Positions 1-64,000 of a stretch of DNA of 64,000 nucleotides are shown here, in pieces. The stretch covers positions 1,608,121 to 1,672,120 of the forward strand of contig CAWJYL010000002.1 of assembly GCA_963847075.1 (NCBI GenBank), read 5' to 3'. The translations under genes and the position numbers were made by a program. This DNA is from an uncultured Acidobacteriota bacterium. Lineage in GTDB: Bacteria; Acidobacteriota; Thermoanaerobaculia; UBA5066; Gp7-AA6. Under the pieces are notes generated by a model. It was not told the DNA's origin. It saw only the letters and a list, made by a program, of their open reading frames with translations, and did no database searches. Within the stretch, counting starts at the first letter, position 1; the number at the start of each line of letters is the position of its first letter.

Positions 1-1
1 C

Positions 2-268
2 GTCTGCCTCAAGGAGCGCAGACCGCTTCTGCTCGCCTTTCGCGAATCGCCCTATTCGCTCGTGCACATCGAGAACATGCGCCGGGCGACCCTGGCCGGA
101 GCGATCGTCGCGCCGCCGCTGCCGGCCTTCTACATCGACGCGCCCTCGGTCGATCGGTTTCTCGATGCGTACTGCGTCCGCGCGGCGCGCGTGCTCGGGC
201 TCTCGCCCCGCGGCGAGCAATTCCAATGGACCGGTGGCACCGGCCCCTCCCGACGCCGCCGGCGGTGA
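2..268 (+). CDS. ubiX: flavin prenyltransferase UbiX/Pad1 family, C-terminal part (5' end outside window)
   Basis: The frame of ORF 62..268 stays open back to nt 2. It reads VCLKERRPLLLAFRESPYSLVHIENMRRATLAGAIVAPPLPAFY, the conserved C-terminal half of UbiX-type enzymes. Stop TGA 266-268. Confidence 0.8.
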   Translation, partial: VCLKERRPLLLAFRESPYSLVHIENMRRATLAGAIVAPPLPAFYIDAPSVDRFLDAYCVRAARVLGLSPRGEQFQWTGGTGPSRRRRR

Positions 269-1137
269 GCACACGGCCGGGCCTCGTCGCCCCGTTGCGC
301 GTGACGCTCGAGATGATCAAGTTCTCGCACACGCTCTTCGCTCTGCCCTTTGCCCTGCTGGCCGCGTTTCTCGCGGCGCGGGGCTGGCCGGACCCGGGCA
401 CGCTCGTGAAGATCGTCCTCGCCATGATCGGCGCGCGGAGCGCTGCCATGGCGCACAACCGGCTGGCGGACCGCCGGATCGACGCCGCCAATCCCCGCAC
501 CGCAGGGCGCGCGCTGCCCTCCGGCGCCCTCTCGGTCGGATTCGTGCGCGCGTTCCTCGTGGCCTCGGCGACGCTCTTCGTCGTTTCGGCGGCGAGCCTC
601 AATCGGCTGACGCTTCTGCTCTCGCCGGTCGCCCTCGCGCTCCTTCTCGTCTACGCCTACACCAAGCGCTTCACGGCTCTCTCGCACTTCGTGCTGGGTC
701 TCTGCCTCGCCCTCGCGCCCGTCGGCGCGTGGATCGCGGTCCGCGGCTCGCTCGAGATCCTGCCCGTCCTTCTCGGTCTCGCTGTCCTCCTGTGGACGGC
801 CGGATTCGACGTCATCTACTCACTCCAGGACGAGAGCTTCGACCGCAGCGCGGGCCTCGAGTCGATTCCCGCCCGCTTCGGAACGCAAAGCGCTCTGGCA
901 ATCTCCGCGGCGCTGCATTTCGCGATGGCGGGCCTGCTCGTCGCCGTCTGGCGCCTTGCCGGCGGCGGCTGGATCTTCGGCGCCGGCATCGCAGCCACGG
1001 TGGCGGCGCTCGTCTACCAGCACGCGATCGTGCGCCCGGGCGATCTGTCGCGCGTCAACGCCGCGTTCTTTACGGCAAACGGGTTCGTTTCCGTCACGCT
1101 CGCCCTTTGCGGCATCGCCGACGTGCTGACCCGATGA
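265..1137 (+). CDS. UbiA-family aromatic prenyltransferase (4-hydroxybenzoate polyprenyltransferase-like)
   Basis: ORF 226..1137 is multi-TM with UbiA-type motifs (NRLADRRIDAANPRT, DVIYSLQDESFD). GTG 265 overlaps the ubiX stop as GTGA, suggesting translational coupling. ATG 226 is the alternative start. Confidence 0.85.
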   Translation: MSTRPGLVAPLRVTLEMIKFSHTLFALPFALLAAFLAARGWPDPGTLVKIVLAMIGARSAAMAHNRLADRRIDAANPRTAGRALPSGALSVGFVRAFLVASATLFVVSAASLNRLTLLLSPVALALLLVYAYTKRFTALSHFVLGLCLALAPVGAWIAVRGSLEILPVLLGLAVLLWTAGFDVIYSLQDESFDRSAGLESIPARFGTQSALAISAALHFAMAGLLVAVWRLAGGGWIFGAGIAATVAALVYQHAIVRPGDLSRVNAAFFTANGFVSVTLALCGIADVLTR

Positions 1138-1166
1138 GGCCGGGTTCACGCCGAGCAGAAGCGACC

Positions 1167-1970
1167 ATGTCGACTCGAAGATCGATCGTTGCGGGCGCCT
1201 TCGCAGCGGCCCTCGGATGCGGACTGGCCGTCGGCCTCGAGGGCCGCGAAGCAACGCAGATCACCGGCGTCGTCACCTACCATGAGCGGGTCGCGTTGCC
1301 CCCGGATGCGACGATCCAGGTCCGCCTCGAAGACGCGTCCCGGCCGGAAATGCCGGGAAAGCGCGTCGCGGAAATCACCGTCGCCGCAGAGGGCCGGCAG
1401 GTGCCGATTCCCTTCGTGCTGCCCTACCGCGCCGCCGATGTCGCTCCGAACAAGACCTATCTCGTCCGCGCGACCGTCACGGCCGGCGGCAGAACCCTCT
1501 TCGCGTCGCGGACCGGTTATCCGGTCATCACCCACGGCGCGCCGACACGAATCGAGATCCTCGTCCAGCAGACGGGCGGAGACCCGAAGCCGCGCGCAAC
1601 GCCCGCGACCGTGACTCTGGAGGGGACGTACTGGAGCCTGATCGAGCTCGCCGGCAGGCCGAGCGCCGCGGCCGCCCGCGCGCACATCGAGTTCGACACC
1701 CAGAAAGGATCCGTCCAGGCATCGACCGGGTGCAACAGCGTCGGGGGCAAGTACGAGAAGATCGGAAGCGGCCTGCGGCTGATGCCCGGGCCGATGACCA
1801 TGATGGCCTGCGCGGACGAGCTGATGGAGCAGGAGACCGCCTTCCTCGAGGCGATGCGCGCGACCACCGCCTATCGGATCACGGGCCGCCGTCTCGCACT
1901 TCTCGACGGCGAGCGCGTCCTTGCGCAATTCGAAGCATCCCGCCCCGCCGACGCGCCGCAGGAGCATTAG
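1167..1970 (+). CDS. lipoprotein with YbaY-like N-terminal region and META/HslJ-like C-terminal domain
   Basis: In-frame ATG 1167 lies inside shadow ORF 165..1970. Signal peptide MSTRRSIVAGAFAAALGC with a lipobox-like cysteine. The C-terminal half reads TYWSLIEL...GCNSVGGKYE...MTMMACADELMEQE, typical of META domains. Confidence 0.7.
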   Translation: MSTRRSIVAGAFAAALGCGLAVGLEGREATQITGVVTYHERVALPPDATIQVRLEDASRPEMPGKRVAEITVAAEGRQVPIPFVLPYRAADVAPNKTYLVRATVTAGGRTLFASRTGYPVITHGAPTRIEILVQQTGGDPKPRATPATVTLEGTYWSLIELAGRPSAAAARAHIEFDTQKGSVQASTGCNSVGGKYEKIGSGLRLMPGPMTMMACADELMEQETAFLEAMRATTAYRITGRRLALLDGERVLAQFEASRPADAPQEH

Positions 1971-1985
1971 AATCCGTCTCCAGCG

Positions 1986-2639
1986 ATGCCAATTCCAACC
2001 GAAGGGGACATCCGGCTCCGCCACCTTGCGATCGACGGCCCGATCGGGGTCGGCAAGACGTCGCTCGTCGAGCTCCTGTCCCGCAAGTTTCACGGCACCA
2101 AGATCCTCGAGGACGTCGACAATCCGTTCCTGCCCGACTTTTACAAGAAGAAGAAGGGCGCCGCGTTCCAGACGCAGCTCTTCTTTCTCCTCGCGCGGTA
2201 CCAGCAGCAGCAGGAGATTGCGCAGATCGATCTCTTCTCGACGCTCGTCGTCGCCGACTACCATTTCCCGAAGGACAAGATCTTCGCCTGCCTGAACCTC
2301 GACGACTCGGAGCTCCTGATTTACGACAAGCTCTACACGCTTCTGTCCGAATCGGTCCGCAAGCCCGATCTCGTCATCTACCTGCAGGGCTCGCTCGAGA
2401 CTTGCATGAAGCGGATCAAGAAGAAGGCCCGCGCGCTCGAGAAGTCGGTGACGCCGGAGTACCTGGCGCAGATGATCGAGGCCTACAACTATTACTTCTA
2501 CCACTACGACGAGACGCCGCTGCTCGTCGTGGACACCAACGAGATCGACTTCGTCAACCGCCCCGCCGACTTCGACGACCTGGTTGCCCAGATCCAGAAG
2601 GTGAAGAAGGGCGTCCAGTACTACGTCGCTCGCGCGTAG
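1986..2639 (+). CDS. deoxynucleoside kinase (dAK/dGK/dCK family)
   Basis: 217-aa ORF with P-loop IDGPIGVGKTS, then FLPDFY and the ARYQQ...ADYHFPKD layout typical of the dNK family. Confidence 0.85.
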   Translation: MPIPTEGDIRLRHLAIDGPIGVGKTSLVELLSRKFHGTKILEDVDNPFLPDFYKKKKGAAFQTQLFFLLARYQQQQEIAQIDLFSTLVVADYHFPKDKIFACLNLDDSELLIYDKLYTLLSESVRKPDLVIYLQGSLETCMKRIKKKARALEKSVTPEYLAQMIEAYNYYFYHYDETPLLVVDTNEIDFVNRPADFDDLVAQIQKVKKGVQYYVARA

Positions 2640-2990
2640 CTCGGGATCTGCGCCTTCGGCGCACCGGGCCGCGGCTCGCCCAAAGGGGCTCGACCGCGGC
2701 CCTGATCCCGAGCTACGCACTCGCTCCCGCGGCGCGCGCCTCCTCCCTCGGTTACTTCGGGAGACTGCGCGCGCCGCGAGCAACTATGCCCCGTAAGGCT
2801 TCAAACGAGCAGCTCGGCGACTGCCACTCGCGGCGCGAATAGTCTCCCGACCGGAGGGAGGGAGGAGGTTCGCGCCGCGGGAGCCGAAGCGCAGCGAGCA
2901 ATCAGGCGTTCGGTCGAGCCCGCACCCGGGCGAGCCGAACGCCGGTGCGCCCCGCAGGGGCGCAGATTGCTCGCTAAGCGGAGGCGACGG
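2636..2990. repeat. block of nested inverted repeats (REP-like structured intergenic region)
   Basis: GTAGCTCGGGATC (2636-2648) pairs with GATCCCGAGCTAC (2704-2716), enclosing two inner hairpins (TGCGCC/GGCGCA and GGGCCGCGG/CCGCGGCCC). A second long-range pair is CTCCCGCGGCGCGCGCCTCCTCCCTC (~2725-2750) with GAGGGAGGAGG..CGCGCCGCGGGAG (~2857-2884). A third is AGCGAGCAATC/GATTGCTCGCT around a GGCGTTCGG...CCGAACGCC hairpin (~2895-2985). Confidence 0.5.
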
Positions 2991-3055
2991 TATATGATTC
3001 GCAGGTCGCCCTTTGCGGCGGCGATCCCGGGTGTTCCGGGACGTCGACCGAAAGG

Positions 3056-3916
3056 ATGAGGAGCGAGACGATGAACGGCCTTCCCGAAGACGATCCCCTT
3101 TCCATCCCGAAGCTCGTGGCCTCCAAGGGGCGGGAGCGCATCTCGATGCTCACGGCCTACGACGCGCCGACGGCGGCGCTGCTCGACGCGGCGGGCGTGG
3201 ACGTGATCCTCATCGGAGATTCGCTCGAGATGGCGGTCTACGGCCAGCCGAACACGCTGACGGCGACGATGGACACGATGGTCCGGCACACGCGCGCCGT
3301 CTCGCGGGAGGTCAAGCGCGCGGTCGTCGTGGGAGACATGCCGTTTCTCTCCTATCAGGCCGAGCCCGCGCGCGCCGTCGAGAACGCCGGCCGATTCCTG
3401 GCCGAAGGCGGCGCGGCGGCAGTCAAGGTCGAGGGCGGGCGCCGGATCCTGCCGGCCGTCGAGGCGATCCTCGCCGCGGACATCCCTGTCATGGGGCACG
3501 TCGGGCTGACGCCACAGTCGTATCGCAAGTTCGGCGGGTTCAAGGTTCAGGGTCGGGAGGCCGAGTCCGCGCGGCAGATCCGCGACGATGCGCAGGCACT
3601 GGCGCAGGCAGGTTGCTTCGCGATCGTTCTCGAGTGCGTCCCCGATTCCCTGGCGGCGGAGATCACCCGGGAGATCGCCATTCCAACGATCGGCATCGGC
3701 GCGGGCCCGGCCTGCGACGGCCAGGTCCTCGTCTTCCACGACCTCGTGGGGCTAACGCGGAACCTGCGGCCGAAATTCGTCCGCCGTTACGCGGACCTCG
3801 CGCCCTTGATCGAAGAGGCCGCCCGCGCATTCACGCGCGACGTCAAGAGCGGCGAGTTCCCGTCGAAGGAAGAGTCCTTCTCGGGCGCGAAGCCGACCTT
3901 GCGGAGAGTGCACTGA
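3056..3916 (+). CDS. panB: 3-methyl-2-oxobutanoate hydroxymethyltransferase
   Basis: 286-aa ORF reading ISMLTAYDAPTAALLDAAGVDVILIGDSLEMAVYGQPNTLTATMDTMVRHTRAV...VVGDMPFLSYQ, canonical PanB. ATG 3071 is an alternative start. Confidence 0.9.
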   Translation: MRSETMNGLPEDDPLSIPKLVASKGRERISMLTAYDAPTAALLDAAGVDVILIGDSLEMAVYGQPNTLTATMDTMVRHTRAVSREVKRAVVVGDMPFLSYQAEPARAVENAGRFLAEGGAAAVKVEGGRRILPAVEAILAADIPVMGHVGLTPQSYRKFGGFKVQGREAESARQIRDDAQALAQAGCFAIVLECVPDSLAAEITREIAIPTIGIGAGPACDGQVLVFHDLVGLTRNLRPKFVRRYADLAPLIEEAARAFTRDVKSGEFPSKEESFSGAKPTLRRVH

Positions 3917-3984
3917 CAATTTGAAGGTTGACGATCGAGGAGCTCTCCAATCACAAATCACAATTTACAAATCACGACTCCCCC

Positions 3985-4839
3985 ATGATTACCGTCCGCG
4001 ACGTTCCGACACTGCGACAGGCCATCGGCAGAGCCCGAACCGCGGGGCGCCCCGTCGCCTTCCTCCCCACGATGGGGGCGCTCCACGAAGGCCATCTCTC
4101 CCTCGTGCGCCTCGCGCGGCAGCAGGGCGGCCTGACCGTCGTCTCGATCTTCGTCAACCCGCTGCAATTCGCACCGAACGAAGACTTCACGAGCTACCCC
4201 CGCCGCGAGGAGGAGGACGCACGCATTCTGGAGCGCGAGAGTGTCGACGTCCTGTACCTTCCGACCGTTGCGAGCCTCTACCCGCCGGATTTCTCCACGG
4301 CCGTCGAGGTCGGTGATGTCTCCTCGGGCGGCGAGGGCTCAGCTCGTCCCGGACACTTCCGCGGGGTGGCCACGGTTGTCGCGAAGCTCTTCCTCCGCGT
4401 CCTCCCGGATGTCGCCGTCTTCGGACGCAAGGACCTGCAGCAGGTCGCCGTCGTGCGCCGGATGATCCGCGACCTCGACCTCCCGATCCGCCTCGCCGTC
4501 GGAGACATCGTCCGAGAGGGGGACGGCCTCGCGATGTCCTCGCGCAACGCCTACCTCTCGCCCGAAGAGCGCCTGCGCGCGGCCGATCTATCGCGCAGCC
4601 TCTTCGCCGCGCGAAGCCGCGCCGCCTACGGCGCCACCGACGCCCGGCGACTCGAGGAGGACGTGACCAGACAACTCGAGGCGTCCCGTTTCGGGATCGA
4701 CTACGTGGAGACGGTTCACGCCGAGACGATGCGCCGCGTCGAGCAGGTCGCTCCGGGGACGGCGCTTGCCGCCGCCGTGCGGCTCGGGAAGACCCGCCTG
4801 ATCGACAATGTTTTCCTCATCGATCCGCCAGAGGCATAG
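3985..4839 (+). CDS. panC: pantoate--beta-alanine ligase
   Basis: Reads FLPTMGALHEGHLSLVRLAR...VSIFVNPLQFAPNEDFTSYPR...GHFRGVATVV, which is PanC. ATG 3985 gives a typical 284 aa. The ORF track starts at 3928. Confidence 0.9.
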   Translation: MITVRDVPTLRQAIGRARTAGRPVAFLPTMGALHEGHLSLVRLARQQGGLTVVSIFVNPLQFAPNEDFTSYPRREEEDARILERESVDVLYLPTVASLYPPDFSTAVEVGDVSSGGEGSARPGHFRGVATVVAKLFLRVLPDVAVFGRKDLQQVAVVRRMIRDLDLPIRLAVGDIVREGDGLAMSSRNAYLSPEERLRAADLSRSLFAARSRAAYGATDARRLEEDVTRQLEASRFGIDYVETVHAETMRRVEQVAPGTALAAAVRLGKTRLIDNVFLIDPPEA

Positions 4840-4848
4840 GATTTCGTC

Positions 4849-5670
4849 ATGGCCACCACTCCGACTCTCGACCCTCCCCGCGTAACGGGTTCCGCCGCCG
4901 CGGACCCCTTCGTCTTCGGCGGGCGGACGTTCCAGTCGCGCCTGATCGTCGGCACCGGCAAATACGCAAGTTTCCCGCTCATGAAACACGCGCTGGAAGA
5001 GTCGCAAGCCGAGATCGTCACGGTGGCGGTGCGGCGCGTGAACCTGACGGATCGCTCAAAAGAGTCGCTGCTCGATTTCATCCCGCGCGGCATGACGCTC
5101 CTGCCGAATACGGCCGGCTGCTACAACGCGGAGGACGCGGTGCGCGCGGCGCGCCTTGGCCGCGAAGTGGGTCTCTCCAACTGGGTGAAGCTCGAAGTTC
5201 TCGGCGACGAACAGACTCTCTGGCCGGACAACGAGGCGCTGCTCGCGGCGACGAAGACGCTCGTCAAAGACGGTTTCGTGGTCTTTCCCTACACCTCGGA
5301 CGATCCCATCGTGTGCCGCAGGCTCGAGGACGCGGGCGCAGCCGCGGTCATGCCCCTCGGCGCGCCGATCGGCTCGGGCCTCGGCATCCAGAACCAAAAC
5401 GCCATTGCGATCATCCTCGAGCGCGCGAAAGTTCCCGTGATCGTGGATGCGGGCGTGGGCACGGCTTCGGACGCGTGCGTGGCAATGGAGCTCGGCGCAG
5501 CCGGCGTCCTCATGAACACCGGGATCGCCGGCGCGAGGGATCCCGTGAAGATGGCCCGCGCCATGCGCGACGCGGTGCGCGCGGGACGCGACGCGCACCT
5601 GGCCGGCCGCATCCCCAGGAAGCGCTACGCCACGGCTTCTTCCCCGGTCCATGGCGTCATCGGCAGCTAG
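4849..5670 (+). CDS. thiG: thiazole synthase
   Basis: 273-aa ORF reading [10 protein letters not shown]...TVAVRRVN...[23 protein letters not shown]...VKLEVLGD...[14 protein letters not shown], canonical ThiG. Confidence 0.9.
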
Positions 5671-6040
5671 CTAAATAACTCCGCCAAAAGGCCTTGTTCC
5701 GATCACCGGCCTGAAGGACAGGCCCCGGGACGGCCGAACAGGGCCGCCCCTTCACATTCTTCTTGCAACCCTTACAACCCCCGTGCTACTTTCCGCCAGC
5801 TTTTACGAAAACCCCGCACATCCCTAACTGCCACCTTCTTATGTTTTTCCTTCCCCCATCCGTACGCCCCCGCGGGGAGGCGTTCGCGCATTCGAAAGGG
5901 GGTCGGTCCTAGAGCGAGAGCGTTGACCCGGCGTGCAACGCCGGGGTTTCCAAGAGTTGTGCATTCGTTTCGCCATATTTTTTGCCGGAGCGGACAACCG
6001 CCCGGCCCAGGGGATTAAACCCAGGAGATCTGTAAATTCC

Positions 6041-6340
6041 ATGATGCAGCAATACACGGACAAGAATCTCAATTGCGTCGACTGCGGCGGCACGTTCCTT
6101 TTCTCGGCCGACGATCAGGAGTTCTACGCCCGCAAGGGTTTCACCAACGAGCCCAAGAGGTGCAAGCCCTGCCGCGACAAGCGCAAGACGTCCTCGGGAG
6201 AGGGCCGCGAGCGCACCTTCTACGACGTCACCTGCGACGGCTGCGGCAAGCAGACGCAGGTTCCGTTCAACCCGACCAACGGCAAGCCGGTTTACTGCCG
6301 CGAGTGCTACTCGGCACGCCGCGCCCAGCAGTCCTACTGA
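6041..6340 (+). CDS. small zinc-ribbon protein (two CxxC...CxxC units)
   Basis: ATG 6041 is preceded by AGGAG (6023-6027). 99 aa with CVDCGGTF...CKPCRDKR and CDGCGKQTQVPF...VYCRECY. The upstream part of ORF 5933..6340 is not supported. Confidence 0.75.
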   Translation: MMQQYTDKNLNCVDCGGTFLFSADDQEFYARKGFTNEPKRCKPCRDKRKTSSGEGRERTFYDVTCDGCGKQTQVPFNPTNGKPVYCRECYSARRAQQSY

Positions 6341-6364
6341 GCCATCCGGTCCCGAGTCTCTCGT

Positions 6365-6392
6365 GCCCCGGCGTCCGCCGGGGCTTTTTTTT
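6365..6392 (+). terminator. intrinsic terminator after the zinc-ribbon gene
   Basis: GCCCCGGCG-TC-CGCCGGGGC followed by T8. Confidence 0.7.
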
Positions 6393-6419
6393 GTTATCGT
6401 CGAAAAGCGTGTCAGCGAA

Positions 6420-6600
6420 CTCTGTCATCCCGAGCGGCAGGCCATCCCCGGCGCATCGTCGTCCCGAGGAGCCCTTCGACTGCGCTCAGGGCAGGCTCCG
6501 CAACGAGGGATCCCTTTGAAGCCGCACCGTGACTCGAAAGGGATCCCTCGGGCTCACGCCCTCGGGATGACAGAGGACCGAGCAGCCCTTGGGATGACAG
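6420..6600. repeat. dispersed REP-like element related to the 9.6-10.5 kb array
   Basis: GTCATCCCGAGCG (6423-6435) faces CTCGGGATGACAG (6561-6573) and CTTGGGATGACAG (6588-6600). A perfect 13-bp inverted repeat GAGGGATCCCTTT...AAAGGGATCCCTC lies inside at ~6503-6549. Confidence 0.6.
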
Positions 6601-7538
6601 ATGAGACGGCCCCGGCCGCCGGCAATCTTCTCGACGCAATCGGCCGAACCCCGCTCCTCGAGCTCAAGCGCTTCGCCCGCGGCGCAGCGCGCGTCTTCGC
6701 GAAGCTCGAGTGGTTCAATCCGGGCGGAAGCGTCAAGGATCGGATCGCGCGCGCCATGATCGACGACGCCGAGGCCCGCGGTCTTCTCGCGGCCGGAGGC
6801 ACGATCGTCGAGGCGACTTCTGGCAATACGGGCGTGGCACTCGCGATGGTTGCCGTTGTCCGAGGATACAAATGCATCATCGTCATGCCGGAGGGCTACG
6901 GCCACGTGAAGGCAAGGCTCATGCGCGCGCTCGGAGCCGAGGTCATACGCACCGCCACCGACGCGATGATGTCGGGCGCCGTGGAGCGCGCGCAACAGAT
7001 CGCGCTTGAGACCCCCGGCGCCTACCTGCCCAACCAGTTTCACAATCCCGTCAACCCACGCGCACATTACGAAACGACCGGGCCCGAGATCGCCGAACAG
7101 CTCGGCGGGCCGATCGACGCATGGGTCGCCGGCGTGGGAACGACCGGAACGTTCACGGGTGTGGCGCGATACTTGTCCGAGTCGAACCCGCGTCTCCTGC
7201 GTGTCGCGGTCGAGCCGCAGGGCTCGATTCTGGGCGGCGGCGTTCCGGGCCCCCACGAGGTCGAGGGCATCGGCCTGTCGCAGATCTGGCCGATCCTCGA
7301 CCGTGCGCTCATCGACGAGGTCATCGAGATCCGCGACAAGGAGACCTTCGAGACCTGCCGCGTGCTGGCGCGCGAAGAGGGACTCGCCGTCGGCGGATCC
7401 TCGGGAGCGGCCGCGGCCGCCGCGCTGCGCGTCGCCGAACGGCTCGGACCCGGCAAGACCGTCGTCACGCTCTTCCCGGACGGCGCCGAGCGCTATCCGG
7501 ACCAGGGGATCTTCGCGGCCTCGCGGCCGAAAGGATGA
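6594..7538 (+). CDS. cysteine synthase / cystathionine beta-synthase family PLP enzyme
   Basis: Reads TPLLELKR...KLEWFNPGGSVKDRIA...TIVEATSGNTGVALA...GVGTTGTFTGV...GGSSGAA, the CysK/CysM/CBS fold. ATG 6594 gives 314 aa; ATG 6567 is an alternative. Both ATGs lie inside GGGATGACAG repeat arms. Confidence 0.85.
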   Translation: MTDETAPAAGNLLDAIGRTPLLELKRFARGAARVFAKLEWFNPGGSVKDRIARAMIDDAEARGLLAAGGTIVEATSGNTGVALAMVAVVRGYKCIIVMPEGYGHVKARLMRALGAEVIRTATDAMMSGAVERAQQIALETPGAYLPNQFHNPVNPRAHYETTGPEIAEQLGGPIDAWVAGVGTTGTFTGVARYLSESNPRLLRVAVEPQGSILGGGVPGPHEVEGIGLSQIWPILDRALIDEVIEIRDKETFETCRVLAREEGLAVGGSSGAAAAAALRVAERLGPGKTVVTLFPDGAERYPDQGIFAASRPKG

Positions 7539-8683
7539 ACATGGGCTTTTCGACGGACTGCATCCACGCGGGCAACGCCCCCGACCCGACGACCGGCTCG
7601 GTCGCCGTCCCGATCTATCAGACCTCCACCTACGTCCAGGAGGCGCTCGGCAAGCACAAGGGCTACGAGTACGCCCGCACGCAGAACCCGACGCGCGCAG
7701 CGCTCGAGGAGAATCTCGCCGTCCTCGAGGGCGGCGCCGGCGCGCGAGCCTTCGCGTCGGGGATGGCGGCGATCACCGCCATCTCCACGCTGACGAAGGC
7801 CGGCGACCACGTCGTCTGCTCCAACATGACGTACGGCGGCACGTACCGTTACTTCACGAAGATCCTCGCGCGCTACGGCGTCACCTTCTCCTTCGTCGAC
7901 ACGGCATCGGTCGCGGACGTCGAGCGCGCGATCCGTCCCGAGACGCGGATGCTGCACCTCGAGACGCCGACCAATCCGACGATGCAGCTCTGCGACATCG
8001 CCGCGCTCTCCGAGCTCGCCCACCGCAACGGCGCCGTCGTCGTCGTGGACAACACGTTCGCCTCGCCGTACCTGCAGAGGCCACTCGCGCTGGGCGCCGA
8101 CATCGTCATGCACTCGACGACGAAGTTCCTCGGCGGCCACTCCGACACCGTCGGCGGCGCCGCGATCGCGAAGTCGAAGGAGCACGTCGAGTGGCTGTCG
8201 TTCGTGCAGAACAGCTCGGGAGCGATCCTCTCGCCCATGGACTCGTGGCTCGTCCTGCGCGGCATCAAGACGCTGGCCGTCCGCATGGAGCGGCACGAGC
8301 AGAACGGGCGGGCCGTGGCCGAGCGGCTCGCCGGGCACCCGAAGGTGCGCAAGGTGAACTATCCCGGCCTCCCCTCCCATCCCCAGCACGCCCTCGCGAA
8401 GAAACAGATGTCCGGCTTCGGCGCGATGATCTCGTTCGAGCTCGGCTCCTTCGCGAATGCCTCGGCCTTCCTCGCGAAGGTGCGGCTGTGCTCGCTCGCC
8501 GAGAGCCTCGGAGGCGTCGAGACGCTCATCTCGCACCCGGCCACAATGACGCACGCCTCGATCCCCGAGGAAGAGCGCAATCGTCTCGGTGTCACGGAGG
8601 GCCTCGTGCGCATCTCCGTCGGGATCGAGGACGTCGCCGACATCATCGCGGACCTCGAGCGGGCGCTGGAGGCGGTGCGGTAG
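7535..8683 (+). CDS. cystathionine gamma-lyase/gamma-synthase family PLP enzyme
   Basis: In-frame ATG 7535 overlaps the upstream stop as ATGA. Reads TDCIHAG...VPIYQTSTY...YARTQNPTR...MHSTTKFLGGHSD...ESLGGVETLISHPATMTHASIP, the Cys/Met-metabolism PLP family. Confidence 0.85.
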   Translation: MNMGFSTDCIHAGNAPDPTTGSVAVPIYQTSTYVQEALGKHKGYEYARTQNPTRAALEENLAVLEGGAGARAFASGMAAITAISTLTKAGDHVVCSNMTYGGTYRYFTKILARYGVTFSFVDTASVADVERAIRPETRMLHLETPTNPTMQLCDIAALSELAHRNGAVVVVDNTFASPYLQRPLALGADIVMHSTTKFLGGHSDTVGGAAIAKSKEHVEWLSFVQNSSGAILSPMDSWLVLRGIKTLAVRMERHEQNGRAVAERLAGHPKVRKVNYPGLPSHPQHALAKKQMSGFGAMISFELGSFANASAFLAKVRLCSLAESLGGVETLISHPATMTHASIPEEERNRLGVTEGLVRISVGIEDVADIIADLERALEAVR

Positions 8684-8691
8684 TCCGGAAT

Positions 8692-9564
8692 CTGGCGATC
8701 GCCGCGCTCCTGCTGCTTGCGCCGGACACGGTGCTCGACGCCGTTCGCCGGTCGTTTCTCTCCCAGATCAACACGGCGCGTGCCGAGGCCGGCCGCTCCC
8801 CGCTGCGGCTCTCCGAGGAACTCGGCCGCGCCGCCCAGGCTCGCGCCGACGAGATCGCCGCGCGCGGCGACGCGGACGACCTCATGCTCCCGGGTGACCG
8901 GATCCTTGCGGCCACGCTGCGTGCCGGCTACGAGGCCGACACGCTTCTCCACGTCGTAGCCGAGGGTGAGGGCGACCCTCCCACGGTGGTCGCGTCCTGG
9001 CGCGAGAGGAAGGACGGAACCTGGAAGGACGTTCTCGACGAACGGATGCGCGACCTCGGCGTCGGGAGCGCCTGGCTCGACCGCGAGCCACTCTACGTGC
9101 TCATCCTCGGCATCTCCTCGCGCGACGGCTTCGCGCTCAAGACCGAGGGATTGCGCGACGCGGCCCGCGTCCGCGCGGAGATGCTCGCCACGGTCAATCG
9201 CGAGCGGGCGGCGCACAACGTCCCGCCCGTGCGCGAGAACGCCGTCCTCCAGGCCGCCGCGCAGGGACATGCCGACGACATGCTCGCGCGGTGCTACTAC
9301 GGCCACGACAGCCCCGACGGCGACGCCCCGCTCGCGCGCGCCAAACGCGCGGGCTACGATCCGCAGCGCATCGGCGAGAACATCGCCAGGGGGCAGACTT
9401 CGGTCGCCCAGGTGATGGAAAACTGGATGGCGAGCCCCGGCCACCGCGAGAACATCCTCAATCCGGCCTTCGAGGATGCGGGGTTCGGATTCGCTCTCGG
9501 GAGGCTGCGCGACGGCTACGAGGTCATATGGGTCCAGGCGTTCGGCAAGCTGCTCCCGCCCTGA
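8692..9564 (+). CDS. secreted protein with two CAP/SCP (YkwD-like) domains; start unresolved
   Basis: C-terminal third of shadow ORF 7006..9564. Two repeats of the LNxxRAxxGxxPL...HxxDM...GENI... pattern, ending GENIARGQTSVAQVMENWMASPGHRENIL. A hydrophobic N-terminus NLAIAALLLLAP begins right after the upstream stop, but there is no ATG/GTG/TTG before GTG 8731. CTG 8692 or ATC 8698 are possible starts. Confidence 0.65.
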   Translation: MAIAALLLLAPDTVLDAVRRSFLSQINTARAEAGRSPLRLSEELGRAAQARADEIAARGDADDLMLPGDRILAATLRAGYEADTLLHVVAEGEGDPPTVVASWRERKDGTWKDVLDERMRDLGVGSAWLDREPLYVLILGISSRDGFALKTEGLRDAARVRAEMLATVNRERAAHNVPPVRENAVLQAAAQGHADDMLARCYYGHDSPDGDAPLARAKRAGYDPQRIGENIARGQTSVAQVMENWMASPGHRENILNPAFEDAGFGFALGRLRDGYEVIWVQAFGKLLPP

Positions 9565-9565
9565 T

Positions 9566-10536
9566 CGGCGGCGCGGGTCGTGGCCGCAAACACAACGCAT
9601 GTGCATGTCGAGTACGGGGTCCTTCGTCGCTGCGCTTCTCAGGATGACAGGCAGATCGTGGCCGCAATCGAAACGCATGCCATCCTGAGCGAGCCAGAAC
9701 TCGATCGGAAAAACCGCGTGTCGAGTACGGGGGTCCTTCGTCGCTACGCTTCTCAGGATGACAGGCCGATCGCGGCCGCAATCGAAACGCATGTCATCCT
9801 GAGCGAGCCAGAACTCGATCGGAAAAACCGCGTGTCGAGTACGGGGGTCCTTCGTCGCTACGCTCCTCAGGATGACAGGCCGATCGTGGCCGCAATCGAA
9901 ACGCATGTCATCCTGAGCGAGCCAGAACTCGATCGGAACAACCGCGTGTCGAGTAGGGGGCCTTCGTCGCTGCGCTTCTCAGGATGACAGGCAGATCGCG
10001 GCCGCAATCGAAACGCATGTCATCCTGAGCGAGCCAGAACTCGATCGGAACAACCGCGTGTCGAGTACGGGGTCTTTCGTCGCTACGCTTCTCGGGATGA
10101 CAGGCCGATCGCGGCCGCAATCGAAACGCATGCCATCCTGAGCGAGCCAGAACTCGATCGGAAAAACCGCGTGTCGAGTACGGGGGTCCTTCGTCGCTAC
10201 GCTTCTCAGGATGACAGGCCGATCGCGGCCGCAATCGAAACGCATGTCATCCTGAGCGAGCCAGAACTCGATCGGAAAAACCGCGTGTCGAGTACGGGGG
10301 GCCTTCGTCGCTGCGCTCCTCAGGATGACAGGCAGATCGCGGCCGCAATCGAAACGCATGTCATCCTGAGCGATCCAGAACTCGATCGGAACAACCGCGT
10401 GTCGAGTACGGGGGGCCTTCGTCGCTGCGCTCCTCAGGATGACAGGCAGATCGCGGCCGCAATCGAAACGCATGTCATCCTGAGCGAAGCGAAGGACCCC
10501 GGACTCGATCGGAACGACCGCGTGTCGAGCACGTGG
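9566..10536. repeat. tandem array of about 8.5 copies of a 112-114-bp hairpin-forming repeat
   Basis: The landmark TGTCGAGTAC recurs at 9606, 9719, 9833, 9947, 10059, 10172, 10286 and 10400, with a variant at 10523 (periods 113,114,114,112,113,114,114,123). Each unit carries CTCAGGATGAC...GTCATCCTGAG around the near-palindrome CGATCGCGGCCGCAATCG. The array fills the whole convergent intergenic gap. Confidence 0.9.
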
Positions 10537-10539
10537 CCC

Positions 10540-11778
10540 TCAGCGCGCGAGCTCGATCCCCGCGGTCTCATCCGCAATCGTGATGTCCTGTGGCAGGTGC
10601 CGGCCCTCGACCCAGACGATCGACTGGCTGTCGAGGTCCTTGCGTACGCGATTCACCGCGTGTCGAAATGCCGCGACGGATGAGATGTCGTCGTACTCGC
10701 CCCACGCCGCGGCCGGGATCGCGTGCCCCGTACCCGAGAGCGACCACACGTAGAACGGCACGCGCAGGAGTCCGAGAAACCGCCTCACCGACGCGCGATC
10801 GAGCGTACTCTCGTCCCGATCGCCCTTGCCCAGAACCAGGACCACAGCCCGCCGCGAGCCGCTCGCCACCGCCTGAAGCGCGGCGACTGCCACGGCGTCG
10901 GCGTACTGCCGGGGCTTGAGGGTCTGTTCCGGGTACCCGATCTGCAGCATCAGGTAGGCGAAGCTCATGCCCATCCCCTGAAAGGGCCGCGACGCTTCGA
11001 AGAGGATGTTCAAGCCCTCGACGTCGGGGATCTCCCGGCTCACGGGCCACTGCACCTGGAGCTGGTCCTCGGGGCCGACCTCGGTCCCGTCCGGATGGGC
11101 AAACCGAAGGCTCCCAAGGCGGGCCGACGCCTCGTTTTCCTCGTCGAGACCGCGGACCACGAAGATTGCCGCTGGTCCGCGCTCGACACCGGTCACCTTG
11201 AGGGGCCGGTCGCGCTTGACCAGCCGACCCTCGAGGCTCTCGATGGAAGGGGCCTTCTTCCCCGGCGAACGGATCGCGACGGCCGTCAGCTCGCTGCCGG
11301 CTTCATCGGAGGAGCCTCCGCCGAGCACGCGATCGGCCCGCGAGCGCACGCCAAACGGAAACTCCGCCCGCACCGTGAGTACATGGCCGACCGACGCGTC
11401 GTAGTCCGGCAGATCCACCCGGTGAATGTCGCCGACAGCGATCTCTCGGCCGTCGAAAATCACCGTCACGCGCGACACCAGCCCCAGGCGGCTCGCCCAG
11501 GTCAGGCGGGCCGCAACGGCCTTGCCGAGGGCGTTCTTCTCGAGCAGCACCTGGATCTCGGCCGGCGGCCGTGGCAGATTGATCCACTGCCGCGCCCGGG
11601 CCATCTCTTCGCCCCCGGCATCGAGTGCGCGCGCCACCAGCTCGTGCGGGACGAACTCGCTGCCGAAGTCGACGTCCACCGTCCAGGGCGGCATCAGGCG
11701 ACGGCCGACCTGCCTGCCGTCGAGCTCGAAGACGACCGCGGAGACGGGCCCATCCACGAGGACCGTGACTGGACGCAC
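10540..11778 (-). CDS. hypothetical protein, C-terminal region reminiscent of acidobacterial VWFA-related proteins
   Basis: 412-aa ORF with a GTG start and coherent composition. The C-terminus RRAVVLVLGKGDRDES...LRVPFYVWSL... resembles the VWA-like tail of that family. No strong motif was recognised. Confidence 0.55.
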   Translation of the reverse strand: MRPVTVLVDGPVSAVVFELDGRQVGRRLMPPWTVDVDFGSEFVPHELVARALDAGGEEMARARQWINLPRPPAEIQVLLEKNALGKAVAARLTWASRLGLVSRVTVIFDGREIAVGDIHRVDLPDYDASVGHVLTVRAEFPFGVRSRADRVLGGGSSDEAGSELTAVAIRSPGKKAPSIESLEGRLVKRDRPLKVTGVERGPAAIFVVRGLDEENEASARLGSLRFAHPDGTEVGPEDQLQVQWPVSREIPDVEGLNILFEASRPFQGMGMSFAYLMLQIGYPEQTLKPRQYADAVAVAALQAVASGSRRAVVLVLGKGDRDESTLDRASVRRFLGLLRVPFYVWSLSGTGHAIPAAAWGEYDDISSVAAFRHAVNRVRKDLDSQSIVWVEGRHLPQDITIADETAGIELAR

Positions 11779-11842
11779 ACCGAGGACGAGGCCGAGAATG
11801 AGGGACGCGAAGGTCAGGGAGGCGGAAGCCGTGGGGGCGCCC

Positions 11843-12248
11843 CTACTTGCCGGCGCGGCGCGGCTTCCTCTTGCGGAGCGCGGCCTTCTTCGCGCGCGCG
11901 GGCTTGCGCTTCGTGCCGGCAGTCATCTTGTCGATCCAGGAGGCGAACCCCGGCGAAGCCATGTCCACCTTGTAGCCGAGAACCTCCGGGAGCTCGTAGG
12001 TGTTGACGCGGTGGATGGTCTCGCGCACCGCCTCGAACTGCGAGGCGCGCGTCTTGACGATCAGCAGCATCTCGCCGTCGTCGCAGACACGCCCCTTCCA
12101 GCGGTACACCGAGTGAACATTGGGAATGATGTTGACGCAGGCCGCGCGGCGGCTGCGCACGAGCGCATTCGCGACGTCCAGCGCCTGCTCCTCCGTCCCC
12201 ACGGAGGTGACGACGACGATCAGGTCATCTTTTGCCACTTCAAGGGCA
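11843..12248 (-). CDS. cutA: divalent-cation tolerance protein CutA with Lys/Arg-rich tail
   Basis: Reads VAKDDLIVVVTSVGTEEQALDVANALVRSRRAACVNIIPNVHSVYRWKGRV...LLIVKT...YELPEVL, which is CutA1. GTG at 12248 is the probable start. The longer ORF-track version (to 12445) would run into ssrA. Confidence 0.8.
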
Positions 12249-12337
12249 TTCCATGCCGGGAGGGCTCTCCGTGTCAAGCTTCCCGAGGCGAGTGTTAGAA
12301 TCCCTGTTCGATCTTTGAGCTTCGCGCGACTTGCCGT

Positions 12338-12698
12338 GGGGGCGAAACGGCTTCGACGGGGACGATTGCGCGAGAGGTTGCATGCCGAGGTCTCACCCCT
12401 CCTCGTTAAAGCAGGGTGAAAAATAGTAGCTGCGAACAACAGCAACTTCGCTCTGGCTGCTTAATTAAGTAGCCGCGTTTGCCGGATAGCGCACCCGCCG
12501 CGCTTCGGCCGACGTCGCGAAATGCGGGTGTAGCGGCTCCGGACCCCCGGACGGAGCAGCGAAATCCATTCGGGGTTGCCCTGACGCCGTTTTGCCTCTT
12601 CTCGAGGCGGCGGGGCGAGAACCAAGAAGAGGCTGAGCATGGAGTGGCCTCTCCCGCAGCGCTTCCGGACGCGGGTTCAACTCCCGCCGCCTCCACCA
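12338..12698 (+). ncRNA. ssrA: transfer-messenger RNA (tmRNA, SsrA)
   Basis: The 5' end is GGGGGCGAAACGGCTTCGACGGGG. The 3' end is GGACGCGGGTTCAACTCCCGCCGCCTCCACCA. The acceptor stem GGGGGCG/CGCCUCC contains the G3:U wobble. The internal tag reading frame 12429-12464 (GCT GCG AAC AAC AGC AAC TTC GCT CTG GCT GCT TAA) encodes AANNSNFALAA. Confidence 0.93.
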
Positions 12699-12719
12699 TT
12701 TCATGTTTCCCCAAGTTAA

Positions 12720-12743
12720 GGGCCGGATCGTCCGGCCCTTTTT
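12720..12743 (+). terminator. intrinsic terminator after ssrA
   Basis: GGGCCGGA-TCG-TCCGGCCC followed by T5. Confidence 0.7.
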
Positions 12744-13012
12744 CTCGTGCGGTCCGCTCAACGCCGTTTACCGCTTTGTTCCCGCCGTTCGACTCGGACA
12801 CAGGACGCGGGCACGTGGTTCCAACTCGTTGACCTGTTGTGAACTTCCTGGAGGTTAGAGTCCTACGCGGCTCACCACTCACTCCGGTTGTCGCTGGCAG
12901 CTGATCTCTGCAATTAGGAACATCGCGTCAGGCTGGAATCGGCCGCTTGCGCGCGCGTGACGGAGGCGCAAACTCGTTGACAGGGGGGGCTTCCCTGCGG
13001 AGAATTGCGATT

Positions 13013-13107
13013 GGCGATGGAGTTCGCCTAAACCGCCCGATCGCGCTACGCGAGAAGGCTGATAACTCCTGCACCGGAGGGCACCATGCACGGCGCAGGA
13101 GTTTTTC
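13013..13107 (+). promoter_or_regulatory. fluoride riboswitch (crcB motif) with terminator expression platform
   Basis: Reads GGCGAUGGAGUUCGCCUAAACCGCCCGAUCGCGCUACGCGAGAAGGCUGAUAACUCCUGC. P1 is GGCGA/UCGCC. The loop GGAGUU is complementary to AACUCC (pseudoknot), and the conserved UAAACCGCC...GGCUGAUAA core is present. The terminator ACUCCUGCACCG...CGGCGCAGGAGU plus U5 (13065-13107) shares the AACUCC strand. Confidence 0.8.
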
Positions 13108-13152
13108 TTATGCCCGGCGGTCGCGAAGGCCGGTCACAACCCGAGGTGGCCC

Positions 13153-14368
13153 GTGACTGAAACGTGGTTCCTCGCGGCGATCTGGGTTGGTCTCGCGCTG
13201 GTCGCTGTCCTGATCGCCATCAAGCTCCGAATCTCGACGGCGCTCTCGGAGATCGTCGTCGGAACAGTGGCCCAGCTCGTGATCGGGGCCACTATCGGGA
13301 CGGCCTTCCTCGGAGCAAAGCAGCCCTGGATCACGTTTCTCGCCGGCGCAGGGTCGATTGTCTTGACCTTCCTGGCGGGTGCCGAGCTCGATCCGTCGTT
13401 TTCCGGAAGCGCTGGAAGGAAGCGACCGGAATCGGGCTCATTGGGTTCGTTGCGCCGTTCCTCGGTTGTTCTGCCATCGCGCATTACATGCTCCACTGGC
13501 CAGCGCGGCCGTCCTGGCTCGCCGGTGTGGCGCTTTCGACGACGTCGGTCGCCGTGGTCTATGCCGTCATGCTCGAGCTGGGTCTCAACACGACACCTTT
13601 TGGGAAGGCGATCCTGGCTGCTTGCTTCGTCAACGACCTGGGAACGGTGATCGCGCTGGGTCTGATCTTTGCGCCGTTCACAGTCCGTACCGCAGTCTTC
13701 GTTGGGGTTTCGGTCATCGTTTTTGCCGTCTTGCCATGGTTGACTCCACGTTTCTTCAAGCGCTACGGCGGCCGGGTCTCGGAGCTCGAGGCGAAGTACC
13801 TGCTGCTGCTCTTATTTGGAATGGGAGGCCTTGCCACCTGGTCGGGCAGCGAGGCCGTCCTCCCGGCCTACGTGATCGGCGTGGTGCTGGCGGGTACGGT
13901 GGGAAAGGATCATGTATTGATCCGGCGGCTTCGCACCCTGACTTTCGGGCTCCTCACTCCTTTCTACTTCATCCGCGCCGAATCCTGCGTCTCGGTGCCG
14001 GCGCTGGTGGCGGCGCCGTTCGCCTTCCTCGTCCTTTTCGGAGCCAAATCCGTGAGCAAGTTTGTCGGGGTCTTCCCTGTGGCGAAGCTCTTCCGATATG
14101 GCAAGCAAGAGGCGATCTACACGACGCTTCTGATGTCGACGGGCCTGACGTTCGGCACGATCTCGGCGCTCTTCGGCCTCTCGCATGGCATCATCGATCA
14201 AGCGCAGTACTCTTATCTGGTGGCAGCCGTGATCGCGAGCGCGGTCATTCCGACCGTCATCGCGAATGCGTTTTTCCTTTCCGCGTCACCACCTCCCCAC
14301 GACGATTTCGGAGCCGGAAAGCGGAGGCCGTGGCGGTCGTTAGCCGGCTCGAAGGAGGCAAGGCATGA
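13153..14368 (+). pseudogene. cation:proton antiporter (CPA family), frameshifted
   Basis: Frame A (13153 to ~13398) reads MTETWFLAAIWVGLALVAVLIAIKL...LTFLAGAELDP. The protein continues only in another frame (VFRKRWKEATGIGLIGFVAPFLG... to ...VIPTVIANAFF). It probably shifts to a third frame near the T5 run, ending at TGA 14366-14368, which overlaps the next ATG as ATGA. Confidence 0.75.
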
Positions 14369-14781
14369 AGACGATTCTCGTCGCATTCGACGGGTCCGAG
14401 CAGTCCCGCAAGGCGTTCGAACTCGGGCGGGATATTGCGTCGAAGTTCCGAGCCAAGCTGGTCGTTGTCAGTGTGATTCAGCTTCCCGAACCGGCAATCT
14501 CCGTAGAGATCGACGCCTTGCTCGACGCCGGCAAGACGCAGTTCGCGGAGGAATTCGCGCACCTGGAGACGGCGGCTGCTGGAGCAGGGGCTCGCGTTCG
14601 AGTCGAAAGTGGTCGTCGGCCACCCCGCGGAGCCAACGTTCGTCACGCCGAGGATCTTCACGCGGATCTGATTGTCATGGGCCGTCGAGGTCAAAGACAC
14701 AGGTAACGCGCTGGATCCTGGGCTCGGTGTCTGAACGAGTGTTCGCGTTATGCGCACTGTCCCGTAACGGTCGTGAAGTAG
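14365..14781 (+). pseudogene. universal stress protein (UspA family), multiple frameshifts
   Basis: MKTILVAFDGSEQSRKAFELGRDIASKFRAKLVVVSVIQ is intact. The remaining conserved pieces QGLAFESKVVVGHPAE, RHAEDLHADLIVMGRRG, RWILGSVSERVF and YAHCPVTVVK-stop lie in three different frames. Confidence 0.7.
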
Positions 14782-15058
14782 CCGATGGTCCCGCGAATCT
14801 CTGTGCGCCGACAGAACCGGTTCGGGTTTGCCTGTTGCGATCGAACGCCTCCGCGGCCGCCAGTATCGGTGCCTGCGATGCAATACCGTCTTTTATGAGC
14901 TCGACGAGCTCGACCATGACCTCAGTCGCGAGGGGCCGGGCCCTGACGCCGAGGACGTCCCGCGCTTTGACGAGCCGATGCTCCTGCGATTCTTCTACTC
15001 CGAGGACGTCCGGGAAGGCTGGGGGGAGCGCAGAAGCGTAGTAGAGAGGCACGCCGCC

Positions 15059-17169
<2,111 letters not shown>

Positions 17170-17173
<4 letters not shown>

Positions 17174-18396
17174 GGGGTCGCTCTCCCCGGCCGCAGAGCG
17201 ACGGCACCGCTGAGCTGGAGCGCCGCCGCAACGACGAGGCCGATGGACGGGCTGGCGGGGAAGAGAGACCAAAGCGTGCCCACGAGCGCGCTCGAAACGA
17301 AGTCACCGATGCCGTTCGTGGCAGCGAGCAGCCCCATTCCCACTCCCCGCTGAGCCGGGGCCAGCAGGGACGCCGCGTAGGCCTTCTCGGCGACCTCCTC
17401 GCAGGCAATGTAGAGGCCGGAGCAGACGAACAGGGCGAGCAGTGTTCCCGGTGTCGCGGGCAGCAGCGCGAATCCGGCGGTGGTCGCCGCGGCGAATAGG
17501 TAGCCGACGATGACGACCCGTCGGACGCCCACCCGGTCCGCCAGGGCGCCAATCGGGAGCGCGGCAACCGAGCTGACGGCGTTGTGGAGGACGTAGAGCG
17601 CGATGGCCAGGCTCGCCGCGCTCCACGAGAAGAGAGTTCCTTCCACGTGCTGGGTCACATAGAGAATCAGCAGGGTTCTCGAGAAGTCCCCGCACCCGAA
17701 GATCAGGATCGCCACGAGATATCTGTGGAAGGGTCTTCCCGTCCCGGCGAGGTGCATTCGCAGCGTCTTACTTGCCGCGGGGTGCCGGTTGGGGCGTTCG
17801 GTGACGAGGACCGCGATGGACAGGAACGCGAGAAGTCCGGGCAGAAGCGAGACGAACATGACGTGCCGGCTGGAGACGCCCCGGGCCAGCAGGACCACGG
17901 CGAGAAGCGGCCCGATGACGGCCCCGAGAGCGTCGCCGGCGCGTTCCATGCCGAAGGCCTTGCCGACGGCTTCGGGCGGCGCCGCCTCCGAAACCAGAAC
18001 GTCCCGGGGTGCAGAACGGGTGCCGCGGCCGACCCAGGCCGCGACCCGACACAGCATCACTTGCCAGGCAGTCGCGCAGAGGCCGATCGCGGCTATTCCA
18101 ACTGCGGTCACGAGGTATCCGATGGAGGCGAGGGGCTTGCGCCGCTCGACGCGGTCCGTCATGACGCCGCCCCAGAGCTTGGCAATTGCAGAGAGCCCAT
18201 CCGCGCTGCCCTCGATCCAGCCGAGCGCTGCCGGTCCGGCCCCGAGGGTGAGAAGGAATGATGGAAGAACGGCCGTCGCCAGCTCGTGCGAGACGTCCGA
18301 GAAGAGGCTTGCGAGCGCCGCCCCGAGAGTGGAGCGGTTGAGCCATCCACTGGGTGCCGCTCCGGAGGGTAACCCGTGCAGGGCCCTGCGCCTCAC
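17170..18396 (-). CDS. MFS transporter
   Basis: Intact 408-aa ORF with about 12 predicted TM segments and MFS-like loops (GGVMTDRVERRKP, GALADRVGVRR). GTG 18396 overlaps the upstream stop as GTGA. Confidence 0.8.
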
Positions 18397-20433
18397 CGTT
18401 CGACTTCCACGGGTTCCCGAGATTCCTCGATCTGACTCAACTCGGCGATTATGGCTTCCTGGTCCGCTGCGCCGCCCGACTCAGTCAGCCTGCGAGCGCG
18501 CGCCCGTAGTGGTTCCGATTGGGTCGCGAACCGGGCGGCCAAAGCGCCGAGCGACCGGTGCAGCCATTCCCGAGATTGGTTGACGAACGAGCTGAACGAT
18601 AGATAGAGAGGGCCATTCACCACGGCGAAGAGCCGGGCTGCGATGCGCTTCTCGAGGAGCGAGGGGAAGGGCTTCAGCCATGCCGGTCGCCGGATCTCAA
18701 TCCGATCGAGCTCGGGGGGCAGGACCAGGACGGGTTGCGTGACGAGGTCGACGGTGAGGTCCTCCGGCTGGGTCGGCTGCCCGCCGAGGCCTTTTGCCAT
18801 CTCCGCCAGGATCGTTCGGAGCTGATCGCGGGTTTCCATCAGCTCGGTTCGTATGGCCGCCCTCGTCTCTTCTCCAGCGCCGAGGATCGTCTCGCGGACT
18901 CGTTGCCGGTCGGTGTCGCCCTGGTTTCCCGGTCCGGGCAAGCGCTCAACGACGTCGCGGGCAGCAGCGGCCAGTACGTCTGGCGTTTGACTCCTGGCGT
19001 GGTCGAAGAGTCGCTCGCAGGACCTTCCCGGCTTCCTGGAAACGCCCCTCGGCCTCGAGGGCGAGCTGTTCGACGGGCGCTCGGGGTCGGTCTCGGTCAT
19101 TCGACGCGGCTCCCGGCGTGCTCTTGAGCAGGGCGCGGAGTGACGCCCCCACGCCCTCGCGGAGGCCCGCGAGCTTGCGCCGCGCCGAGGCATCCGCGAG
19201 CTCCTTCGCCCGCGCGCAAAGCGGCGCGATCTCGCGGTCGAACCATTCATGCGCGAGCGCGGCACCTGCCCCCACGCTGCTGACGAGGTGCACGGGCAAA
19301 TCGAGGCCGAGCCCCTCGGCGATCTGTTTCCTCACGTACGCGCGCAAGGCGAGCCTGTCCGGCTCCGAAACTAGGTCCGCCTTGCTCAGCACGGCCATTC
19401 CGGGAATCCCCGAGTCGTAGAGGCGTCTCAGGATGTCGAGATCCTCCAGCCCCGGCGAGCTCGCCGCGTCGAGAAGCACAATGCCGAGGTCGCAGCGTGG
19501 AAGATAGGCATACGACTCTCTCGCGCCGGACGTCGCCAGAGAACCGACGCCCGGCGTGTCGACGAACACGACGCCGTTAGCAAGCTGCGGAGAGGGAAGG
19601 CGTACGAGCGCCCGCACGACATGCTTTGAGTTGCCAGGGTTCCCGGCTTCGGACACGTACTCCGTCAGCTGCTCCAAGGGGCCGCGTTCGTCGGGCGCGT
19701 CGGCGAAGCGAATCTCGATCTCTGGGGGTTCGCCCCAGGCGACGCGAGTCGGCACGGCCGTCACCGGCGTGACGCCAACGGGCAGCGCCGCGATTCCGAG
19801 GGCGGCGTTCAGGAGCGACGACTTGCCGGAGCTCACGCGTCCGAAGACGGCGATTTCGAACGTCTGAGACTCGAGGTGCTCCAGGAGGGACTCGAGTGTC
19901 CCCTGGAACTCCACGAGACCTCGGTTCCGAATGATGCGTTCGAGCACTCCGAGCAGACCGAAGTCGGGGCGTGCCTCTTCCAGCCTCTTGAGCCGCGCTC
20001 CGAGGTCCTTGCCGAGGCCCTGCGAGACGTAGGTTCGCAGCCGACGGAGGCTCCGCTCCAAGTCTGCTTCGAGCTGTTCGATCGTTCTGGCCGCATCCTC
20101 GTCGAGCGGCCCGTACCCGAGCAGCCGGTTGGGGGAAACGTCCTGGATCGCGATCTCCGCGAACGAAAGCGTCGTCATGATGGCCCACGAGGAGGCGTTG
20201 CGGGCCGGCTTTATCGGTATGCCAAGCGCCTCGAGGGCGCTGACCAGCCGCGCGCGAACAAGCGCAAGATGGTCGGCGATCACTTTCTGCTGTGCGAGGG
20301 ACAGGTCGGGCTGGAATCGCGCGAAAGGAGACTATCCGCGAGACGCGACGGTCTCTACGTCCACGAGCAGGCCGTCGATGTGCTTGAAGGCATTCGCCAG
20401 CACGCGACGATGGTTGTCGTTCAGGTCAGGCAT
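18393..20433 (-). pseudogene. bacterial dynamin-like GTPase (DLP-1), in-frame TAG plus one frameshift
   Basis: G1 FGRVSSGKSSLLNAALG, G3 VFVDTPGVGS, G4 VLSKADL. ATG 20433 overlaps the DLP-2 stop as ATGCCTGA. The frame contains TAG at 20334-20332, and the ORF track restarts at GTG 20283. The reading frame changes near 19018: EAGKV in one frame, then ERLFDHARSQTPDVLAAAARDVVERL... in another, running to 18393. Confidence 0.7.
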
Positions 20434-22188
20434 CGTCTTCTGTCGGGTCCGGGAGGAGGGCCTCGACCTTTCGACGCAGATCATCGAGACGCGCGCGCTC
20501 CGCACTCACGGCTTCGGCGCCTGCCGACCGCCGGGCCCGAGCTCGTTCGAGCGCTCTAGCGGCAGAGTCGCAGACCTCGTGCAAACGCTCGCGGATTTCC
20601 GACTCCAGGCGCCGCCGGCTTTCGAGCACGCGCTCGTCGAGATCGTTCAGGACTCGTGTGCTGTTGTGCTCGAGGATCTTGCTCAGGTATTCACCAGCGT
20701 CGTGCTGTGCGGCTGTAATGGCGTGCTCCTTGTCGCGGGCAAGGTCGGAGATCCATGCCAGCGCCTCGCCGGGTGCAAGCTCGAAAAGCTCGCTGAAGAA
20801 AAAACGCCGAGGAACCCGAAAGCCCATCTCGGATTCGAGCGGGCGAGGAGGGTTGAGCGCATAGGCGTCGTCGGACCCCGTGAGGCGGCCGAAGAACTCG
20901 TTGCTGAGCTCCACGAATCGGTCGGTCGCTCGGCTATACATCGTCTCGGCCGCAGGTTCGACCTCCGGAAGCCACGCTTCGAGCGTCCGTCGAGCAATCT
21001 CGCGCGCTATCGCCGGGGCTTCCTTCCGGAGCGACTTCGTGCCTTCGCGGGCAAGACGGGAGATCGCCTTGTCGAGCTGGTATCTGGCTTCGGGCATCAC
21101 CCTGGCGAGAAACGCCTTGCGTCGCTGCTCGAACGCTGCCGAGAGCTTGTCCTGCTCGGCTAAAAAGAGGTATCCGAGATCCTGCGCTGCCTGCTCGGCC
21201 GCGGCTACGGACCGGCGGAGCGCCGCGATCCGGCGCTCGGACTCTTCGACGGGGCGAAGCAGAGCGGTTCGTTGCTCGTCGAGCTCGTTCAGCACCCATG
21301 CCGAGAGGCGACGCAACCCTCGAACCTGAGCATCGAAGACGAGGGCAGCGCCGGACCCCGCTGGCCAGCTTCGAGAGGCTGTCGAGGAGTTCGGGAAGGT
21401 CGCGGGTCCCAGTTCCGGACTGCAGGCACTCGGCGGCACTGATTTGCAGCATCGGCCCGACCGGTTGCCCGAGCCGACTCGCAAGGACGCGCTCGGCGAA
21501 TCGCAAAGCTTCTTCTCGGTCCTTCTCCCCGAGGCGGTCCGCTTTGTTGAGGACGAAGATGAAGTGCTTGACGCTCTTCGAGACCTCATCGACCAGATTG
21601 AGTTCATCGCCCGAAATCGGCGGATCGGCGCCCACGACGACGAGTGCCGCGTCGATGTGCGGGATGAACTGACGGGTTGCTGCCGAGTTGGCTTCGAAGA
21701 CCGAGCCGAGCCCTGGCGTATCGACAAGGCAAAGACCGGATTCGAGAAGAGGGTGGGGCAGGAACGCCTCCGCGCCGAGAACGCCTTTGATGTTCTCGGG
21801 ATTCTCTCCCTCAGAGACGAAGGAGACGAGATCGCCCAGCGCGATGTCCTCCCATCGACCCGAACTGAGCCGAACCCGAGCGCCCCGTCTCGTCCCGTGG
21901 CGGACTACCGTGACTACGGACGTAACCGGGACGACCCCAGCTGGCAGGACGGGCTCTCCGAGTATCGCGTTCAGGAGAGTCGACTTCCCGCGCTTGAACT
22001 GGCCGATGCAGGCGACATAGAAGAGACCTTGCTCCGTACGCGCGGCTAGCAAGCTGGCATCCGCGGCCGCCCTCAAGGCTCCAGCTCTCGGTTGCGAGAT
22101 ATGACAGGGCTTGCAGATGCGAGAGAAGATCGGGGCGCAAGGCGGCCTCGGCGGCAGCCGCGCTTCCGGATCTCACCTCGTGTGACAC
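20426..22188 (-). pseudogene. bacterial dynamin-like GTPase (DLP-2), frameshifted
   Basis: G1 IGQFKRGKSTLLNAILG, G3 LVDTPGLGS, G4 VLNKADRL. Frame change near 21355 in a GGGG run: ...LLDSLSKLASG, then GAALVFDAQVRGLRRLSAWVLNELDEQ.... The best start is GTG 22188, after GGGAGGAA plus a 6-nt spacer. It is in a third frame (MSHEVRSGSAAAAEAALRPDLL...), which implies a second shift near 22080. Confidence 0.7.
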
Positions 22189-22218
22189 CGATGATTCCTC
22201 CCGCGCCAGGCCTACGGA

Positions 22219-22583
22219 CTAGCCCGCGGTGCTCGAGGCAGACTTGCGTTTCGTCGGCCCGTATTTCAGGACGCGAGCCTTCTCGATCGTGACCAGCCCC
22301 TCCGAGACCATTTCGTCGAGGATTTTGAGAAGCCGTTCAACATGCTCCTCAGTGTCGACAACCTCGATGAGCGTTGGTAGTCCTCGGAGAAGCGCAAGAG
22401 GTGCGCCGAATGAAGGATGCTTCGGGCCCCGAAGCCTGCGATCCCATGAAAAACTGTGGCCCCCGCGAAGCCCTCCTTCCGGAGCTTCTCGAGCAGCGCC
22501 ATATGAAGCGGCTGATGATGCCACTGGTCGGACTCTCCCATGAAGATTCGAACCAGGACCTGGTCCCCGTCGAGGACGCGCAT
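22219..22583 (-). pseudogene. DUF190 family protein (CrcB-associated), frameshifted
   Basis: MRVLDGDQVLVRIFMGESDQWHHQPLHMALLEKLRKEGFAGATVFHGIAGFGARS...LLRFSED is in one frame. LPTLIEVVDTEEHVERLLKILDEMVSEGLVTIEKARVLKY is in another. The junction is near 22380. Confidence 0.7.
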
Positions 22584-22593
22584 GGTTCCTCCC

Positions 22594-22977
22594 CTAGCCT
22601 CCGATCGCCAGCTTCGCGCATCCGATGCCAGCAATCCCCGCCAGAAAACAAGTGACCACCGTTGCGAGAACGTTCATGGATCCGTACAGGACCGAACCGT
22701 CCTGGAGATACTTGATCGTCTCGTAGTTGAAGGTGGAGTACGTCGTAAAGCCCCCCATGACCCCCGTCGTCAGGGCCAGACGCAGCGTCGGCGTCAGAAT
22801 CTGCGTCGTCATCCCGATGTGCATGAGCACGCCCATGAGGAAAGAGCCGATGACGTTGACGGCGAACGTGCCGGTCGGAAACCTCGGGCCGAACTGCAGA
22901 AGCACCCAGCCCGACAGGATGTAGCGCGCCCCTGTGCCCGCCGCGCCGCCAAGGCAAATCCAAAGGAACCGCCCCAT
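22594..22977 (-). CDS. crcB: fluoride ion channel CrcB/FluC
   Basis: Reads MGRFLWICLGGAAGTGARYILSGWV...PTGTFAVNVIGSFLMG...TGVMGGFTTYSTFNYE, canonical CrcB (127 aa from ATG 22977). The longer ORF-track start at 23049 would overlap the riboswitch terminator. Confidence 0.85.
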   Translation of the reverse strand: MGRFLWICLGGAAGTGARYILSGWVLLQFGPRFPTGTFAVNVIGSFLMGVLMHIGMTTQILTPTLRLALTTGVMGGFTTYSTFNYETIKYLQDGSVLYGSMNVLATVVTCFLAGIAGIGCAKLAIGG

Positions 22978-23010
22978 TCCGACCCCCCCTGCGTTCTGGC
23001 TATTTGGGCC

Positions 23011-23096
23011 AAAAAAAACTCCTACGAGTCGTGGCTTCGTAGGAGTCATTGGCCGACCCCGTAGGGCGGGCGGTTCTGGCGGACTCCACCGCCTTC
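23011..23096 (-). promoter_or_regulatory. fluoride riboswitch (crcB motif) with terminator expression platform
   Basis: The minus strand reads AGGCGGUGGAGUCCGCCAGAACCGCCCGCCCUACGGGGUCGGCCAAUGACUCCUAC. P1 is GGCG/CGCC and the pseudoknot is GGAGUC/GACUCC. Next comes CUCCUACGA-agccacgac-UCGUAGGAG plus U8 (23047-23011), which overlaps the pseudoknot strand. It lies 33 nt upstream of the crcB ATG. Confidence 0.85.
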
Positions 23097-23178
23097 AGTT
23101 CAGTGTAACGATATCACTCGAAGCGAGATTTCCGATCGGACACCGGACTCAATGTGTCTCCAACTCGCGGCCGGGCAA

Positions 23179-23240
23179 TACGGACAACGACACGGACAAA
23201 CCGGAGGAGTAGCTCGAAAACATTCAGGAATTCGTTCATC
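23179..23240 (+). repeat. ssrA-associated att-like element, copy A (arm only)
   Basis: Reads ACGGACAACGACACGGACAAACCGGAGGAGTAGCTCGAAAACATTCAGGAATTCG, which matches the arm of copies B, C, D and F. The ssrA-identical 3' block is absent or unrecognisable. Confidence 0.7.
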
Positions 23241-23271
23241 GAGGTTGGGGCCAGGTTTCCTCTCCTTCGGC

Positions 23272-23631
23272 TCAGTAGAAAATGTACCTTACGCGGACCC
23301 GCAGCTTCGACCCTTCGGGGATCGCTTCGACGCTTATCTGCTGCACGTCCCCCCCGACTTGCCGCACCAACAGGATGCGTCCTGAAGGTTGGGGCCGAGC
23401 CGTGAAGGCTGGAAGCTGCTCACGGATCCACCTCTCGTAGTTCTCCCGACTCATCGCCGTTACGAACTCCCATCGAAAGGAGCTGTGCGCAAGGTCCCCC
23501 GCGTCAACAGACTCCGCGTCGGGAGGCACCGTCGAGCGCCGAACCTCCTCGGTTGTAGTCCCTTGATACTCCGCCTTCGTGCCCCTGGATCGCCAGAACA
23601 ACAGGCCGATCGAGGCGACAATGGCAGTCAA
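23272..23631 (-). CDS. hypothetical membrane-anchored protein
   Basis: 119-aa ORF with an N-terminal TM segment (IVASIGLLFW). Upstream (23632-23860), TM-like coding signal continues in other frames, so this may be the tail of a larger broken gene. Confidence 0.35.
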   Translation of the reverse strand: MTAIVASIGLLFWRSRGTKAEYQGTTTEEVRRSTVPPDAESVDAGDLAHSSFRWEFVTAMSRENYERWIREQLPAFTARPQPSGRILLVRQVGGDVQQISVEAIPEGSKLRVRVRYIFY

Positions 23632-23895
23632 GATGATCCCCCGAGTGCTCCCCGCCCCTCACCTCGAACCCCGACGCGAGCCGAAGAGGATCACGCTCAC
23701 CGAGGTCGCGAAACAAGTGAAGACTGCTCCTGCGAGAGACGCCGTAGTCACCCCGCTCGAGGCGAGCAGCAGCAGAGATCACGGCCGCGCCGAACACCTG
23801 CACGGTTCCGAGCGCAAGCCGGATTAACGCCCATCGTTGTTCCGGCATCGATCGAGGGCGCTCTCGCTGAGCCCTAGACGCGCTCGGCACGGCCC

Positions 23896-24393
23896 CTACT
23901 TCTTGCCGATCGACTTTGTCATCTCTTCGAGCCTCAGCCGGTCAAGTGATGCGATCGGAAGCGAGGTGAACAACCCGAGACGCCGATAGATTTCGACGGC
24001 GACCTTCTTGATCACTGCCCGTTTCTCTTCTTCGGTGCCCTGGACGGCGTCCGGATCCTGCGAGCCCCAATGGGCAACGATTGGCTGACCGGGCCAGACG
24101 GGGCACGACTCCCGCGCGTTGTCGCAGACGGTGATCACGAAGTCGAACTTGATGTCGCGGTACTCGTTCCACGACTTGCTTCGCGCCGCGCTCGCGTCGA
24201 TGTGGTAGCCGTCACTGAGAAGTTCGAGGACGTAGGGGTTAACTCGACCCCTCGGATCGGCCCCCGCGCTGAACGTCTCGAAGTGAACCGGGTCCAGACG
24301 CCGAAGAAAGTACTCCGCGAGAATGCTGCGGGCGGAATTTCCTGTACAGAGGAAGAGGATCTTGAACTTCTTCGGCTGCAAGAGGTCCGTCAT
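23896..24393 (-). CDS. arsC: arsenate reductase, LMW-PTPase (thioredoxin-coupled) type
   Basis: Intact 165 aa reading KILFLCTGNSARSILAEYF...ETFSAGADP...DFVITVCDNARESCPVWPG. Confidence 0.85.
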   Translation of the reverse strand: MTDLLQPKKFKILFLCTGNSARSILAEYFLRRLDPVHFETFSAGADPRGRVNPYVLELLSDGYHIDASAARSKSWNEYRDIKFDFVITVCDNARESCPVWPGQPIVAHWGSQDPDAVQGTEEEKRAVIKKVAVEIYRRLGLFTSLPIASLDRLRLEEMTKSIGKK

Positions 24394-24484
24394 GACGCCT
24401 CCTCGGCCGCGCCGAAGGCTAGCGCGGGAAACCTGTGACGGGTTGAAAGGCAGACGGAGCAGACCGGCAGAGTCACGGGCGCTC

Positions 24485-24901
24485 TTACCTCGCGCAGCAG
24501 GTCTGCGGCTCGCATGCCGTATCGGCCTCGATGTCCTCGATCACGCTGTAGACTTCCAACCGGTTTCCGTCGGGATCGCTGAGCCAAAACTTATCCTGGA
24601 GCGCGTAGCAGCAGGACTCACGCTTCTCCTCCTCGGTCACGACTCCCCGTCCGTCGAGGGTTCTTTTCCACCGGAGAACCTCATCGGAGGAGCCGACCCG
24701 AATGCCGAGATGCGAGAGGGCTCCCGAACCGTCTCCACGCCGGAGGCCGGGCTGCAGGGCGAGATGGATCTCGGGCTCTGTGCTCACGAACTTCGCGTAG
24801 TCCGATTTGAGCTTCTTCGGCTCACCGAAGAATCGCCGATAGAACGCCACTGACTCTGAGAGGCTGGAAACGTTGAGTGAAAGATGAAACGCAGATGGCA
24901 T
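24485..24901 (-). CDS. ArsI/CadI-family VOC (glyoxalase-fold) metalloenzyme
   Basis: Intact 138 aa reading FHLSLNVSSLSESVAFYRRFFG...HLGIRV..., with a vicinal Cys pair in ESCCYALQDKFW and a Cys-rich C-terminus. Confidence 0.75.
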   Translation of the reverse strand: MPSAFHLSLNVSSLSESVAFYRRFFGEPKKLKSDYAKFVSTEPEIHLALQPGLRRGDGSGALSHLGIRVGSSDEVLRWKRTLDGRGVVTEEEKRESCCYALQDKFWLSDPDGNRLEVYSVIEDIEADTACEPQTCCAR

Positions 24902-24957
24902 TTGCCGGCCTCCTATTCGATTATTCGCAAACTATCGATACGTCAGGGCAATTTTTT

Positions 24958-25265
24958 TAGACCGCCTTCGCGATCGCATCTGCGAGGCCCGCGATCCCCG
25001 CTTCGTTCCGGGAGTAGTACATCCACCGACCCCGCTTTTCGGCGTTCACGAGCCCCGCTCGACGGAGAAGGCCCATGTATGGGACACGGCCGCCTGTGAC
25101 AGTTCGACCGCCTCCTCGATGTCGCATGCACAGAGACCCGGCTCATTTCGCGAAATCAGCTCGCAGCACGAGCGACCCCTCGATTTGAGAAGGTCGAGAA
25201 TGCGCGAGCCGCGTCGGGTCGCCGAGAGCCTTGAAGGTCAATACCAAGTCAGCGCCGGGTTTCAT
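24958..25265 (-). pseudogene. arsR: ArsR/SmtB-family repressor, two frameshifts
   Basis: MKPGADLVLTFKALGDPTRL is followed in other frames by ILDLLKSRGRSCCELISRNEPGLCACDIEEAVELSQAAVSH and then MGLLRRAGLVNAEKRGRWMYYSRNEAGIAGLADAIAKAV-stop. Confidence 0.7.
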
Positions 25266-25299
25266 TGATCGAAAAGCATAGAAGTGTCGACTGCCCCTG

Positions 25300-25719
25300 T
25301 CAAGCCTTCGGAAGATCGAGTAGGAGAGGGGCCAACCGACTGCCGAATCTGGTCACGCACGTCGCGGAATTGCGCCATGCGCTCGTCGTCGGATCCCGCG
25401 CGGCGCGGCCGGGTCCGGCAGCGGCCAATGGAGGCGGTGGGCCTTGCCGAGAAAGACCGGGCACACCTCGTCCGCGCAAAGGGTCACGACGAGGTCCACC
25501 GTGTTGGGATCGATGGCATCAACGGATTTCGAGCGTTGCAGGGAGATGTCGATCCCGAGCTCGGCGAGGGCCCTGACCGCGAACGGGTTCACGGCCTTGG
25601 GCTGCGAGCCCGCACTCTTGTACTGAGATTCGACCGCCAAACGCCGCACGCGCAAGACCCTCGGCCATCTGGCTACGGGCGGAGTTCGCGACGCAGAGGA
25701 AAAGGACACCCTTCGTCAT
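25300..25719 (-). pseudogene. second LMW-PTPase-type arsenate reductase, at least three frameshifts
   Basis: The pieces [113 protein letters not shown] and LLLDLPKA-stop lie in different frames. ATG 25719 overlaps the upstream stop as ATGA. Confidence 0.7.
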
Positions 25720-25967
25720 CCGAGCCCCAGCAGCTTGCGGACTTCTTCCGCCTTCGGAACGCGCCCCGACAACACTACAATCCCATTCACGACGACGCCG
25801 GGCGTCGCCAGGAGTCCAAGCTCGACCATTCGTTCTATCGAATCGTCCTTCGTCACTTGGAAGGGCGCACCCGCATGTGTCACCACCTGCTGCACAACGC
25901 GGTACGTCTCCTTGCACCGGGTGCAGCCAGGCCCGAGGATTTCGATCTTGCGCATGCTGTCTGGCAT
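25716..25967 (-). CDS. thioredoxin-fold redox-active disulfide protein (ars-associated)
   Basis: Reads [29 protein letters not shown]...[24 protein letters not shown], 83 aa. ATG 25967 follows GGAGG. The upstream part of ORF 25716..26450 belongs to the broken permease. Confidence 0.8.
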
Positions 25968-26002
25968 GAGTGCCTCCGGGTGGTCAGTCATTCGGATTGG
26001 GA

Positions 26003-27105
26003 TCAGAGGATGGCGTTGAAGAGGTAGCCGACGAGAAGGATTCCCGTCGCGACGACGGCGAAGAACACGGCGATGAGCCGGCGCTTCAGGACCTTTCGAA
26101 GAAGGATCGCCTCGGGAAGCGAAAGCCCGATCACGGCCATCATGAACGCAAGCACCGTCCCGAGCGCCACTCCCTTCGCGAGGAGCACCTGGACGAGCGG
26201 TACGACACCGGCCGCGTTCGAGTAGAGCGGAACGCCGATGAGAACGGCGAGCGGCACGGCGAACGACGAGGACCGGCCATGAACGACGCCAGGAAGTCGG
26301 TCGGGACGTAGCCGTGCATGAGGGCGCCGACCGCGATGCCGACGACGAGGTAGGGCCAGACCTTCCCGACGAATCGCGTACCGATGTGGCCGCCTCGCCG
26401 AGGCGCTCCGCCCAGGTCGGTGCGCGGCCCGGCAGTTCGCGACCTCGCACGCGCCGACTGGTAGACCTACTCTTCTACGGAGCCTCCAGGTCGAGCCGCC
26501 CGATGACGGCTCCGGCGATCGTGGCGACCGCGAGGCCGGTCGACCAGATATAAGCAGGCGATCTTCCAGCCAAAGAGCCCCAGAGCAGGACGAGCGCGAC
26601 CTCGTTGACCATGGGCGCTGCGACGAGAAACGAAAACGTGACGCCCAGCGGCACGCCCGCTTCGACGAAGCCGATGAAGAGCGGCACCGCCGAGCACGAG
26701 CAGAACGGCGTCACGACGCCGAGCGCGGCCGCGAGCGGGTAGCCGGCCGCCTACACGCCTGCCAGCGAGGAGCCGGCGCGTCCTTTCGGGCGTGACGAAG
26801 GTGTGGATGATCCCGACCGCGAAGACGACGGCGACGAGAAGGAGGAACACCTTCGGGACGTCGTAGGTGAAGAACTCGACCGCCTCCGACAGGTGGCCCG
26901 TCGGCGGCAACCCGACAGGCCCGTGCGTGATCCAGCCGGCGGCCGTCGGGAGGATCGCGTAGAGGAGCAGCCAGGCGAGACCTGCGGCAGCGACGAGGGC
27001 GACACGGCGCGGCAGAGATGCCGGGGGCACCGCGGGCGGGGTGAAAACCGGCAGCGACAACCTGATGGAGGGGCGTTCGCGACGCGCCTGGATCTGTGCA
27101 GTCAT
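26003..27105 (-). pseudogene. DUF318/ArsP-like permease, at least three frameshifts
   Basis: The N-terminus (ORF 26467..27105 up to ...FVTPERTRRLLAG), the middle (ORF 26475..26714, TPFCSCSAVPLFIGFVEAGVPLGVTFSFLVAAPMVNE) and the C-terminus (ORF 26003..26257, PLYSNAAGVVPLVQVLLAKGVALGTVLAFMMA...) sit in different frames. Confidence 0.7.
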
Positions 27106-27151
27106 ACGACTTCCATGGTGTTCTGGCGGGAAAGCCTGTTCGGGTTAGCTG

Positions 27152-27573
27152 TCATGGACGGCTCGAGGAAGCGGCGGCGTCCCGGACCGGGAACCGGATT
27201 CCAAGGCGTGAAAGATCGAGGTCGACGCGACAGAGCTCTTCGAGGGGCACCTTGCGCAGCTCTTTCAGCAGCGTTCGGTCCTGCGCGACCATTCGGTCCT
27301 TTTCGAGGTCTCCCCAGGGCACGAGTGCCAGGGCTGCGTCCAGAGCATCGTCCGCAAGCCGGTACTCCACCCACTTCCCGTCCTTGCGCTCTATGACGAG
27401 ATCGCAGCGGCGCAGATCCGAGAGGTGGGCCGACACGGTGGAGGCGGCGAGCTGCAAGACCGCCGTCATCTGGCATACACAGAGCGGACCTCGTCGCAGC
27501 ATCGCGAGGATGCGCAGCCGTACCGGGTGAGCCAGGGCCTTGTGAATTCGAACGAGCTCGGGAAGCTTGGGCA
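27152..27573 (-). CDS. ArsR-family transcriptional regulator
   Basis: Reads MPKLPELVRIHKALAHPVRLRILAMLRRGPLCVCQMTAVLQLAASTVSAHLSDLRRCDLVIERKDGKWVEYRL. Intact, 140 aa from ATG 27573. Confidence 0.8.
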
Positions 27574-27644
27574 TTATTTCGTCGTCCCAGGAGGCACGAA
27601 GCCTTGCGGCACCGTCGCGAGGGCCGGTGGAGACGTTTGAGCGG

Positions 27645-28807
27645 TCAAAGCTGAGCCTCGAGGCCATCAGCCTCGACCTTGCCGCCATAGAACCTGCGAA
27701 GGAAGTACAGGCTGACGTGGACCAGGCCTATCAGCGCCGGCACTTCCACGAGGGGACCGATGACCGTGGCGAAGGCGACGTCGGAAGTGATGCCGAAGAC
27801 GGCGATGGCAACCGCAATCGCCAGCTCGAAGTTGTTACCCGAGGCCGTGAAGGCCAGGGTGGCGCTGCGACTGTAATCGCCCCCGAGTTTCCGAGCCATG
27901 AAGAAGCTGATCAGGAACATCAGCGCGAAGTAGATCAAGTCAGCGGTATGGCGATCCAGCAGCACGTTCATCGGAAACTGCACGATCGTTGTCGCCCTTG
28001 AAGCGTGAACATGATCATGATCGTGAAGAGCAGGGCGATCAGAGTGAGCGGCGAGATGCGCGGGATGAATTTCTTCTCGTACCACTCGCGGCCCTTAAGC
28101 CGGCACGCAGGATGAAGCGGCTGAGCATGCCCGCGGCGAAGGGGATGCCCAGGTAGATCATCACACTGCGAAAAATCTCGCCGATGGTGATGCCTGGACG
28201 ACCGCCCGCGCCCTGGAGACGCAGGCCGATGCCAGCGGCCGGCAGCACGGTCACGAACACCCACGCGTAAAAGTCTGTAGAAGAGGACTGGAAGACGCTG
28301 TTGAACGCGACCAGGCCGGCGGCATATTCGCTGTTGCCCCTCGCGAGCGTCATTCCAGACGAGCACCATCGCGATACAGCGGGCGATGCCGACCAGGATC
28401 AATCCGACCATTACTCCGGGTGGTCGTGCAGGAAGAGCGCCGCGAGGCACGAACATCAGGAGCGGCCCGATGATCCAGTTCTGCACCAGCGAAAGCCCGA
28501 GGATCTTCCAGTCGCGGAAGACCTGGCCCATCTCCTCGTACTTCACCTTCGCCAGCGGCGGATACATCATGAGGATCAGACCGATCGGCAATCGGGATGT
28601 TGGTCGTCCCGACGTCGAAGCGACTGATGAACGCCTTCGAGGCCGGCAAGATAACCGATGCCCACGCCCAGAACCATGGCGAGCGAAGATCCAGACCGTC
28701 AGGTACCGGTCGAGCAGCGAAAGTCTCCTGGCGACTTCCTCCCCGATCGGACCCTCCTTCCGCCCGTACTCGGGCCCTGTTGGCGGGGACGAGTTCGGTT
28801 TCATCAT
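27645..28807 (-). pseudogene. acr3: ACR3-family arsenite efflux transporter, at least five frameshifts
   Basis: The ACR3 segments LSLLDRYLTVWIF, FISRFDVGTTNIPIA, IGLILMMYPPLAKVKYEEMG...[51 protein letters not shown]...[36 protein letters not shown] and [19 protein letters not shown]...[13 protein letters not shown] alternate between the three minus frames. Confidence 0.8.
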
Positions 28808-28897
28808 TTCGTCACGCCACGAAATATAGATGGGAATGAGCGCCGTCGTCAAGATGCAATCGACCTATAGGTCTTCCCCTTCCAACGTCGTCGTTAT

Positions 28898-29005
28898 GCG
28901 GACGAGCAACGCGGACAAAAACACGGACAAACCGGGGGAGCAGGTCGAAATCATTCAGGAATTAGCAAGAATTCCCTGGGTTCAACTCCCGCCGCCTCCA
29001 CCATT
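28898..29005 (+). repeat. ssrA-associated att-like element, copy B (arm + ssrA 3' block)
   Basis: The arm is GCGGACGAGCAACGCGGACAAAAACACGGACAAACCGGGGGAGCAGGTCGAAATCATTCAGGAATTAGCAAGAATTCC. It is followed by GGGTTCAACTCCCGCCGCCTCCACCATT (28978-29005), 28/28 identical to ssrA 12673-12700. Confidence 0.85.
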
Positions 29006-29062
29006 ACTCCGCGCCTGCGGCCATGTATCACCTTGATGGTAGAATGCCATCGGAGTGATGCA

Positions 29063-29302
29063 ATGCCCAAGACCCTCACCGTTCGGATCGACGACTCCAC
29101 GTATCGCCTCATCGCCGAGGCCGCGGCCAGCGAGAACCGGTCCGTCTCCAACTTCATCGAGACCGCGGCCCGGCAGCGCGCCGTCTCGGAGATCTTCGTC
29201 GCCGACGACGAGATGCAGGAGATTCGCTCGGACCCGGCCCTCGGCCGCCGGCTGAAGAAGGGCCACCGGGAGGCGGCGGCCGGCAAGGGCCGTTTTGTCT
29301 GA
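29063..29302 (+). CDS. ribbon-helix-helix antitoxin
   Basis: Reads MPKTLTVRIDDSTYRLIAEAAASENRSVSNFIETAA..., 79 aa. It overlaps the downstream toxin gene by 8 nt. Confidence 0.75.
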   Translation: MPKTLTVRIDDSTYRLIAEAAASENRSVSNFIETAARQRAVSEIFVADDEMQEIRSDPALGRRLKKGHREAAAGKGRFV

Positions 29303-29576
29303 GTACCGCATCTTCGAGACCACGGGCTTCCAGCGGGACCTCTCGAGCCTGGGCCCCGAAGCGGCGAAGCGAGTCCAGGGAACACTCGCTCGCCGCGTCT
29401 ATCCAGTCCTGCGCGAAGCGCCTCACGCGGTCCCGTCGTGCGCGCGGCTCAAGGACTGGGACCCTCCCACGTGGAGAGTTCGCATTGGCGCCTGGCGGAT
29501 CTTCTTCGAGATCGACGACGCCAGGCGGATCGTCTTCCTGACCGCGGCCGATCACCGCAAGGATGCCTACAGATAA
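29295..29576 (+). CDS. RelE/ParE-superfamily type II toxin
   Basis: 93 aa with a TTG start. Reads ...LKDWDPPTWRVRIGAWRIFFEIDDARRIVFLTAADHRKDAY, the typical RelE/ParE C-terminal core. Confidence 0.8.
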   Translation: MSEYRIFETTGFQRDLSSLGPEAAKRVQGTLARRVYPVLREAPHAVPSCARLKDWDPPTWRVRIGAWRIFFEIDDARRIVFLTAADHRKDAYR

Positions 29577-29618
29577 CGCCATGATACTTGCCGGAGAGGT
29601 CGTTCTCGTCGCGACACC

Positions 29619-29843
29619 TCAGTCTTCTTCAGCTCCTCGAAGGCTGGAGATAGCCTTCGCCACCGTCTTGTCGCTCACGCCAAGATGCCTGGCGATTGCC
29701 ATAAGGCTCAACCCCAGGTCCCTTAAACGCCTCGCCTCATCGCCGATTCGGAGATACGCAGGCGCCCGCGACTCGAATAGGGTTGTCTCGAAAGCCAGTT
29801 CCCCTGCGCTTCTAACTCTTTGCGAACGTGTCCACCAATTCAT
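29619..29843 (-). CDS. helix-turn-helix fragment, possible recombinase/transposase relic
   Basis: 74-aa ORF. GLSLMAIARHLGVSDKTVAKAI is an HTH resembling resolvase/IS-type C-terminal or N-terminal HTH domains. No catalytic domain is present. Confidence 0.35.
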   Translation of the reverse strand: MNWWTRSQRVRSAGELAFETTLFESRAPAYLRIGDEARRLRDLGLSLMAIARHLGVSDKTVAKAISSLRGAEED

Positions 29844-30382
29844 TTGCTCGGCGCCGCGTCTCGCAGCAGCGCCGATCGGATCGCCCGCTCGAAGTCGGCC
29901 CCGGCCCGATCGCCGACGAACGCGTGGAGAATCCTTCCGTCGCGACCGATCAAGAACGCCGTCGGCAGGGCTTGAATCCCGCCGTAGGCTGCACTGACCT
30001 GGGTGTTTCCGATGACGACCGGATAGTTGATGCCGAGTTGTTGTGCGAACGGTTTCACGACCACTGCGCCTTCTTCATCCAACGCGATGCCCAGGAGGGT
30101 GAACCCCTTCTCCGCATATTGCCTCTGCAGCTCGATGAATTGAGGGGTCTCCTCTCGGCATGGCACACACCAGGTCGCCCAAAAATCCAGCAGGATGATC
30201 TTGCCCTTGAAGTCCGCCAGCCGCACCGTCTTGCCCGACAAATCGGTCAAGGCAAAGGCAGGTGCTGTCCTTCCCACCAACGCCGGGTGATCCGCTTCCG
30301 TGGTTTCAATGCGCTGGCGACAAGAGACGACGGTCAATACCGCCATCACGACGGCCACGAGGCAAGCCGACGCGAGCCTCAT
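29840..30382 (-). CDS. TlpA/ResA-like thiol:disulfide oxidoreductase (redoxin)
   Basis: ATG 30382. Signal anchor [21 protein letters not shown], redox motif FWATWCVPC, and the family signature [13 protein letters not shown]. Confidence 0.8.
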
Positions 30383-30912
30383 TTGGCATCGTCTGCTTTT
30401 TGCGTGGGGAATCCTCTGTCGATCCAGTCGGTCAGCAGATTCTTGGGCACGTAGAGGACCTTGACGTTCTTGAACTCCAGGTCTTTCAAGGCCTGAAATG
30501 CCGGGCGGATGTTGGGGCACTCCTTCCAGGGACAGCAGCCGCAGTAGAGGACGATTTGCCTGTCTCGTGGGAGGCTCTTCACCTCCTGGTTCAGCTTTTC
30601 GAGACCGTTGGGTTTTGACGCCGGCCCGGCGAAGGTTGCCCCCGCGATGTGGCCGCCCTGGTAGAGGACCGGATAACCGACATAGAGCACCAGCGCCTTG
30701 TCGACGGTGGCCTTCGATAGGGATGCCGCGAGGTCGTCGGGTGTCATGACCTGGCTGGCTTGCCACGGGTCTGAGGGCAGGACCGTGGGCTGCCGGGATT
30801 GGTCGGACTGTTCACCCCGACTCAGGGACGCGCTGGAACCGCCCGCCAGTACGATGGCGACCACGACCATAGACAGCCGCAGCGCCCGAGCTGCCGCCAA
30901 AGTCGTTTTCAT
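30379..30912 (-). CDS. rhodanese-like domain protein, secreted
   Basis: ATG 30912 follows GGAGG. Has a signal peptide. Reads GHIAGATF...IVLYCGCCPWKECPNIRPAFQALKDLEF, a rhodanese-like active-site loop. It overlaps the downstream start as ATGA. Confidence 0.7.
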   Translation of the reverse strand: MKTTLAAARALRLSMVVVAIVLAGGSSASLSRGEQSDQSRQPTVLPSDPWQASQVMTPDDLAASLSKATVDKALVLYVGYPVLYQGGHIAGATFAGPASKPNGLEKLNQEVKSLPRDRQIVLYCGCCPWKECPNIRPAFQALKDLEFKNVKVLYVPKNLLTDWIDRGFPTQKADDAK

Positions 30913-30982
30913 TGCGCCTCCTTCTCTGATTGATGGACTTTCTTGAGCCACGGACTTCGGCCCGGCACGACATCGGAACCCC

Positions 30983-31334
30983 TCAGACCCATCGCCGCAG
31001 CCAGTCTCGTTCGAAGAGGACCTTGGCAGCGTGCCAGCGGCGGCCCGGCGTTTGGATCTTCACTTGCGGCAGCGGCTCCGCGTAGAAGTCGCCCTTGCCG
31101 TAACCGGCCTTGCTGTCGCCCGTCTCGATGAAGCAGTTGCCTTTGCCGTCGAAGGACGCCGGCACCGTCGCCCACGAGGAAAACCTGGATCTCGACGCCG
31201 TCTCGCTTTGCGAGCGAGCCAGTGAGACGCAGCGCATTGTATGCCCTCTCGGAACCGTAGGGGGCGTCATTGATGGTAACGAGAACCTTCAGGATGCCAC
31301 CTCCTTCTCGACGGGCAGCCCGGCAGCTCGCCAT
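30983..31334 (-). pseudogene. chimeric remnant: DsrE-like N-terminal fragment fused to the C-terminal tail of a sulfide:quinone-oxidoreductase-like gene
   Basis: One frame reads ILKVLVTINDAPYGSERAYNALRLTGSLAKRDGVEIQVFLVGDGA (DsrE/DsrF-like start) and then degenerates. The other frame reads FDGKGNCFIETGDSKAGYGKGDFYAEPLPQVKIQTPGRRWHAAKVLFERDWLRRW-stop, a typical SQR/FCSD C-terminus. Neither part is complete. Confidence 0.55.
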
Positions 31335-31960
31335 TCCGGCAGGCCTTCCTCGAGCCGCTGCGCCTTGCGGTGGCGCGCGCGCAGGATCTCCACCGCACGG
31401 AATGCGAGCACGCAGTAGGGCCCACGGCAGTAGGCGACGATCTCCTTGTCGCGCGGAAGCTCGCCCACCCGCCGGGTCAGCTCCGCGAGCGGGATGGAGA
31501 CCGCGCCGGGGATGTGGCCGGCCCGGTACTCCTCGGTCGGGCGGACGTCCAGGACGAGTACCGTCCCGGCCCGCGCTCGCTCGAGGAGCTCCTCCCGCTT
31601 CACGGCTTCGAGCCCGTCTGGCGAGATGAAGTACTTCCTCACGATGTCGTCGACCTCGGCCATGCGGCGCTCGGCGAGGGTACGGATGAGGCGAGCGAGC
31701 TCGTCGACGTCGTCGCCAGCGAGCCGGCAGTGGACGAACAGCCCGTCCTTGCGCGCGTCGACTAGGCGCGCTTCTCTCAGCACCTGCAAGTGATGCGATG
31801 CGTTGGCGATCGAGAGCGACGCCTCCCTGGCGAGCACCTCGACGGTTCGCTCGCCCTGGGCGAGAATCTCCAGCAGCTCGAGCCGGCTCGGGCTCGAGAG
31901 GGCCTTCCCGATCCTGGCGAACTGCTCGTAGAGGCGCCGCTGGGGTTTCATGCCGTTCAA
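31289..31960 (-). CDS. ArsR-family regulator fused to a rhodanese domain
   Basis: Intact 223 aa. HTH: LSSPSRLELLEILAQGERTVEVLAREASLSIANASHHLQVLREARLV. Rhodanese: LVLDVRPTEEYRAGHIPGAVSIP...IVAYCRGPYCVLA. Confidence 0.8.
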   Translation of the reverse strand: MNGMKPQRRLYEQFARIGKALSSPSRLELLEILAQGERTVEVLAREASLSIANASHHLQVLREARLVDARKDGLFVHCRLAGDDVDELARLIRTLAERRMAEVDDIVRKYFISPDGLEAVKREELLERARAGTVLVLDVRPTEEYRAGHIPGAVSIPLAELTRRVGELPRDKEIVAYCRGPYCVLAFRAVEILRARHRKAQRLEEGLPEWRAAGLPVEKEVAS

Positions 31961-32057
31961 CTATTCAAACCATCATTAGAATATTTGGCAGACAGTCGCT
32001 TGTCAAGCAAGGGGCAGGTGCCACCGATCAAGCCGTCACGGTCCCGCGGACCTGCAA

Positions 32058-32156
32058 CGCTGACAACAACACGGACAAACCGGGGGCGCAGCTCGAAATC
32101 ATTGAGGAATTCGGAGGAATCCGATGGGTTCAACTCCCGCCGCCTCCACCATTTCA
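32058..32156 (+). repeat. ssrA-associated att-like element, copy C
   Basis: The arm is CGCTGACAACAACACGGACAAACCGGGGGCGCAGCTCGAAATCATTGAGGAATTCGGAGGAATCC. The block 32126-32156 is identical to ssrA 12673-12703 (31 nt). Confidence 0.85.
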
Positions 32157-32414
32157 CGTCTCCACGGGTCGTCGCAAACGCACCGATAAACGCGTCTTGG
32201 AATGCCGTCCTTCGGCCCTGGAGTAGGATCCGGTCCGAAGAACCAAATGGACTGCCGGAACACGCCGCTGCTTCTTGGATAGGGACTTAGACCTCGCCGG
32301 CTGCAACATATCGAGCCCCCCCGCCGGGCATTAGACAGCGTGCGGCGTCTGGTTTACCCAAGGGCGTCCGCAGCCTAAGGACTAGTTAGGCCGCACTAAG
32401 CCAAGGAACAGCTG

Positions 32415-32696
32415 ATGCGCACGCGGTTCATGTCGCATGTAGTCGCTGCAGTGCTTCTTGGAATCGTGCTTGGCGTCGTCACGGCCAGGTCGCGGTCGAC
32501 CGATCGCGCGAAGGGGAGGGAGGCGTATCTCGCTGAGCAAGCCAGGCATTTCGACAAGAACGTCGCGAAGCCCAGGAGCGTATTCACGTGCGTCGCTGGC
32601 GTCGGATTCTCAGGGTTTGTCTTTGGTGTGTATGAGCTCTTGGCACTAGGTATCTACGGCGTAATTCGCCCCAGGGAGAACGCCGGTGCGGCCTAA
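32415..32696 (+). CDS. small hypothetical membrane protein
   Basis: 93-aa ORF with two hydrophobic segments. Its stop TAA lies inside the GCCTAAC arm of the following hairpin repeat. Confidence 0.4.
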   Translation: MRTRFMSHVVAAVLLGIVLGVVTARSRSTDRAKGREAYLAEQARHFDKNVAKPRSVFTCVAGVGFSGFVFGVYELLALGIYGVIRPRENAGAA

Positions 32697-32766
32697 CACG
32701 CGCGTGCAGCGGACTCGTTCGTCAGCTTCGCCTCCTCACTCGCCGCTGACGCGCAGTCCGTTAGGC
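32691..32766. repeat. GCCTAAC...GTTAGGC hairpin repeat, copy 1
   Basis: 76 nt. Terminal inverted GCCTAAC/GTTAGGC, and internal GCGCGTGCAGCGG pairing with CCGCTGACGCGC. Confidence 0.7.
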
Positions 32767-32816
32767 GCCCCAAAGGGCTTGCGCGGCGTATATGTCTGCA
32801 ATATACTAGGACCGTC

Positions 32817-33122
32817 GTGGCAGATGACCCGCTGAAGGGCTGCACAGGCTTTGATTGGGATGACGGTAATTTCGGGAAGAACTGGGAACGTCATCGGGTC
32901 CCATTTTGGGAGGCCGAGGAGGTCTTCTTTAACGAGCCGCTCGTCGTGTCGCCGGACCGAAGGCATTCCGTTGCGGAGCTTCGCTACCTGGCCCTTGGTC
33001 AGGCAGAGTCAGGGCGGCGACTTTTCATTAGCTTCACCGTTCGGGGTTCACTCATCCGAATCATATCGGCGCGAGACATGAGCCGGAAGGAAGAGCAAAT
33101 CTATGAGCAAGGCAAAGCGTAA
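32817..33122 (+). CDS. brnT: BrnT-family (DUF497) type II toxin
   Basis: GTG start. Reads FDWDDGNFGKNWERHRVPFWEAEEVFFNEP...RYLALGQAESGRRLFISFTVRGSLIRIISARDMSRKE, the canonical BrnT layout. Confidence 0.85.
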   Translation: MADDPLKGCTGFDWDDGNFGKNWERHRVPFWEAEEVFFNEPLVVSPDRRHSVAELRYLALGQAESGRRLFISFTVRGSLIRIISARDMSRKEEQIYEQGKA

Positions 33123-33387
33123 GGCGCTTCCGAAGTTCGAATCCGAAGAGCAAGAGCGGAAATTCTGGGCGGAGCACGACTCGGCCGACTTTGTCGACTG
33201 GTCTTCTGCTCAGCGCAGGTCGTTCCCTGCCCTGCGCCCGACGCTACGCACGATTTCGCTGAGGCTGCCCGAATCGATGATTGGCCACCTCAAAGTACTG
33301 GCGAACAAGCGCGATATCCCGTATCAGTCGCTGCTCAAGCAGTTCCTCGCTGAACGGCTCGAGCGCGAGTTATCACGGGGCGCCTAA
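33103..33387 (+). CDS. brnA: BrnA-family antitoxin
   Basis: Reads LPKFESEEQERKFWAEHDSADFVDW...ISLRLPESMIGHLKVLANKRDIPYQSLLKQFLAERLE. It overlaps brnT by 20 nt. Its stop lies in the GCCTAAC arm of hairpin copy 2. Confidence 0.85.
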   Translation: MSKAKRKALPKFESEEQERKFWAEHDSADFVDWSSAQRRSFPALRPTLRTISLRLPESMIGHLKVLANKRDIPYQSLLKQFLAERLERELSRGA

Positions 33388-33457
33388 CACGCGCGTGCAG
33401 CGGAGTCGTTCGTCGCCTTCGGCTCCTCACTCGCCGCTGACGCGCCGCCCGTTAGGC
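33382..33457. repeat. GCCTAAC...GTTAGGC hairpin repeat, copy 2
   Basis: GCCTAACACGCGCGTGCAGCGGAGTCGTTCGTCGCCTTCGGCTCCTCACTCGCCGCTGACGCGCCGCCCGTTAGGC, near-identical to copy 1. Confidence 0.7.
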
Positions 33458-33582
33458 AGCGTCAAGCAACTGGGGTGGCTTGTTGGCCTTGCCTTCTCCG
33501 CCTCACTCGGCCCTGCTGCCGTCGCGCTTGAGCTCGGCGACGCACTGCCGAAATCGGCGGTTGAGCCTGGCAAACTGGCCAT

Positions 33583-33662
33583 GGTTAACCCAGCCGCGCG
33601 TGCGGCGGACTCGCTCATCGCTTTCGGCTCGTCACGAGCCGCTGATCCGCCGACCGTTAGGC
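33583..33662. repeat. GCCTAAC...GTTAGGC hairpin repeat, copy 3 (diverged)
   Basis: GGTTAACCCAGCCGCGCGTGCGGCGGACTCGCTCATCGCTTTCGGCTCGTCACGAGCCGCTGATCCGCCGACCGTTAGGCC. Same architecture with substitutions. Confidence 0.6.
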
Positions 33663-33954
33663 CATAGTCGGAAGGTTAACTCGGCGTCATCTCAGGGGTC
33701 AGAGAGCAATGCCTTCCAGCTGAAACAGGCGGCCCTGGAAGTATCAACCGGCTCAGCGAGCCCCGTTCGGCCATGGGTCGAACGAAGTGGAAGGCCGGCG
33801 ACGACGTCCGGCGTTCAAATTGCCGGATCGTCGCATTTGATCGAAGCGTCGCTCGCCACAGCAACTTAGCGGAAGAGAGTACGTACTTGTCTCAACGGGC
33901 GTTCGCGTCCGAAGCCTGAGGTGACGCCAACTGCAGCCCGGACGGAGTGAGACG

Positions 33955-36018
33955 ATGAAGATCAGCCGCCGATCCTTTCTCAAAGTTGCAGCAGCCATCG
34001 GGGCTTCGCTCGCATGGGCCGGGCCGGCTCGAGGTTCGGGTGTCCACTGGCGTGAGCGGCGTGATCTCTATCCCCAGGGGGTCGCCTCGGGCGATCCCGA
34101 TGCGCACAGCGTCATCCTGTGGACGAGGCGTCCGTATGCCCAGGGCACACGCCAGCTCCTGACCGTCGAGGTGGCCGAGGATGAGGCATTCCGCCGGGTC
34201 ATTGCGCACGCGCAGGCACCGGTCTCGAGCGCCGCGGACTGGACCGCCCGCGTTCTGATCGGCGGACTCGAGCCGGCGAGCACTTACTGGTATCGGTTCA
34301 CCGACACCGAGGGAAATGGCAGCCGGGTCGGCCGCACGATCACTGCGCCGTTGCCAAGCGATCCGCGCACGGTGAACTTCGCATTCGTGAGCTGTCAGGA
34401 CGTCAACGAGGGCAAGCTCAACGCCTATCGCCGGATGATTTACGAAGATGAACGCGCTCCCGCCGCCCAACAACTCGGCTTCGTCCTGCACCTGGGCGAC
34501 TTCATCTACGAGGTGGTCGAGTATCCCGACGAGGTGAAGACGCGCTACGACCGCACGATCTACGAGGTGGCGCGCCTCCCGGACGGCCCAAAGGCCGGCA
34601 ACTTCCACATACCGCTGACCGTCGATGGCTACCGGGCCATCTACAAGGGCTATCTCGTCGATCCGGACCTCCAGGACGCGCGCGCGCGCTGGCCGTTCGT
34701 CGCCATGTGGGACAACCACGAATTCTCGTGGCAAGGCTGGCAAAGCATCGTCAAGGCGGGGCCGATCGAGCAGCCTGGCCAGAGCGTCAAGGTCGCGGCG
34801 AATCAGGCCTGGTTCGAATACCTCCCCGCACGTGTTGCTCCGCCGAGCGGGTTGCTCGAGCGTTTCGATCCACCATCCGTAAAAGACGTTCCCATCAAGG
34901 AGTGGGACAGCGATGGGCTGGGGACGGAACCGAACAACCTGACGGCGATCAACAGCCTCAAGGGCTACCGGGCGCTACGGTACGGCCGGCACCTGGACAT
35001 GATCATTACCGACCAGCACAGCTATCGGAGCGCGGACTGCTTCAGCGATCCGTCTCTCGAGAAGCTCGTCGGCGACGAGTTCATGGAAATGTTTCCCGAG
35101 TCTGCGGTGCAGATTCTGGACGGCGGGCGCGGCTTCAACGGCGGCAATCCTCCTCCGGAAATCCGGTTCAACGATGCGCATGTCCCCAACCCGCAACGGA
35201 GCGCGCCGCCGCAAACGATTCTCGGGGCGGAGCAGAAGGCATGGTTCAAGGACAAGCTCAAGAGCTCCACAGCGGCGTGGAAAATCTGGGCCAACTCTCT
35301 GGGCGCTCTGGATGTGCGCGCCGACCCTCAGAACCTGCCGGCGGGTCTTACCAAGGAGTCCTGGCCCCAAAACACCTTCGCAGTCTTGGGTCCGGCCGAT
35401 TACGGCATGGCGTACGCAGAGCGTGCCGAAATCTACAATCTCGTGCGCGACGCGAAGATTACCGGCTTCGCAATCGTCTCGGGCGACCGCCACGCCTTCT
35501 GGGCCGGCTATGCGACTGCGGAACTTCCTCCCGGCAAGTTCGAGCCGGTAGGCTTGAGCTTCGTAGGCGCGTCACTCGTCAGTCCCGGCACCATGGAGGC
35601 CTATGAGCACAAACTTCCGAAGGACGCTCCGCTGCGACCGCTGTTTCTCGTCGACAGGGATGCGGGGGCGAAGCCGGACTGGACCTTCAACATGCTGCTG
35701 AAGCACGGCGTCCGCGCGTGCTTCGAGTATGCAAAGAGCTTCGACCTCAAGCGCGCACGGTCGCTGTCCAACCCGGATCTCGCTCCGCACCTCGAGTTCG
35801 TAGATCTCGGAGGACACGGCTATGCGAAGGTCCAATTGTCGGCCCATGAGATGCGCACCGAGTATGTCTGCATCCCACGCCCCATTGCGCGCAGCGAAAG
35901 ACCGGACGGGGGGCCCATCAGGTATCGGGTATTACACACTGCTGCACTGTGGAAGAGCGGAGAGCGCCCGCAGCTGAAGACATCGGTGCTCGAAGGCGAC
36001 GTTGGACTGGCGATTTGA
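33955..36018 (+). CDS. phoD: PhoD-family alkaline phosphatase, Tat-exported
   Basis: Intact 687 aa. Twin-arginine signal MKISRRSFLKVAAAIGASLAWA. PhoD-like blocks GVASGDPDAHSVILWTR, FAFVSCQD and HLGDFIYE...WDNHEF. Confidence 0.88.
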   Translation: MKISRRSFLKVAAAIGASLAWAGPARGSGVHWRERRDLYPQGVASGDPDAHSVILWTRRPYAQGTRQLLTVEVAEDEAFRRVIAHAQAPVSSAADWTARVLIGGLEPASTYWYRFTDTEGNGSRVGRTITAPLPSDPRTVNFAFVSCQDVNEGKLNAYRRMIYEDERAPAAQQLGFVLHLGDFIYEVVEYPDEVKTRYDRTIYEVARLPDGPKAGNFHIPLTVDGYRAIYKGYLVDPDLQDARARWPFVAMWDNHEFSWQGWQSIVKAGPIEQPGQSVKVAANQAWFEYLPARVAPPSGLLERFDPPSVKDVPIKEWDSDGLGTEPNNLTAINSLKGYRALRYGRHLDMIITDQHSYRSADCFSDPSLEKLVGDEFMEMFPESAVQILDGGRGFNGGNPPPEIRFNDAHVPNPQRSAPPQTILGAEQKAWFKDKLKSSTAAWKIWANSLGALDVRADPQNLPAGLTKESWPQNTFAVLGPADYGMAYAERAEIYNLVRDAKITGFAIVSGDRHAFWAGYATAELPPGKFEPVGLSFVGASLVSPGTMEAYEHKLPKDAPLRPLFLVDRDAGAKPDWTFNMLLKHGVRACFEYAKSFDLKRARSLSNPDLAPHLEFVDLGGHGYAKVQLSAHEMRTEYVCIPRPIARSERPDGGPIRYRVLHTAALWKSGERPQLKTSVLEGDVGLAI

Positions 36019-36254
36019 CGGACTCACGGCTCTCGTTTCCATACCGGCCGGAAAGGCTGCGGCTCTGGTGGTCCTTGCCGTTAGGCCGCCTCATGTGTTC
36101 TTCGTAGAGCCTCAGTCGGCGCCGGCAGTCGTCACTCGCGGTCTTGGGAGTGGTGGCTGTCTTCTCGTCGAATATCTCCAGAATCACAACGGATCGACCC
36201 GGTAGACGATTCGCCGGCCATGGTCACGATGTGGCAAGGGAGTAACAGGACGCT

Positions 36255-36277
36255 GCCTAACACGCGCGTGCAGCGGA
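36255..36277. repeat. truncated GCCTAAC hairpin repeat (copy 4) abutting att copy D
   Basis: GCCTAACACGCGCGTGCAGCGGA, the left arm only. It runs directly into the CGGACAA arm repeats. Confidence 0.55.
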
Positions 36278-36278
36278 C

Positions 36279-36336
36279 GCGGACAACGACACGGACAAAC
36301 CATGGGTTCAACTCCCGCCGCCTCCACCATTTCATG
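36279..36336 (+). repeat. ssrA-associated att-like element, copy D (internally deleted arm)
   Basis: GCGGACAACGACACGGACAAACC is joined directly to CAT plus block 36304-36336, identical to ssrA 12673-12705 (33 nt). The next ~20 nt (CCTACCCAGGTTAGGGG) still resemble the ssrA downstream flank (TTTCCCCAAGTTAAGGG). Confidence 0.85.
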
Positions 36337-36358
36337 CCTACCCAGGTTAGGGGAAAGG

Positions 36359-37120
36359 CTAGGCCGCATTCTTTGGCCGGGCTGCCCATTGGTCCTTGTG
36401 GCCTCGCACGCCCAGCGGCAGTGCGAGGCCAACCCTGTGGTGGGACATTTCGCCTCCCCTGGTCAAATTGGCGAGCATCAGAGCAGCGGCGTCGGCGTAG
36501 GAGATGATCATCTCTGGAACGAGGTACGCGAACACGGGCAAGAACAAGGCGCCCGGCAGGACTCGGCCGAAAGCAGGTACTTGAACGGGTAGTCGTTCCA
36601 ACGACATCCGGAGTCTCTCCAGGCCAAGGGGAGGCTGTTCAACCATCGGGCCGGGACATAGCAGCCGCCAATCCAGATCGGAACTGCGGATGCGTTCAAA
36701 GTTCACGCGATGCGGCCAGTAAGTGGAGCCGATGCGAGGCAGGTCGACTCCTCTCCGGCCGGAAGCATCGATATCCAGTATCCCGGCACCTGCAAGGAAC
36801 CAGCAAGCGGGGCGATCGGACGTCGATACTGCCTCGAGACTGGTGACAAGCCGATCGACGAGGTTGACGAATGCCTGACCTCCGGTGACAAGACCGGCGG
36901 TGTTGATGACTGCATCGTGGCCGCGAAGCACTGCGGTCAGATCGCCAATCGAAACCGAACTCAGGTCGCACTGGTGGACCGACACCTTGTCGCGTACCTC
37001 CGCGGTCAGCTTCGACGGTGTACGGACCACGACTGCAACATCATGCCTGGCGGATATGGCTTGTTGAACAACATGCCTTCCGAGGGAGCCAGTTGCGCCG
37101 AGGATCACGACTCTTGACAT
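36359..37120 (-). CDS. NAD(P)H-binding oxidoreductase (atypical SDR / NmrA-like)
   Basis: 253 aa with Rossmann motif VVILGATGSLGRHVV. Confidence 0.75.
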   Translation of the reverse strand: MSRVVILGATGSLGRHVVQQAISARHDVAVVVRTPSKLTAEVRDKVSVHQCDLSSVSIGDLTAVLRGHDAVINTAGLVTGGQAFVNLVDRLVTSLEAVSTSDRPACWFLAGAGILDIDASGRRGVDLPRIGSTYWPHRVNFERIRSSDLDWRLLCPGPMVEQPPLGLERLRMSLERLPVQVPAFGRVLPGALFLPVFAYLVPEMIISYADAAALMLANLTRGGEMSHHRVGLALPLGVRGHKDQWAARPKNAA

Positions 37121-37307
37121 GGAGAGGTTCTCCTATGGACGGTCGATGTGGGACGACGGACGCCAAGTGCCCTGGAGACGAGCGGCGCCTTTCGCGGCAC
37201 GTCCATTCTGTAGATCGCGCGGAAGACGGCGAGAGCCGCCAGGCGGCGGCCCTCGCCGATCCCTTCCAGAAGCGCACGGATGCTCTTCTGCGCCCTCTTG
37301 ACCCCTT

Positions 37308-37877
37308 CTAGGCAGCTGCGGCCGAGAACGCGCGGGCGTCATGGCGGATCCTGCCCGAGATCACCGCACGCGTGACCCCATTGAAGAGGACGGCCACACC
37401 GACGAGCGTCCCGATCGCCCAGATCGAGCTGCTCGGCCACTGCGCGAGAATCATCACGCCGAGCAGCAGACTGAACAGAGCGTTGAGCAGGAACCCGACG
37501 CGGCCGGCCGCCGCAGGCAGTGAGAATGCGATCACGGTTTCCATGACGGCCTCGGCGATGAGCATCGCCCCGAGCATGGCGGTGAGGGTCACGACACCGA
37601 TGCCCGGAACTGCAACCAGGGAAACTCCGGCGATGCCGTAGAGGACGCCGAGCAGGAGTTTGAGAAAGAATTGTCCAGCGGTCTGCGAGCTGAACGCGAA
37701 GACGAGCTGCGCGACCGCAGCGATGATGAGCGCCGATCCGAAAAACACCGTGGAAGCGGCGGCGGTCGCCAACGGATAAGTGATCATGACGACGCCGACC
37801 GCCGCGGTGAGGATGCCCATGAAAATGCTCCAGCCGGCGCGCCTGGAGATTTCGTTGGAGATAGTGTCGGTAACCAT
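37308..37877 (-). CDS. HdeD-family (DUF308) membrane protein
   Basis: 189 aa, six TM-like segments, with the repeated WxxxxxGxxxxxxGxxxL pattern typical of HdeD/DUF308. Confidence 0.7.
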   Translation of the reverse strand: MVTDTISNEISRRAGWSIFMGILTAAVGVVMITYPLATAAASTVFFGSALIIAAVAQLVFAFSSQTAGQFFLKLLLGVLYGIAGVSLVAVPGIGVVTLTAMLGAMLIAEAVMETVIAFSLPAAAGRVGFLLNALFSLLLGVMILAQWPSSSIWAIGTLVGVAVLFNGVTRAVISGRIRHDARAFSAAAA

Positions 37878-37910
37878 TTCGAATTCCTCCTCCTGTAGAA
37901 GTGTGGCGCT

Positions 37911-38630
37911 TCAGACCTGGGTCTGAGCGAGCTTCTTGAGAGCCTGTCCAGCGGCGGCGGCGTTCTTCTTGAGAATTGCCTTCTTCGCCTTCTGGCGCGA
38001 CTCGAACGCTTCACGCCGCTCGATCGCCTTCTTCTCCTGCGCGTCGATCTTCGCCTCGAGCTGGTCGATCTTCTTTTGGAGCTTTGCCTTGCGGTCGGCA
38101 TGAGCCTTCGAGATTTCGCTCTTGAACTGCGCGAGATCCGCTTTCATCGCGGCGTTCTCCTCGCGGCGGACCTGCTCCTGCACCAACCACAGCGCACGGC
38201 GGAGGACGGTCCCACCGAGCGCCTCCATCCGGGTGTCCACCGGAATCGTCCACGCCTCGTCGACTTCCGCAACGACCGCAACTTTGTTCGGCGTCAGGGA
38301 TTTCGAGACGTCATTCACGAAATCCTCGCCGACGCGGAGGGTGTCGGCGTCGTAAACGGCGCCGATCGTAAGGCCCGATGCGGCGCCGATGGCCATCCCC
38401 ACCGGTCCACCCAAGAGGCCGATCAGACTGCCCACGGCCGTCCCGGTGAGCATGCCGGTCGGCGCGTCGTCGTCGAGCTGCTTGACGCTGACGGTGCCGT
38501 CCGCATGCTTGACGACCACTGCCCCCGCGTAAATACTGATGCTGCCTTCCACCTCGAGCTGCCGAAGGGCCGATCTGCCTTCAAAGGCCTTCTTCTCGTT
38601 GTCGAAAACCACCACTAACATCCGTTCCAT
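37911..38630 (-). CDS. DUF1269-like membrane protein with C-terminal coiled-coil
   Basis: Reads MERMLVVVFDNEKKAFEGRSALRQLEVEGSISIYAGAVVVKHADGTVSVKQ, then a Gly-zipper TM segment and a Lys/Glu-rich tail. Confidence 0.65.
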   Translation of the reverse strand: MERMLVVVFDNEKKAFEGRSALRQLEVEGSISIYAGAVVVKHADGTVSVKQLDDDAPTGMLTGTAVGSLIGLLGGPVGMAIGAASGLTIGAVYDADTLRVGEDFVNDVSKSLTPNKVAVVAEVDEAWTIPVDTRMEALGGTVLRRALWLVQEQVRREENAAMKADLAQFKSEISKAHADRKAKLQKKIDQLEAKIDAQEKKAIERREAFESRQKAKKAILKKNAAAAGQALKKLAQTQV

Positions 38631-38666
38631 GGTTCGATCCTCCTTTCAAATCGTTCGAAAGACACA

Positions 38667-38948
38667 TCACTCCAGATCACCGAGTCTCGGTTTTTCTGCA
38701 AAGATCCACTCGCGGACGTACTGCGGAAGGTTGCGGAGCTCGACTCCTCCTCGCTCGGCTGCCGCCAGGAAGTGGACTGCGTCGAGGTCGACGAGCCGCA
38801 CCTGCTGAAGGTCCAGAGCGACGGGATTCGGCTCCTCGGAAACCCGTGCCTTCAAATCCTGGACGTCCGGCGAGGTGATCCTCCCGATGAGCATGAAAGT
38901 CGTCCCGGAGTCACCGCGGACGTGTTCGATTCTCAGTACCATCGACAC
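38667..38948 (-). CDS. small STAS-like protein (anti-sigma antagonist fold?)
   Basis: 93-aa ORF (GTG 38948 or ATG 38942). The pattern FMLIGRI...DLKARV...VALDLQQVRLVDLDAVHFL is STAS-like. The assignment is tentative. Confidence 0.45.
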   Translation of the reverse strand: MSMVLRIEHVRGDSGTTFMLIGRITSPDVQDLKARVSEEPNPVALDLQQVRLVDLDAVHFLAAAERGGVELRNLPQYVREWIFAEKPRLGDLE

Positions 38949-38957
38949 GTTGATAGG

Positions 38958-38972
38958 GCAACCGCCGTGCCA
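38958..38972 (-). promoter_or_regulatory. candidate sigma-54 promoter (-24/-12)
   Basis: The minus strand reads TGGCACGGCGGTTGC, a perfect TGGCAC-N5-TTGC. It lies between the EBP gene and the STAS-like ORF. The predicted start site falls within a few nt of the GTG/ATG. Confidence 0.5.
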
Positions 38973-39073
38973 CGGCCAAGTCTCAGTGTTTCCAATGGAT
39001 TACGCGACCGGTGCCGTGGCGAATCTCGACAAATGGCGAGTTTCGACACGCCGGCTCGCTCGAGCCGCCGGAC

Positions 39074-40867
<1,794 letters not shown>

Positions 40868-41094
40868 GTTCTCAGCCGGCCTATTTTCCTTCCATCACGG
40901 CTGGCGTCGCCAGGATGCGACATCATGCTTCTGATAGGTCCCAGCGTAAAGGGATGCTCGGCGATCTCTCGGGGAAGGCCCTTGAAGGTGAGGAGCTTAG
41001 ACGACGAGAATCGGTTTCCGGGCCCTCCGTTGGACGAGCATGGCCCGCCCAATAAAGGCGCCGCGTGGTCAGCGCCTACCGATATCCTCCCGAG

Positions 41095-42018
41095 ATGCTG
41101 CGCATCGCGCACGTCTCCGACCTGCACGTCCTCTCGTCGGCTGGCGTGGAGTGGCGAAAGATGCTCTTCAACAAGCGAATCACGGGCTTCGCGAATCTCG
41201 TCCTGCGCCGCAGCCGCGTGCACCGTCGCGAGTACCTGCTCGCGGTCCTGGCGGCCGCCGCGGCAAGCGCTGATCACGTCGTCGTCACCGGCGACATCAC
41301 GAACCTCGCGCTCGAGAGCGAGTACGAGGAGGCGCGAAAACTGCTCGACGGCGTCGCGCGCTCGACGGAGGTGACGGTGGTTCCCGGTAACCACGACATC
41401 TACCTGCCGCCGGTCCAGCGCGAGCGTCGCTTTCCTTCTCACTTCGGAGCGTTCCTGCGAGGCGACCTCTCCGAGTTCGCGCTCGACCTGCCCGCCGGCC
41501 CCTATCCCGTCGTGAAGCTGCGCGGGGCCGCGGCGATCATCGCGCTGTCGAGCGCCGTGCCGCGGCCTCCATTCATCGCGGCGGGCTTCGTCGGTGCGGC
41601 CCAGCTCGCGGCCCTGGGACGGCTGCTGGGCCACCCCGAAGTGGCCCGGCGCACGCCCGTGATCCTTATCCATCACCCTCCGGTCGACACGCGCATCCGA
41701 CTCAGGCAACTGCGCGACGGCCTGGTCGACGCAGCGTCGTTTCGCAATGCCCTCGCACCGCTGGCGCGAGGACTGGTGCTCTTCGGCCATCTGCATGTGC
41801 GAGTGCGCTGTGTGCTGCGAACGGCCGCAGGCGCAGTCGATGTCATCGCCGCCAGCGGCGCCGCACTCGATCACCCGGACTCCTCGGTCCGGGCCGGCTT
41901 CAATATGTACGAAATCGACGACAACGGAGCGATCGCGACGGTCGAGGCACGAGTCATCGACCCCGCGGGCGGAGCTCTGCGACAAACGACGATCGCCGCA
42001 CGGCCAGGCTGCGCATGA
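41095..42018 (+). CDS. calcineurin-like metallophosphoesterase
   Basis: Reads MLRIAHVSDLHV...VVTGDITN...VPGNHD...LIHHPP...FGHLH. Its stop overlaps the next ATG as ATGA. The ORF track starts at 41065. Confidence 0.8.
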   Translation: MLRIAHVSDLHVLSSAGVEWRKMLFNKRITGFANLVLRRSRVHRREYLLAVLAAAAASADHVVVTGDITNLALESEYEEARKLLDGVARSTEVTVVPGNHDIYLPPVQRERRFPSHFGAFLRGDLSEFALDLPAGPYPVVKLRGAAAIIALSSAVPRPPFIAAGFVGAAQLAALGRLLGHPEVARRTPVILIHHPPVDTRIRLRQLRDGLVDAASFRNALAPLARGLVLFGHLHVRVRCVLRTAAGAVDVIAASGAALDHPDSSVRAGFNMYEIDDNGAIATVEARVIDPAGGALRQTTIAARPGCA

Positions 42019-44705
42019 AGTATCGCCGCGTCCTCCTCGTCACGGAGCTCGGAGCCGACGCCCGCGGGGAAGTCGCGACGATCCGGCGGGTAGCGCCCGA
42101 GGCTGCTCTGCTGGTCGTCATCGCTCGTCTTCCCGCGCGCAAGTTCGCGTGGTTTACCGGCGAGGCCCCCTCCGATCTGAATGAAGCGGCGACCGCGTCG
42201 CTCGCTGAGCTGCGTAACGCGACCGCGGGCGCCGCGAAAACGGTGGAAGTGAAGCTCGCGCCCGAGCTGACGACCGGCGATCTGGTCGAGGTCGCGACCG
42301 CATCGGAGATCGACCTTCTCGCGACCGGGCGACTGCCGCCGACGAGCGTTGCGGTCGCCGCCGAGTTGCGCAAGAGGCGATCCCTGCCCGTGCTGTGGAT
42401 CGCGGGAGCGCCTGCAAGCGATCGCCCGATCACCAACCTTCTCTGCGTCGCGCTGGGGGGGCGCGCTCGCACCGCGGTTACCGAATTCCTACGCGACCAT
42501 GGCACACCCGACCTTCACGCCAGCGTCCTCCTGACCGAGGCCCGGTTTCCCGGCGATCTCGCCGCCACGTTGAATGTGGCAGGCATCGAGGCGGTAGTGG
42601 ATCTCATCACGCCGCCGGAAGCGGCACGGCGCCGGTGGAGAGGTGAGGGGGCGCCGGATGGCGCTCTCGACCTGCTAGTGCTCGCACGATTTCCCCGTGC
42701 CTCGCTGCCGTGGGCGTCATGGCCGGCGCCAATTCTCATTCTGCCTCCGCCGCACGCGGCCGGGCCGGCGCTCCGGCGCGCGATCGACTTGTCGGACCTC
42801 GTGGATGAAGGCGGCGTGATTCGCGCGCGCTTCGACTACGCTCTGGGCGTGGGACGGCGCGAACCGATCCCCAATCAGCAGATCGCATTCGTCTCCGGCG
42901 GCCGGATCATCGCCGAGGTCGCGACGAGCGACGGCGACGCCGAGCTGTCTCCGAGCCCCGGGGTGGACTCACTCGGCGTGTTTCGTGTGGAAGGGAGTGC
43001 GGCGCCCGATCCACTCACCACCATCGAGGAGCAGGTCGAGGTGATTCGGCCCGGCTCGCGCCCTCTTCTTCTCTTCGACGCCGACCTCGCGGCCAACGGG
43101 CTGTCCGCCATTGCGGGCCTTGGCGGCCCGGAGGCGCCCGACGCGCTTGCGGTGCGGCTGCGGCCGATGCAAAGTTGTAAAGCGATCCGCGCGCGGTTGC
43201 ACCTGGCCGGTCTCGCCGCACGCGTCGTCGACGCCAGTGCCGTGCTGGATGAGGGCCAGGCGCTCGACGTACCGGTGGCCGTGGACCCAGTGCGGCTCGC
43301 GCGCGTGGGCGCAAGACTGCGGGCAGCGGGATTTCCGGTCGCGGCGATCGTTCACAAAGGCGAGCACACGCCGTCCACCATCGGCTTCGCGGCCTTGAGA
43401 GCGGAGCATCTTGCGTCGACGCCATTGCGATTTCAGCGGCCCGCTCCCGGGCCGCCCTCCCTCGCCAGCCGCCTCGAGGCGACGACGGGCGCTTCCCTGC
43501 TGGCCGGCAACCGCATCGAGGTCGAGATGGACAACCGGAAGGCGCGCCGGTGGCTGCTCGAAGCGATCGGAGAGAGCAAGCAGCGCGTCCATCTGCAGGC
43601 TTACATGGCGTTGGACGACGACGTGGGCGGGCAGGTGGAGTCGGCTCTGGCCGCGGCGGGCGCGCGCGGTGTCGCTGTGCGCGTCGTCGTCGACTCGCTG
43701 CACGGTCTTCACGGCTCCCTCGGCATGCGGAACCCGCTCCTCGAACGCCTCGGAAACCGCCCGGGCGTCGAGCTTCGAGTCGTGCGGCCGGTCACGGGAG
43801 CCCCCTCGCTGGAGGACCTGAAACAGCGAGACCATCGCAAGGTCGCAATCGTCGACGGCGCGCTGGCTCTGCTGGGCGGGCGCAATCTTTCTCACGAGTA
43901 TTACACCGGCTTCGAGGAAGTGAACCTCACCCCTCGGTCATTGTGGCGCGAAGTGCCCTGGCTGGATGCCGGTGCGCGAGTGGAAGGTCCGGCCGTCGCG
44001 GCGTTGGAGCGTTCGTTCCTCCAGGCCTGGACCGGGGCGGGAGGTTTCGCCTTCGACATGGCCGAGATTCCGGAGTGCGGCCCCTCGCCAGCGCGCGTGG
44101 TCGTCCATCTCGGGCTCCGCGACGCCTCCACCCTCGAGACCTACCTCGCGCTCATCGAGACCGCGAAGTCGCACGTTTACGCCGTGAACGGCTTTCCCCT
44201 GATCCTGGAGATCCAGCATGCCTTGCTGCGCGCGCTCCGCCGCGGCGTCCGCGTGCGCGCGCTCTTCGGCAACCTCACGCCCACGCACGACGGCAAGCGC
44301 TTCGAGGGGCCCTGGGGCACCGCGCGGGTCGCCGCGACGGAGCTGGTCGCCTCCCGCATCGACACGGTCGTCGCGGCCGGCGGCGAGTGCTATCAGCTCG
44401 CGATGCCCGAGCGGCCTGGCTGGACGGGTCTCGGCGTCCTGAGGCCTCATGTCCACGCGAAGGTGATGAGCGTGGACGGCCGCGTCTGCTCCGTCGGCAG
44501 CGCGAATCTGGACATCACGGCCGGCTACTGGGAGAACGAGCTGCTGCTCCTGGTGGAGGACCCGACGATCGCGAGCGCGCTCGAGGCCCGCATCGATCAA
44601 CTCATCGCGGGCTCGGCGCGCGTCGATCGCGACGAGCCGGCCTGGCGGCAGACCGCGCGGCGCCGCGACTGGATGCGGCACTGGCCGGGCGTGCTGTCCG
44701 TCTGA
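42015..44705 (+). CDS. large phospholipase D-family protein (two HKD motifs) with USP-like N-terminal region
   Basis: Intact 896 aa. HKD-1 is HRKVAIVDGALALLGGRNL and HKD-2 is HAKVMSVDGRVCSVGSANLD. The N-terminal ~300 aa has USP/adenine-nucleotide-alpha-hydrolase-like repeats (RRVLLVTELG...). Confidence 0.8.
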   Translation: MKYRRVLLVTELGADARGEVATIRRVAPEAALLVVIARLPARKFAWFTGEAPSDLNEAATASLAELRNATAGAAKTVEVKLAPELTTGDLVEVATASEIDLLATGRLPPTSVAVAAELRKRRSLPVLWIAGAPASDRPITNLLCVALGGRARTAVTEFLRDHGTPDLHASVLLTEARFPGDLAATLNVAGIEAVVDLITPPEAARRRWRGEGAPDGALDLLVLARFPRASLPWASWPAPILILPPPHAAGPALRRAIDLSDLVDEGGVIRARFDYALGVGRREPIPNQQIAFVSGGRIIAEVATSDGDAELSPSPGVDSLGVFRVEGSAAPDPLTTIEEQVEVIRPGSRPLLLFDADLAANGLSAIAGLGGPEAPDALAVRLRPMQSCKAIRARLHLAGLAARVVDASAVLDEGQALDVPVAVDPVRLARVGARLRAAGFPVAAIVHKGEHTPSTIGFAALRAEHLASTPLRFQRPAPGPPSLASRLEATTGASLLAGNRIEVEMDNRKARRWLLEAIGESKQRVHLQAYMALDDDVGGQVESALAAAGARGVAVRVVVDSLHGLHGSLGMRNPLLERLGNRPGVELRVVRPVTGAPSLEDLKQRDHRKVAIVDGALALLGGRNLSHEYYTGFEEVNLTPRSLWREVPWLDAGARVEGPAVAALERSFLQAWTGAGGFAFDMAEIPECGPSPARVVVHLGLRDASTLETYLALIETAKSHVYAVNGFPLILEIQHALLRALRRGVRVRALFGNLTPTHDGKRFEGPWGTARVAATELVASRIDTVVAAGGECYQLAMPERPGWTGLGVLRPHVHAKVMSVDGRVCSVGSANLDITAGYWENELLLLVEDPTIASALEARIDQLIAGSARVDRDEPAWRQTARRRDWMRHWPGVLSV

Positions 44706-44725
44706 GCACCGGCCGGGAGAGCCGA

Positions 44726-45724
44726 TCAGCCCGGATCGCCAAACTCGTCGACGCGGCCCTTCGGCCGAAGCGCCGCGATGTAGTGATGCGGGCCGTGCTC
44801 ATCCATCGTGTAGCGGGAAGAGTCCCGGCGCTTCGCGGTGCCGAGGAAGGCCAGGAGCGCGCGTGGAACCTCTCGGAGATTCACGAGTTGGGTGACGGGA
44901 GTCTCCGACTGCTGCCACTCGCCTTCCGCGTAGCGGTATTCCCGTCCGAAATGCGCCAGGCGTCCCCACGCCGCAGGGGGCAGACTCGGAATGAGATCGC
45001 GGGCGTTGACATGACGGTACAGCTTCCGTCCCATTTCGCGCGCTGCTTCGGGCACGGGCTCGCCGGTGACCAGCGGCTGGCCGAACGTATAGATCGCTCG
45101 CAGCTTGCCGGCGATCTCGCGGTGCTCCGCCGTCCTGGCGAGGGATAGCGCGAACAGCACGGCCATAGCGCCGCCGAGGCTGTGGCCCGTCACGTACAGC
45201 GCTTCCATCGGATGGTCGAGGCTCTTCCGCGGATCCAACAGCGACCTGCCTTGCAGGGCGAGGTTCAACTCGTCGAGGACGCCCCGGAGCGTGGACCGGA
45301 CGTTTCGAAGCATCCCGGCATGGACGACCAGTTCATGGCCGCCGAGCGTGATCGAGTCTGATCCGACGTCCGCGTCCGTGAGCCAGTTGCCGAGATTCGC
45401 CGGCTCGGTGCCCCGATAGCAGAGGATCGCCGCCCGGCCGCAGCGGCTTTGCACGAGATATGCCGTTGAGAAAATGTGCATCGCATCCACGACTTGCGCG
45501 ACACGCACACAGGCGCTGCCCACGAGCCCGATTCTGGCCATAGTCATGGCCACGGTTTCAGTGTCCGCATAGGCGTAGCCGGAACACGTCCCGAGGACAT
45601 GCGCGACAACGGCGTCGCGCCCGGCATCTGGCGACCCGTGCGCCGCAAGGAGGTTCCCGACGAGATCCTCGTAAACAGGGAACGGGCGACCGCACGCTCC
45701 ACTCGACAGCCGCTCGACGTTCAT
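44726..45724 (-). CDS. class 3 lipase family protein
   Basis: 332 aa with nucleophile elbow YVTGHSLGGAMAVL, then YTFGQPLV and the RDLIPSLP pattern. Confidence 0.8.
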   Translation of the reverse strand: MNVERLSSGACGRPFPVYEDLVGNLLAAHGSPDAGRDAVVAHVLGTCSGYAYADTETVAMTMARIGLVGSACVRVAQVVDAMHIFSTAYLVQSRCGRAAILCYRGTEPANLGNWLTDADVGSDSITLGGHELVVHAGMLRNVRSTLRGVLDELNLALQGRSLLDPRKSLDHPMEALYVTGHSLGGAMAVLFALSLARTAEHREIAGKLRAIYTFGQPLVTGEPVPEAAREMGRKLYRHVNARDLIPSLPPAAWGRLAHFGREYRYAEGEWQQSETPVTQLVNLREVPRALLAFLGTAKRRDSSRYTMDEHGPHHYIAALRPKGRVDEFGDPG

Positions 45725-46291
45725 CGCTTCAAGAGCCTGTCTTTCATGCCGTCGACGAACCCTTCCATCGGGCCGTCCCGAGGGAGCAGGCGTGCAACGC
45801 TATCACTTTTGGCTCGTCTCTCCTGTCCGAATGCGAATCACGATGGAGCGGGGCGCTCTCTTGCACTGGTCCGAGGAGGGGCACCGGACACGCGAGGTTC
45901 AGAACCCGGCGTGCCGATGAACCTGTCGCACGAGGGATTGGGATGACGATGAGCCGTGCGAGCCGTTCCTGAGTTCCGTCGCACGCTCCACCACGTCGCT
46001 TGAGAAATATCGCGCTCGCGTTCAGTCTGGTGTTCTCGGACGGGCAAACCGAGCAGAAATCGGCGCGTTCGCCTCGGTGCGACTCGGAGAGATTCGAAGC
46101 TAGAATCGCCGACACGGTCTTCCGATGACACTCCCAGCCGGTACTTGCCACGGGCCCTGTGAGGTCCTGTCGTTTCTCGGCGCGGGCGAGGTACGGGAGG
46201 CGTACCGGGTACGAGATGGCCGCCCAACGCCCGACGTGGCCATCGGCGTGGTGCCCACCGTCATCGTGTTGCACCGGGGGCAGTCGTCAGC

Positions 46292-47755
46292 ATGAGCTCG
46301 CATTTTCTGCCGCCTGCCGTCATCGTTGTCGCACACGTCCTCGTCGTCCTCGTCGTGGGTGGGCGTGTCATCATGCGACGACCGGTGCGCGGGGTCGCCC
46401 TTGCGTGGCTGTTCCTCGCAGCCATGCTGCCCTTCGCCGGCGGGCTGGCTTACTTGCTCATCGGGGAGCGCCGGATTGGCCGCCGGCGAAGACGAGACCT
46501 CGACACCCTGCACACCGACTTTCGGAAGATTGCCGCGGCGGCGATCCCGGCCGGCCTTACCGAGGTTGCCTGGCCGCGCCACGCGCCTGCCGCCCGCAGC
46601 CTCGATCGCCTGGGTCGGACCCTGGTGGGCAGCCCGACGGTGAAAGGCAGCAGCTTCGAGCTGTTCGCCGATACGCAGGCTGCACTGAAAGCGATCGCCC
46701 ACGACGTGGACAGCGCGAAGACCAGCGTCCTGATGGAGTTCTACATCTGGAATGAGGGGGGCACGGCGGAGATCGTGCTCGATGCTCTGATCCGGGCGGC
46801 CGAACGGGGCGTCCGGTGCCGCGTGCTGATCGACGCGCTCGGAGCCCGGCCGTGGTGGCAGGGTCGGCAGCCCCGGCGGCTGAGGGAGGCGGGCGTCGAA
46901 GTGCGGGAGGCTCTCCCCGTGGGGCTGCTGCGCAGCCTGGTGGGCCGCACCGACCTTCGGTTGCATCGCAAGATCGTCGTCGTGGACGGCGAGGTGGCGT
47001 GGACCGGCAGCATGAATCTGGTGGACCCGGTCTACTTCAAGGCGGATGCCGGCGTCGGAGAATGGGTGGATGCGATGGTCCGCCTCGAGGGCGCTATCGT
47101 GGTCCCGCTCGGCGCGATCTTGATTGGAGACTGGCTGCTCGAGACCGGCGAGCCCATCGAGGATCTCATCCGCAGCGCCGGGCTCCATCTGGTTCGGCCA
47201 CAGGGGCCTTCCGACATCCAGGCCATTCCATCGGGACCTGGAGAAGGCGGCGATGGCCTGTTGCAAATGCTGCTGGCGCTGATTAGCGCCGCGCAGAATG
47301 AACTGGTGCTCACCACCCCTTATCTGGTCCCGGACGACGCCCTGATCCTGGCGCTGCGCGGGGCCGCAGGCCGCGGGGTCAAGGTCACGGTGATCGTCCC
47401 GGAAAAGGTGGACTCCCTACTGACCCGGTACGCGAGCCGGTCGTATTACGACGACCTGCTGGACGTCGGCGTGGAACTCCAGCTCTATCGCGGCGGCCTT
47501 CTGCACACGAAGTCCATTTTGGTGGACGACGCGATGTCGATGTTCGGGACGGTCAACTTCGACATGCGCAGCCTGTGGCTAAACTACGAGGTGGCATTGT
47601 TCGTCTACGGACCCGAATTCGCGCAGGCCCTCCGCGCGCTGCAGCAGGCCTACCTCGCGCAGTCCGTACCGCTCGACCGCGCGGCCTGGAGTCGCCGGCC
47701 CTTGAAGGAGCGATTTCTCGAGAACGTGCTTCGCCTCTTTAGCCCGCTGCTATGA
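46292..47755 (+). CDS. cls: cardiolipin synthase
   Basis: 487 aa. Two N-terminal TM segments ending LAYLLIGERR. HKD motifs LHRKIVVVDGEVAWTGSMN and LHTKSILVDDAMSMFGTVNFD. Confidence 0.9.
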   Translation: MSSHFLPPAVIVVAHVLVVLVVGGRVIMRRPVRGVALAWLFLAAMLPFAGGLAYLLIGERRIGRRRRRDLDTLHTDFRKIAAAAIPAGLTEVAWPRHAPAARSLDRLGRTLVGSPTVKGSSFELFADTQAALKAIAHDVDSAKTSVLMEFYIWNEGGTAEIVLDALIRAAERGVRCRVLIDALGARPWWQGRQPRRLREAGVEVREALPVGLLRSLVGRTDLRLHRKIVVVDGEVAWTGSMNLVDPVYFKADAGVGEWVDAMVRLEGAIVVPLGAILIGDWLLETGEPIEDLIRSAGLHLVRPQGPSDIQAIPSGPGEGGDGLLQMLLALISAAQNELVLTTPYLVPDDALILALRGAAGRGVKVTVIVPEKVDSLLTRYASRSYYDDLLDVGVELQLYRGGLLHTKSILVDDAMSMFGTVNFDMRSLWLNYEVALFVYGPEFAQALRALQQAYLAQSVPLDRAAWSRRPLKERFLENVLRLFSPLL

Positions 47756-47814
47756 GGTCGGGTTCATCGACTTGAGCGCCGGGCTCTCGGCCCGGTTTTG
47801 CTAAGGTCGTCGTC

Positions 47815-49080
47815 ATGTCCGAGCCTTCCACGGAGCAGATACGCGAATTGCTCGACTCCCTTTATCGCGTGGAGTCCGGACGAATCCTGGCAACGCTGAT
47901 CCGCTTGCTCGGGGATTTCGATCTTGCCGAGGAGGCAATGCACGAGGCCTTTGCGGCCGCGCTGAGTCTGTGGCCGAGGAGTGGAGTACCCGGCAACCCG
48001 CGACCATGGTTGATTTCGACGGCCCGATTCAAAGCCATGGATACTCTGCGTCGACGGGCACGCTCGGATGCGTCCCAAGACGAGCTCGTGCGCCATCTCG
48101 AAGCGCAGTGGAGTTCGGCGGAAGAGTCCAATGAAGAGGGCAACCTCGAGGATGATCGGCTGCGCCTGATTTTTGCGTGCTGTCATCCATCTCTTGCGCC
48201 GGAAGCGCGCATCGCGCTCACCTTGCGGGAGGTGTGCGGGCTGACAACCGAGGAGATCGCAAAGGCCTTCCTCATTACTCCGCGTACGCTGGCGCAGCGC
48301 ATTGTGCGCGCCAAGTCAAAGATTCGAGACACGCCGATTCGGTACGAAGTGCCGACGCCTCAGGAATTGCCGGAGCGACTGGGCGCGGTGCTTCAGGTCG
48401 TCTATCTCATCTTCAATGAGGGCTACTCCGCTGCGGCGGGAGCGGAAGTCACGCGGGCCGAGCTGACCGGCGAGGCGATTCGACTGGGCCGGTTGCTGAC
48501 CGAACTCCGGTCAGAACCGGAAGTTGAACCGGAAGTCATTGGCCTGCTATCCCTGATGTTGCTGCAGGAATCCCGCCGCGCCGCGAGAACATCGCCGACC
48601 GGAGAGCTGATTTTGCTGGAGAACCAGGATCGCTCGCTCTGGAACCGAGAGCAGATCGCGGAGGGAGTGGCATTGCTGGAAAAAGCCCTGAAGTCCCGCC
48701 GCTTCGGCTCTTACACACTGCAGGCTGCGATTGCGGCCGTTCATGCAAAGGCGGAATCGGTCGCCGTGACCGACTGGCGACAGATCGTTGCGCTTTACGA
48801 CCGATTGCTGCGGATTCAGCCTTCGCCGGTCGTACAGCTCAATCGTGCCGTGGCAATTGCGATGCGCGATGGTCCAGAGGTCGGCCTGACGCATATCGAC
48901 GCGGTGTTGGAGCATGGCGAACTGGCAAATTATTACCTGGCGCATTCAGCCCGTGCAGACATGTGCCGCAGGCTCGGCAGGACAGCGGAGGCTCGGTCCT
49001 CTTATGAAAAAGCTCTGGCGCTGACCCAACAGGAACCTGAGCGGCAATTCCTGCAACGGCGGATTCGGCAGTTGAAATAA
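47815..49080 (+). CDS. ECF-type sigma-70 family sigma factor with long C-terminal extension (ECF42-like)
   Basis: 421 aa. The sigma-2/sigma-4 regions (WLISTARFKAMDTLRR..., LTLREVCGLTTEEIAKAFLITPRTLAQRIVRAK) are followed by a ~230-aa helical/TPR-like extension. YCII/DGPF genes lie downstream. Confidence 0.85.
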   Translation: MSEPSTEQIRELLDSLYRVESGRILATLIRLLGDFDLAEEAMHEAFAAALSLWPRSGVPGNPRPWLISTARFKAMDTLRRRARSDASQDELVRHLEAQWSSAEESNEEGNLEDDRLRLIFACCHPSLAPEARIALTLREVCGLTTEEIAKAFLITPRTLAQRIVRAKSKIRDTPIRYEVPTPQELPERLGAVLQVVYLIFNEGYSAAAGAEVTRAELTGEAIRLGRLLTELRSEPEVEPEVIGLLSLMLLQESRRAARTSPTGELILLENQDRSLWNREQIAEGVALLEKALKSRRFGSYTLQAAIAAVHAKAESVAVTDWRQIVALYDRLLRIQPSPVVQLNRAVAIAMRDGPEVGLTHIDAVLEHGELANYYLAHSARADMCRRLGRTAEARSSYEKALALTQQEPERQFLQRRIRQLK

Positions 49081-49262
49081 GACACGACTCGTCAGAAGCC
49101 GATGCGGACATTGAGATGACCAGGCGCAAAGCACGGTTCTCAGCCGCGGAAGAAGCAGAATTTCTTGGCCGAGCTGTCGAATTCCGGTCCGGCCGGACGA
49201 CTATATGGTGAGGGCAGGGCAAGCGGCCCGCCCGAAGACCGTCACAGGAGAATGGAGAAGTC

Positions 49263-49637
49263 ATGACGCAGTATTTGGTCGCGATTCACCTTCCCGACGA
49301 CTTCGACCCGTCCGCAGCGGACGAAGCGATGTCCCGCGACATCGACGTGCTCAACGACGAGATGGTGGCTGCCGGTGTCAGGGTTTTCGTGGGCGGGCTC
49401 TCCCCCGCCAGGAACGCGAGGTCGCTGCGGGCGCAGCCCGATGGGAAGGTTCTCATCACCGACGGGCCGTACCTGGAGACCAAGGAGCACATGGGCGGTT
49501 TTTGGGTGCTGGACGCCGCTGACCTGGACGAGGCGCTGGCGTGGGGTCGTAAGGCTGCCGTCGCCTGTCGGGCGCCGGTCGAGGTACGCGCAGTTTGGAG
49601 ACCTGGAGACCCAACGGAAGCAACTGAGCGGCGGTGA
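49263..49637 (+). CDS. YCII/DGPF-domain protein
   Basis: Reads MTQYLVAIHLP...ITDGPYLETKEHMGGFWVLDAADLDEALAWGRK. Confidence 0.8.
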   Translation: MTQYLVAIHLPDDFDPSAADEAMSRDIDVLNDEMVAAGVRVFVGGLSPARNARSLRAQPDGKVLITDGPYLETKEHMGGFWVLDAADLDEALAWGRKAAVACRAPVEVRAVWRPGDPTEATERR

Positions 49638-49758
49638 CAACACTGCCGGCGTTTCCGGCCTGACGGCCCGCTGTCGGGGTGCCGCGAGCCAGGTCGGCAT
49701 CCGTGCTTACAGAACCGCTGAGTCACGGCCCCGAGTCACAGGAAACAGGGAGGAATTG

Positions 49759-50175
49759 ATGAAATACATCTGTCTGGGATACATCGAGCCAGGACGGTTC
49801 GAAGGGATGACCGAGGACGAGCGCCACGCAACGTTCGACGAATGCTTCGAGTACAACGACCATCTGCGCGCCAACGGACATCTTGTCGCCGAGGTGCCTC
49901 TTCAGCCTCCGGAGACCGCGTTGACCCTGTACTGGAAAGACGGCAACGTCGCGACGACGGACGGCCCCTATGCGGAAACCAAGGAACAGCTCGGCGGCAT
50001 TCAAATCCTCGAGGCGCGAGACCTCAATCACGCCGTTCAGCTCATCTCACAGCAACCAGGCTTCAAATATGGACTTGGACCGATCGAGATACGGCCGGTC
50101 ATGGATTTGAGCGACATCATGAAGGAGAGTGAACAGCGGCGACGGCGAAACGCTGATCCTCGGCAGGGAGACTGA
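49759..50175 (+). CDS. YCII/DGPF-domain protein
   Basis: In-frame ATG 49759 follows GGAGG. Reads MKYICLGYIEP...TTDGPYAETKEQLGGIQILEARDLNHAVQL. Confidence 0.8.
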   Translation: MKYICLGYIEPGRFEGMTEDERHATFDECFEYNDHLRANGHLVAEVPLQPPETALTLYWKDGNVATTDGPYAETKEQLGGIQILEARDLNHAVQLISQQPGFKYGLGPIEIRPVMDLSDIMKESEQRRRRNADPRQGD

Positions 50176-50242
50176 GAACATGTCATTCGTTCGCGATCTG
50201 AGAGTTGCAGCTCACTCGTTGATTCGGACCCCAGGGCTGGCG

Positions 50243-50323
50243 ACGGACAGATCGGGGGAGTAACTCGAACACAATCGGGAATTCGTTAGAACTCCGTGGA
50301 TTCAACTCCGGCCGCCTCCACCA
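50243..50323 (+). repeat. ssrA-associated att-like element, copy E (diverged)
   Basis: GACGGACAGATCGGGGGAGTAACTCGAACACAATCGGGAATTCGTTAGAACTCC is followed by GTGGATTCAACTCCGGCCGCCTCCACCA. That is 24 of 26 nt identical to the ssrA 3' end. Confidence 0.75.
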
Positions 50324-50445
50324 AGTTAGGTTCATCACAATCGTGTCGAGTCGCGCCCCCGTCGTTCGTCGTAACTCTGTAAAGAGACCACATTGGTGCA
50401 GGGCATCCTGCTTCTACGAACCATCGCAAGACTTAAGGAGGAATC

Positions 50446-51111
50446 ATGGCTACCGCAACGGCAACACGAAGAAAGCTCGTGTTGAAGATGTCCGTCTCCC
50501 TGGACGGCTTTGTTGCCGGACCGAACGGCGAGGTCGACTGGATATTTCGGACATCGGGGGGCAACGAATCCACGGAGTGGGTTCTCAATACGCTTCGCGG
50601 AGCCGGCGTGCACATAATGGGGAGCCGTAGCTATTACGACATGGCGGCGTTTTGGCCCTTTTCGGACATGCCGATCGCACCGCCGATGAACGACATTCCC
50701 AAGATCATTTTCTCGAGGAAAGGGATCAAGGACGGCACACAGGTGGATCGGACGACGCGGGCGCTCGCCGAAGCAAAAGCGCGCAATGCGGAGCGGCATG
50801 GCGTCGCGCCGACAGCGGCGGTCCTGCAGTCCTGGGCTGAACCCACGGTGGCACGCGGCGATCTCGCGGAGGAAGTTCTCCGACTGAAGGAACAGCCGGG
50901 CAATTTCATCCTTGCGCATGGAGGCGCTCGGTTCGCCCAAAGCCTCGTTGCCTCCGGCCTCATTGACGAATATCGACTGGGCATTCATCCGGTTGTATTG
51001 GGCCAAGGCCAACCGCTTTTCTCCGGACTGCGCAGCCCGGTTGATCTGCGACTCATCAGCACGACCCCCTTCCGCTCTGGCGCCGTCGCAGCCGTCTACC
51101 AACCGGCATGA
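50446..51111 (+). CDS. dihydrofolate reductase-like protein (RibD C-terminal domain family)
   Basis: 221 aa reading KLVLKMSVSLDGFVAGPNGEVDW...HIMGSRSY...LIDEYRLGIHPVVLGQGQPLF. Confidence 0.8.
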   Translation: MATATATRRKLVLKMSVSLDGFVAGPNGEVDWIFRTSGGNESTEWVLNTLRGAGVHIMGSRSYYDMAAFWPFSDMPIAPPMNDIPKIIFSRKGIKDGTQVDRTTRALAEAKARNAERHGVAPTAAVLQSWAEPTVARGDLAEEVLRLKEQPGNFILAHGGARFAQSLVASGLIDEYRLGIHPVVLGQGQPLFSGLRSPVDLRLISTTPFRSGAVAAVYQPA

Positions 51112-51228
51112 ACCGTCGCGCGCATCGACGCCATGAAGGCTCTTCGCGCCGAGTGAAATGCACAGGGCAATCCGCCCGGCACTGACAAATCGGTGGCCAT
51201 GCGCGCCGACCCCTTAGCGGCTGGGAAG

Positions 51229-51310
51229 GGCGAACAAAAACACGGACACACGGGAGGAGTATTTCGGCACCATTCAGGAATTCGCAAGAATTCCGCGCCT
51301 TCAACTCCCT
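51229..51310 (+). repeat. ssrA-associated att-like element, copy F (3' truncated)
   Basis: GGCGAACAAAAACACGGACACACGGGAGGAGTATTTCGGCACCATTCAGGAATTCGCAAGAATTCC is followed by GCGCCTTCAACTCCC. The element ends inside the T-loop equivalent. Confidence 0.75.
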
Positions 51311-51562
51311 TCAGCGTTTCCTTCTCCTTCTCCTTCGAGGGATCTTCGCCGTGCGATGCGGACAGGGGCTTGTCGAAGGGGGGGTGAACGAGAACGTCCG
51401 CACGCTACCCTCGGCGTCGGTCCGAGGCGGATCGATCAACGTGAAGTCGGCGTTCTGGCCGGCTTCGAAGGCGAAGTCGGAGCCGGACGTGTCGAATCGG
51501 AAGGCCATCGTGCCTTCGGCGACTTCCTTTCGCTCCGCGAGCGGGAAGAGGTGCTCGGCCAT
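51311..51562 (-). pseudogene. 3'-truncated FAD-binding oxidoreductase (ferredoxin-NADP-reductase-like) fragment
   Basis: MAEHLFPLAERKEVAEGTMAFRFDTSGSDFAFEAGQNADFTLIDPPRTDAEGSVRTFS is the N-terminal FAD-binding barrel only. The reading frame then runs into att copy F. Confidence 0.5.
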
Positions 51563-51825
51563 CAGGCCTGCTTCGGCACCTCGGCAGGCGGCAGGGGCTG
51601 CGCGGCGGGGCCGCGAAGGACGGATCCATCGGCAGCGAACCGCGAGCCGTGACACGGGCAGTCCCAGACTTTTTCGGCGCCGTTCCATTCGACGTCGCAG
51701 CCTCGATGCGGGCACACACTGCTCATGGCGTGCAGAGTCCCGCCCTCGTCCCGATAGACGACCGTGCGCTGGTCGAGCAGTAATTTTCCTTCACCGTTCG
51801 GCAGGCTGTCGAGTTGCGTGCTCAT
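51562..51825 (-). CDS. Rieske [2Fe-2S] domain protein
   Basis: ATG 51825. Reads LHAMSSVCPHRGCDVEW...WDCPCHGSRF (CxH...CxxH). It overlaps the downstream start as ATGA. The rest of the 479-aa ORF 51562..53001 is a shadow of the MFS gene. Confidence 0.75.
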   Translation of the reverse strand: MSTQLDSLPNGEGKLLLDQRTVVYRDEGGTLHAMSSVCPHRGCDVEWNGAEKVWDCPCHGSRFAADGSVLRGPAAQPLPPAEVPKQA

Positions 51826-51891
51826 CGCTCGATCCTCCTCCGATGAGTCTACGTCGTTCGAAGATATCTCGCGGCGTGGCATAGTCCTCCC

Positions 51892-53454
51892 ATGTCCTCG
51901 GTGCTTCCCGCACCCTGCGCCGAAGGGCTCGCGCTTTCGACGAACGCCCAGCCGTGCTCGCCCGGCACCGGCCGCTGGGTCCTCGCCGCGTCGATCCTCG
52001 GCTCCAGCATGGCCTTCATCGACAGCATGGTCGTCAACGTCGCCCTGCCAGTTCTCCAGGAGGACCTGGGCGCCACGGTCTCCGGCGCGCAGTGGATCGT
52101 GGAGGCCTATGCGCTCTTTCTCTCCTCGCTCGTCCTCGTCGGCGGCTGGCTCGCGGACCGGTTCGGCCGCCGGAGGATCTTCACCCTCGGCGTGGCGGTA
52201 TTCGCCGCGGCGTCGCTGGCGTGCGGGCTGGCGCCGAATGTGCTCGCGATCATCGCCGCGCGGGCGGCGCAGGGACTGGGAGCCGCGCTGCTGGTGCCGT
52301 CGAGCCTCGCGATGCTCGGAGCGGCCTTCGCGCGAGAGCAACGCGGGCGCGCCATCGGGACCTGGTCGGCGCTGACCTCGATCGCCGGCGCGATCGGACC
52401 TGCCGTCGGGGGATGGGTCGTGCAGGCCATCTCGTGGCGCGCGATCTTTCTGATCAACCTTCCGATCGCCGGAGTGGTCGTCTGGATTGCCATTCGCAAG
52501 GTCCCGGAGACCCGCAACCCGTCGTCGGCCCCCCCCGATCTTGGCGGAGCCGCCACCGCGACGCTGGGCCTCGCCTTGCTCGTCTACGGCCTGATCGAGG
52601 CGCCTTCGCTCGGCTGGGCGAACGCGCGCGCGTGGGGCACGGCCGCGGCCGGCGTCGTCGGTCTTCTTGCGTTTGTCGCGATCGAACGTCGCAGCCGCCA
52701 CCCGATGGTGCCGCTCGAGCTCTTCAAGAACCGGACGTTCGCGGCTGCCAATCTGCTGACGCTGTTTCTCTATGCCGCGCTCGCGGCGACCTTCTTCTTT
52801 CTCCCGTTCGTGATGATTCAGGCGCGCGGCTACACGCCTGCGGCCTCCGGCGCGGCGGTCTTGCCTATCGTCGTGATCATCTCCGCGCTCTCCCGCACCG
52901 CAGGGGGCCTCGCCGACCGCTTCGGCCCGCGTTTGCCCCTGACCGTCGGGCCCTGGATCGCCGCGGCGGGATTCGTGCTCTTCGCCGTCCTGCCGGCCCA
53001 TGCGTCCTACGCGGCGTCGCTCCTTCCCGCGCTCTGCGTGCTCGGGCTCGGCATGGCCGCTACGGTCGCGCCCCTGACCGCCGCCGTCCTGAACGCCGTG
53101 GACCAGGATGACCAGGGGGCCGCGTCCGGCGTCAACAACGCGGTCGCGCGGGTCGCGGCGCTCCTGGCGATCGCAATCTTCGGCATCCTCGCCGCGGCGG
53201 CGTTCAATCGGGATCTCGACCGTCGTCTCGCCGCGGCAAATGTCTCGTCGACGACGAGCCGGCTCCTCGAGCCCGAACGCGCCAGGCTGGGCGCCATCAA
53301 GCCCCCGACCGGCATTCCCGCGGCCGAGGCCGCCGCGATCCGCCGGTCCGTCGCCGATTCGCTCGACTCCTCGTTTCAGAGAGTGAGCCTCGTCTGCGCC
53401 GCTCTCGCGCTCGTGGCCGGGGTGTGCGGGGCTTCGGTCGCGAGGCGGCGTTGA
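51892..53454 (+). CDS. MFS transporter, DHA2 (EmrB/QacA, 14-TM) type
   Basis: Intact 520 aa reading FIDSMVVNVALPVLQEDLGAT..QWIVEAYAL...LADRFGRRRIF...ARAAQGLGAALLVPSSLA. Confidence 0.85.
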   Translation: MSSVLPAPCAEGLALSTNAQPCSPGTGRWVLAASILGSSMAFIDSMVVNVALPVLQEDLGATVSGAQWIVEAYALFLSSLVLVGGWLADRFGRRRIFTLGVAVFAAASLACGLAPNVLAIIAARAAQGLGAALLVPSSLAMLGAAFAREQRGRAIGTWSALTSIAGAIGPAVGGWVVQAISWRAIFLINLPIAGVVVWIAIRKVPETRNPSSAPPDLGGAATATLGLALLVYGLIEAPSLGWANARAWGTAAAGVVGLLAFVAIERRSRHPMVPLELFKNRTFAAANLLTLFLYAALAATFFFLPFVMIQARGYTPAASGAAVLPIVVIISALSRTAGGLADRFGPRLPLTVGPWIAAAGFVLFAVLPAHASYAASLLPALCVLGLGMAATVAPLTAAVLNAVDQDDQGAASGVNNAVARVAALLAIAIFGILAAAAFNRDLDRRLAAANVSSTTSRLLEPERARLGAIKPPTGIPAAEAAAIRRSVADSLDSSFQRVSLVCAALALVAGVCGASVARRR

Positions 53455-53467
53455 GAGGCCTGCGAGC

Positions 53468-54061
53468 TCAGCGGCCCTGCTGTTGCTGCTTCGACGGAGC
53501 CGCCTCGGGCTTGCCCTCCGGCTTCTTCGGCGGCTTCGAGGCCTTCGGCTTCGCCTTTGCCGCGGGGGCCGTGGCCTTCGGGGCCGATTTGTGCTCCGGC
53601 TGGGCAGCGTGCGCGGCTGCCTTGGACGGCGGCGCTTCCCGAACTGCCTCGTGACGCTGCTCTTGATTTGACGGCGCGGGCTTGGCCCTGGGCTGATCGA
53701 CCTCGGGCCGATGCTGCACTGAGGTCGAGTGAGAGTTGGACGCGCTCGCGCGATGTTCGGCCTTCAGCGTCTCCTTCTCGACAGGTTGAGGCCTCGTACT
53801 CGAGCTTCTCCAAGCGGACACGGACGAAGCGGGCTCGTGGCGCTCCGGCTGCACCTTCGCGGGCTGCGACACGTGGTCGTCCGGCCTGGTCGACTCGCGC
53901 TTCTTCGAGCTCGACGAAACGGGAACCGCTTTCCCGGGCCGCGCAGAGCCGGAGATGGCGGCCTCACGTCGTAGACGTCGGTGGCGGTGAAACGCACGCT
54001 TTCCCCCTGACACATCATCGTTTCGGCAGTCGGACACCGTCGACTTCGCCGTCAATTTCAC
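53468..54061 (-). CDS. hypothetical low-complexity basic protein
   Basis: 197-aa ORF rich in P/A/K/S/H with a KPKASKPPKKPEGKPE tail. It overlaps the upstream wHTH gene's stop by 4 nt. Coding status is uncertain. Confidence 0.35.
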   Translation of the reverse strand: MKLTAKSTVSDCRNDDVSGGKRAFHRHRRLRREAAISGSARPGKAVPVSSSSKKRESTRPDDHVSQPAKVQPERHEPASSVSAWRSSSTRPQPVEKETLKAEHRASASNSHSTSVQHRPEVDQPRAKPAPSNQEQRHEAVREAPPSKAAAHAAQPEHKSAPKATAPAAKAKPKASKPPKKPEGKPEAAPSKQQQQGR

Positions 54062-54387
54062 AGGCGCTTGCCGGTGTGGCGGGGCCGCTTCCGCAGTGTC
54101 GCCAGGGTTCGTCTCAGCCGGTCTTCGGGTTCGGCAAGTCGATCCAGAAATACCAGCAGTTCGCGGCGAGCAAAATACCGCGGGTTCAGCGAATAGACTC
54201 GGGTTCGCCCCAGGCTTCTACCGGCAACGAGCCCGTCCCTCTCCAGGCTGAGAAGTGCCTTCTGGATCACGGAAATGGAACGTCTGAGGATCCGCGCCAG
54301 CTCGCGCGGATAACTCTGCTCGAGGAGCCTGATAGCCAGCAAGAGCCGGGTCCTCGTCTGAGAACCGAATGGCGAACTGACCTCCAT
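54058..54387 (-). CDS. winged-helix DNA-binding protein (MarR/ArsR-like fold)
   Basis: 109 aa reading TRTRLLLAIRLLEQSYPRELARILRRSISVIQKALLSLERDGLVAGRSLGRTRVYSLNP. Confidence 0.6.
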   Translation of the reverse strand: MEVSSPFGSQTRTRLLLAIRLLEQSYPRELARILRRSISVIQKALLSLERDGLVAGRSLGRTRVYSLNPRYFARRELLVFLDRLAEPEDRLRRTLATLRKRPRHTGKRL

Positions 54388-54441
54388 AGGAGGTCATATG
54401 ACCTCAAAAAGAGGTCAATGGCAACCAGTTACCCAACGTAG

Positions 54442-55547
<1,106 letters not shown>

Positions 55548-55569
55548 TCAGACGAGTGCGGAGTGACCA

Positions 55570-57174
55570 ATGATCGTTGCGGCCGTCACGGGTCCGCGCG
55601 TCCCCTTGCTAGAATGCTGCATGCACGCCCACGCAGAACTGCCGGCCGGGCCCGTGCCGGCACACTCAGGGCGAGAGATCGCCCTCCTGCGGATCGTCGT
55701 GGCGGCGGCCGGCGCCGTGCTGATGGCCCTGGAGATCCTGGGCTCGCGCATCCTCGCCCCGAGCTACGGCTCGTCCGTCTACGTCTGGGGCAGCCTGATC
55801 TCGACCTTTCTCGTGGCGCTCTCGGTCGGCTATGCCCTCGGCGGCCGCATCGCGGACAAACGGCCGTCGTTCGCCGCGCTGTCGTCCGTCCTCTCCCTCT
55901 CGGCCGTATTGATGCTGCCGAGCATCGTCTGGGCAAACGCGCTCCTCCGTCTCATCGGTGGGTTCGGATGGGACGTGCGCTGGTCCGCGCTTGCCGCGGC
56001 GGTCGTTTTCTTCCTGCCGGCGTCGCTCGCGATGGGGATGGTGACGCCCTTTGCTGTGCGCATCGGAATTCGCCGCATGGAAGCGGCCGGGACGGTCTCG
56101 GGAGGTTACTCGGCCCTCTCGACGGCAGGGTCGATCATCGGCACGCTCGCGGCGACGTTCGTGCTCATTCCGCTCTTTCCGGTCGACGCGCTCCTCGTCG
56201 GCCTCGCCGTGACGCTCCTGCTGTGCGCCGGGATCCTGGTTCGCGACCGGGCGAGCGCCGTCGTCGCGGTCTTCGCCGCGCTCGCTTTGGGCGCGGGAAT
56301 TCTCACGCGGATTCCTCCTGCGGCGATCGGCGGCGAGAGGATCCTGCTGCGCCGGGACACGCCCTACCACCACATCGCCGTCACGCAGCTCGACACCACG
56401 CGCCGGATGCGGTTCGACGCGCTCACCCAGAGCGGCGTCAATATCCTGCGTCCGGAGCGCTCGCTTCTCGGCTACGACGAGGGGCTTCTCGCGTCTCTCG
56501 CTTTTCGCCCCGGGATCCGCCGCGTCTGCGTCATCGGTCTGGGAGGCGGCACGTTTCCGCGCTTGCTCGCGCGGATACGGCCGGAGGTCGAGATCGACAC
56601 GGTCGAGATCGACCCCGTCGTGCGGGATATCGCGATCGAGTACTTCCTCTATAGGGAGTCCGAGCGCGTGCGCACCGTCATCGCCGATGGGCGCGTGTTC
56701 CTCGCGCGAGCGGGGCCGGCGTACGACCTGATCATCCTGGATGCGTTCAACTCGACCGGCGTACCCTTTCACCTGACGACGCGGGAGTTCTTCGAGACGC
56801 TGCGTCGAAGGCTCTCGCCCGACGGCATGTTCGCCGCGAATTTCGTCGGCAACCTCATGGGCAAGGATGGGCGCCTGTTCTGGGCGTCGTACAAGGCGAT
56901 CCGGCAACAGTTCGGACAGGTCTACGTCGCGAGCCCCCGCCTCGTGGCCGGCAAGTCGCCGTCCGTCGGAAATCTGATCGTCTATGCCACCCTGTCGGCG
57001 GACCCACAGGACTTCGACGCGCTACGACTCCGGGTCTCGGAGCTGGCGAAGCGGTGGGATCTGCGCACCATCGACTCCTACATGGGATGGCTCGTTCACT
57101 CTCCTCAGCCGCCCGAGGGCATTCCCGAGCTGACGGACGCCTACGCCCCGGTCGAGGCCCTGCAGAATTTCTGA
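55570..57174 (+). CDS. membrane-fused spermidine synthase-like protein
   Basis: 534 aa. The N-terminal half has ~7 TM segments. The C-terminal half reads VCVIGLGGGTFPRLL...VEIDPVVRDIA...DLIILDAFNS, a spermidine-synthase/methyltransferase fold. The start is uncertain (ATG 55621 is an alternative). Confidence 0.8.
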   Translation: MIVAAVTGPRVPLLECCMHAHAELPAGPVPAHSGREIALLRIVVAAAGAVLMALEILGSRILAPSYGSSVYVWGSLISTFLVALSVGYALGGRIADKRPSFAALSSVLSLSAVLMLPSIVWANALLRLIGGFGWDVRWSALAAAVVFFLPASLAMGMVTPFAVRIGIRRMEAAGTVSGGYSALSTAGSIIGTLAATFVLIPLFPVDALLVGLAVTLLLCAGILVRDRASAVVAVFAALALGAGILTRIPPAAIGGERILLRRDTPYHHIAVTQLDTTRRMRFDALTQSGVNILRPERSLLGYDEGLLASLAFRPGIRRVCVIGLGGGTFPRLLARIRPEVEIDTVEIDPVVRDIAIEYFLYRESERVRTVIADGRVFLARAGPAYDLIILDAFNSTGVPFHLTTREFFETLRRRLSPDGMFAANFVGNLMGKDGRLFWASYKAIRQQFGQVYVASPRLVAGKSPSVGNLIVYATLSADPQDFDALRLRVSELAKRWDLRTIDSYMGWLVHSPQPPEGIPELTDAYAPVEALQNF

Positions 57175-57358
57175 GGGAAGCTCCCAAACGGGTCTCGCTC
57201 GCTCACCGATTCCCGATCGACCTCGTCATGTCCTCGAGCTCGGCTCCGGTTTGCATCGTTGGCGACGCGACGGCGAGCTCCACACCCGAAGCGAAACCGG
57301 GGTGTCGCCCATGGCGGCACCCCGGAGCAAGTTGGAACGATGGCGGTCCGTGAACGGA

Positions 57359-57802
57359 TTACTTTTCGAGCGTGACCTTCAGCCCGGAGGCCGCGACCTT
57401 GATGTTGGCGCCCTTGGATTCGCTCTTGAGGTTGATCACCACGCCCTTGTCGTTGCGCAGAGATGAGACGCCGACACCCTTGCCCGCGGTGCCTTCAGCG
57501 CTGGCGGCCGCGTAAACACCGGCGAAGTCGTCGATGCTCTTGAGATTGTAGACGCTGCCCCTGGCCTCCGCCTTCGTGATTCCCACCTCGGCGACCGAGA
57601 GCCCTTCCACCTTGAAGTGATACGTTTGCCCCTCGAAAAAGACCTCGCCACGGCCCCAGGTCCAGCCGATACCCGCCGCGGCCGATCCCTCAGAGAGCCG
57701 GACCGTGGCGTCCGGACTCTTGTCCTCCTTCGCCAGCGACGATCCGGTCAGAAGAGCCATCATTCCGATAGCGGCGATCCATACAGTCCATCGACGTTGC
57801 AT
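57359..57802 (-). CDS. secreted protein of unrecognised family
   Basis: ATG 57802 follows AGGAGG. Signal peptide MQRRWTVWIAAIGMMALLTGSSLA. The protein is Gly-rich and beta-strand-like. The upstream part of ORF 57359..58072 is unsupported. Confidence 0.6.
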   Translation of the reverse strand: MQRRWTVWIAAIGMMALLTGSSLAKEDKSPDATVRLSEGSAAAGIGWTWGRGEVFFEGQTYHFKVEGLSVAEVGITKAEARGSVYNLKSIDDFAGVYAAASAEGTAGKGVGVSSLRNDKGVVINLKSESKGANIKVAASGLKVTLEK

Positions 57803-58136
57803 AAGAACCTCCTTGCACAGCTCCATCGTTGCAAGGACCGGGCCACGCGGGACAGCCCGGACGGGTGATCGGTCCTTTCCCATCGGCGAGGGCGGGCCGG
57901 CCGCTGCCGGCGACGGGGACATCGACATCTCGATCGTTGACCACGACATCAGGTCCGTCGACCGCGGCCCCGCTTGTCGCGGCCGGCATCCCCGATGCCG
58001 TGCCATTTCTAAACGCAACCTGGCGGCTAAAACGGGGGGCCTGTATGACGCGCCCCGTCGTGTCGTGATCACGCATCCTGGCTAAAACGTGCTTCGCTCG
58101 GCACGCTTTGTGCAGCAACACGTGTGGGAGGTCCTT

Positions 58137-58364
58137 ATGTACCTCTTGGTCGAGGCGAGCACACACAGAGGCCGTCGGCGCTTCATCATCGGGGGCGACA
58201 CCGGCAAGGAGGCGGAGGCCTTGATGAGGGCTTTCGTCGATGAGGACGGCCGCATCATGGATGAATCCGGAGAGTGGTTCGAGGCGTCCGAGATTGATGT
58301 GGCCAGCATCGCAGCCAGGAGAGTTCCCGTCCCGCCCGGTATAGCGCTGCGTCTGATCGCCTAA
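58137..58364 (+). CDS. small hypothetical protein
   Basis: ATG 58137 follows GGGAGG. 75 aa with no recognisable motif. Confidence 0.35.
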   Translation: MYLLVEASTHRGRRRFIIGGDTGKEAEALMRAFVDEDGRIMDESGEWFEASEIDVASIAARRVPVPPGIALRLIA

Positions 58365-58632
58365 CCGAATCCGGCTGCGCGAGTTTCGTCGCTTTGTTGA
58401 GCGTGGCTCTTGGGAATGAGGCAAATGGGTAGCAGCCGCCCTGGTCTGAGCATGGAGCAGTCGCTCCCACCGCGTCCTCGAAGGCGGGGCCGACTCGCGG
58501 CGAGGATTGCGGCCGATGCCGGCGAAAAGGAGCCCGAAGACCGTTCCATCGGCAAGTTTTCCTATCGTCCACAGATCAGCAAGAACCCCCGGGTGGCGCA
58601 ACCCTTGCAAATTTAGGTATCGGAGGATTGTC

Positions 58633-59211
58633 ATGGATCCCGTCGTCGCCATCTTTCCGAATCGCGCAGCGGCCGAGCGGGCGGCGCAAAAGTCGCTGGA
58701 GTTCCTCGGCAACCGCATCGAACTGTTGCTGCCCGGCCCGGAGAACCTCGAGTCAGTCGTACCGACCGACGAGGCCGAGGCGTCAGGGGTGGGCCAGGCG
58801 GTGGGGGGCGTCGTCGGAGCGGCAACGGGGGCTTCCGCCGGCTTCGGGCTTGGCGCCGTGACCGCCCTGCTCATACCCGGAATCGGGCCGGTGACGGCCG
58901 TGGGGATGGCAGCGGCGGCACTGTTCGGCATCGCGGGCGCGGCCGGTGGCGCAGCCGCCGGCGCCGCCCTCGAGCACGAATCCCGCACCGGCCTGCCGCG
59001 GGACGAGATCTACTTGTATGAGAACGCCCTGGCCGCGGGCCGCGGCGTCCTGTTCGCGCTGGTCGAAAACGAAAAAGAGGCCGACGAGGTCCGCCGGGTG
59101 TTCGAAGCCGCCGGCGCAGAGAGCCTCGATGCCGCACGTTACAAGTGGTGGATCGGACTGCGGGACGCGGGCGGCCCGGACGCGAAAGGGGCGGGCACGG
59201 ACATCGAGTAG
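58633..59211 (+). CDS. hypothetical membrane protein with glycine-zipper segment
   Basis: In-frame ATG 58633. Reads MDPVVAIFPNRAAAERAAQ..., then GVGQAVGGVVGAATGASAGFGLGAV...GIAGAAGGAAAGAAL. The architecture resembles the 37911-38630 product. Confidence 0.5.
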   Translation: MDPVVAIFPNRAAAERAAQKSLEFLGNRIELLLPGPENLESVVPTDEAEASGVGQAVGGVVGAATGASAGFGLGAVTALLIPGIGPVTAVGMAAAALFGIAGAAGGAAAGAALEHESRTGLPRDEIYLYENALAAGRGVLFALVENEKEADEVRRVFEAAGAESLDAARYKWWIGLRDAGGPDAKGAGTDIE

Positions 59212-59761
59212 ACGGTCTACGGCAAGGGCTTCCTCGCGGCGCTACGCCCGGATGTTGAGGGTCAGGACTATGCGCGAGCACTGCCGGTACTGCGGCAGCA
59301 CTTCGGCGATGTTGCCCGGTCCGACGCGTTCCAGCAGGGATACGCGCGCGGGGCGGCCGCTGCGGAGGCCCGGCTGGGAGAGATCGGCGCGGGAGTGAAG
59401 AAATGAGCGCTTGGTCGAGGCACGACGGATGGCCGCTTAGCATGTGAGCTCGCCGGCACGACTCCGCATTCTTGCGCCCGACGAGCGAGCATCCGAGTTG
59501 CTGCGGGTTACTGAGTCGGTCGTCCCTGGCGCTCGAGCCGGACAGGCCGACCCATATCGGCGGACTCGGCAGAGCCCGGATGATGCGGACGCTCGCTTGC
59601 GCGTTTGGCAGATATCGAGGCCTCACCGCTTGCCCCGCCTCTTCGCGCCGGGGCCGTTGGCCCGAAATTGGCAAGGTTTCTTCGGTGTGGCTGCAAACAT
59701 CCTCTCCCCCGCGGCGTGGCGACGGAGCCGGAAGTCGAATTCCTTCCGCGGCCTTCGCCTG

Positions 59762-60682
59762 GTGCGGGCCGTTCTCGGCGCCATCGGGCGCGTGTCGGAA
59801 AGTACCTGCGGGCACTGTGCGGCGCTCGCGTTTCTCCGGCCTCCCCGATTCCCGCGGACGCGAACGGAACGCGACCTTCTTTCGCATGGCCACCCGATTC
59901 GGGTGGGGGGGCGGCACGGTGACGTTGCGATGTGGCAGTGGGGCTGCGGCCCGCGAGTGCTCCTGGTCCACGGTTGGGGCGGGCACGCGGCGCGCCTGCG
60001 GCACTTCGTAGTTCCGCTGGTTCGGGCGGGATTCGGCGTCGTTTCGTTCGACGCGCCGGGGCACGGCTTCTCGCACGGGAGCCTTGCTTCTCTCCCCGAT
60101 TTCATCGATGCGGTTCGTCTGGCATCCCGGATAACGGATCCCGTCGCGCTGATCGGACACTCGATGGGCGCAGCCGCCTGCGCGCTCGCGCTCCGGGACG
60201 GCCTCGACGCGCAAGCGGCCGTTCTATTGTCGCCGCCGGAGGATCCCGAGCGGTATGCACTTCGGTTCGCCCGCTATCTCCGGCTATCGGCCGTCGCGAC
60301 GGCCTCGATGACGGACCGGCTTCAGGAGCGCTACGGTGTGCGCCTTCGCGACCTGCGGCTCGCGGTAAAGGGGCCTGCTGTCCCGATTCTCGTGTTCCAT
60401 GACGCGCGGGATGCGCGAGTTCCCGTCGGCGACTCAAAAGCGATCGCGGCGTCGTGGCCGTGCATGCGACTCGTCGTGACGCGCGGGCTCGGGCATCATC
60501 GGATCCTCCGCGACCGCACCGTGGTCTCCCAAGCGGTTTCGTTTCTCGAGGAGACGATCGGCTCGGCCGCGGCCATGGCCCGCATTCGGATCCCTTCGTC
60601 GGCCGAAGCCTGGAGCGGATCGGCACGGTTCCCGACGAGACACGGGAGAGCGAGCCAACTCAGGACCGCGGTTGGAGGTTGA
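59762..60682 (+). CDS. alpha/beta-fold hydrolase
   Basis: Reads VLLVHGWGGHAARL...FDAPGHGFS...LIGHSMGAAA...VFHDARDARVP...GLGHHRIL. The start is unresolved: the ORF opens at GTG 59444, GTG 59762 is a guess, and the domain begins ~59900. Confidence 0.7.
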   Translation: MRAVLGAIGRVSESTCGHCAALAFLRPPRFPRTRTERDLLSHGHPIRVGGRHGDVAMWQWGCGPRVLLVHGWGGHAARLRHFVVPLVRAGFGVVSFDAPGHGFSHGSLASLPDFIDAVRLASRITDPVALIGHSMGAAACALALRDGLDAQAAVLLSPPEDPERYALRFARYLRLSAVATASMTDRLQERYGVRLRDLRLAVKGPAVPILVFHDARDARVPVGDSKAIAASWPCMRLVVTRGLGHHRILRDRTVVSQAVSFLEETIGSAAAMARIRIPSSAEAWSGSARFPTRHGRASQLRTAVGG

Positions 60683-60818
60683 GCTATGAACAGAGTAACA
60701 GGAGCGCCAATCGCACCCGGTTCGCGATGAAGGCGCGGAGTGGCCCTCGCTGGCGCGTCTCTTGCACAGTTGAGGAGATGGGTCGCAATGGCGCGGCCCT
60801 CAGTTCAAGGAGGTTGGA

Positions 60819-61136
60819 ATGAAGAAGCTTGCTGCGCTGTCGGTTGCCGCGTTCTTCGCGCTATCGGTGGTCGCGCTCGCAGGCGGCTCCGACAATCGTG
60901 CAAACGATCGCACGATCACGGGAACCGTCTCCCAGATCGACGCTGCTGCGAAGTCGATGACCGTCAAGGATAGCGGCGGGAACGAGGTCACCGTCTACTG
61001 GAACGACGCCACCAGGCTGGACAGCGGCCTTCCGCAGACGGGGGCCACGGTCGCGGTGAAGGTCGACGGCAGCGACACCGGCTCAAAACCCGTCGCCAAG
61101 TCGATCTCGATCCAGCAGCCGAAAAAGCCCTATTAA
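60819..61136 (+). CDS. small secreted protein
   Basis: 105 aa. Signal peptide MKKLAALSVAAFFALSVVALAGG. GGAGG lies upstream. Confidence 0.6.
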   Translation: MKKLAALSVAAFFALSVVALAGGSDNRANDRTITGTVSQIDAAAKSMTVKDSGGNEVTVYWNDATRLDSGLPQTGATVAVKVDGSDTGSKPVAKSISIQQPKKPY

Positions 61137-61160
61137 CCGCGGCACGCCGTTCCATCGCGG

Positions 61161-61193
61161 CCCGGAGAGCCTTCACGGCTCACCGGGCCTTTT
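61161..61193 (+). terminator. candidate intrinsic terminator
   Basis: CCCGGAGAGCC-TTCA-CGGCTCACCGGG followed by CCTTTT. Confidence 0.45.
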
Positions 61194-61605
61194 CGCGTCT
61201 CGCGCGCTCTCCGGACGTGCACTCCTGGCGGCACGACGATTGCACTCTCAGGAAGAGCAGCCGGAGCAGGATCCAGGCCGCGTCAAAGGTTTACGGAGAG
61301 GCCGCGTGGAAGCGCCGGCCGCACGCACGCGCCGTCTGGGTGGCTCCTCAGTGGAAGCACTCGAGCCGCGGCTGGTATCGGACCGGCGGCCACTGGCATT
61401 GACCGCGCGCGTTCGGATTGCCCGACTGACATCGACGGACGCCCGTCGGAAAGGGCAAGTCCCGTGCCGCATCCGCGCGCCGGCTCGCCAGCCGAAATTC
61501 TCGCGGTTCATCCGACTGCCCTCATCGAATGGCATGAAAACTGCTCCTCTAGCTCCCTGAATGGAACGCGGCATGTAGCTGCAAGAGGCAAGAAAGGAGG
61601 CCATC

Positions 61606-62313
61606 GTGAAGTTCGCACATCGAGCCCTGATCGCAGTCGCTCTCTTGATAGCGGCCGGTCACCTGCGGGCACAAGAACCGGAACCACAGAATCCGCCCGC
61701 CGTTACGCCGATTCCGGTCGTATCTCCACCCCCAGCGATCGAGGCGAGCCCGGAACCCGAAGTGACGGCCGCTCCGGCCGAACCCGCGAACGCGCCGCCG
61801 CCTGCGCCGGTCGCCGAGATTCCGCAATCTTCCGCGATCGCGCCCATCGAGGCTCCGGCTCCCGTCGAGGCTCCAGCCGCGGCGACAGCTCGGACCTCAT
61901 CTGCGCGCGGGACGCGTAAACCGCGAGAAACTGCCCGGGAACCCAAGGCGTCGCCGCCCTCCGCCGAACTCGCCCATGCCCCGGCCGCGACGGCAGCCGT
62001 CGCGCAGACGGCACATGAAACGCTGCCGACTCCGGCCTTCGAGGGATCAACCGCGACATCCCCTGGCGCAGACTCCGCAGTGCCTCCCGTCGCTGTAGCC
62101 GACCAACAGCCCGTCGTTCAACCCGCCCCCGAGTCCGTGCCCGCCGAGCGGCGAACCGGCTCGACCTGGCTGCTGATCGGAGGACTGGCTCTCGGCGTCA
62201 TCGGAATCGCCACGATGATCTTCCGCCGGCGGCGCGAGGACAGCATCTCGATCCTGGAGCACGCGGGTCCGGTGCCGAGGCGACGGGATTCCGCGGTGCC
62301 GTACCACTCGTGA
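61606..62313 (+). CDS. Pro/Ala-rich secreted protein with C-terminal TM anchor
   Basis: GTG start. Has a signal peptide, a long P/A/E-rich low-complexity region and the TM segment WLLIGGLALGVIGIATMIF. Confidence 0.5.
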   Translation: MKFAHRALIAVALLIAAGHLRAQEPEPQNPPAVTPIPVVSPPPAIEASPEPEVTAAPAEPANAPPPAPVAEIPQSSAIAPIEAPAPVEAPAAATARTSSARGTRKPRETAREPKASPPSAELAHAPAATAAVAQTAHETLPTPAFEGSTATSPGADSAVPPVAVADQQPVVQPAPESVPAERRTGSTWLLIGGLALGVIGIATMIFRRRREDSISILEHAGPVPRRRDSAVPYHS

Positions 62314-62430
62314 GCGCCATGACGATGCGGCGGAAAGGTCAACCGGTCGCAGACCGGGGGGACGAGCGGGCTGGCGGCAATCCACCAGCCCCACGCCTTA
62401 CGCGCGGCAAACGCCGTCGAGGAGCAATCA

Positions 62431-62640
62431 ATGGCCAAGAAGAAAGCGGGTAAGCACAAGTACGGGCCCAAGGCCCAGGAGAAAGTCGAGCGTGCGATGC
62501 ACGAGCGCAAGCGCGGTCAGCTCGAGTCCGGCCGCTCGGGCAAGAAGGTCACCAGCCGCAAGCAGGCGATCGCGATCGGTCTGTCGGAGGCCCGTCGAGC
62601 CGGAGCGAAGGTTCCGAAGCAGCGCGGGTCTACGAAGTAG
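62431..62640 (+). CDS. small basic protein (DUF6496-like)
   Basis: 69 aa reading MAKKKAGKHKYGPKAQEKVERAMHERKRGQLESGRSGKKVTSRKQAIAIGLSEARRAGAKVP. Confidence 0.6.
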   Translation: MAKKKAGKHKYGPKAQEKVERAMHERKRGQLESGRSGKKVTSRKQAIAIGLSEARRAGAKVPKQRGSTK

Positions 62641-62777
62641 TCGCCTCGGACATCACCCGGGCGGATCGCTCGCTTCCGCAGCGCGCGTCTTTCCCCACAT
62701 CGCCGCCCCGGTCCCGTAGGGAACCACCACCGCCCGAACTGGCACTTCCATTGCACTCTCCTCATGTGGAGGCGAAC

Positions 62778-63275
62778 ATGCGAAGCAGGGCAGCGATCGG
62801 CAAGCATCCGATTCACCCCATGCTCGTGCCGATTCCGATTGGCGCGTTCTTCCTGGCGCTGTTCGGCGACCTTCTGCGCATGGCGTCGCCGGCCGATCGC
62901 TTCTGGTACGACTTTTCTTATACCTGTATCGGGATCGGGCTCTTCTTCGCCTTGTTGGCGGCCGCAGCGGGGGCCGTCGACTACGTCGGGGTGACCATGA
63001 GCGCGAAGGCCTTCCGCACGGCGACGCGGCACCTGCTTCTGAACCTGTCCATGGTAATTTTCTACCTGATCAGCTTCTTCGCCCGCCGCGTCGAGACCGG
63101 CGCCTCCAGCGGTCGCTGGCTGCTGGCCTTCGGCACCTCCGTGGCCGGCTTCGTTCTTCTCGGCGTCTCGGGATGGCTGGGGGGCAAGCTCGCCCACGAG
63201 TTCCGGGTCGGTGTTGACGAGGAAGAAATCGACGCGCCGCCTTCCGCTTCGAAGCGGGCGAGCGCGGCATCCTAG
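62778..63275 (+). CDS. DUF2231-family membrane protein
   Basis: ATG 62778. Reads GKHPIHPMLVPIPIGAFF...GAVDY..., with four TM segments. Confidence 0.7.
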   Translation: MRSRAAIGKHPIHPMLVPIPIGAFFLALFGDLLRMASPADRFWYDFSYTCIGIGLFFALLAAAAGAVDYVGVTMSAKAFRTATRHLLLNLSMVIFYLISFFARRVETGASSGRWLLAFGTSVAGFVLLGVSGWLGGKLAHEFRVGVDEEEIDAPPSASKRASAAS

Positions 63276-63282
63276 GAGCTCC

Positions 63283-63759
63283 GTGCCCGCGAAGACCGGC
63301 AACGGAGTCGGTGCCGCGCTCGAAGCGGCGTCCGTATGCGTCAGCGAATGGGTCGGCAGTTCGGCGGCTTTCGCCATCGCCGTAACGATCGTGCTGCTGT
63401 GGGGGTTGAGCGGTCCGCTCTTCCACTACTCCGATACCTGGCAGCTGGTCATCAACACGGGGACGACGATCATCACGTTCCTGATGGTCTTTCTGATCCA
63501 GCGCGCGCAGAACAAGGAAGCGAAGGCCGTGAACCTGAAGCTCAATGAGCTGGTGGCCGCCATCAAGGGCGCCAGCAACCGGTTGATCGACGTCGAACAA
63601 CTCTCCGAAAAGGAGATCCTGACTCTCGCAGGCCACTATGCCGACATTGCAAGGAAAACGGCAGGAGCGGACCGGATCCAGGACGCCTCCTCGATCGAGG
63701 AGACTACCGGGAACCCTCAGCCTCATCGCGAGGACGAGGAGGAGCCGCCTCGGAGGTGA
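63283..63759 (+). CDS. low-affinity iron permease family protein
   Basis: GTG 63283 follows AGGAG. Reads GSSAAFAIAVTIVLLWGLSGPLFHYSDTWQLVINTGTTIITFLMVFLIQRAQNKEAKAVNLKLNELV. Confidence 0.75.
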   Translation: MPAKTGNGVGAALEAASVCVSEWVGSSAAFAIAVTIVLLWGLSGPLFHYSDTWQLVINTGTTIITFLMVFLIQRAQNKEAKAVNLKLNELVAAIKGASNRLIDVEQLSEKEILTLAGHYADIARKTAGADRIQDASSIEETTGNPQPHREDEEEPPRR

Positions 63760-63815
63760 CCATGGCAAGAGACTTGCAGTCTTGAAACTCGGGTGCCATC
63801 GCCCCTTTTCCTTCT

Positions 63816-63870
63816 CGGTGCCGCGAGTCTCGGACTCCCTCCGCGGGCGCTCTAGCGGCACCGCTTTTTT
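63816..63870 (+). terminator. candidate intrinsic terminator
   Basis: CGGTGCCGC...GCGGCACCG long hairpin followed by C-T6. Confidence 0.5.
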
Positions 63871-64000
63871 CGGAATTCCCCGCTCCGCTGTGGCGCCTTC
63901 CCGATTGACGATCTGACTCCGGCATGCGACGTGCGTCGCATATTCGAACGTATGCCGGTGCGACGAGGCGGAGATCACGGAGACCGAAGAGGCCGGGAAG

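Follow-up and report, generated by a model that had tools for sequence, protein, structure and literature searches.

Tandem integrase-less modules behind the tmRNA gene of a Thermoanaerobaculia bacterium, probably moved by a recombinase encoded elsewhere

Mobile islands that pile up at tmRNA genes are already known from Dehalococcoides, cis-mobilisable elements (CIMEs), and Prochlorococcus. In Dehalococcoides, 16 ssrA-specific genomic islands (ssrA-GIs) have a six-gene integration module beside attL with the CcrB-like serine recombinase DsiB (McMurdie et al. 2011, PMC3146451). The CIMEs of the Streptococcus ICESt type are att-flanked DNA without integration or transfer genes that accumulates in tandem and is thought to be mobile when a related element provides the integrase (ICEberg 2.0, PMC6323972). 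In Prochlorococcus, tycheposon-built islands adjoin tRNA or tmRNA genes, and newcomers displace older islands outward (10.1101/2020.12.28.424599). Here, we describe an array in a 64-kb stretch of DNA (the window) from a different phylum than Dehalococcoides, the Acidobacteriota (class Thermoanaerobaculia), which is unusual in its complete want of integrases and its cassette-like module sizes.

The general layout is that of the Dehalococcoides ssrA-GIs, with tandem islands directly downstream of a single-copy ssrA, direct repeats of the ssrA 3' end as borders, insertion at the T-loop, strain-specific cargo, and a conserved motif immediately 5' of each repeat (PMC3146451). The tmRNA of the window has the tag peptide AANNSNFALAA as called by ARAGORN, and the last 23-28 nt of its gene (TTCAACTCCCGCCGCCTCCACCA, T-loop to CCA end) form the shared core. 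The 26-mer GGGTTCAACTCCCGCCGCCTCCACCA was found with 0 mismatches at 12673 (within ssrA), 28978, 32126, and 36304 and with 2 mismatches at 50298, on the + strand for all copies, against a chance expectation of 0 matches. Identity among copies spans TTCAACT (T-loop) to CCA, with 23 nt common to all and 26-33 nt in the window; the exact copies at 28978, 32126, and 36304 match ssrA and its flank over 28, 31, and 33 nt, respectively. The original prediction, that the last 28-33 nt of ssrA plus flank recur in one orientation, thus holds for the three exact copies, as does its truncated copy at 51299 (CTTCAACTCCC), where the core breaks off after TTCAACTCCC into unrelated sequence. The mismatches of the fourth copy were also given correctly, whereas its start lies at 50298 and not 50296. 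An intact target gene at one end, accompanied by displaced 3' fragments as direct repeats, is likewise the arrangement of Islander-type islands. Since the tmRNAs of several phyla have the 26-mer core in common, it is not diagnostic by itself.

Each displaced core copy is preceded by a conserved arm of ~75 nt that ssrA itself does not have; the corresponding element in Dehalococcoides measures 15 bp (PMC3146451). The arm comprises two or three CGGACAA direct repeats phased at 12 nt, a GGRGGMG motif, and a GGAATTC-N4-GAATTCC palindrome (7-4-7) that shows one compensatory change. A profile of arm and core, searched with nhmmer, matched exactly six sites plus ssrA in the window and nothing else, and the 12 copies collected from 5 genomes had a mean column identity of 82%. 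Because an arm stands before every displaced copy, all modules carry one type of att site. The arm-only relic expected from the original prediction was recovered (Table 1); it equals a junction in the related locus L029 minus ~51 nt, a deletion that took the core along with the palindrome's 3' half. The short-arm unit retains only the CGGACAA repeats and is devoid of ~48 nt that include the palindrome. A terminator-like flank (TTTCATGTTTCCCCAAGTTAAGGGCCGGATCGTCCGGCCCTTTTT) follows ssrA, and homologs of this flank stand behind the 36304 unit, partly behind the 32126 unit, and behind units in L024, L029, and L034. After the most diverged unit comes AGTTAGGTTCATC, which is the kind of flank that ssrA has behind it in L027 and L035, two relatives with an empty site. 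In three units (window 51299 and units a and c of L029), GCGCC replaces the T-stem-mirroring xTGGG.

Table 1. Features of the ssrA-anchored array, in window coordinates.
Feature	Position	Strand	Evidence
ssrA (tmRNA gene), attL-type anchor	12338..12698	+	ARAGORN; Rfam 179.6 bits
P'/terminator-like flank after ssrA	12699..12745	+	
Module 1, 10.5 kb	12699..23175	.	Rfam, Pfam
Fluoride riboswitch	13004-13078	+	Rfam
Fluoride riboswitch	23033-23102	-	Rfam
Arm-only unit relic	23176..23236	+	nhmmer E 8e-14
Module 2, 5.7 kb, arsenic	23237..28905	.	Pfam, NCBIfam, blastn
Full arm+core unit	28906..29005	+	E 2e-30
Module 3, 3.1 kb	29006..32053	.	Pfam
Full arm+core unit	32054..32154	+	profile and core match
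Module 4, 4.1 kb: BrnT/BrnA-type toxin-antitoxin pair, TAT-exported PhoD phosphatase	32155..36276	.	Pfam
Short-arm unit	36277..36336	+	perfect core, terminator-like P'
Module 5, 13.9 kb	36337..50228	.	Pfam
Full arm+core unit, most diverged (2 core mismatches)	50229..50326	+	
Module 6, 0.9 kb: single RibD_C (DHFR-like reductase) gene	50327..51226	.	Pfam
Terminal unit: complete arm, GCGCC-type junction	51227..51310	+	E 6e-17

The unit might primarily be an expressed tRNA-like RNA (a miniature tmRNA tRNA-like domain) or a transcript-punctuation element and not a recombination site. Its extent from GGRGGMG to the CCA end is ~70 nt, pairing is feasible between GGRGGMG and CGCCTCC, the 3' strand of the acceptor (with G/A:U at position 3), a hairpin and T-arm come after GGRGGMG, and Rfam returned weak tmRNA and tRNA-like matches. 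However, covariation was no better than in shuffles (76.8% of cells paired), a comparison to which the invariant core leaves little power, and the folding z-score was near 0. The putative acceptor-stem position 6 is mismatched in 9 of 12 copies, ARAGORN made no call, and copies of the GCGCC type have a broken T-stem, so that we regard an RNA function as very improbable.

The sizes and gene themes originally assigned to the modules were reproduced by Pfam. Module 1 contains a fluoride riboswitch with a Na/H-exchanger-like gene, an enolase, PP2C, and MFS genes, a dynamin-like GTPase flanked by unannotated ORFs, DUF190, and CrcB behind the second fluoride riboswitch. The arsenic genes of Module 2 encode LMWP-type ArsC, a glyoxalase-fold protein, thioredoxin_3, ArsP, ArsR, and ACR3. 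In Module 3, an RHH antitoxin/ParE toxin pair right behind the core is accompanied by a 74-aa HTH ORF and by AhpC/redoxin, rhodanese, and ArsR-rhodanese genes. Module 5 is probably composite: its first part (36355-40998) encodes an NAD-binding protein, DUF308, DUF1269, STAS, and a sigma-54 activator, and the remainder a metallophosphoesterase, two PLD-domain proteins, a lipase, an ECF sigma factor (DUF6596), and two YCII genes. Frameshifts split several cargo genes (enolase, ArsP, and ACR3), which are either pseudogenes or the product of long-read indel errors.

In several respects, the array resembles chromosomal integrons, whose small modules, toxin-antitoxin pairs among them, all terminate in a conserved ~100-nt site and are stacked at one anchor as cassettes without a recombinase. 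Unlike in integrons, the modules reach 14 kb and no intI adjoins the anchor; the genes upstream of ssrA encode CutA1 and an Ig/FN3 + vWA protein. The latter, a 412-aa gene adjoining ssrA, was ruled out as a recombinase by its Ig/FN3 + vWA fold. The units also differ from attC in that they do not fold as single-strand hairpins (ssDNA z-scores of -1.3 to +0.9), and the cargo genes are found in both orientations and are accompanied by regulators and riboswitches of their own, in contrast to the mostly promoterless, co-oriented integron cassettes.

Neither the 64 kb of the window nor ~150 kb of related loci yielded a tyrosine, serine, or DDE recombinase. Among ~70 gene-like ORFs at 7-64 kb, none had a Pfam match to Phage_integrase, resolvase, or transposase; the ORFs without a Pfam match were scanned with NCBIfam, and a six-frame search with an HMM built from tmRNA-associated integrases was negative. 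The same HMM recovered 10 integrases in IMG/VR contigs sharing the core, as a positive control. These searches bear out the earlier statement that the 39 kb of the array hold no recombinase, and they leave no evidence for the suggestion that the HTH fragment at 29619-29843 is a recombinase relic, since it gave only sub-threshold generic HTH matches. No recombinase was found in the sampled genomes either, including 22 kb downstream of ssrA in L029 and L042, and ~18 modules from six genomes contained neither an integrase nor a fragment of one. The array therefore departs from Islander-type islands, which have an integrase inside, and from the Dehalococcoides islands with their DsiB/DsiA. It departs also from tycheposons, which bring a tyrosine recombinase and replication genes of their own and leave fragmented integrases in remnants, neither being seen here, while sharing with Prochlorococcus islands additive growth, scattered partial tRNA copies and degenerate remnants, and niche-adaptive cargo (10.1101/2020.12.28.424599). 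Units flank every module, and the modules are free of integration, excision, and transfer genes, as in CIMEs; however, CIMEs have a known and often adjacent cognate ICE or IME, whereas here none was seen in any genome, only integrase-less units.

In IMG/VR contigs with the same core, a tyrosine integrase lies right beside the core, which is the normal arrangement. In one IMG/VR contig, a P4-like integrase with an Arm-DNA-bind_3 domain is preceded at a distance of 14 nt by CGGACAA-N3-CACGGACAAA repeats; this pattern gave 14 matches against ~10 expected by chance by our estimate and is a weak lead. Searches for the arm pattern gave a single, chance match in 185,579 GTDB species representatives and none in the IMG/VR, plasmid, and phage collections; no helper element was seen.

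Comparison with related Thermoanaerobaculia loci revealed presence/absence polymorphism with precise ends (L027, L029, and L034), as in Islander-type islands. In the closest relative, L027 (left-flank nucleotide identity 86%), the ssrA site is empty, ssrA is followed by unrelated DNA without repeats, and synteny with the window ends 47 nt past the gene; L032, L035, L040, and L041 have one core each and no arms. In L029, an ars module comes after the ssrA region and precedes a Rieske/SpoIIAA module. At its right end, arm and core included, this ars module is 92-94% identical to the window, and the sequences of L029 and the window split directly after CCACCA. The original prediction would have failed had the 39 kb been conserved core, which they are not: L027 is empty, and other relatives have the modules in different orders and combinations and diverge right behind the core. 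The RHH-ParE pair of Module 3 also directly follows a core in L025 (order: YCII genes, sulfatase/HAD, arm and core, RHH-ParE) and in L028 and L034, where it stands right behind ssrA. In L034, nothing but this toxin-antitoxin pair makes up a module of 0.95 kb, and the full unit at its end has the CTGACAA arm variant in common with the 32126 unit, which likewise closes a module with a toxin-antitoxin pair. The arm at 28978 has its nearest match in arm b of L029, and both close an ars module; arms thus go with the upstream cargo, as expected for a P-O-P' arrangement. The DNA at 51.3-64 kb was found beside ssrA in no sampled relative.

By blastn, ~2.1 kb of Module 2 (25684-27753) is 94% identical to the L029 ars module, against 74-84% in the core flank, and 36355-40998 is 93-97% identical to the DNA directly behind ssrA in L040, against 67-81%. 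Two blocks 94-97% identical in hosts whose flanking core DNA is only 67-84% identical point to recent transfer. This bears on the possibility that the array is immobile chromosome, made of once autonomous islands that have all since lost their own integrases. Decay is evident in the truncated core at 51299, the lost core at 23176-23236, the short arm at 36277, the 2-mismatch core at 50298, the frameshifted cargo genes, and a decayed ssrA fragment in L028, and degenerate islands without integrases have been described in Prochlorococcus (10.1101/2020.12.28.424599) and Dehalococcoides (PMC3146451). Such loss would nevertheless have had to clear ~18 modules of every integrase fragment, while modules of a single toxin-antitoxin pair or a single gene still keep full units and three window units combine perfect cores with arms 85-90% identical to those of other genomes. 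Module identities of 94-97% against 67-84% in host core DNA further argue for recent movement, and we consider fixed remnants unlikely.

Several breakpoints do not coincide with units (in comparison with L040, window 40998; in comparison with L029, the ACR3 and ArsC regions of the ars module; and the L025 sulfatase/HAD segment), and therefore other recombination processes also shape the region. These breakpoints and the failure to find a recombinase would suit a scheme with no dedicated enzyme, in which the units (~100-150 bp), 82-92% identical across genomes, and the conserved ssrA (~90%) serve as portable homology for RecA-dependent double crossovers after DNA uptake. However, this scheme explains neither the origin of the arm-core junctions nor the divergence exactly after CCACCA nor the attL/attR structure with displaced 3' ends. 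Imperfect homology of 23-100 nt is a poor RecA substrate, and the 12-nt-phased direct repeats and palindrome of the arm look like protein-binding sites. Homologous recombination as the sole agent thus appears quite unlikely.

The reading we prefer, to which we assign a probability of roughly 60%, is that six site-specific integrative modules with att sites of a single family have accreted in tandem at the ssrA 3' end, and that a recombinase not encoded in the array moves them. A circular module would carry one attP-like site of ~100-150 bp, composed of the arm, the T-loop-to-CCA core of ssrA, and usually a copy of the ssrA terminator. Recombination between the module core and the ssrA core would insert the module directly behind an intact ssrA and displace older modules outward, each being bounded on its right by arm and core. 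As no module encodes a recombinase, the enzyme would have to come from elsewhere, either a locus outside the window in the same genome or a transiently present helper that shares the att site; we infer its action in trans because no recombinase was identified in the sampled genomes. The one-sided direct-repeat arm and the T-loop crossover region suggest, from sequence features, that it is probably an arm-binding (P4-like) tyrosine integrase, with strand exchange presumably within the core. Any DNA between two cores could then be excised and moved, as in the accretion and mobilization of CIMEs. Simple core-to-core exchange does not produce the GCGCC junctions or the L029 junction in which the ssrA body is fused straight onto an arm.

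A broader and more speculative proposal, which we consider unlikely, is that ssrA in Thermoanaerobaculia serves as an integron-like cassette platform, where arm and core (~100 nt) are the sole requirement in cis and one unlinked or transient recombinase does the work. If so, cargo cassettes of 1-14 kb, including chromosomal segments caught between two cores, would be inserted, excised, and shuffled, and lineages would draw on a common pool of stress, metal, and toxin-antitoxin functions in which no cassette carries its own mobility gene.

The tmRNA gene ssrA was called as a one-piece standard gene by both ARAGORN and Rfam, with the tag peptide AANNSNFALAA. Its last 26 nt (GGGTTCAACTCCCGCCGCCTCCACCA) recur downstream on the same strand as three exact copies and one copy with 2 mismatches; a further copy is truncated and another site retains only the preceding sequence, and no match to the 26-mer was obtained in shuffled sequence. 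The displaced 3'-end copies of the original prediction are therefore real, and Pfam annotation found the coordinates, sizes and gene themes of its modules to be essentially correct. The prediction under-described one element of these repeats, a conserved arm of ~75 nt that precedes every displaced copy and is absent from ssrA itself.

The arm consensus reads caacgCGGACAAcgaCACGGACAAAyCGGRGGAGyAgsTCGAAATCATTCAGGAATTCGCAAGAATTCC-(5 nt)-TTCAACTCC..., and the alignment of 12 arm+core copies from five genomes gave a mean column identity of 82%. A search of the 64 kb with the unit profile returned six sites plus ssrA and nothing else; the unit at 36304 has lost 48 nt, including the palindrome. The arm direct repeats are phased at 12 nt, and a single compensatory change is seen in the palindrome of the related locus L034 (GGGATTC...GAATCCC). 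Together, these repeats and the palindrome resemble sites bound by an arm-binding integrase and by an accessory factor. The shared identity of all copies starts at TTCAACT, which is the tmRNA T-loop, and the five bases before it vary among copies (CTGGG, ATGGG, GTGGA, GCGCC, and ACGGC). In three units these bases are GCGCC, and the T-stem symmetry, of which a tyrosine recombinase might make use, is lost. Several cores are followed by a copy of the ssrA terminator region. In terms of att sites, each junction corresponds to P arm-core-P', as expected of tandem elements with one type of attP.

Two structural readings of the unit found no support. The units are not attC-like, since they form no stable single-strand fold. 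A tRNA-like or mini-tmRNA fold was modeled over ~70 nt from GGRGGMG to the CCA end, with the motif paired to the acceptor strand and followed by a hairpin and the T-arm; 77% of cells pair, shuffles do as well, covariation is not above that of shuffles, and Rfam gave weak partial matches only.

Relatives of the ssrA locus were retrieved via homologues of the 412-aa gene upstream of ssrA, to which public records give the name Thermoanaerobaculia (Acidobacteriota). A contig in Logan run ERR11523651 matches part of the window identically, and the related ENA assemblies are ERZ25039463, ERZ25039467, ERZ25039488, and ERZ25039502. The core 26-mer was dropped as a locus marker because it is also common to tmRNAs of several phyla and to 21 IMG/VR contigs. 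The relatives compared are either empty or carry the same modules in different combinations that diverge right after the core. The closest relative, L027, is 86% identical at the nucleotide level over window positions 3569-9569 and 10537-12745. Its synteny with the window ends 47 nt past ssrA, and beyond lie unrelated genes with no further core and no arm; L027 is therefore an empty site. Four other loci (L032, L035, L040, and L041) have one core each and lack the arm.

In contrast to the window, where the RHH-ParE module follows the arsenic (ars) module, the related array L029 (extended by contig L042; three arm+core units) has a Rieske/SpoIIAA module at this position, and the two diverge immediately 3' of CCACCA. 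The right end of the ars module with its arm and core is 92-94% identical between L029 and window 25684-29003. In L029 the ars module comes after the first unit, with a left flank that corresponds to the DNA lying to the right of the relic at window 23176. The RHH-ParE pair is found directly behind ssrA in the related loci L028 and L034; in L034 this toxin-antitoxin pair alone makes up a 0.95-kb module closed by a complete unit. The metagenome contig L025, found by an arm+core pattern search, has the order YCII genes, sulfatase, HAD hydrolase, arm+core, and RHH-ParE. The arms closing the ars module in the window and L029 are mutual best matches, and a CTGACAA variant is common to the arms closing the modules that contain the toxin-antitoxin pair in the window and L034; by these comparisons, arms move together with the cargo to their left. 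Not all inter-genome breakpoints coincide with units, and several fall elsewhere. The DNA of 51.3-64 kb was found beside ssrA in none of the relatives compared, which leaves the right chromosomal boundary provisional.

Three further features were observed at the related loci. Four independent short-read JGI metagenome contigs with the same vWA-like gene (L036-L039) end within the CutA1/ssrA region, as repeats or strain variation just downstream of ssrA would cause; in the inspection of relatives' arrays for an integrase, five JGI contigs stopped at ssrA. Behind the RHH-ParE pair of L028 lies a decayed ssrA 3'-region copy of ~58 nt without a CGGACAA arm, which starts further upstream in ssrA (GGCCTCTC…) than the arm-type cores and suggests a second kind of ssrA-targeting event at the same locus. 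In L029, the tmRNA body is fused directly to a GCGCC-type arm (…GGCCTCTCCCG|TCGTGCGCAGGCGGACAAAAACACGG…GAATTCCGCGCC|TTCAACTCC…), with loss of the helix 2a 3' strand and the T-stem 5' half. ARAGORN does not call this tmRNA and its Rfam score falls to 131 bits; L029 has either an inactivated ssrA or a second copy.

Two blocks are far more alike between lineages than the surrounding chromosome, which points to horizontal transfer. The ars module is 94% identical over 2.1 kb between the window and L029, compared to 74-84% in flanking core DNA. The 4.6-kb block from the NAD-binding protein to the sigma-54 activator is 93-97% identical between the window and L040, compared to 67-81% in flanking core DNA. 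In L040 this block is located directly behind ssrA, and the shared sequence stops at window 40998, a position without a unit. The G+C content of the array is somewhat below that of the left flank.

Module 1 is a self-contained fluoride-response unit. It is bracketed by two inward-pointing fluoride riboswitches, one preceding a Na/H-exchanger-family gene, next to which enolase lies on the opposite strand, and the other preceding crcB and a DUF190 gene. The enolase, ArsP, and ACR3 genes are each split over 2-3 frames in the window; ArsP is intact in L028 and L029, and ACR3 is intact in L028. The split genes may be pseudogenes in a decaying array or may reflect homopolymer indel errors of long reads. 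Upstream of ssrA, between the vWA-like gene and a gene for a Cys/Met-PLP enzyme, lies a tandem array of a 114-bp unit holding the inverted repeat CTCAGGATGAC / GTCATCCTGAG; in L027 this position is occupied by other genes.

Table. Positions of features in the window and in compared contigs
Feature	Sequence	Position	Strand	Remark
114-bp tandem array	window	9606-10487		7.8 repeats, 95% identity
ssrA	window	12338-12698	+	
Fluoride riboswitch	window	13004-13078	+	
Enolase	window	14925-16342	-	split
Fluoride riboswitch	window	23033-23102	-	
Relic	window	23176-23236		arm only, core absent
ArsP	window	~25950-27105	-	split
ACR3	window	27645-28852	-	split
ssrA 3'-end copy	window	28978	+	exact
74-aa ORF	window	29619-29843		
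ssrA 3'-end copy	window	32126	+	exact
ssrA 3'-end copy	window	36304	+	exact
Block shared with L040	window	36355-40998		NAD-binding protein, DUF308, DUF1269, STAS, sigma-54/PAS activator
Same block	L040	3465-8928		
ssrA 3'-end copy	window	50298	+	2 mismatches
ssrA 3'-end copy	window	51299		ends after TTCAACTCCC
Decayed ssrA copy	L028	~8430-8490	-	
ssrA-arm fusion	L029	9020-9445	-	= L042 17888-18313
ORF beside tmRNA core	L008	46-1326		
ORF beside tmRNA core	L011	4636-5925		
ORF beside tmRNA core	L014	8851-10062		
ORF beside tmRNA core	L017	11160-12497		
CGGACAA-type repeats	L045	170-189		14 nt upstream of integrase
P4-like integrase	L045	203-1411		

The original prediction that the array encodes no recombinase was upheld by Pfam, NCBIfam, and a six-frame search. 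Pfam detected no integrase, resolvase, or transposase family among ~70 gene-like ORFs at 7-64 kb, NCBIfam added nothing for the ORFs left without annotation, and all gaps between annotated ORFs are shorter than 0.8 kb. An HMM built from five tyrosine integrases of IMG/VR contigs, each adjoining the same tmRNA core, had no match in any of the six frames of the window or of every related locus; as a positive control, it recovered ten integrases in viral contigs, including four without a Pfam family (E ≤ 0.001-0.01). No integrase family is listed in the gene tables for ~150 kb of related loci, among them the 22 kb downstream of ssrA in L029/L042, and inspection of ten ssrA loci or arrays of relatives likewise revealed no integrase. 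The 74-aa ORF gave only generic, sub-threshold HTH matches. The 412-aa protein beside ssrA was rejected as a hidden recombinase; its AlphaFold model (pLDDT 86) has a predicted Ig/FN3 plus vWA fold, and Foldseek matched FN3/Ig and vWA/integrin I domains. Across ~18 modules from six Thermoanaerobaculia genomes, some of which consist of just one gene or one toxin-antitoxin pair, one elaborate att site is used throughout and no recombinase is encoded.

In the IMG/VR contigs L008, L011, L014, and L017, ORFs of 400-445 aa directly beside the tmRNA 3' core match the tmRNA-associated integrase HMM (E 1e-56 to 1e-112) and no Pfam family at E ≤ 0.001 (E ≤ 0.01 for L008 and L014). They look like an integrase lineage that is poorly recognised by Pfam models.

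No arm-bearing helper element was found by two scans of IMG/VR with hairpin-containing arm patterns or by blastn against plasmid and phage collections. Among 185,579 GTDB species genomes, the arm pattern gave one chance match without a core. A scan of IMG/VR for the CGGACAA repeat gave 14 matches, mostly by chance (~10 expected by our own estimate from the collection size). Two of them adjoin integrases, only one of which is P4-like (Arm-DNA-bind_3, Phage_int_M, and Phage_integrase). In this contig, L045, direct repeats of CGGACAATATCACGGACAAA (CGGACAA-N3-CACGGACAAA) precede the integrase gene. The repeat is identical to that in the window arms and may be an arm-type site of this integrase class, which is a weak lead.

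In its anatomy, the array matches site-specific integration at the tmRNA T-loop/3' end, with a regenerated target, displaced 3' ends, arms toward the islands, and the oldest, most decayed copies lying farthest from ssrA. The original interpretation of integrase-less tandem modules at ssrA stands on the observed repeats, arms, polymorphism, transfer, and missing recombinase. We infer the type of the enzyme as well as a crossover that would fall inside the core. Since no module encodes this enzyme, it would be supplied from elsewhere and act in trans. Any DNA between two cores would then be movable, as in cis-mobilisable elements and accretion, and this would explain the chromosomal-looking modules (window 36.3-41 kb; ECF sigma plus YCII).

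Genes for tRNA and tmRNA are classic docking sites of genomic islands, and the usual island brings its own integrase. The closest described case is the ssrA islands of Dehalococcoides, which lie in tandem behind ssrA, are inserted at the T-loop, and have a 20-bp repeat preceded each time by a conserved motif; some of these islands were suggested as possible cis-mobilisable elements, but 16 of them have a serine-recombinase module (PMC3146451), whereas none is present here. In Prochlorococcus, tycheposons with tyrosine recombinases build the islands that adjoin tRNA and tmRNA genes, and fragmented integrases occur among the remnants (10.1101/2020.12.28.424599). Integron cassettes lack mobility genes, as do the modules here, but the present locus fails the tests that define integrons. 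The novelty is a Thermoanaerobaculia ssrA array with one elaborate att site, single-gene cassettes, movement between lineages, and no recombinase in the sample.

If the modules are dead remnants, the locus is an ordinary decayed island array. If one trans-acting enzyme serves all modules, the locus is an integron-like cassette economy built on the tmRNA gene. The ~100-bp site and the attB (the ssrA 3' end) are both defined and provide handles for seeking the missing integrase. Such a cassette economy, if true, would operate in an Acidobacteriota class that is little studied and mostly uncultured, and its cassettes would disseminate fluoride, arsenic, redox, and phosphate-scavenging functions.

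Follow-up and report, generated by a model that had tools for sequence, protein, structure and literature searches.

A fluoride aptamer and predicted riboswitch-controlled antiporter–universal stress protein operon in an uncultured Acidobacteriota bacterium

Upstream of a cation:proton antiporter gene of an uncultured Acidobacteriota bacterium lies a fluoride aptamer that very probably forms part of a transcriptional ON riboswitch, and this switch is predicted to control a translationally coupled operon encoding the antiporter, a universal stress protein (USP) and a small protein. The assignment is directly supported by the identity of the aptamer, its structure and covariation, a competing terminator, the families to which the genes belong and the conserved linkage between aptamer and genes. 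All coordinates refer to the window, i.e. the whole stretch of 64,000 nucleotides that was analysed.

Identity and structure of the aptamer

13013..13072, + strand, fluoride aptamer (Rfam match spanning 13004-13078; covariation)

Compared with Rfam 15 at its curated thresholds, the whole window yields three matches in total, a tmRNA at 12338-12698 and two fluoride aptamers at 13004-13078 (+) and 23102-23033 (-). The first of these aptamers matches the Fluoride family, RF01734, over the full model (1-64/64) with 48.7 bits (gathering score 34 bits), which corresponds to E = 1.9e-10 for both strands of the 64 kb window. Rescanning 12700-13300 with permissive filters returned no Rfam family besides RF01734 at E<=1. 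The first-pass annotation had quoted a 60-nt string, which stands at 13013-13072 (+) exactly as written, and had assigned it to the fluoride class; with this score and no competing family the assignment holds.

The P1 helix consists of 4 bp (13013-13016/13025-13028) and P3 of 3 bp plus an extension (13035-13037/13057-13059). An 18-nt insertion into P3 forms an extra 5-bp hairpin (13041-13045/13049-13053). The P1 loop is connected to the 3′ tail by a pseudoknot in which GGAGUU (13019-13024) pairs with AACUCC (13064-13069), in agreement with the pairing proposed earlier. P1 had been drawn at the same time as the five-pair helix GGCGA/UCGCC; four of these pairs are retained, but the fifth is not, because U13024 sits in the pseudoknot, where it pairs with A13064. 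This sixth pseudoknot pair covaries and the A13017-U13024 pair is unconserved. Over the family the sixth pair is UG, CG or UA, of which UA is less common than the other two. It is U-A here and C-G in the partner aptamer at the far end of the module, which is the compensatory change between the two window aptamers that had been suggested. The conserved unpaired core (GAUGG..., AACCGCC, GGCUGAUNA) is present, as also recognised previously: in the RF01734 alignment the upper-case consensus letters all match but one, a G to A change in GAUGA that falls on a compensated pseudoknot position.

Two sets of sequences bear on this structure. The first is an alignment of 17 aptamers, comprising both window aptamers and a further 15 that the Rfam model located upstream of homologous antiporter genes. 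In this alignment 96% of cells are paired and two-sided changes are seen in 9 of 14 pairs, values that none of 500 shuffles matched in pairing and covariation, and the covariation signal is lost when the pairing partners are slid by 1-3 columns. The second set was obtained with a covariance model built on P1 and P3 only, from which the pseudoknot had been left out, and comprises 107 aptamers retrieved in 81 sources. Although absent from the search model, the pseudoknot is 99.7% paired over these 107 aptamers, and four of its six pairs change on both sides. Over P1, P3 and pseudoknot taken together, pairing amounts to 96-97% and 9-10 pairs change on both sides, which no shuffle equals, and P1 and P3 are each backed by two-sided changes in the 17 as well as in the 107 sequences.

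Promoter and expression platform

12977..13005, + strand, sigma-70-like promoter TTGACA-17 nt-GAGAAT (promoter scan, 10/12 matches)
13064..13109, + strand, intrinsic terminator serving as expression platform (folds)
13143..13155, + strand, Shine-Dalgarno-like GAGGUGG and GTG start of the antiporter (sequence)

The promoter at 12977-13005 is the only sigma-70-like promoter found in 12300-15500. At L001, the locus that encodes the closest antiporter homologue, the equivalent site reads TTGACC-17-GAATAT by eye. The position of the promoter predicts a transcript start at ~13011-13013, that is, at the first base of P1. The aptamer is followed by a 12-bp terminator hairpin at 13064-13103, with the stem AACUCCUGC.ACC.../...GGC.GCAGGAGUU, which has a folding energy of -21 kcal/mol (z = -2.5 relative to shuffles) and is succeeded by UUUUUCUU. 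Since the 5′ arm of the terminator is the 3′ strand of the pseudoknot, AACUCC, closure of the aptamer and formation of the terminator are mutually exclusive. A terminator competing for AACUCC had been described by the first-pass annotation and is borne out by the folds and by the relatives: 58 of 69 related leaders have a hairpin, at least 7 bp long, that draws on the pseudoknot 3′ strand, and the terminators of L001, L002 and L005, the closest relatives, are built in the same way. The hairpin itself stands as described, but the U5 run needs correction, as the T's total five (13102-13106) and are not GGAGU plus five more. Terminators that overlap the crcB motif were read in its original description as an ON switch with ligand-induced read-through (PMC2864571). 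The GTG start codon of the antiporter (13153) lies 45 nt after 13107, the spacing given before, and corresponds in the alignment to the ATG of the intact homologue at L001.

Genes of the operon

13153..14368, + strand, cation:proton antiporter gene (PF00999; tblastn; DNA alignment to L001; corrected translation)
14365..14781, + strand, universal stress protein gene (PF00582; corrected translation)
14785..15060, end uncertain, + strand, third small conserved ORF (tblastn; position after the USP)

The cargo had been named as an antiporter and a USP, and both names agree with the Pfam assignments, PF00999 and PF00582. The longest in-frame piece of the antiporter scores 102 bits against PF00999 (Na_H_Exchanger; gathering 26.2 bits), and this domain is carried by 120 of the 120 homologues listed. 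Once frame-corrected, the antiporter is a protein of 404 aa without a stop codon and has the same length as its L001 counterpart, P0001 (404 aa, 92% identical). P0001 is the closest homologue, comes from a Thermoanaerobaculia MAG and aligns by tblastn to the window split over three frames. With the NCBIfam model TIGR00932 (CPA2) the intact P0001 reaches 106 bits, under the cut-off of 238, which indicates a divergent clade that is best named cation:proton antiporter. JGI names many of the homologues 'KefC'. The equivalog models for KefB and KefC give 25 and 23 bits, where 752 and 804 would be required, and because these scores lie so far under the cut-offs the 'KefC' label is unsupported; the length of 404 aa likewise compares with ~600-620 aa expected for KefB/KefC with their C-terminal KTN/RCK domain. 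A search of the literature for the ion specificity of this antiporter clade found no measurement. A 625-aa ORF at 13164-15041 was also considered and rejected as a spurious composite of the kind typical of high-GC DNA.

The USP gene matches PF00582 (Usp) with 71 bits against a threshold of 24. Its frame-corrected product has 137 aa, is stop-free and has the same length as the L001 USP. The ATG of the gene (14365) overlaps the TGA of the antiporter (14366-14368) as ATGA, and its TAG ends at 14781. The overlap of stop and start at 14365-14368 is therefore as first reported, but the two genes are not single open frames over 13153-14368 and 14365-14781. The corrected USP translation carries a G-x2-G-x9-G-S motif, GRRGQTQVTRWILGS, and G-x2-G-x9-G(S/T) is the nucleotide-binding motif of USPs.

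The third ORF starts with an ATG at 14785, 4 nt past the USP stop, and its L001 version encodes 87 aa with a C-x2-C motif. By tblastn it is found directly after the USP in both L001 (100%) and L002 (76% over 86 aa), and a comparison with Pfam gave no family match. In the window it carries at least one frameshift, at ~14824, where the contig of a relative has one base fewer. This ORF was missed by the first-pass annotation, as were seven frameshifting indels in the preceding genes and the position of the operon beside ssrA in an array of tmRNA-end repeats.

Conserved linkage of aptamer, antiporter and USP

Among 185,579 species genomes scanned, 80 loci were found whose antiporters are 69-100% identical. 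These loci span at least eight phyla by record title, the titles naming Acidobacteriota, Planctomycetota, Nitrospirota, Methylomirabilota, Desulfobacterota, Myxococcota, Pseudomonadota, Sumerlaeota and FCPU426. A fluoride aptamer is located on the same strand 32-216 nt (median 64) before the antiporter start codon in 69 of the 79 assessable loci, and a further seven have it 0.55-3.2 kb upstream on the same strand, which brings the linked loci to 76 of 79 and leaves three in which the aptamer is absent. When the model of Rfam itself was applied to 16 loci sampled across the phyla, it recovered the aptamer in 15. The USP gene lies directly downstream of the antiporter in 65 of 78 loci, and crcB is present inside the 8.8-kb locus in 42. 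In one highly conserved antiporter clade, association with a fluoride aptamer and a USP partner is almost obligate. The carriers include a cultivable one, Cupriavidus laharis LMG 23992.

According to PMC11139923, Na+/H+ antiporters are the next commonest cargo of fluoride riboswitches after the exporters, and their presence is interpreted there as a means to counter cytoplasmic acidification by HF. In Enterobacter cloacae FRM, uspA belongs to a riboswitch-controlled operon whose induction by fluoride is 120-fold (PMC5533749), and the role of the USP has been described as 'not well established' (PMC11777429). The first-pass annotation had named antiporters and USPs as recurrent cargo, and both PMC5533749 and PMC11139923 agree with this, as does the survey of 80 loci.

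A convergent module beside ssrA

12338..12698, + strand, tmRNA gene (ssrA), tag AANNSNFALAA (RF00023, 179.6 bits; ARAGORN)
23033..23102, - strand, partner fluoride aptamer (Rfam, 41.8 bits)

The ssrA gene adjoins the aptamer on its upstream side, has its own terminator at 12718-12740 and forms part of the context, outside the operon. The partner aptamer heads a convergent operon that extends from ~23.05 to 15.0 kb and comprises crcB, a DUF190 gene, two dynamin-like genes and genes for an MFS protein, a PP2C and an enolase (Pfam on ORFs). The convergent two-operon layout put forward earlier is real: the arrangement of antiporter, USP and small ORF (+) against the crcB...enolase operon (-) is common to L001.

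The last 26 nt of ssrA have three perfect copies (28978, 32126 and 36304) and one with 2 mismatches (50298), against a chance expectation of none. In front of each of these 26-nt repeats stands a common arm of ~80 nt that contains ACNCGGACAA twice, and a degenerate copy consisting of the arm only is located at 23167-23274, just outside the second riboswitch. In the ssrA islands of Dehalococcoides (PMC3146451), direct repeats of the ssrA 3′ end likewise delimit successive sets of accessory genes that follow the intact gene. The window differs from these islands in that an integrase domain, sought in 10 island ORFs, was not found, and in that the fluoride block ends in a repeat (23167-23274) that has retained the arm portion alone, without the tmRNA core. 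By analogy, the array in the window is the pattern of islands that would have been stacked at ssrA. It supports the designation 'fluoride island' used in the first reading of the sequence and is consistent with a cassette conserved across phyla. The ~108-nt repeats that bound the islands may represent more than integrase arm sites, namely a tRNA-like relic of the acceptor and T arms of tmRNA. A 71-nt tRNA-like fold of the repeat at 32081-32151 was tried as an RNA gene and rejected (z = -1.2); the remaining copies adopt other folds, and no copy is called by ARAGORN.

Comparison with known systems

The window aptamer has the same P1, P3, pseudoknot and conserved core as the crcB motif (RF01734; Weinberg 2010, PMC2864571), and the terminator-overlap ON logic and the kind of cargo are also common to both (PMC2864571; Baker 2012, as cited in PMC11139923). 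The RF01734 model expects ~4 nt where P3 of the window aptamer holds its 18-nt insertion with the 5-bp hairpin; this difference, the U-A identity of the sixth pseudoknot pair and all others lie inside the known variation of the family.

The operon of Enterobacter cloacae FRM resembles the window in being riboswitch-driven, in including a USP with enolase and crcB nearby, and in its location on an acquired island (PMC5533749). For Enterobacter, experiments demonstrated that the operon is induced by fluoride and contributes to resistance (PMC5533749); for the window both are predicted from sequence. Furthermore, the Enterobacter USP occurs together with a pyrophosphatase and that of the window is coupled to a cation:proton antiporter, and the window genes, unlike those of Enterobacter, are split over two convergent riboswitch-headed operons (PMC5533749).

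The only solved structure that the antiporter sequence detects is that of NapA from Thermus thermophilus (CPA2; PDB 4bwz, 5bz2, 5bz3), with E = 4e-7 over residues 34-364. The likeness includes a size of ~390-400 aa without a cytoplasmic regulatory domain and a conserved Lys that aligns with the TM10 lysine of NapA. The relationship is nevertheless very distant, since NapA has paired aspartates (DD) where the window antiporter clade has N161-D162. An ND motif is a hallmark of electroneutral CPA1 exchangers.

Frameshifts in the window copy

Neither the antiporter nor the USP gene is one open frame as written: the frames that open at their start codons end at 13650 and 14706, respectively. Both genes are truncated, and the copy as it stands in the window would thus be unable to make either protein. 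A base-level DNA alignment with L001 locates seven frameshifting indels in 1.63 kb, three in the antiporter gene and four in the USP gene.

~13393, antiporter, one base missing (CC where L001 and relatives have CCC)
~14278, antiporter, one extra base
~14318, antiporter, one extra base
~14580, USP, +1
~14634, USP, -1
14693-14694, USP, +2
~14747, USP, +1

At these sites the window differs from L001 and from the Illumina contigs of 90-95% relatives in three sediment metagenomes. About nine broken genes were found, all within 13.1-28.9 kb; the set comprises the antiporter, the USP, the small ORF, the enolase, DUF190, both dynamin-like genes, ACR3, a permease and an ArsC. The MFS, PP2C and CrcB genes inside the module read through, and so do 11 ORFs tested elsewhere. 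A uniformly error-prone assembly is ruled out by intact long ORFs with full domain sets, among them PhoD (687 aa), a sigma-54 activator (597), cardiolipin synthase (487), an ECF sigma factor (421) and MFS (408). A GC3 hidden-Markov frame tracer provided a rough picture only and called the densely frameshifted stretch 14279-16504 'non-coding'; owing to this mislabelling it was left out of the counting. Among public sequencing runs searched for 31-mers of the window, the best hold only 5-8%, i.e. they represent relatives. An exact 40-mer of the aptamer had no match in the metagenome contigs searched, and of three window proteins looked up none was on record.

Proposed mechanism and alternative explanations

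Transcription would start at ~13012 from the sigma-70-type promoter. When fluoride is absent, AACUCC (13064-13069) would be taken into the terminator hairpin (13064-13103) and RNA polymerase would stop in the UUUUUCUU tract. When fluoride is bound, as a Mg2+-F- cluster, AACUCC would pair instead with GGAGUU (13019-13024) and close the pseudoknot, which would block the terminator and permit transcription into the operon. Both the binding of fluoride and this direction of regulation in vivo are deduced from sequence. The predicted products are a 404-aa cation:proton antiporter with an ND motif, a USP of the ATP-binding type and an 87-aa small protein. We infer that the antiporter expels protons in exchange for Na+ or K+ and thereby counters the acidification that results from the entry of HF, and the USP would act as its regulatory partner.

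That the aptamer merely resembles the fluoride motif by chance and has no function has next to no probability left. An E-value of 1.9e-10 over 64 kb and both strands speaks against it, and the preservation of its position, with compensatory changes, before orthologous genes in 69 of 79 loci already refutes it. The manner in which the riboswitch acts on gene expression leaves somewhat more room for debate. It could operate on translation or via Rho and not through an intrinsic terminator, and this reading would suit the observation that most related leaders, mainly those of Terriglobia, keep the competing hairpin without a U tract, U4 or longer following it in only ~10 of 58 leaders, as well as the minimum-energy fold, which puts the region of the GTG start into a hairpin at 13131-13159. 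Action on translation or via Rho is, however, very unlikely for the window itself, as a U-rich tract does follow the hairpin here and in L001, L002 and L005, and the Shine-Dalgarno site is located 40 nt past the switching sequence, outside the alternative pairing.

With control by an intrinsic terminator as the preferred reading, the frameshifts bear on whether there is still a working operon to be controlled. The seven indels are probably errors of the assembly, introduced in base calling or polishing. This origin is favoured over decay because the corrected frames are full-length and stop-free and the relatives read through, and it implies that the organism itself probably has an intact operon. 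The competing view, that a genuine riboswitch survives as a still-intact relic in front of a dead operon, with antiporter, USP, small ORF and enolase being pseudogenes in a decaying acquired fluoride/arsenic island, is rather unlikely. It draws on the density of indels, seven in 1.63 kb, with more in the small ORF, enolase, DUF190, the dynamin-like pair and the arsenic genes, and on the intactness of long genes elsewhere in the window, so that the clustering could mean real decay of two resistance islands. It is also in line with an enolase that is broken in L001 too, even though that is an Illumina assembly, and with an island that, like old islands, shows no recognisable integrase among the ORFs examined. 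Decay does not, however, account well for the state of the sequences after correction, when no in-frame stops remain and the lengths are unchanged. In a comparison with 19 outgroup sequences, 9-10 amino-acid changes, most of them conservative, are specific to the window and 5 to the L001 branch, and the replacements therefore amount neither to an excess nor to a burst of neutral substitutions. When a gene has three to four independent indels and hardly any substitutions, this is instead the signature of base-calling or polishing errors, and short homopolymers contain or adjoin 4 or 5 of the 7 sites.

Implications

The window contains a canonical fluoride riboswitch with canonical cargo, and the cassette is known from dozens of other bacteria. 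To this are added the caveat concerning the frameshifts, the third ORF, a quantified near-obligate linkage of aptamer, antiporter and USP, and the ssrA-island context. As regards annotation, the riboswitch call and the regulon are correct, and the 'KefC' label that JGI attaches to homologues should not be copied. Automated gene calling will report fragments or pseudogenes across 13-29 kb of the contig.

A more far-reaching proposal is that the antiporter-USP pair constitutes a dedicated, horizontally mobile device for fluoride defence and not a generic gene for pH homeostasis. It draws on an identity of ~70-94% across at least eight phyla, the 76/79 riboswitch linkage, the presence of ND in place of the DD of NapA and the translational coupling to an ATP-binding-type USP, and is at present doubtful. 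If it were true, a cation flux gated by the USP could, for example, supply the counter-charge or the proton sink for Fluc-mediated export of fluoride.

In reviews, the function of antiporter cargo is described only through inference (PMC11139923). The near-obligate linkage reported here makes this antiporter clade an obvious candidate for testing the function of the 'second most common' cargo of fluoride riboswitches.

Putative accessory blocks at the tmRNA gene

The terminal 26 nt of the tmRNA gene ssrA (12338-12698, plus strand), which lies directly upstream of the fluoride module, recur downstream of the gene as three exact copies and one copy with two mismatches, all on the plus strand, where none would be expected by chance.

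12673-12698, plus strand, 3'-terminal 26 nt of the tmRNA, original copy
28978-29003, plus strand, tmRNA-end repeat, exact over 26 nt
32126-32151, plus strand, tmRNA-end repeat, exact over 26 nt
36304-36329, plus strand, tmRNA-end repeat, exact over 26 nt
50298-50323, plus strand, tmRNA-end repeat, two mismatches

This arrangement looks like a stack of four or five accessory blocks at ssrA: one each for fluoride and arsenic, one with redoxin/ArsR-rhodanese genes, one with PhoD, and one of 14 kb in which PLD-like genes and a lipase accompany a sigma-54 activator. Each tmRNA-end repeat is preceded by an element of about 108 nt (copies at 28898-29005, 32046-32153, 50218-50325, 23167-23274 and 36277-36329), which contains the direct repeat ACNCGGACAA, present twice, and behind it a piece of about 45 nt starting with GGGGGCG, identical to the 5' acceptor strand of the tmRNA. 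The copy at 32081-32151 can adopt a 71-nt cloverleaf-like fold with an ACCA end; this fold is absent from the other copies, and ARAGORN called none of them. The element may have served as an arm site for an integrase, or it may be a relic resembling a tRNA.

The arsenic-resistance cluster (23896-28852, minus strand) contains several frameshifted genes. The identities of the genes in the cluster were judged by eye from their translations and not by profile search.

23896-24393, minus strand, ArsC of the LMW-phosphatase type, intact
27152-27688, minus strand, ArsR
within 23896-28852, minus strand, a second ArsC, a small thioredoxin-fold protein, a two-part permease and an ACR3-type arsenite carrier

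An internally palindromic 76-nt repeat with the pattern GCCTAACACGCGCGTGCAGCGGA...GCCGCTGACGCGC..CCGTTAGGC, reminiscent of REP or MITE elements, occurs three times (32691-32766, 33382-33457 and 33587-33662) in a stretch that is non-coding apart from these copies, and a related piece of 45 nt lies at 36237-36281.

Gene content of the fluoride operons

The operon headed by the partner riboswitch, the second fluoride aptamer of the window, is of unusual length (15.0-23.05 kb, minus strand) and comprises crcB, DUF190, two dynamin-family GTPases, an MFS transporter, a PP2C phosphatase and an enolase. No mention of dynamin-like GTPases or PP2C as cargo was found in the fluoride reviews consulted.

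On the opposite strand a small conserved ORF directly follows the USP gene in the window and its two closest relatives, and is absent from this position in the other 78 loci of the antiporter survey.

14785 to about 15060, plus strand, small ORF in the window
5388-5651 of L001, small ORF in the closest relative
5398-5655 of L002, small ORF in the other close relative

The 87 aa product has a CLRC motif and an acidic C-terminal half, and matched no Pfam family. A 625-aa ORF (13164-15041, plus strand) that spans the antiporter, the USP and further sequence was rejected as a high-GC artefact crossing frames. Naive ORF calling would return it as the gene.

Aptamers and leaders in related loci

In Terriglobia-type leaders (L003-L057 and others) the leader region concerned lies at about 3690-3750 of each locus. 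Most related leaders retain a strong hairpin that sequesters the pseudoknot 3' strand, and about 48 of 58 lack a U tract behind it; these riboswitches may employ U-less terminators, Rho or another read-out. At least two fluoride aptamers are present in 25 of the 76 loci with any aptamer match; some loci (L002, L020, L029 and L060) have three inside 8.8 kb, back-to-back divergent pairs included, such as L002 3434-3508 (minus) and 3608-3672 (plus).

Frameshifts in the resistance islands

Frameshifting indels of one nucleotide in either direction cluster at 13.1-28.9 kb, where they affect the antiporter, USP, small ORF, enolase, DUF190, the two dynamin-like genes, ACR3, a permease and an ArsC. 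The enolase is broken into at least four ORF pieces. The ORFs tested within 29-64 kb read through, as do MFS, PP2C and CrcB. The cluster could reflect either a patch of poor consensus or genuine decay of two resistance islands. In L001, an Illumina assembly, an enolase paralogue convergent on the USP (5667-6795, minus strand) is likewise spread over three frames, unlike the antiporter, the USP and a 635-aa dynamin-like gene of the same locus, which are all intact. This enolase copy may be truly decaying in this lineage.
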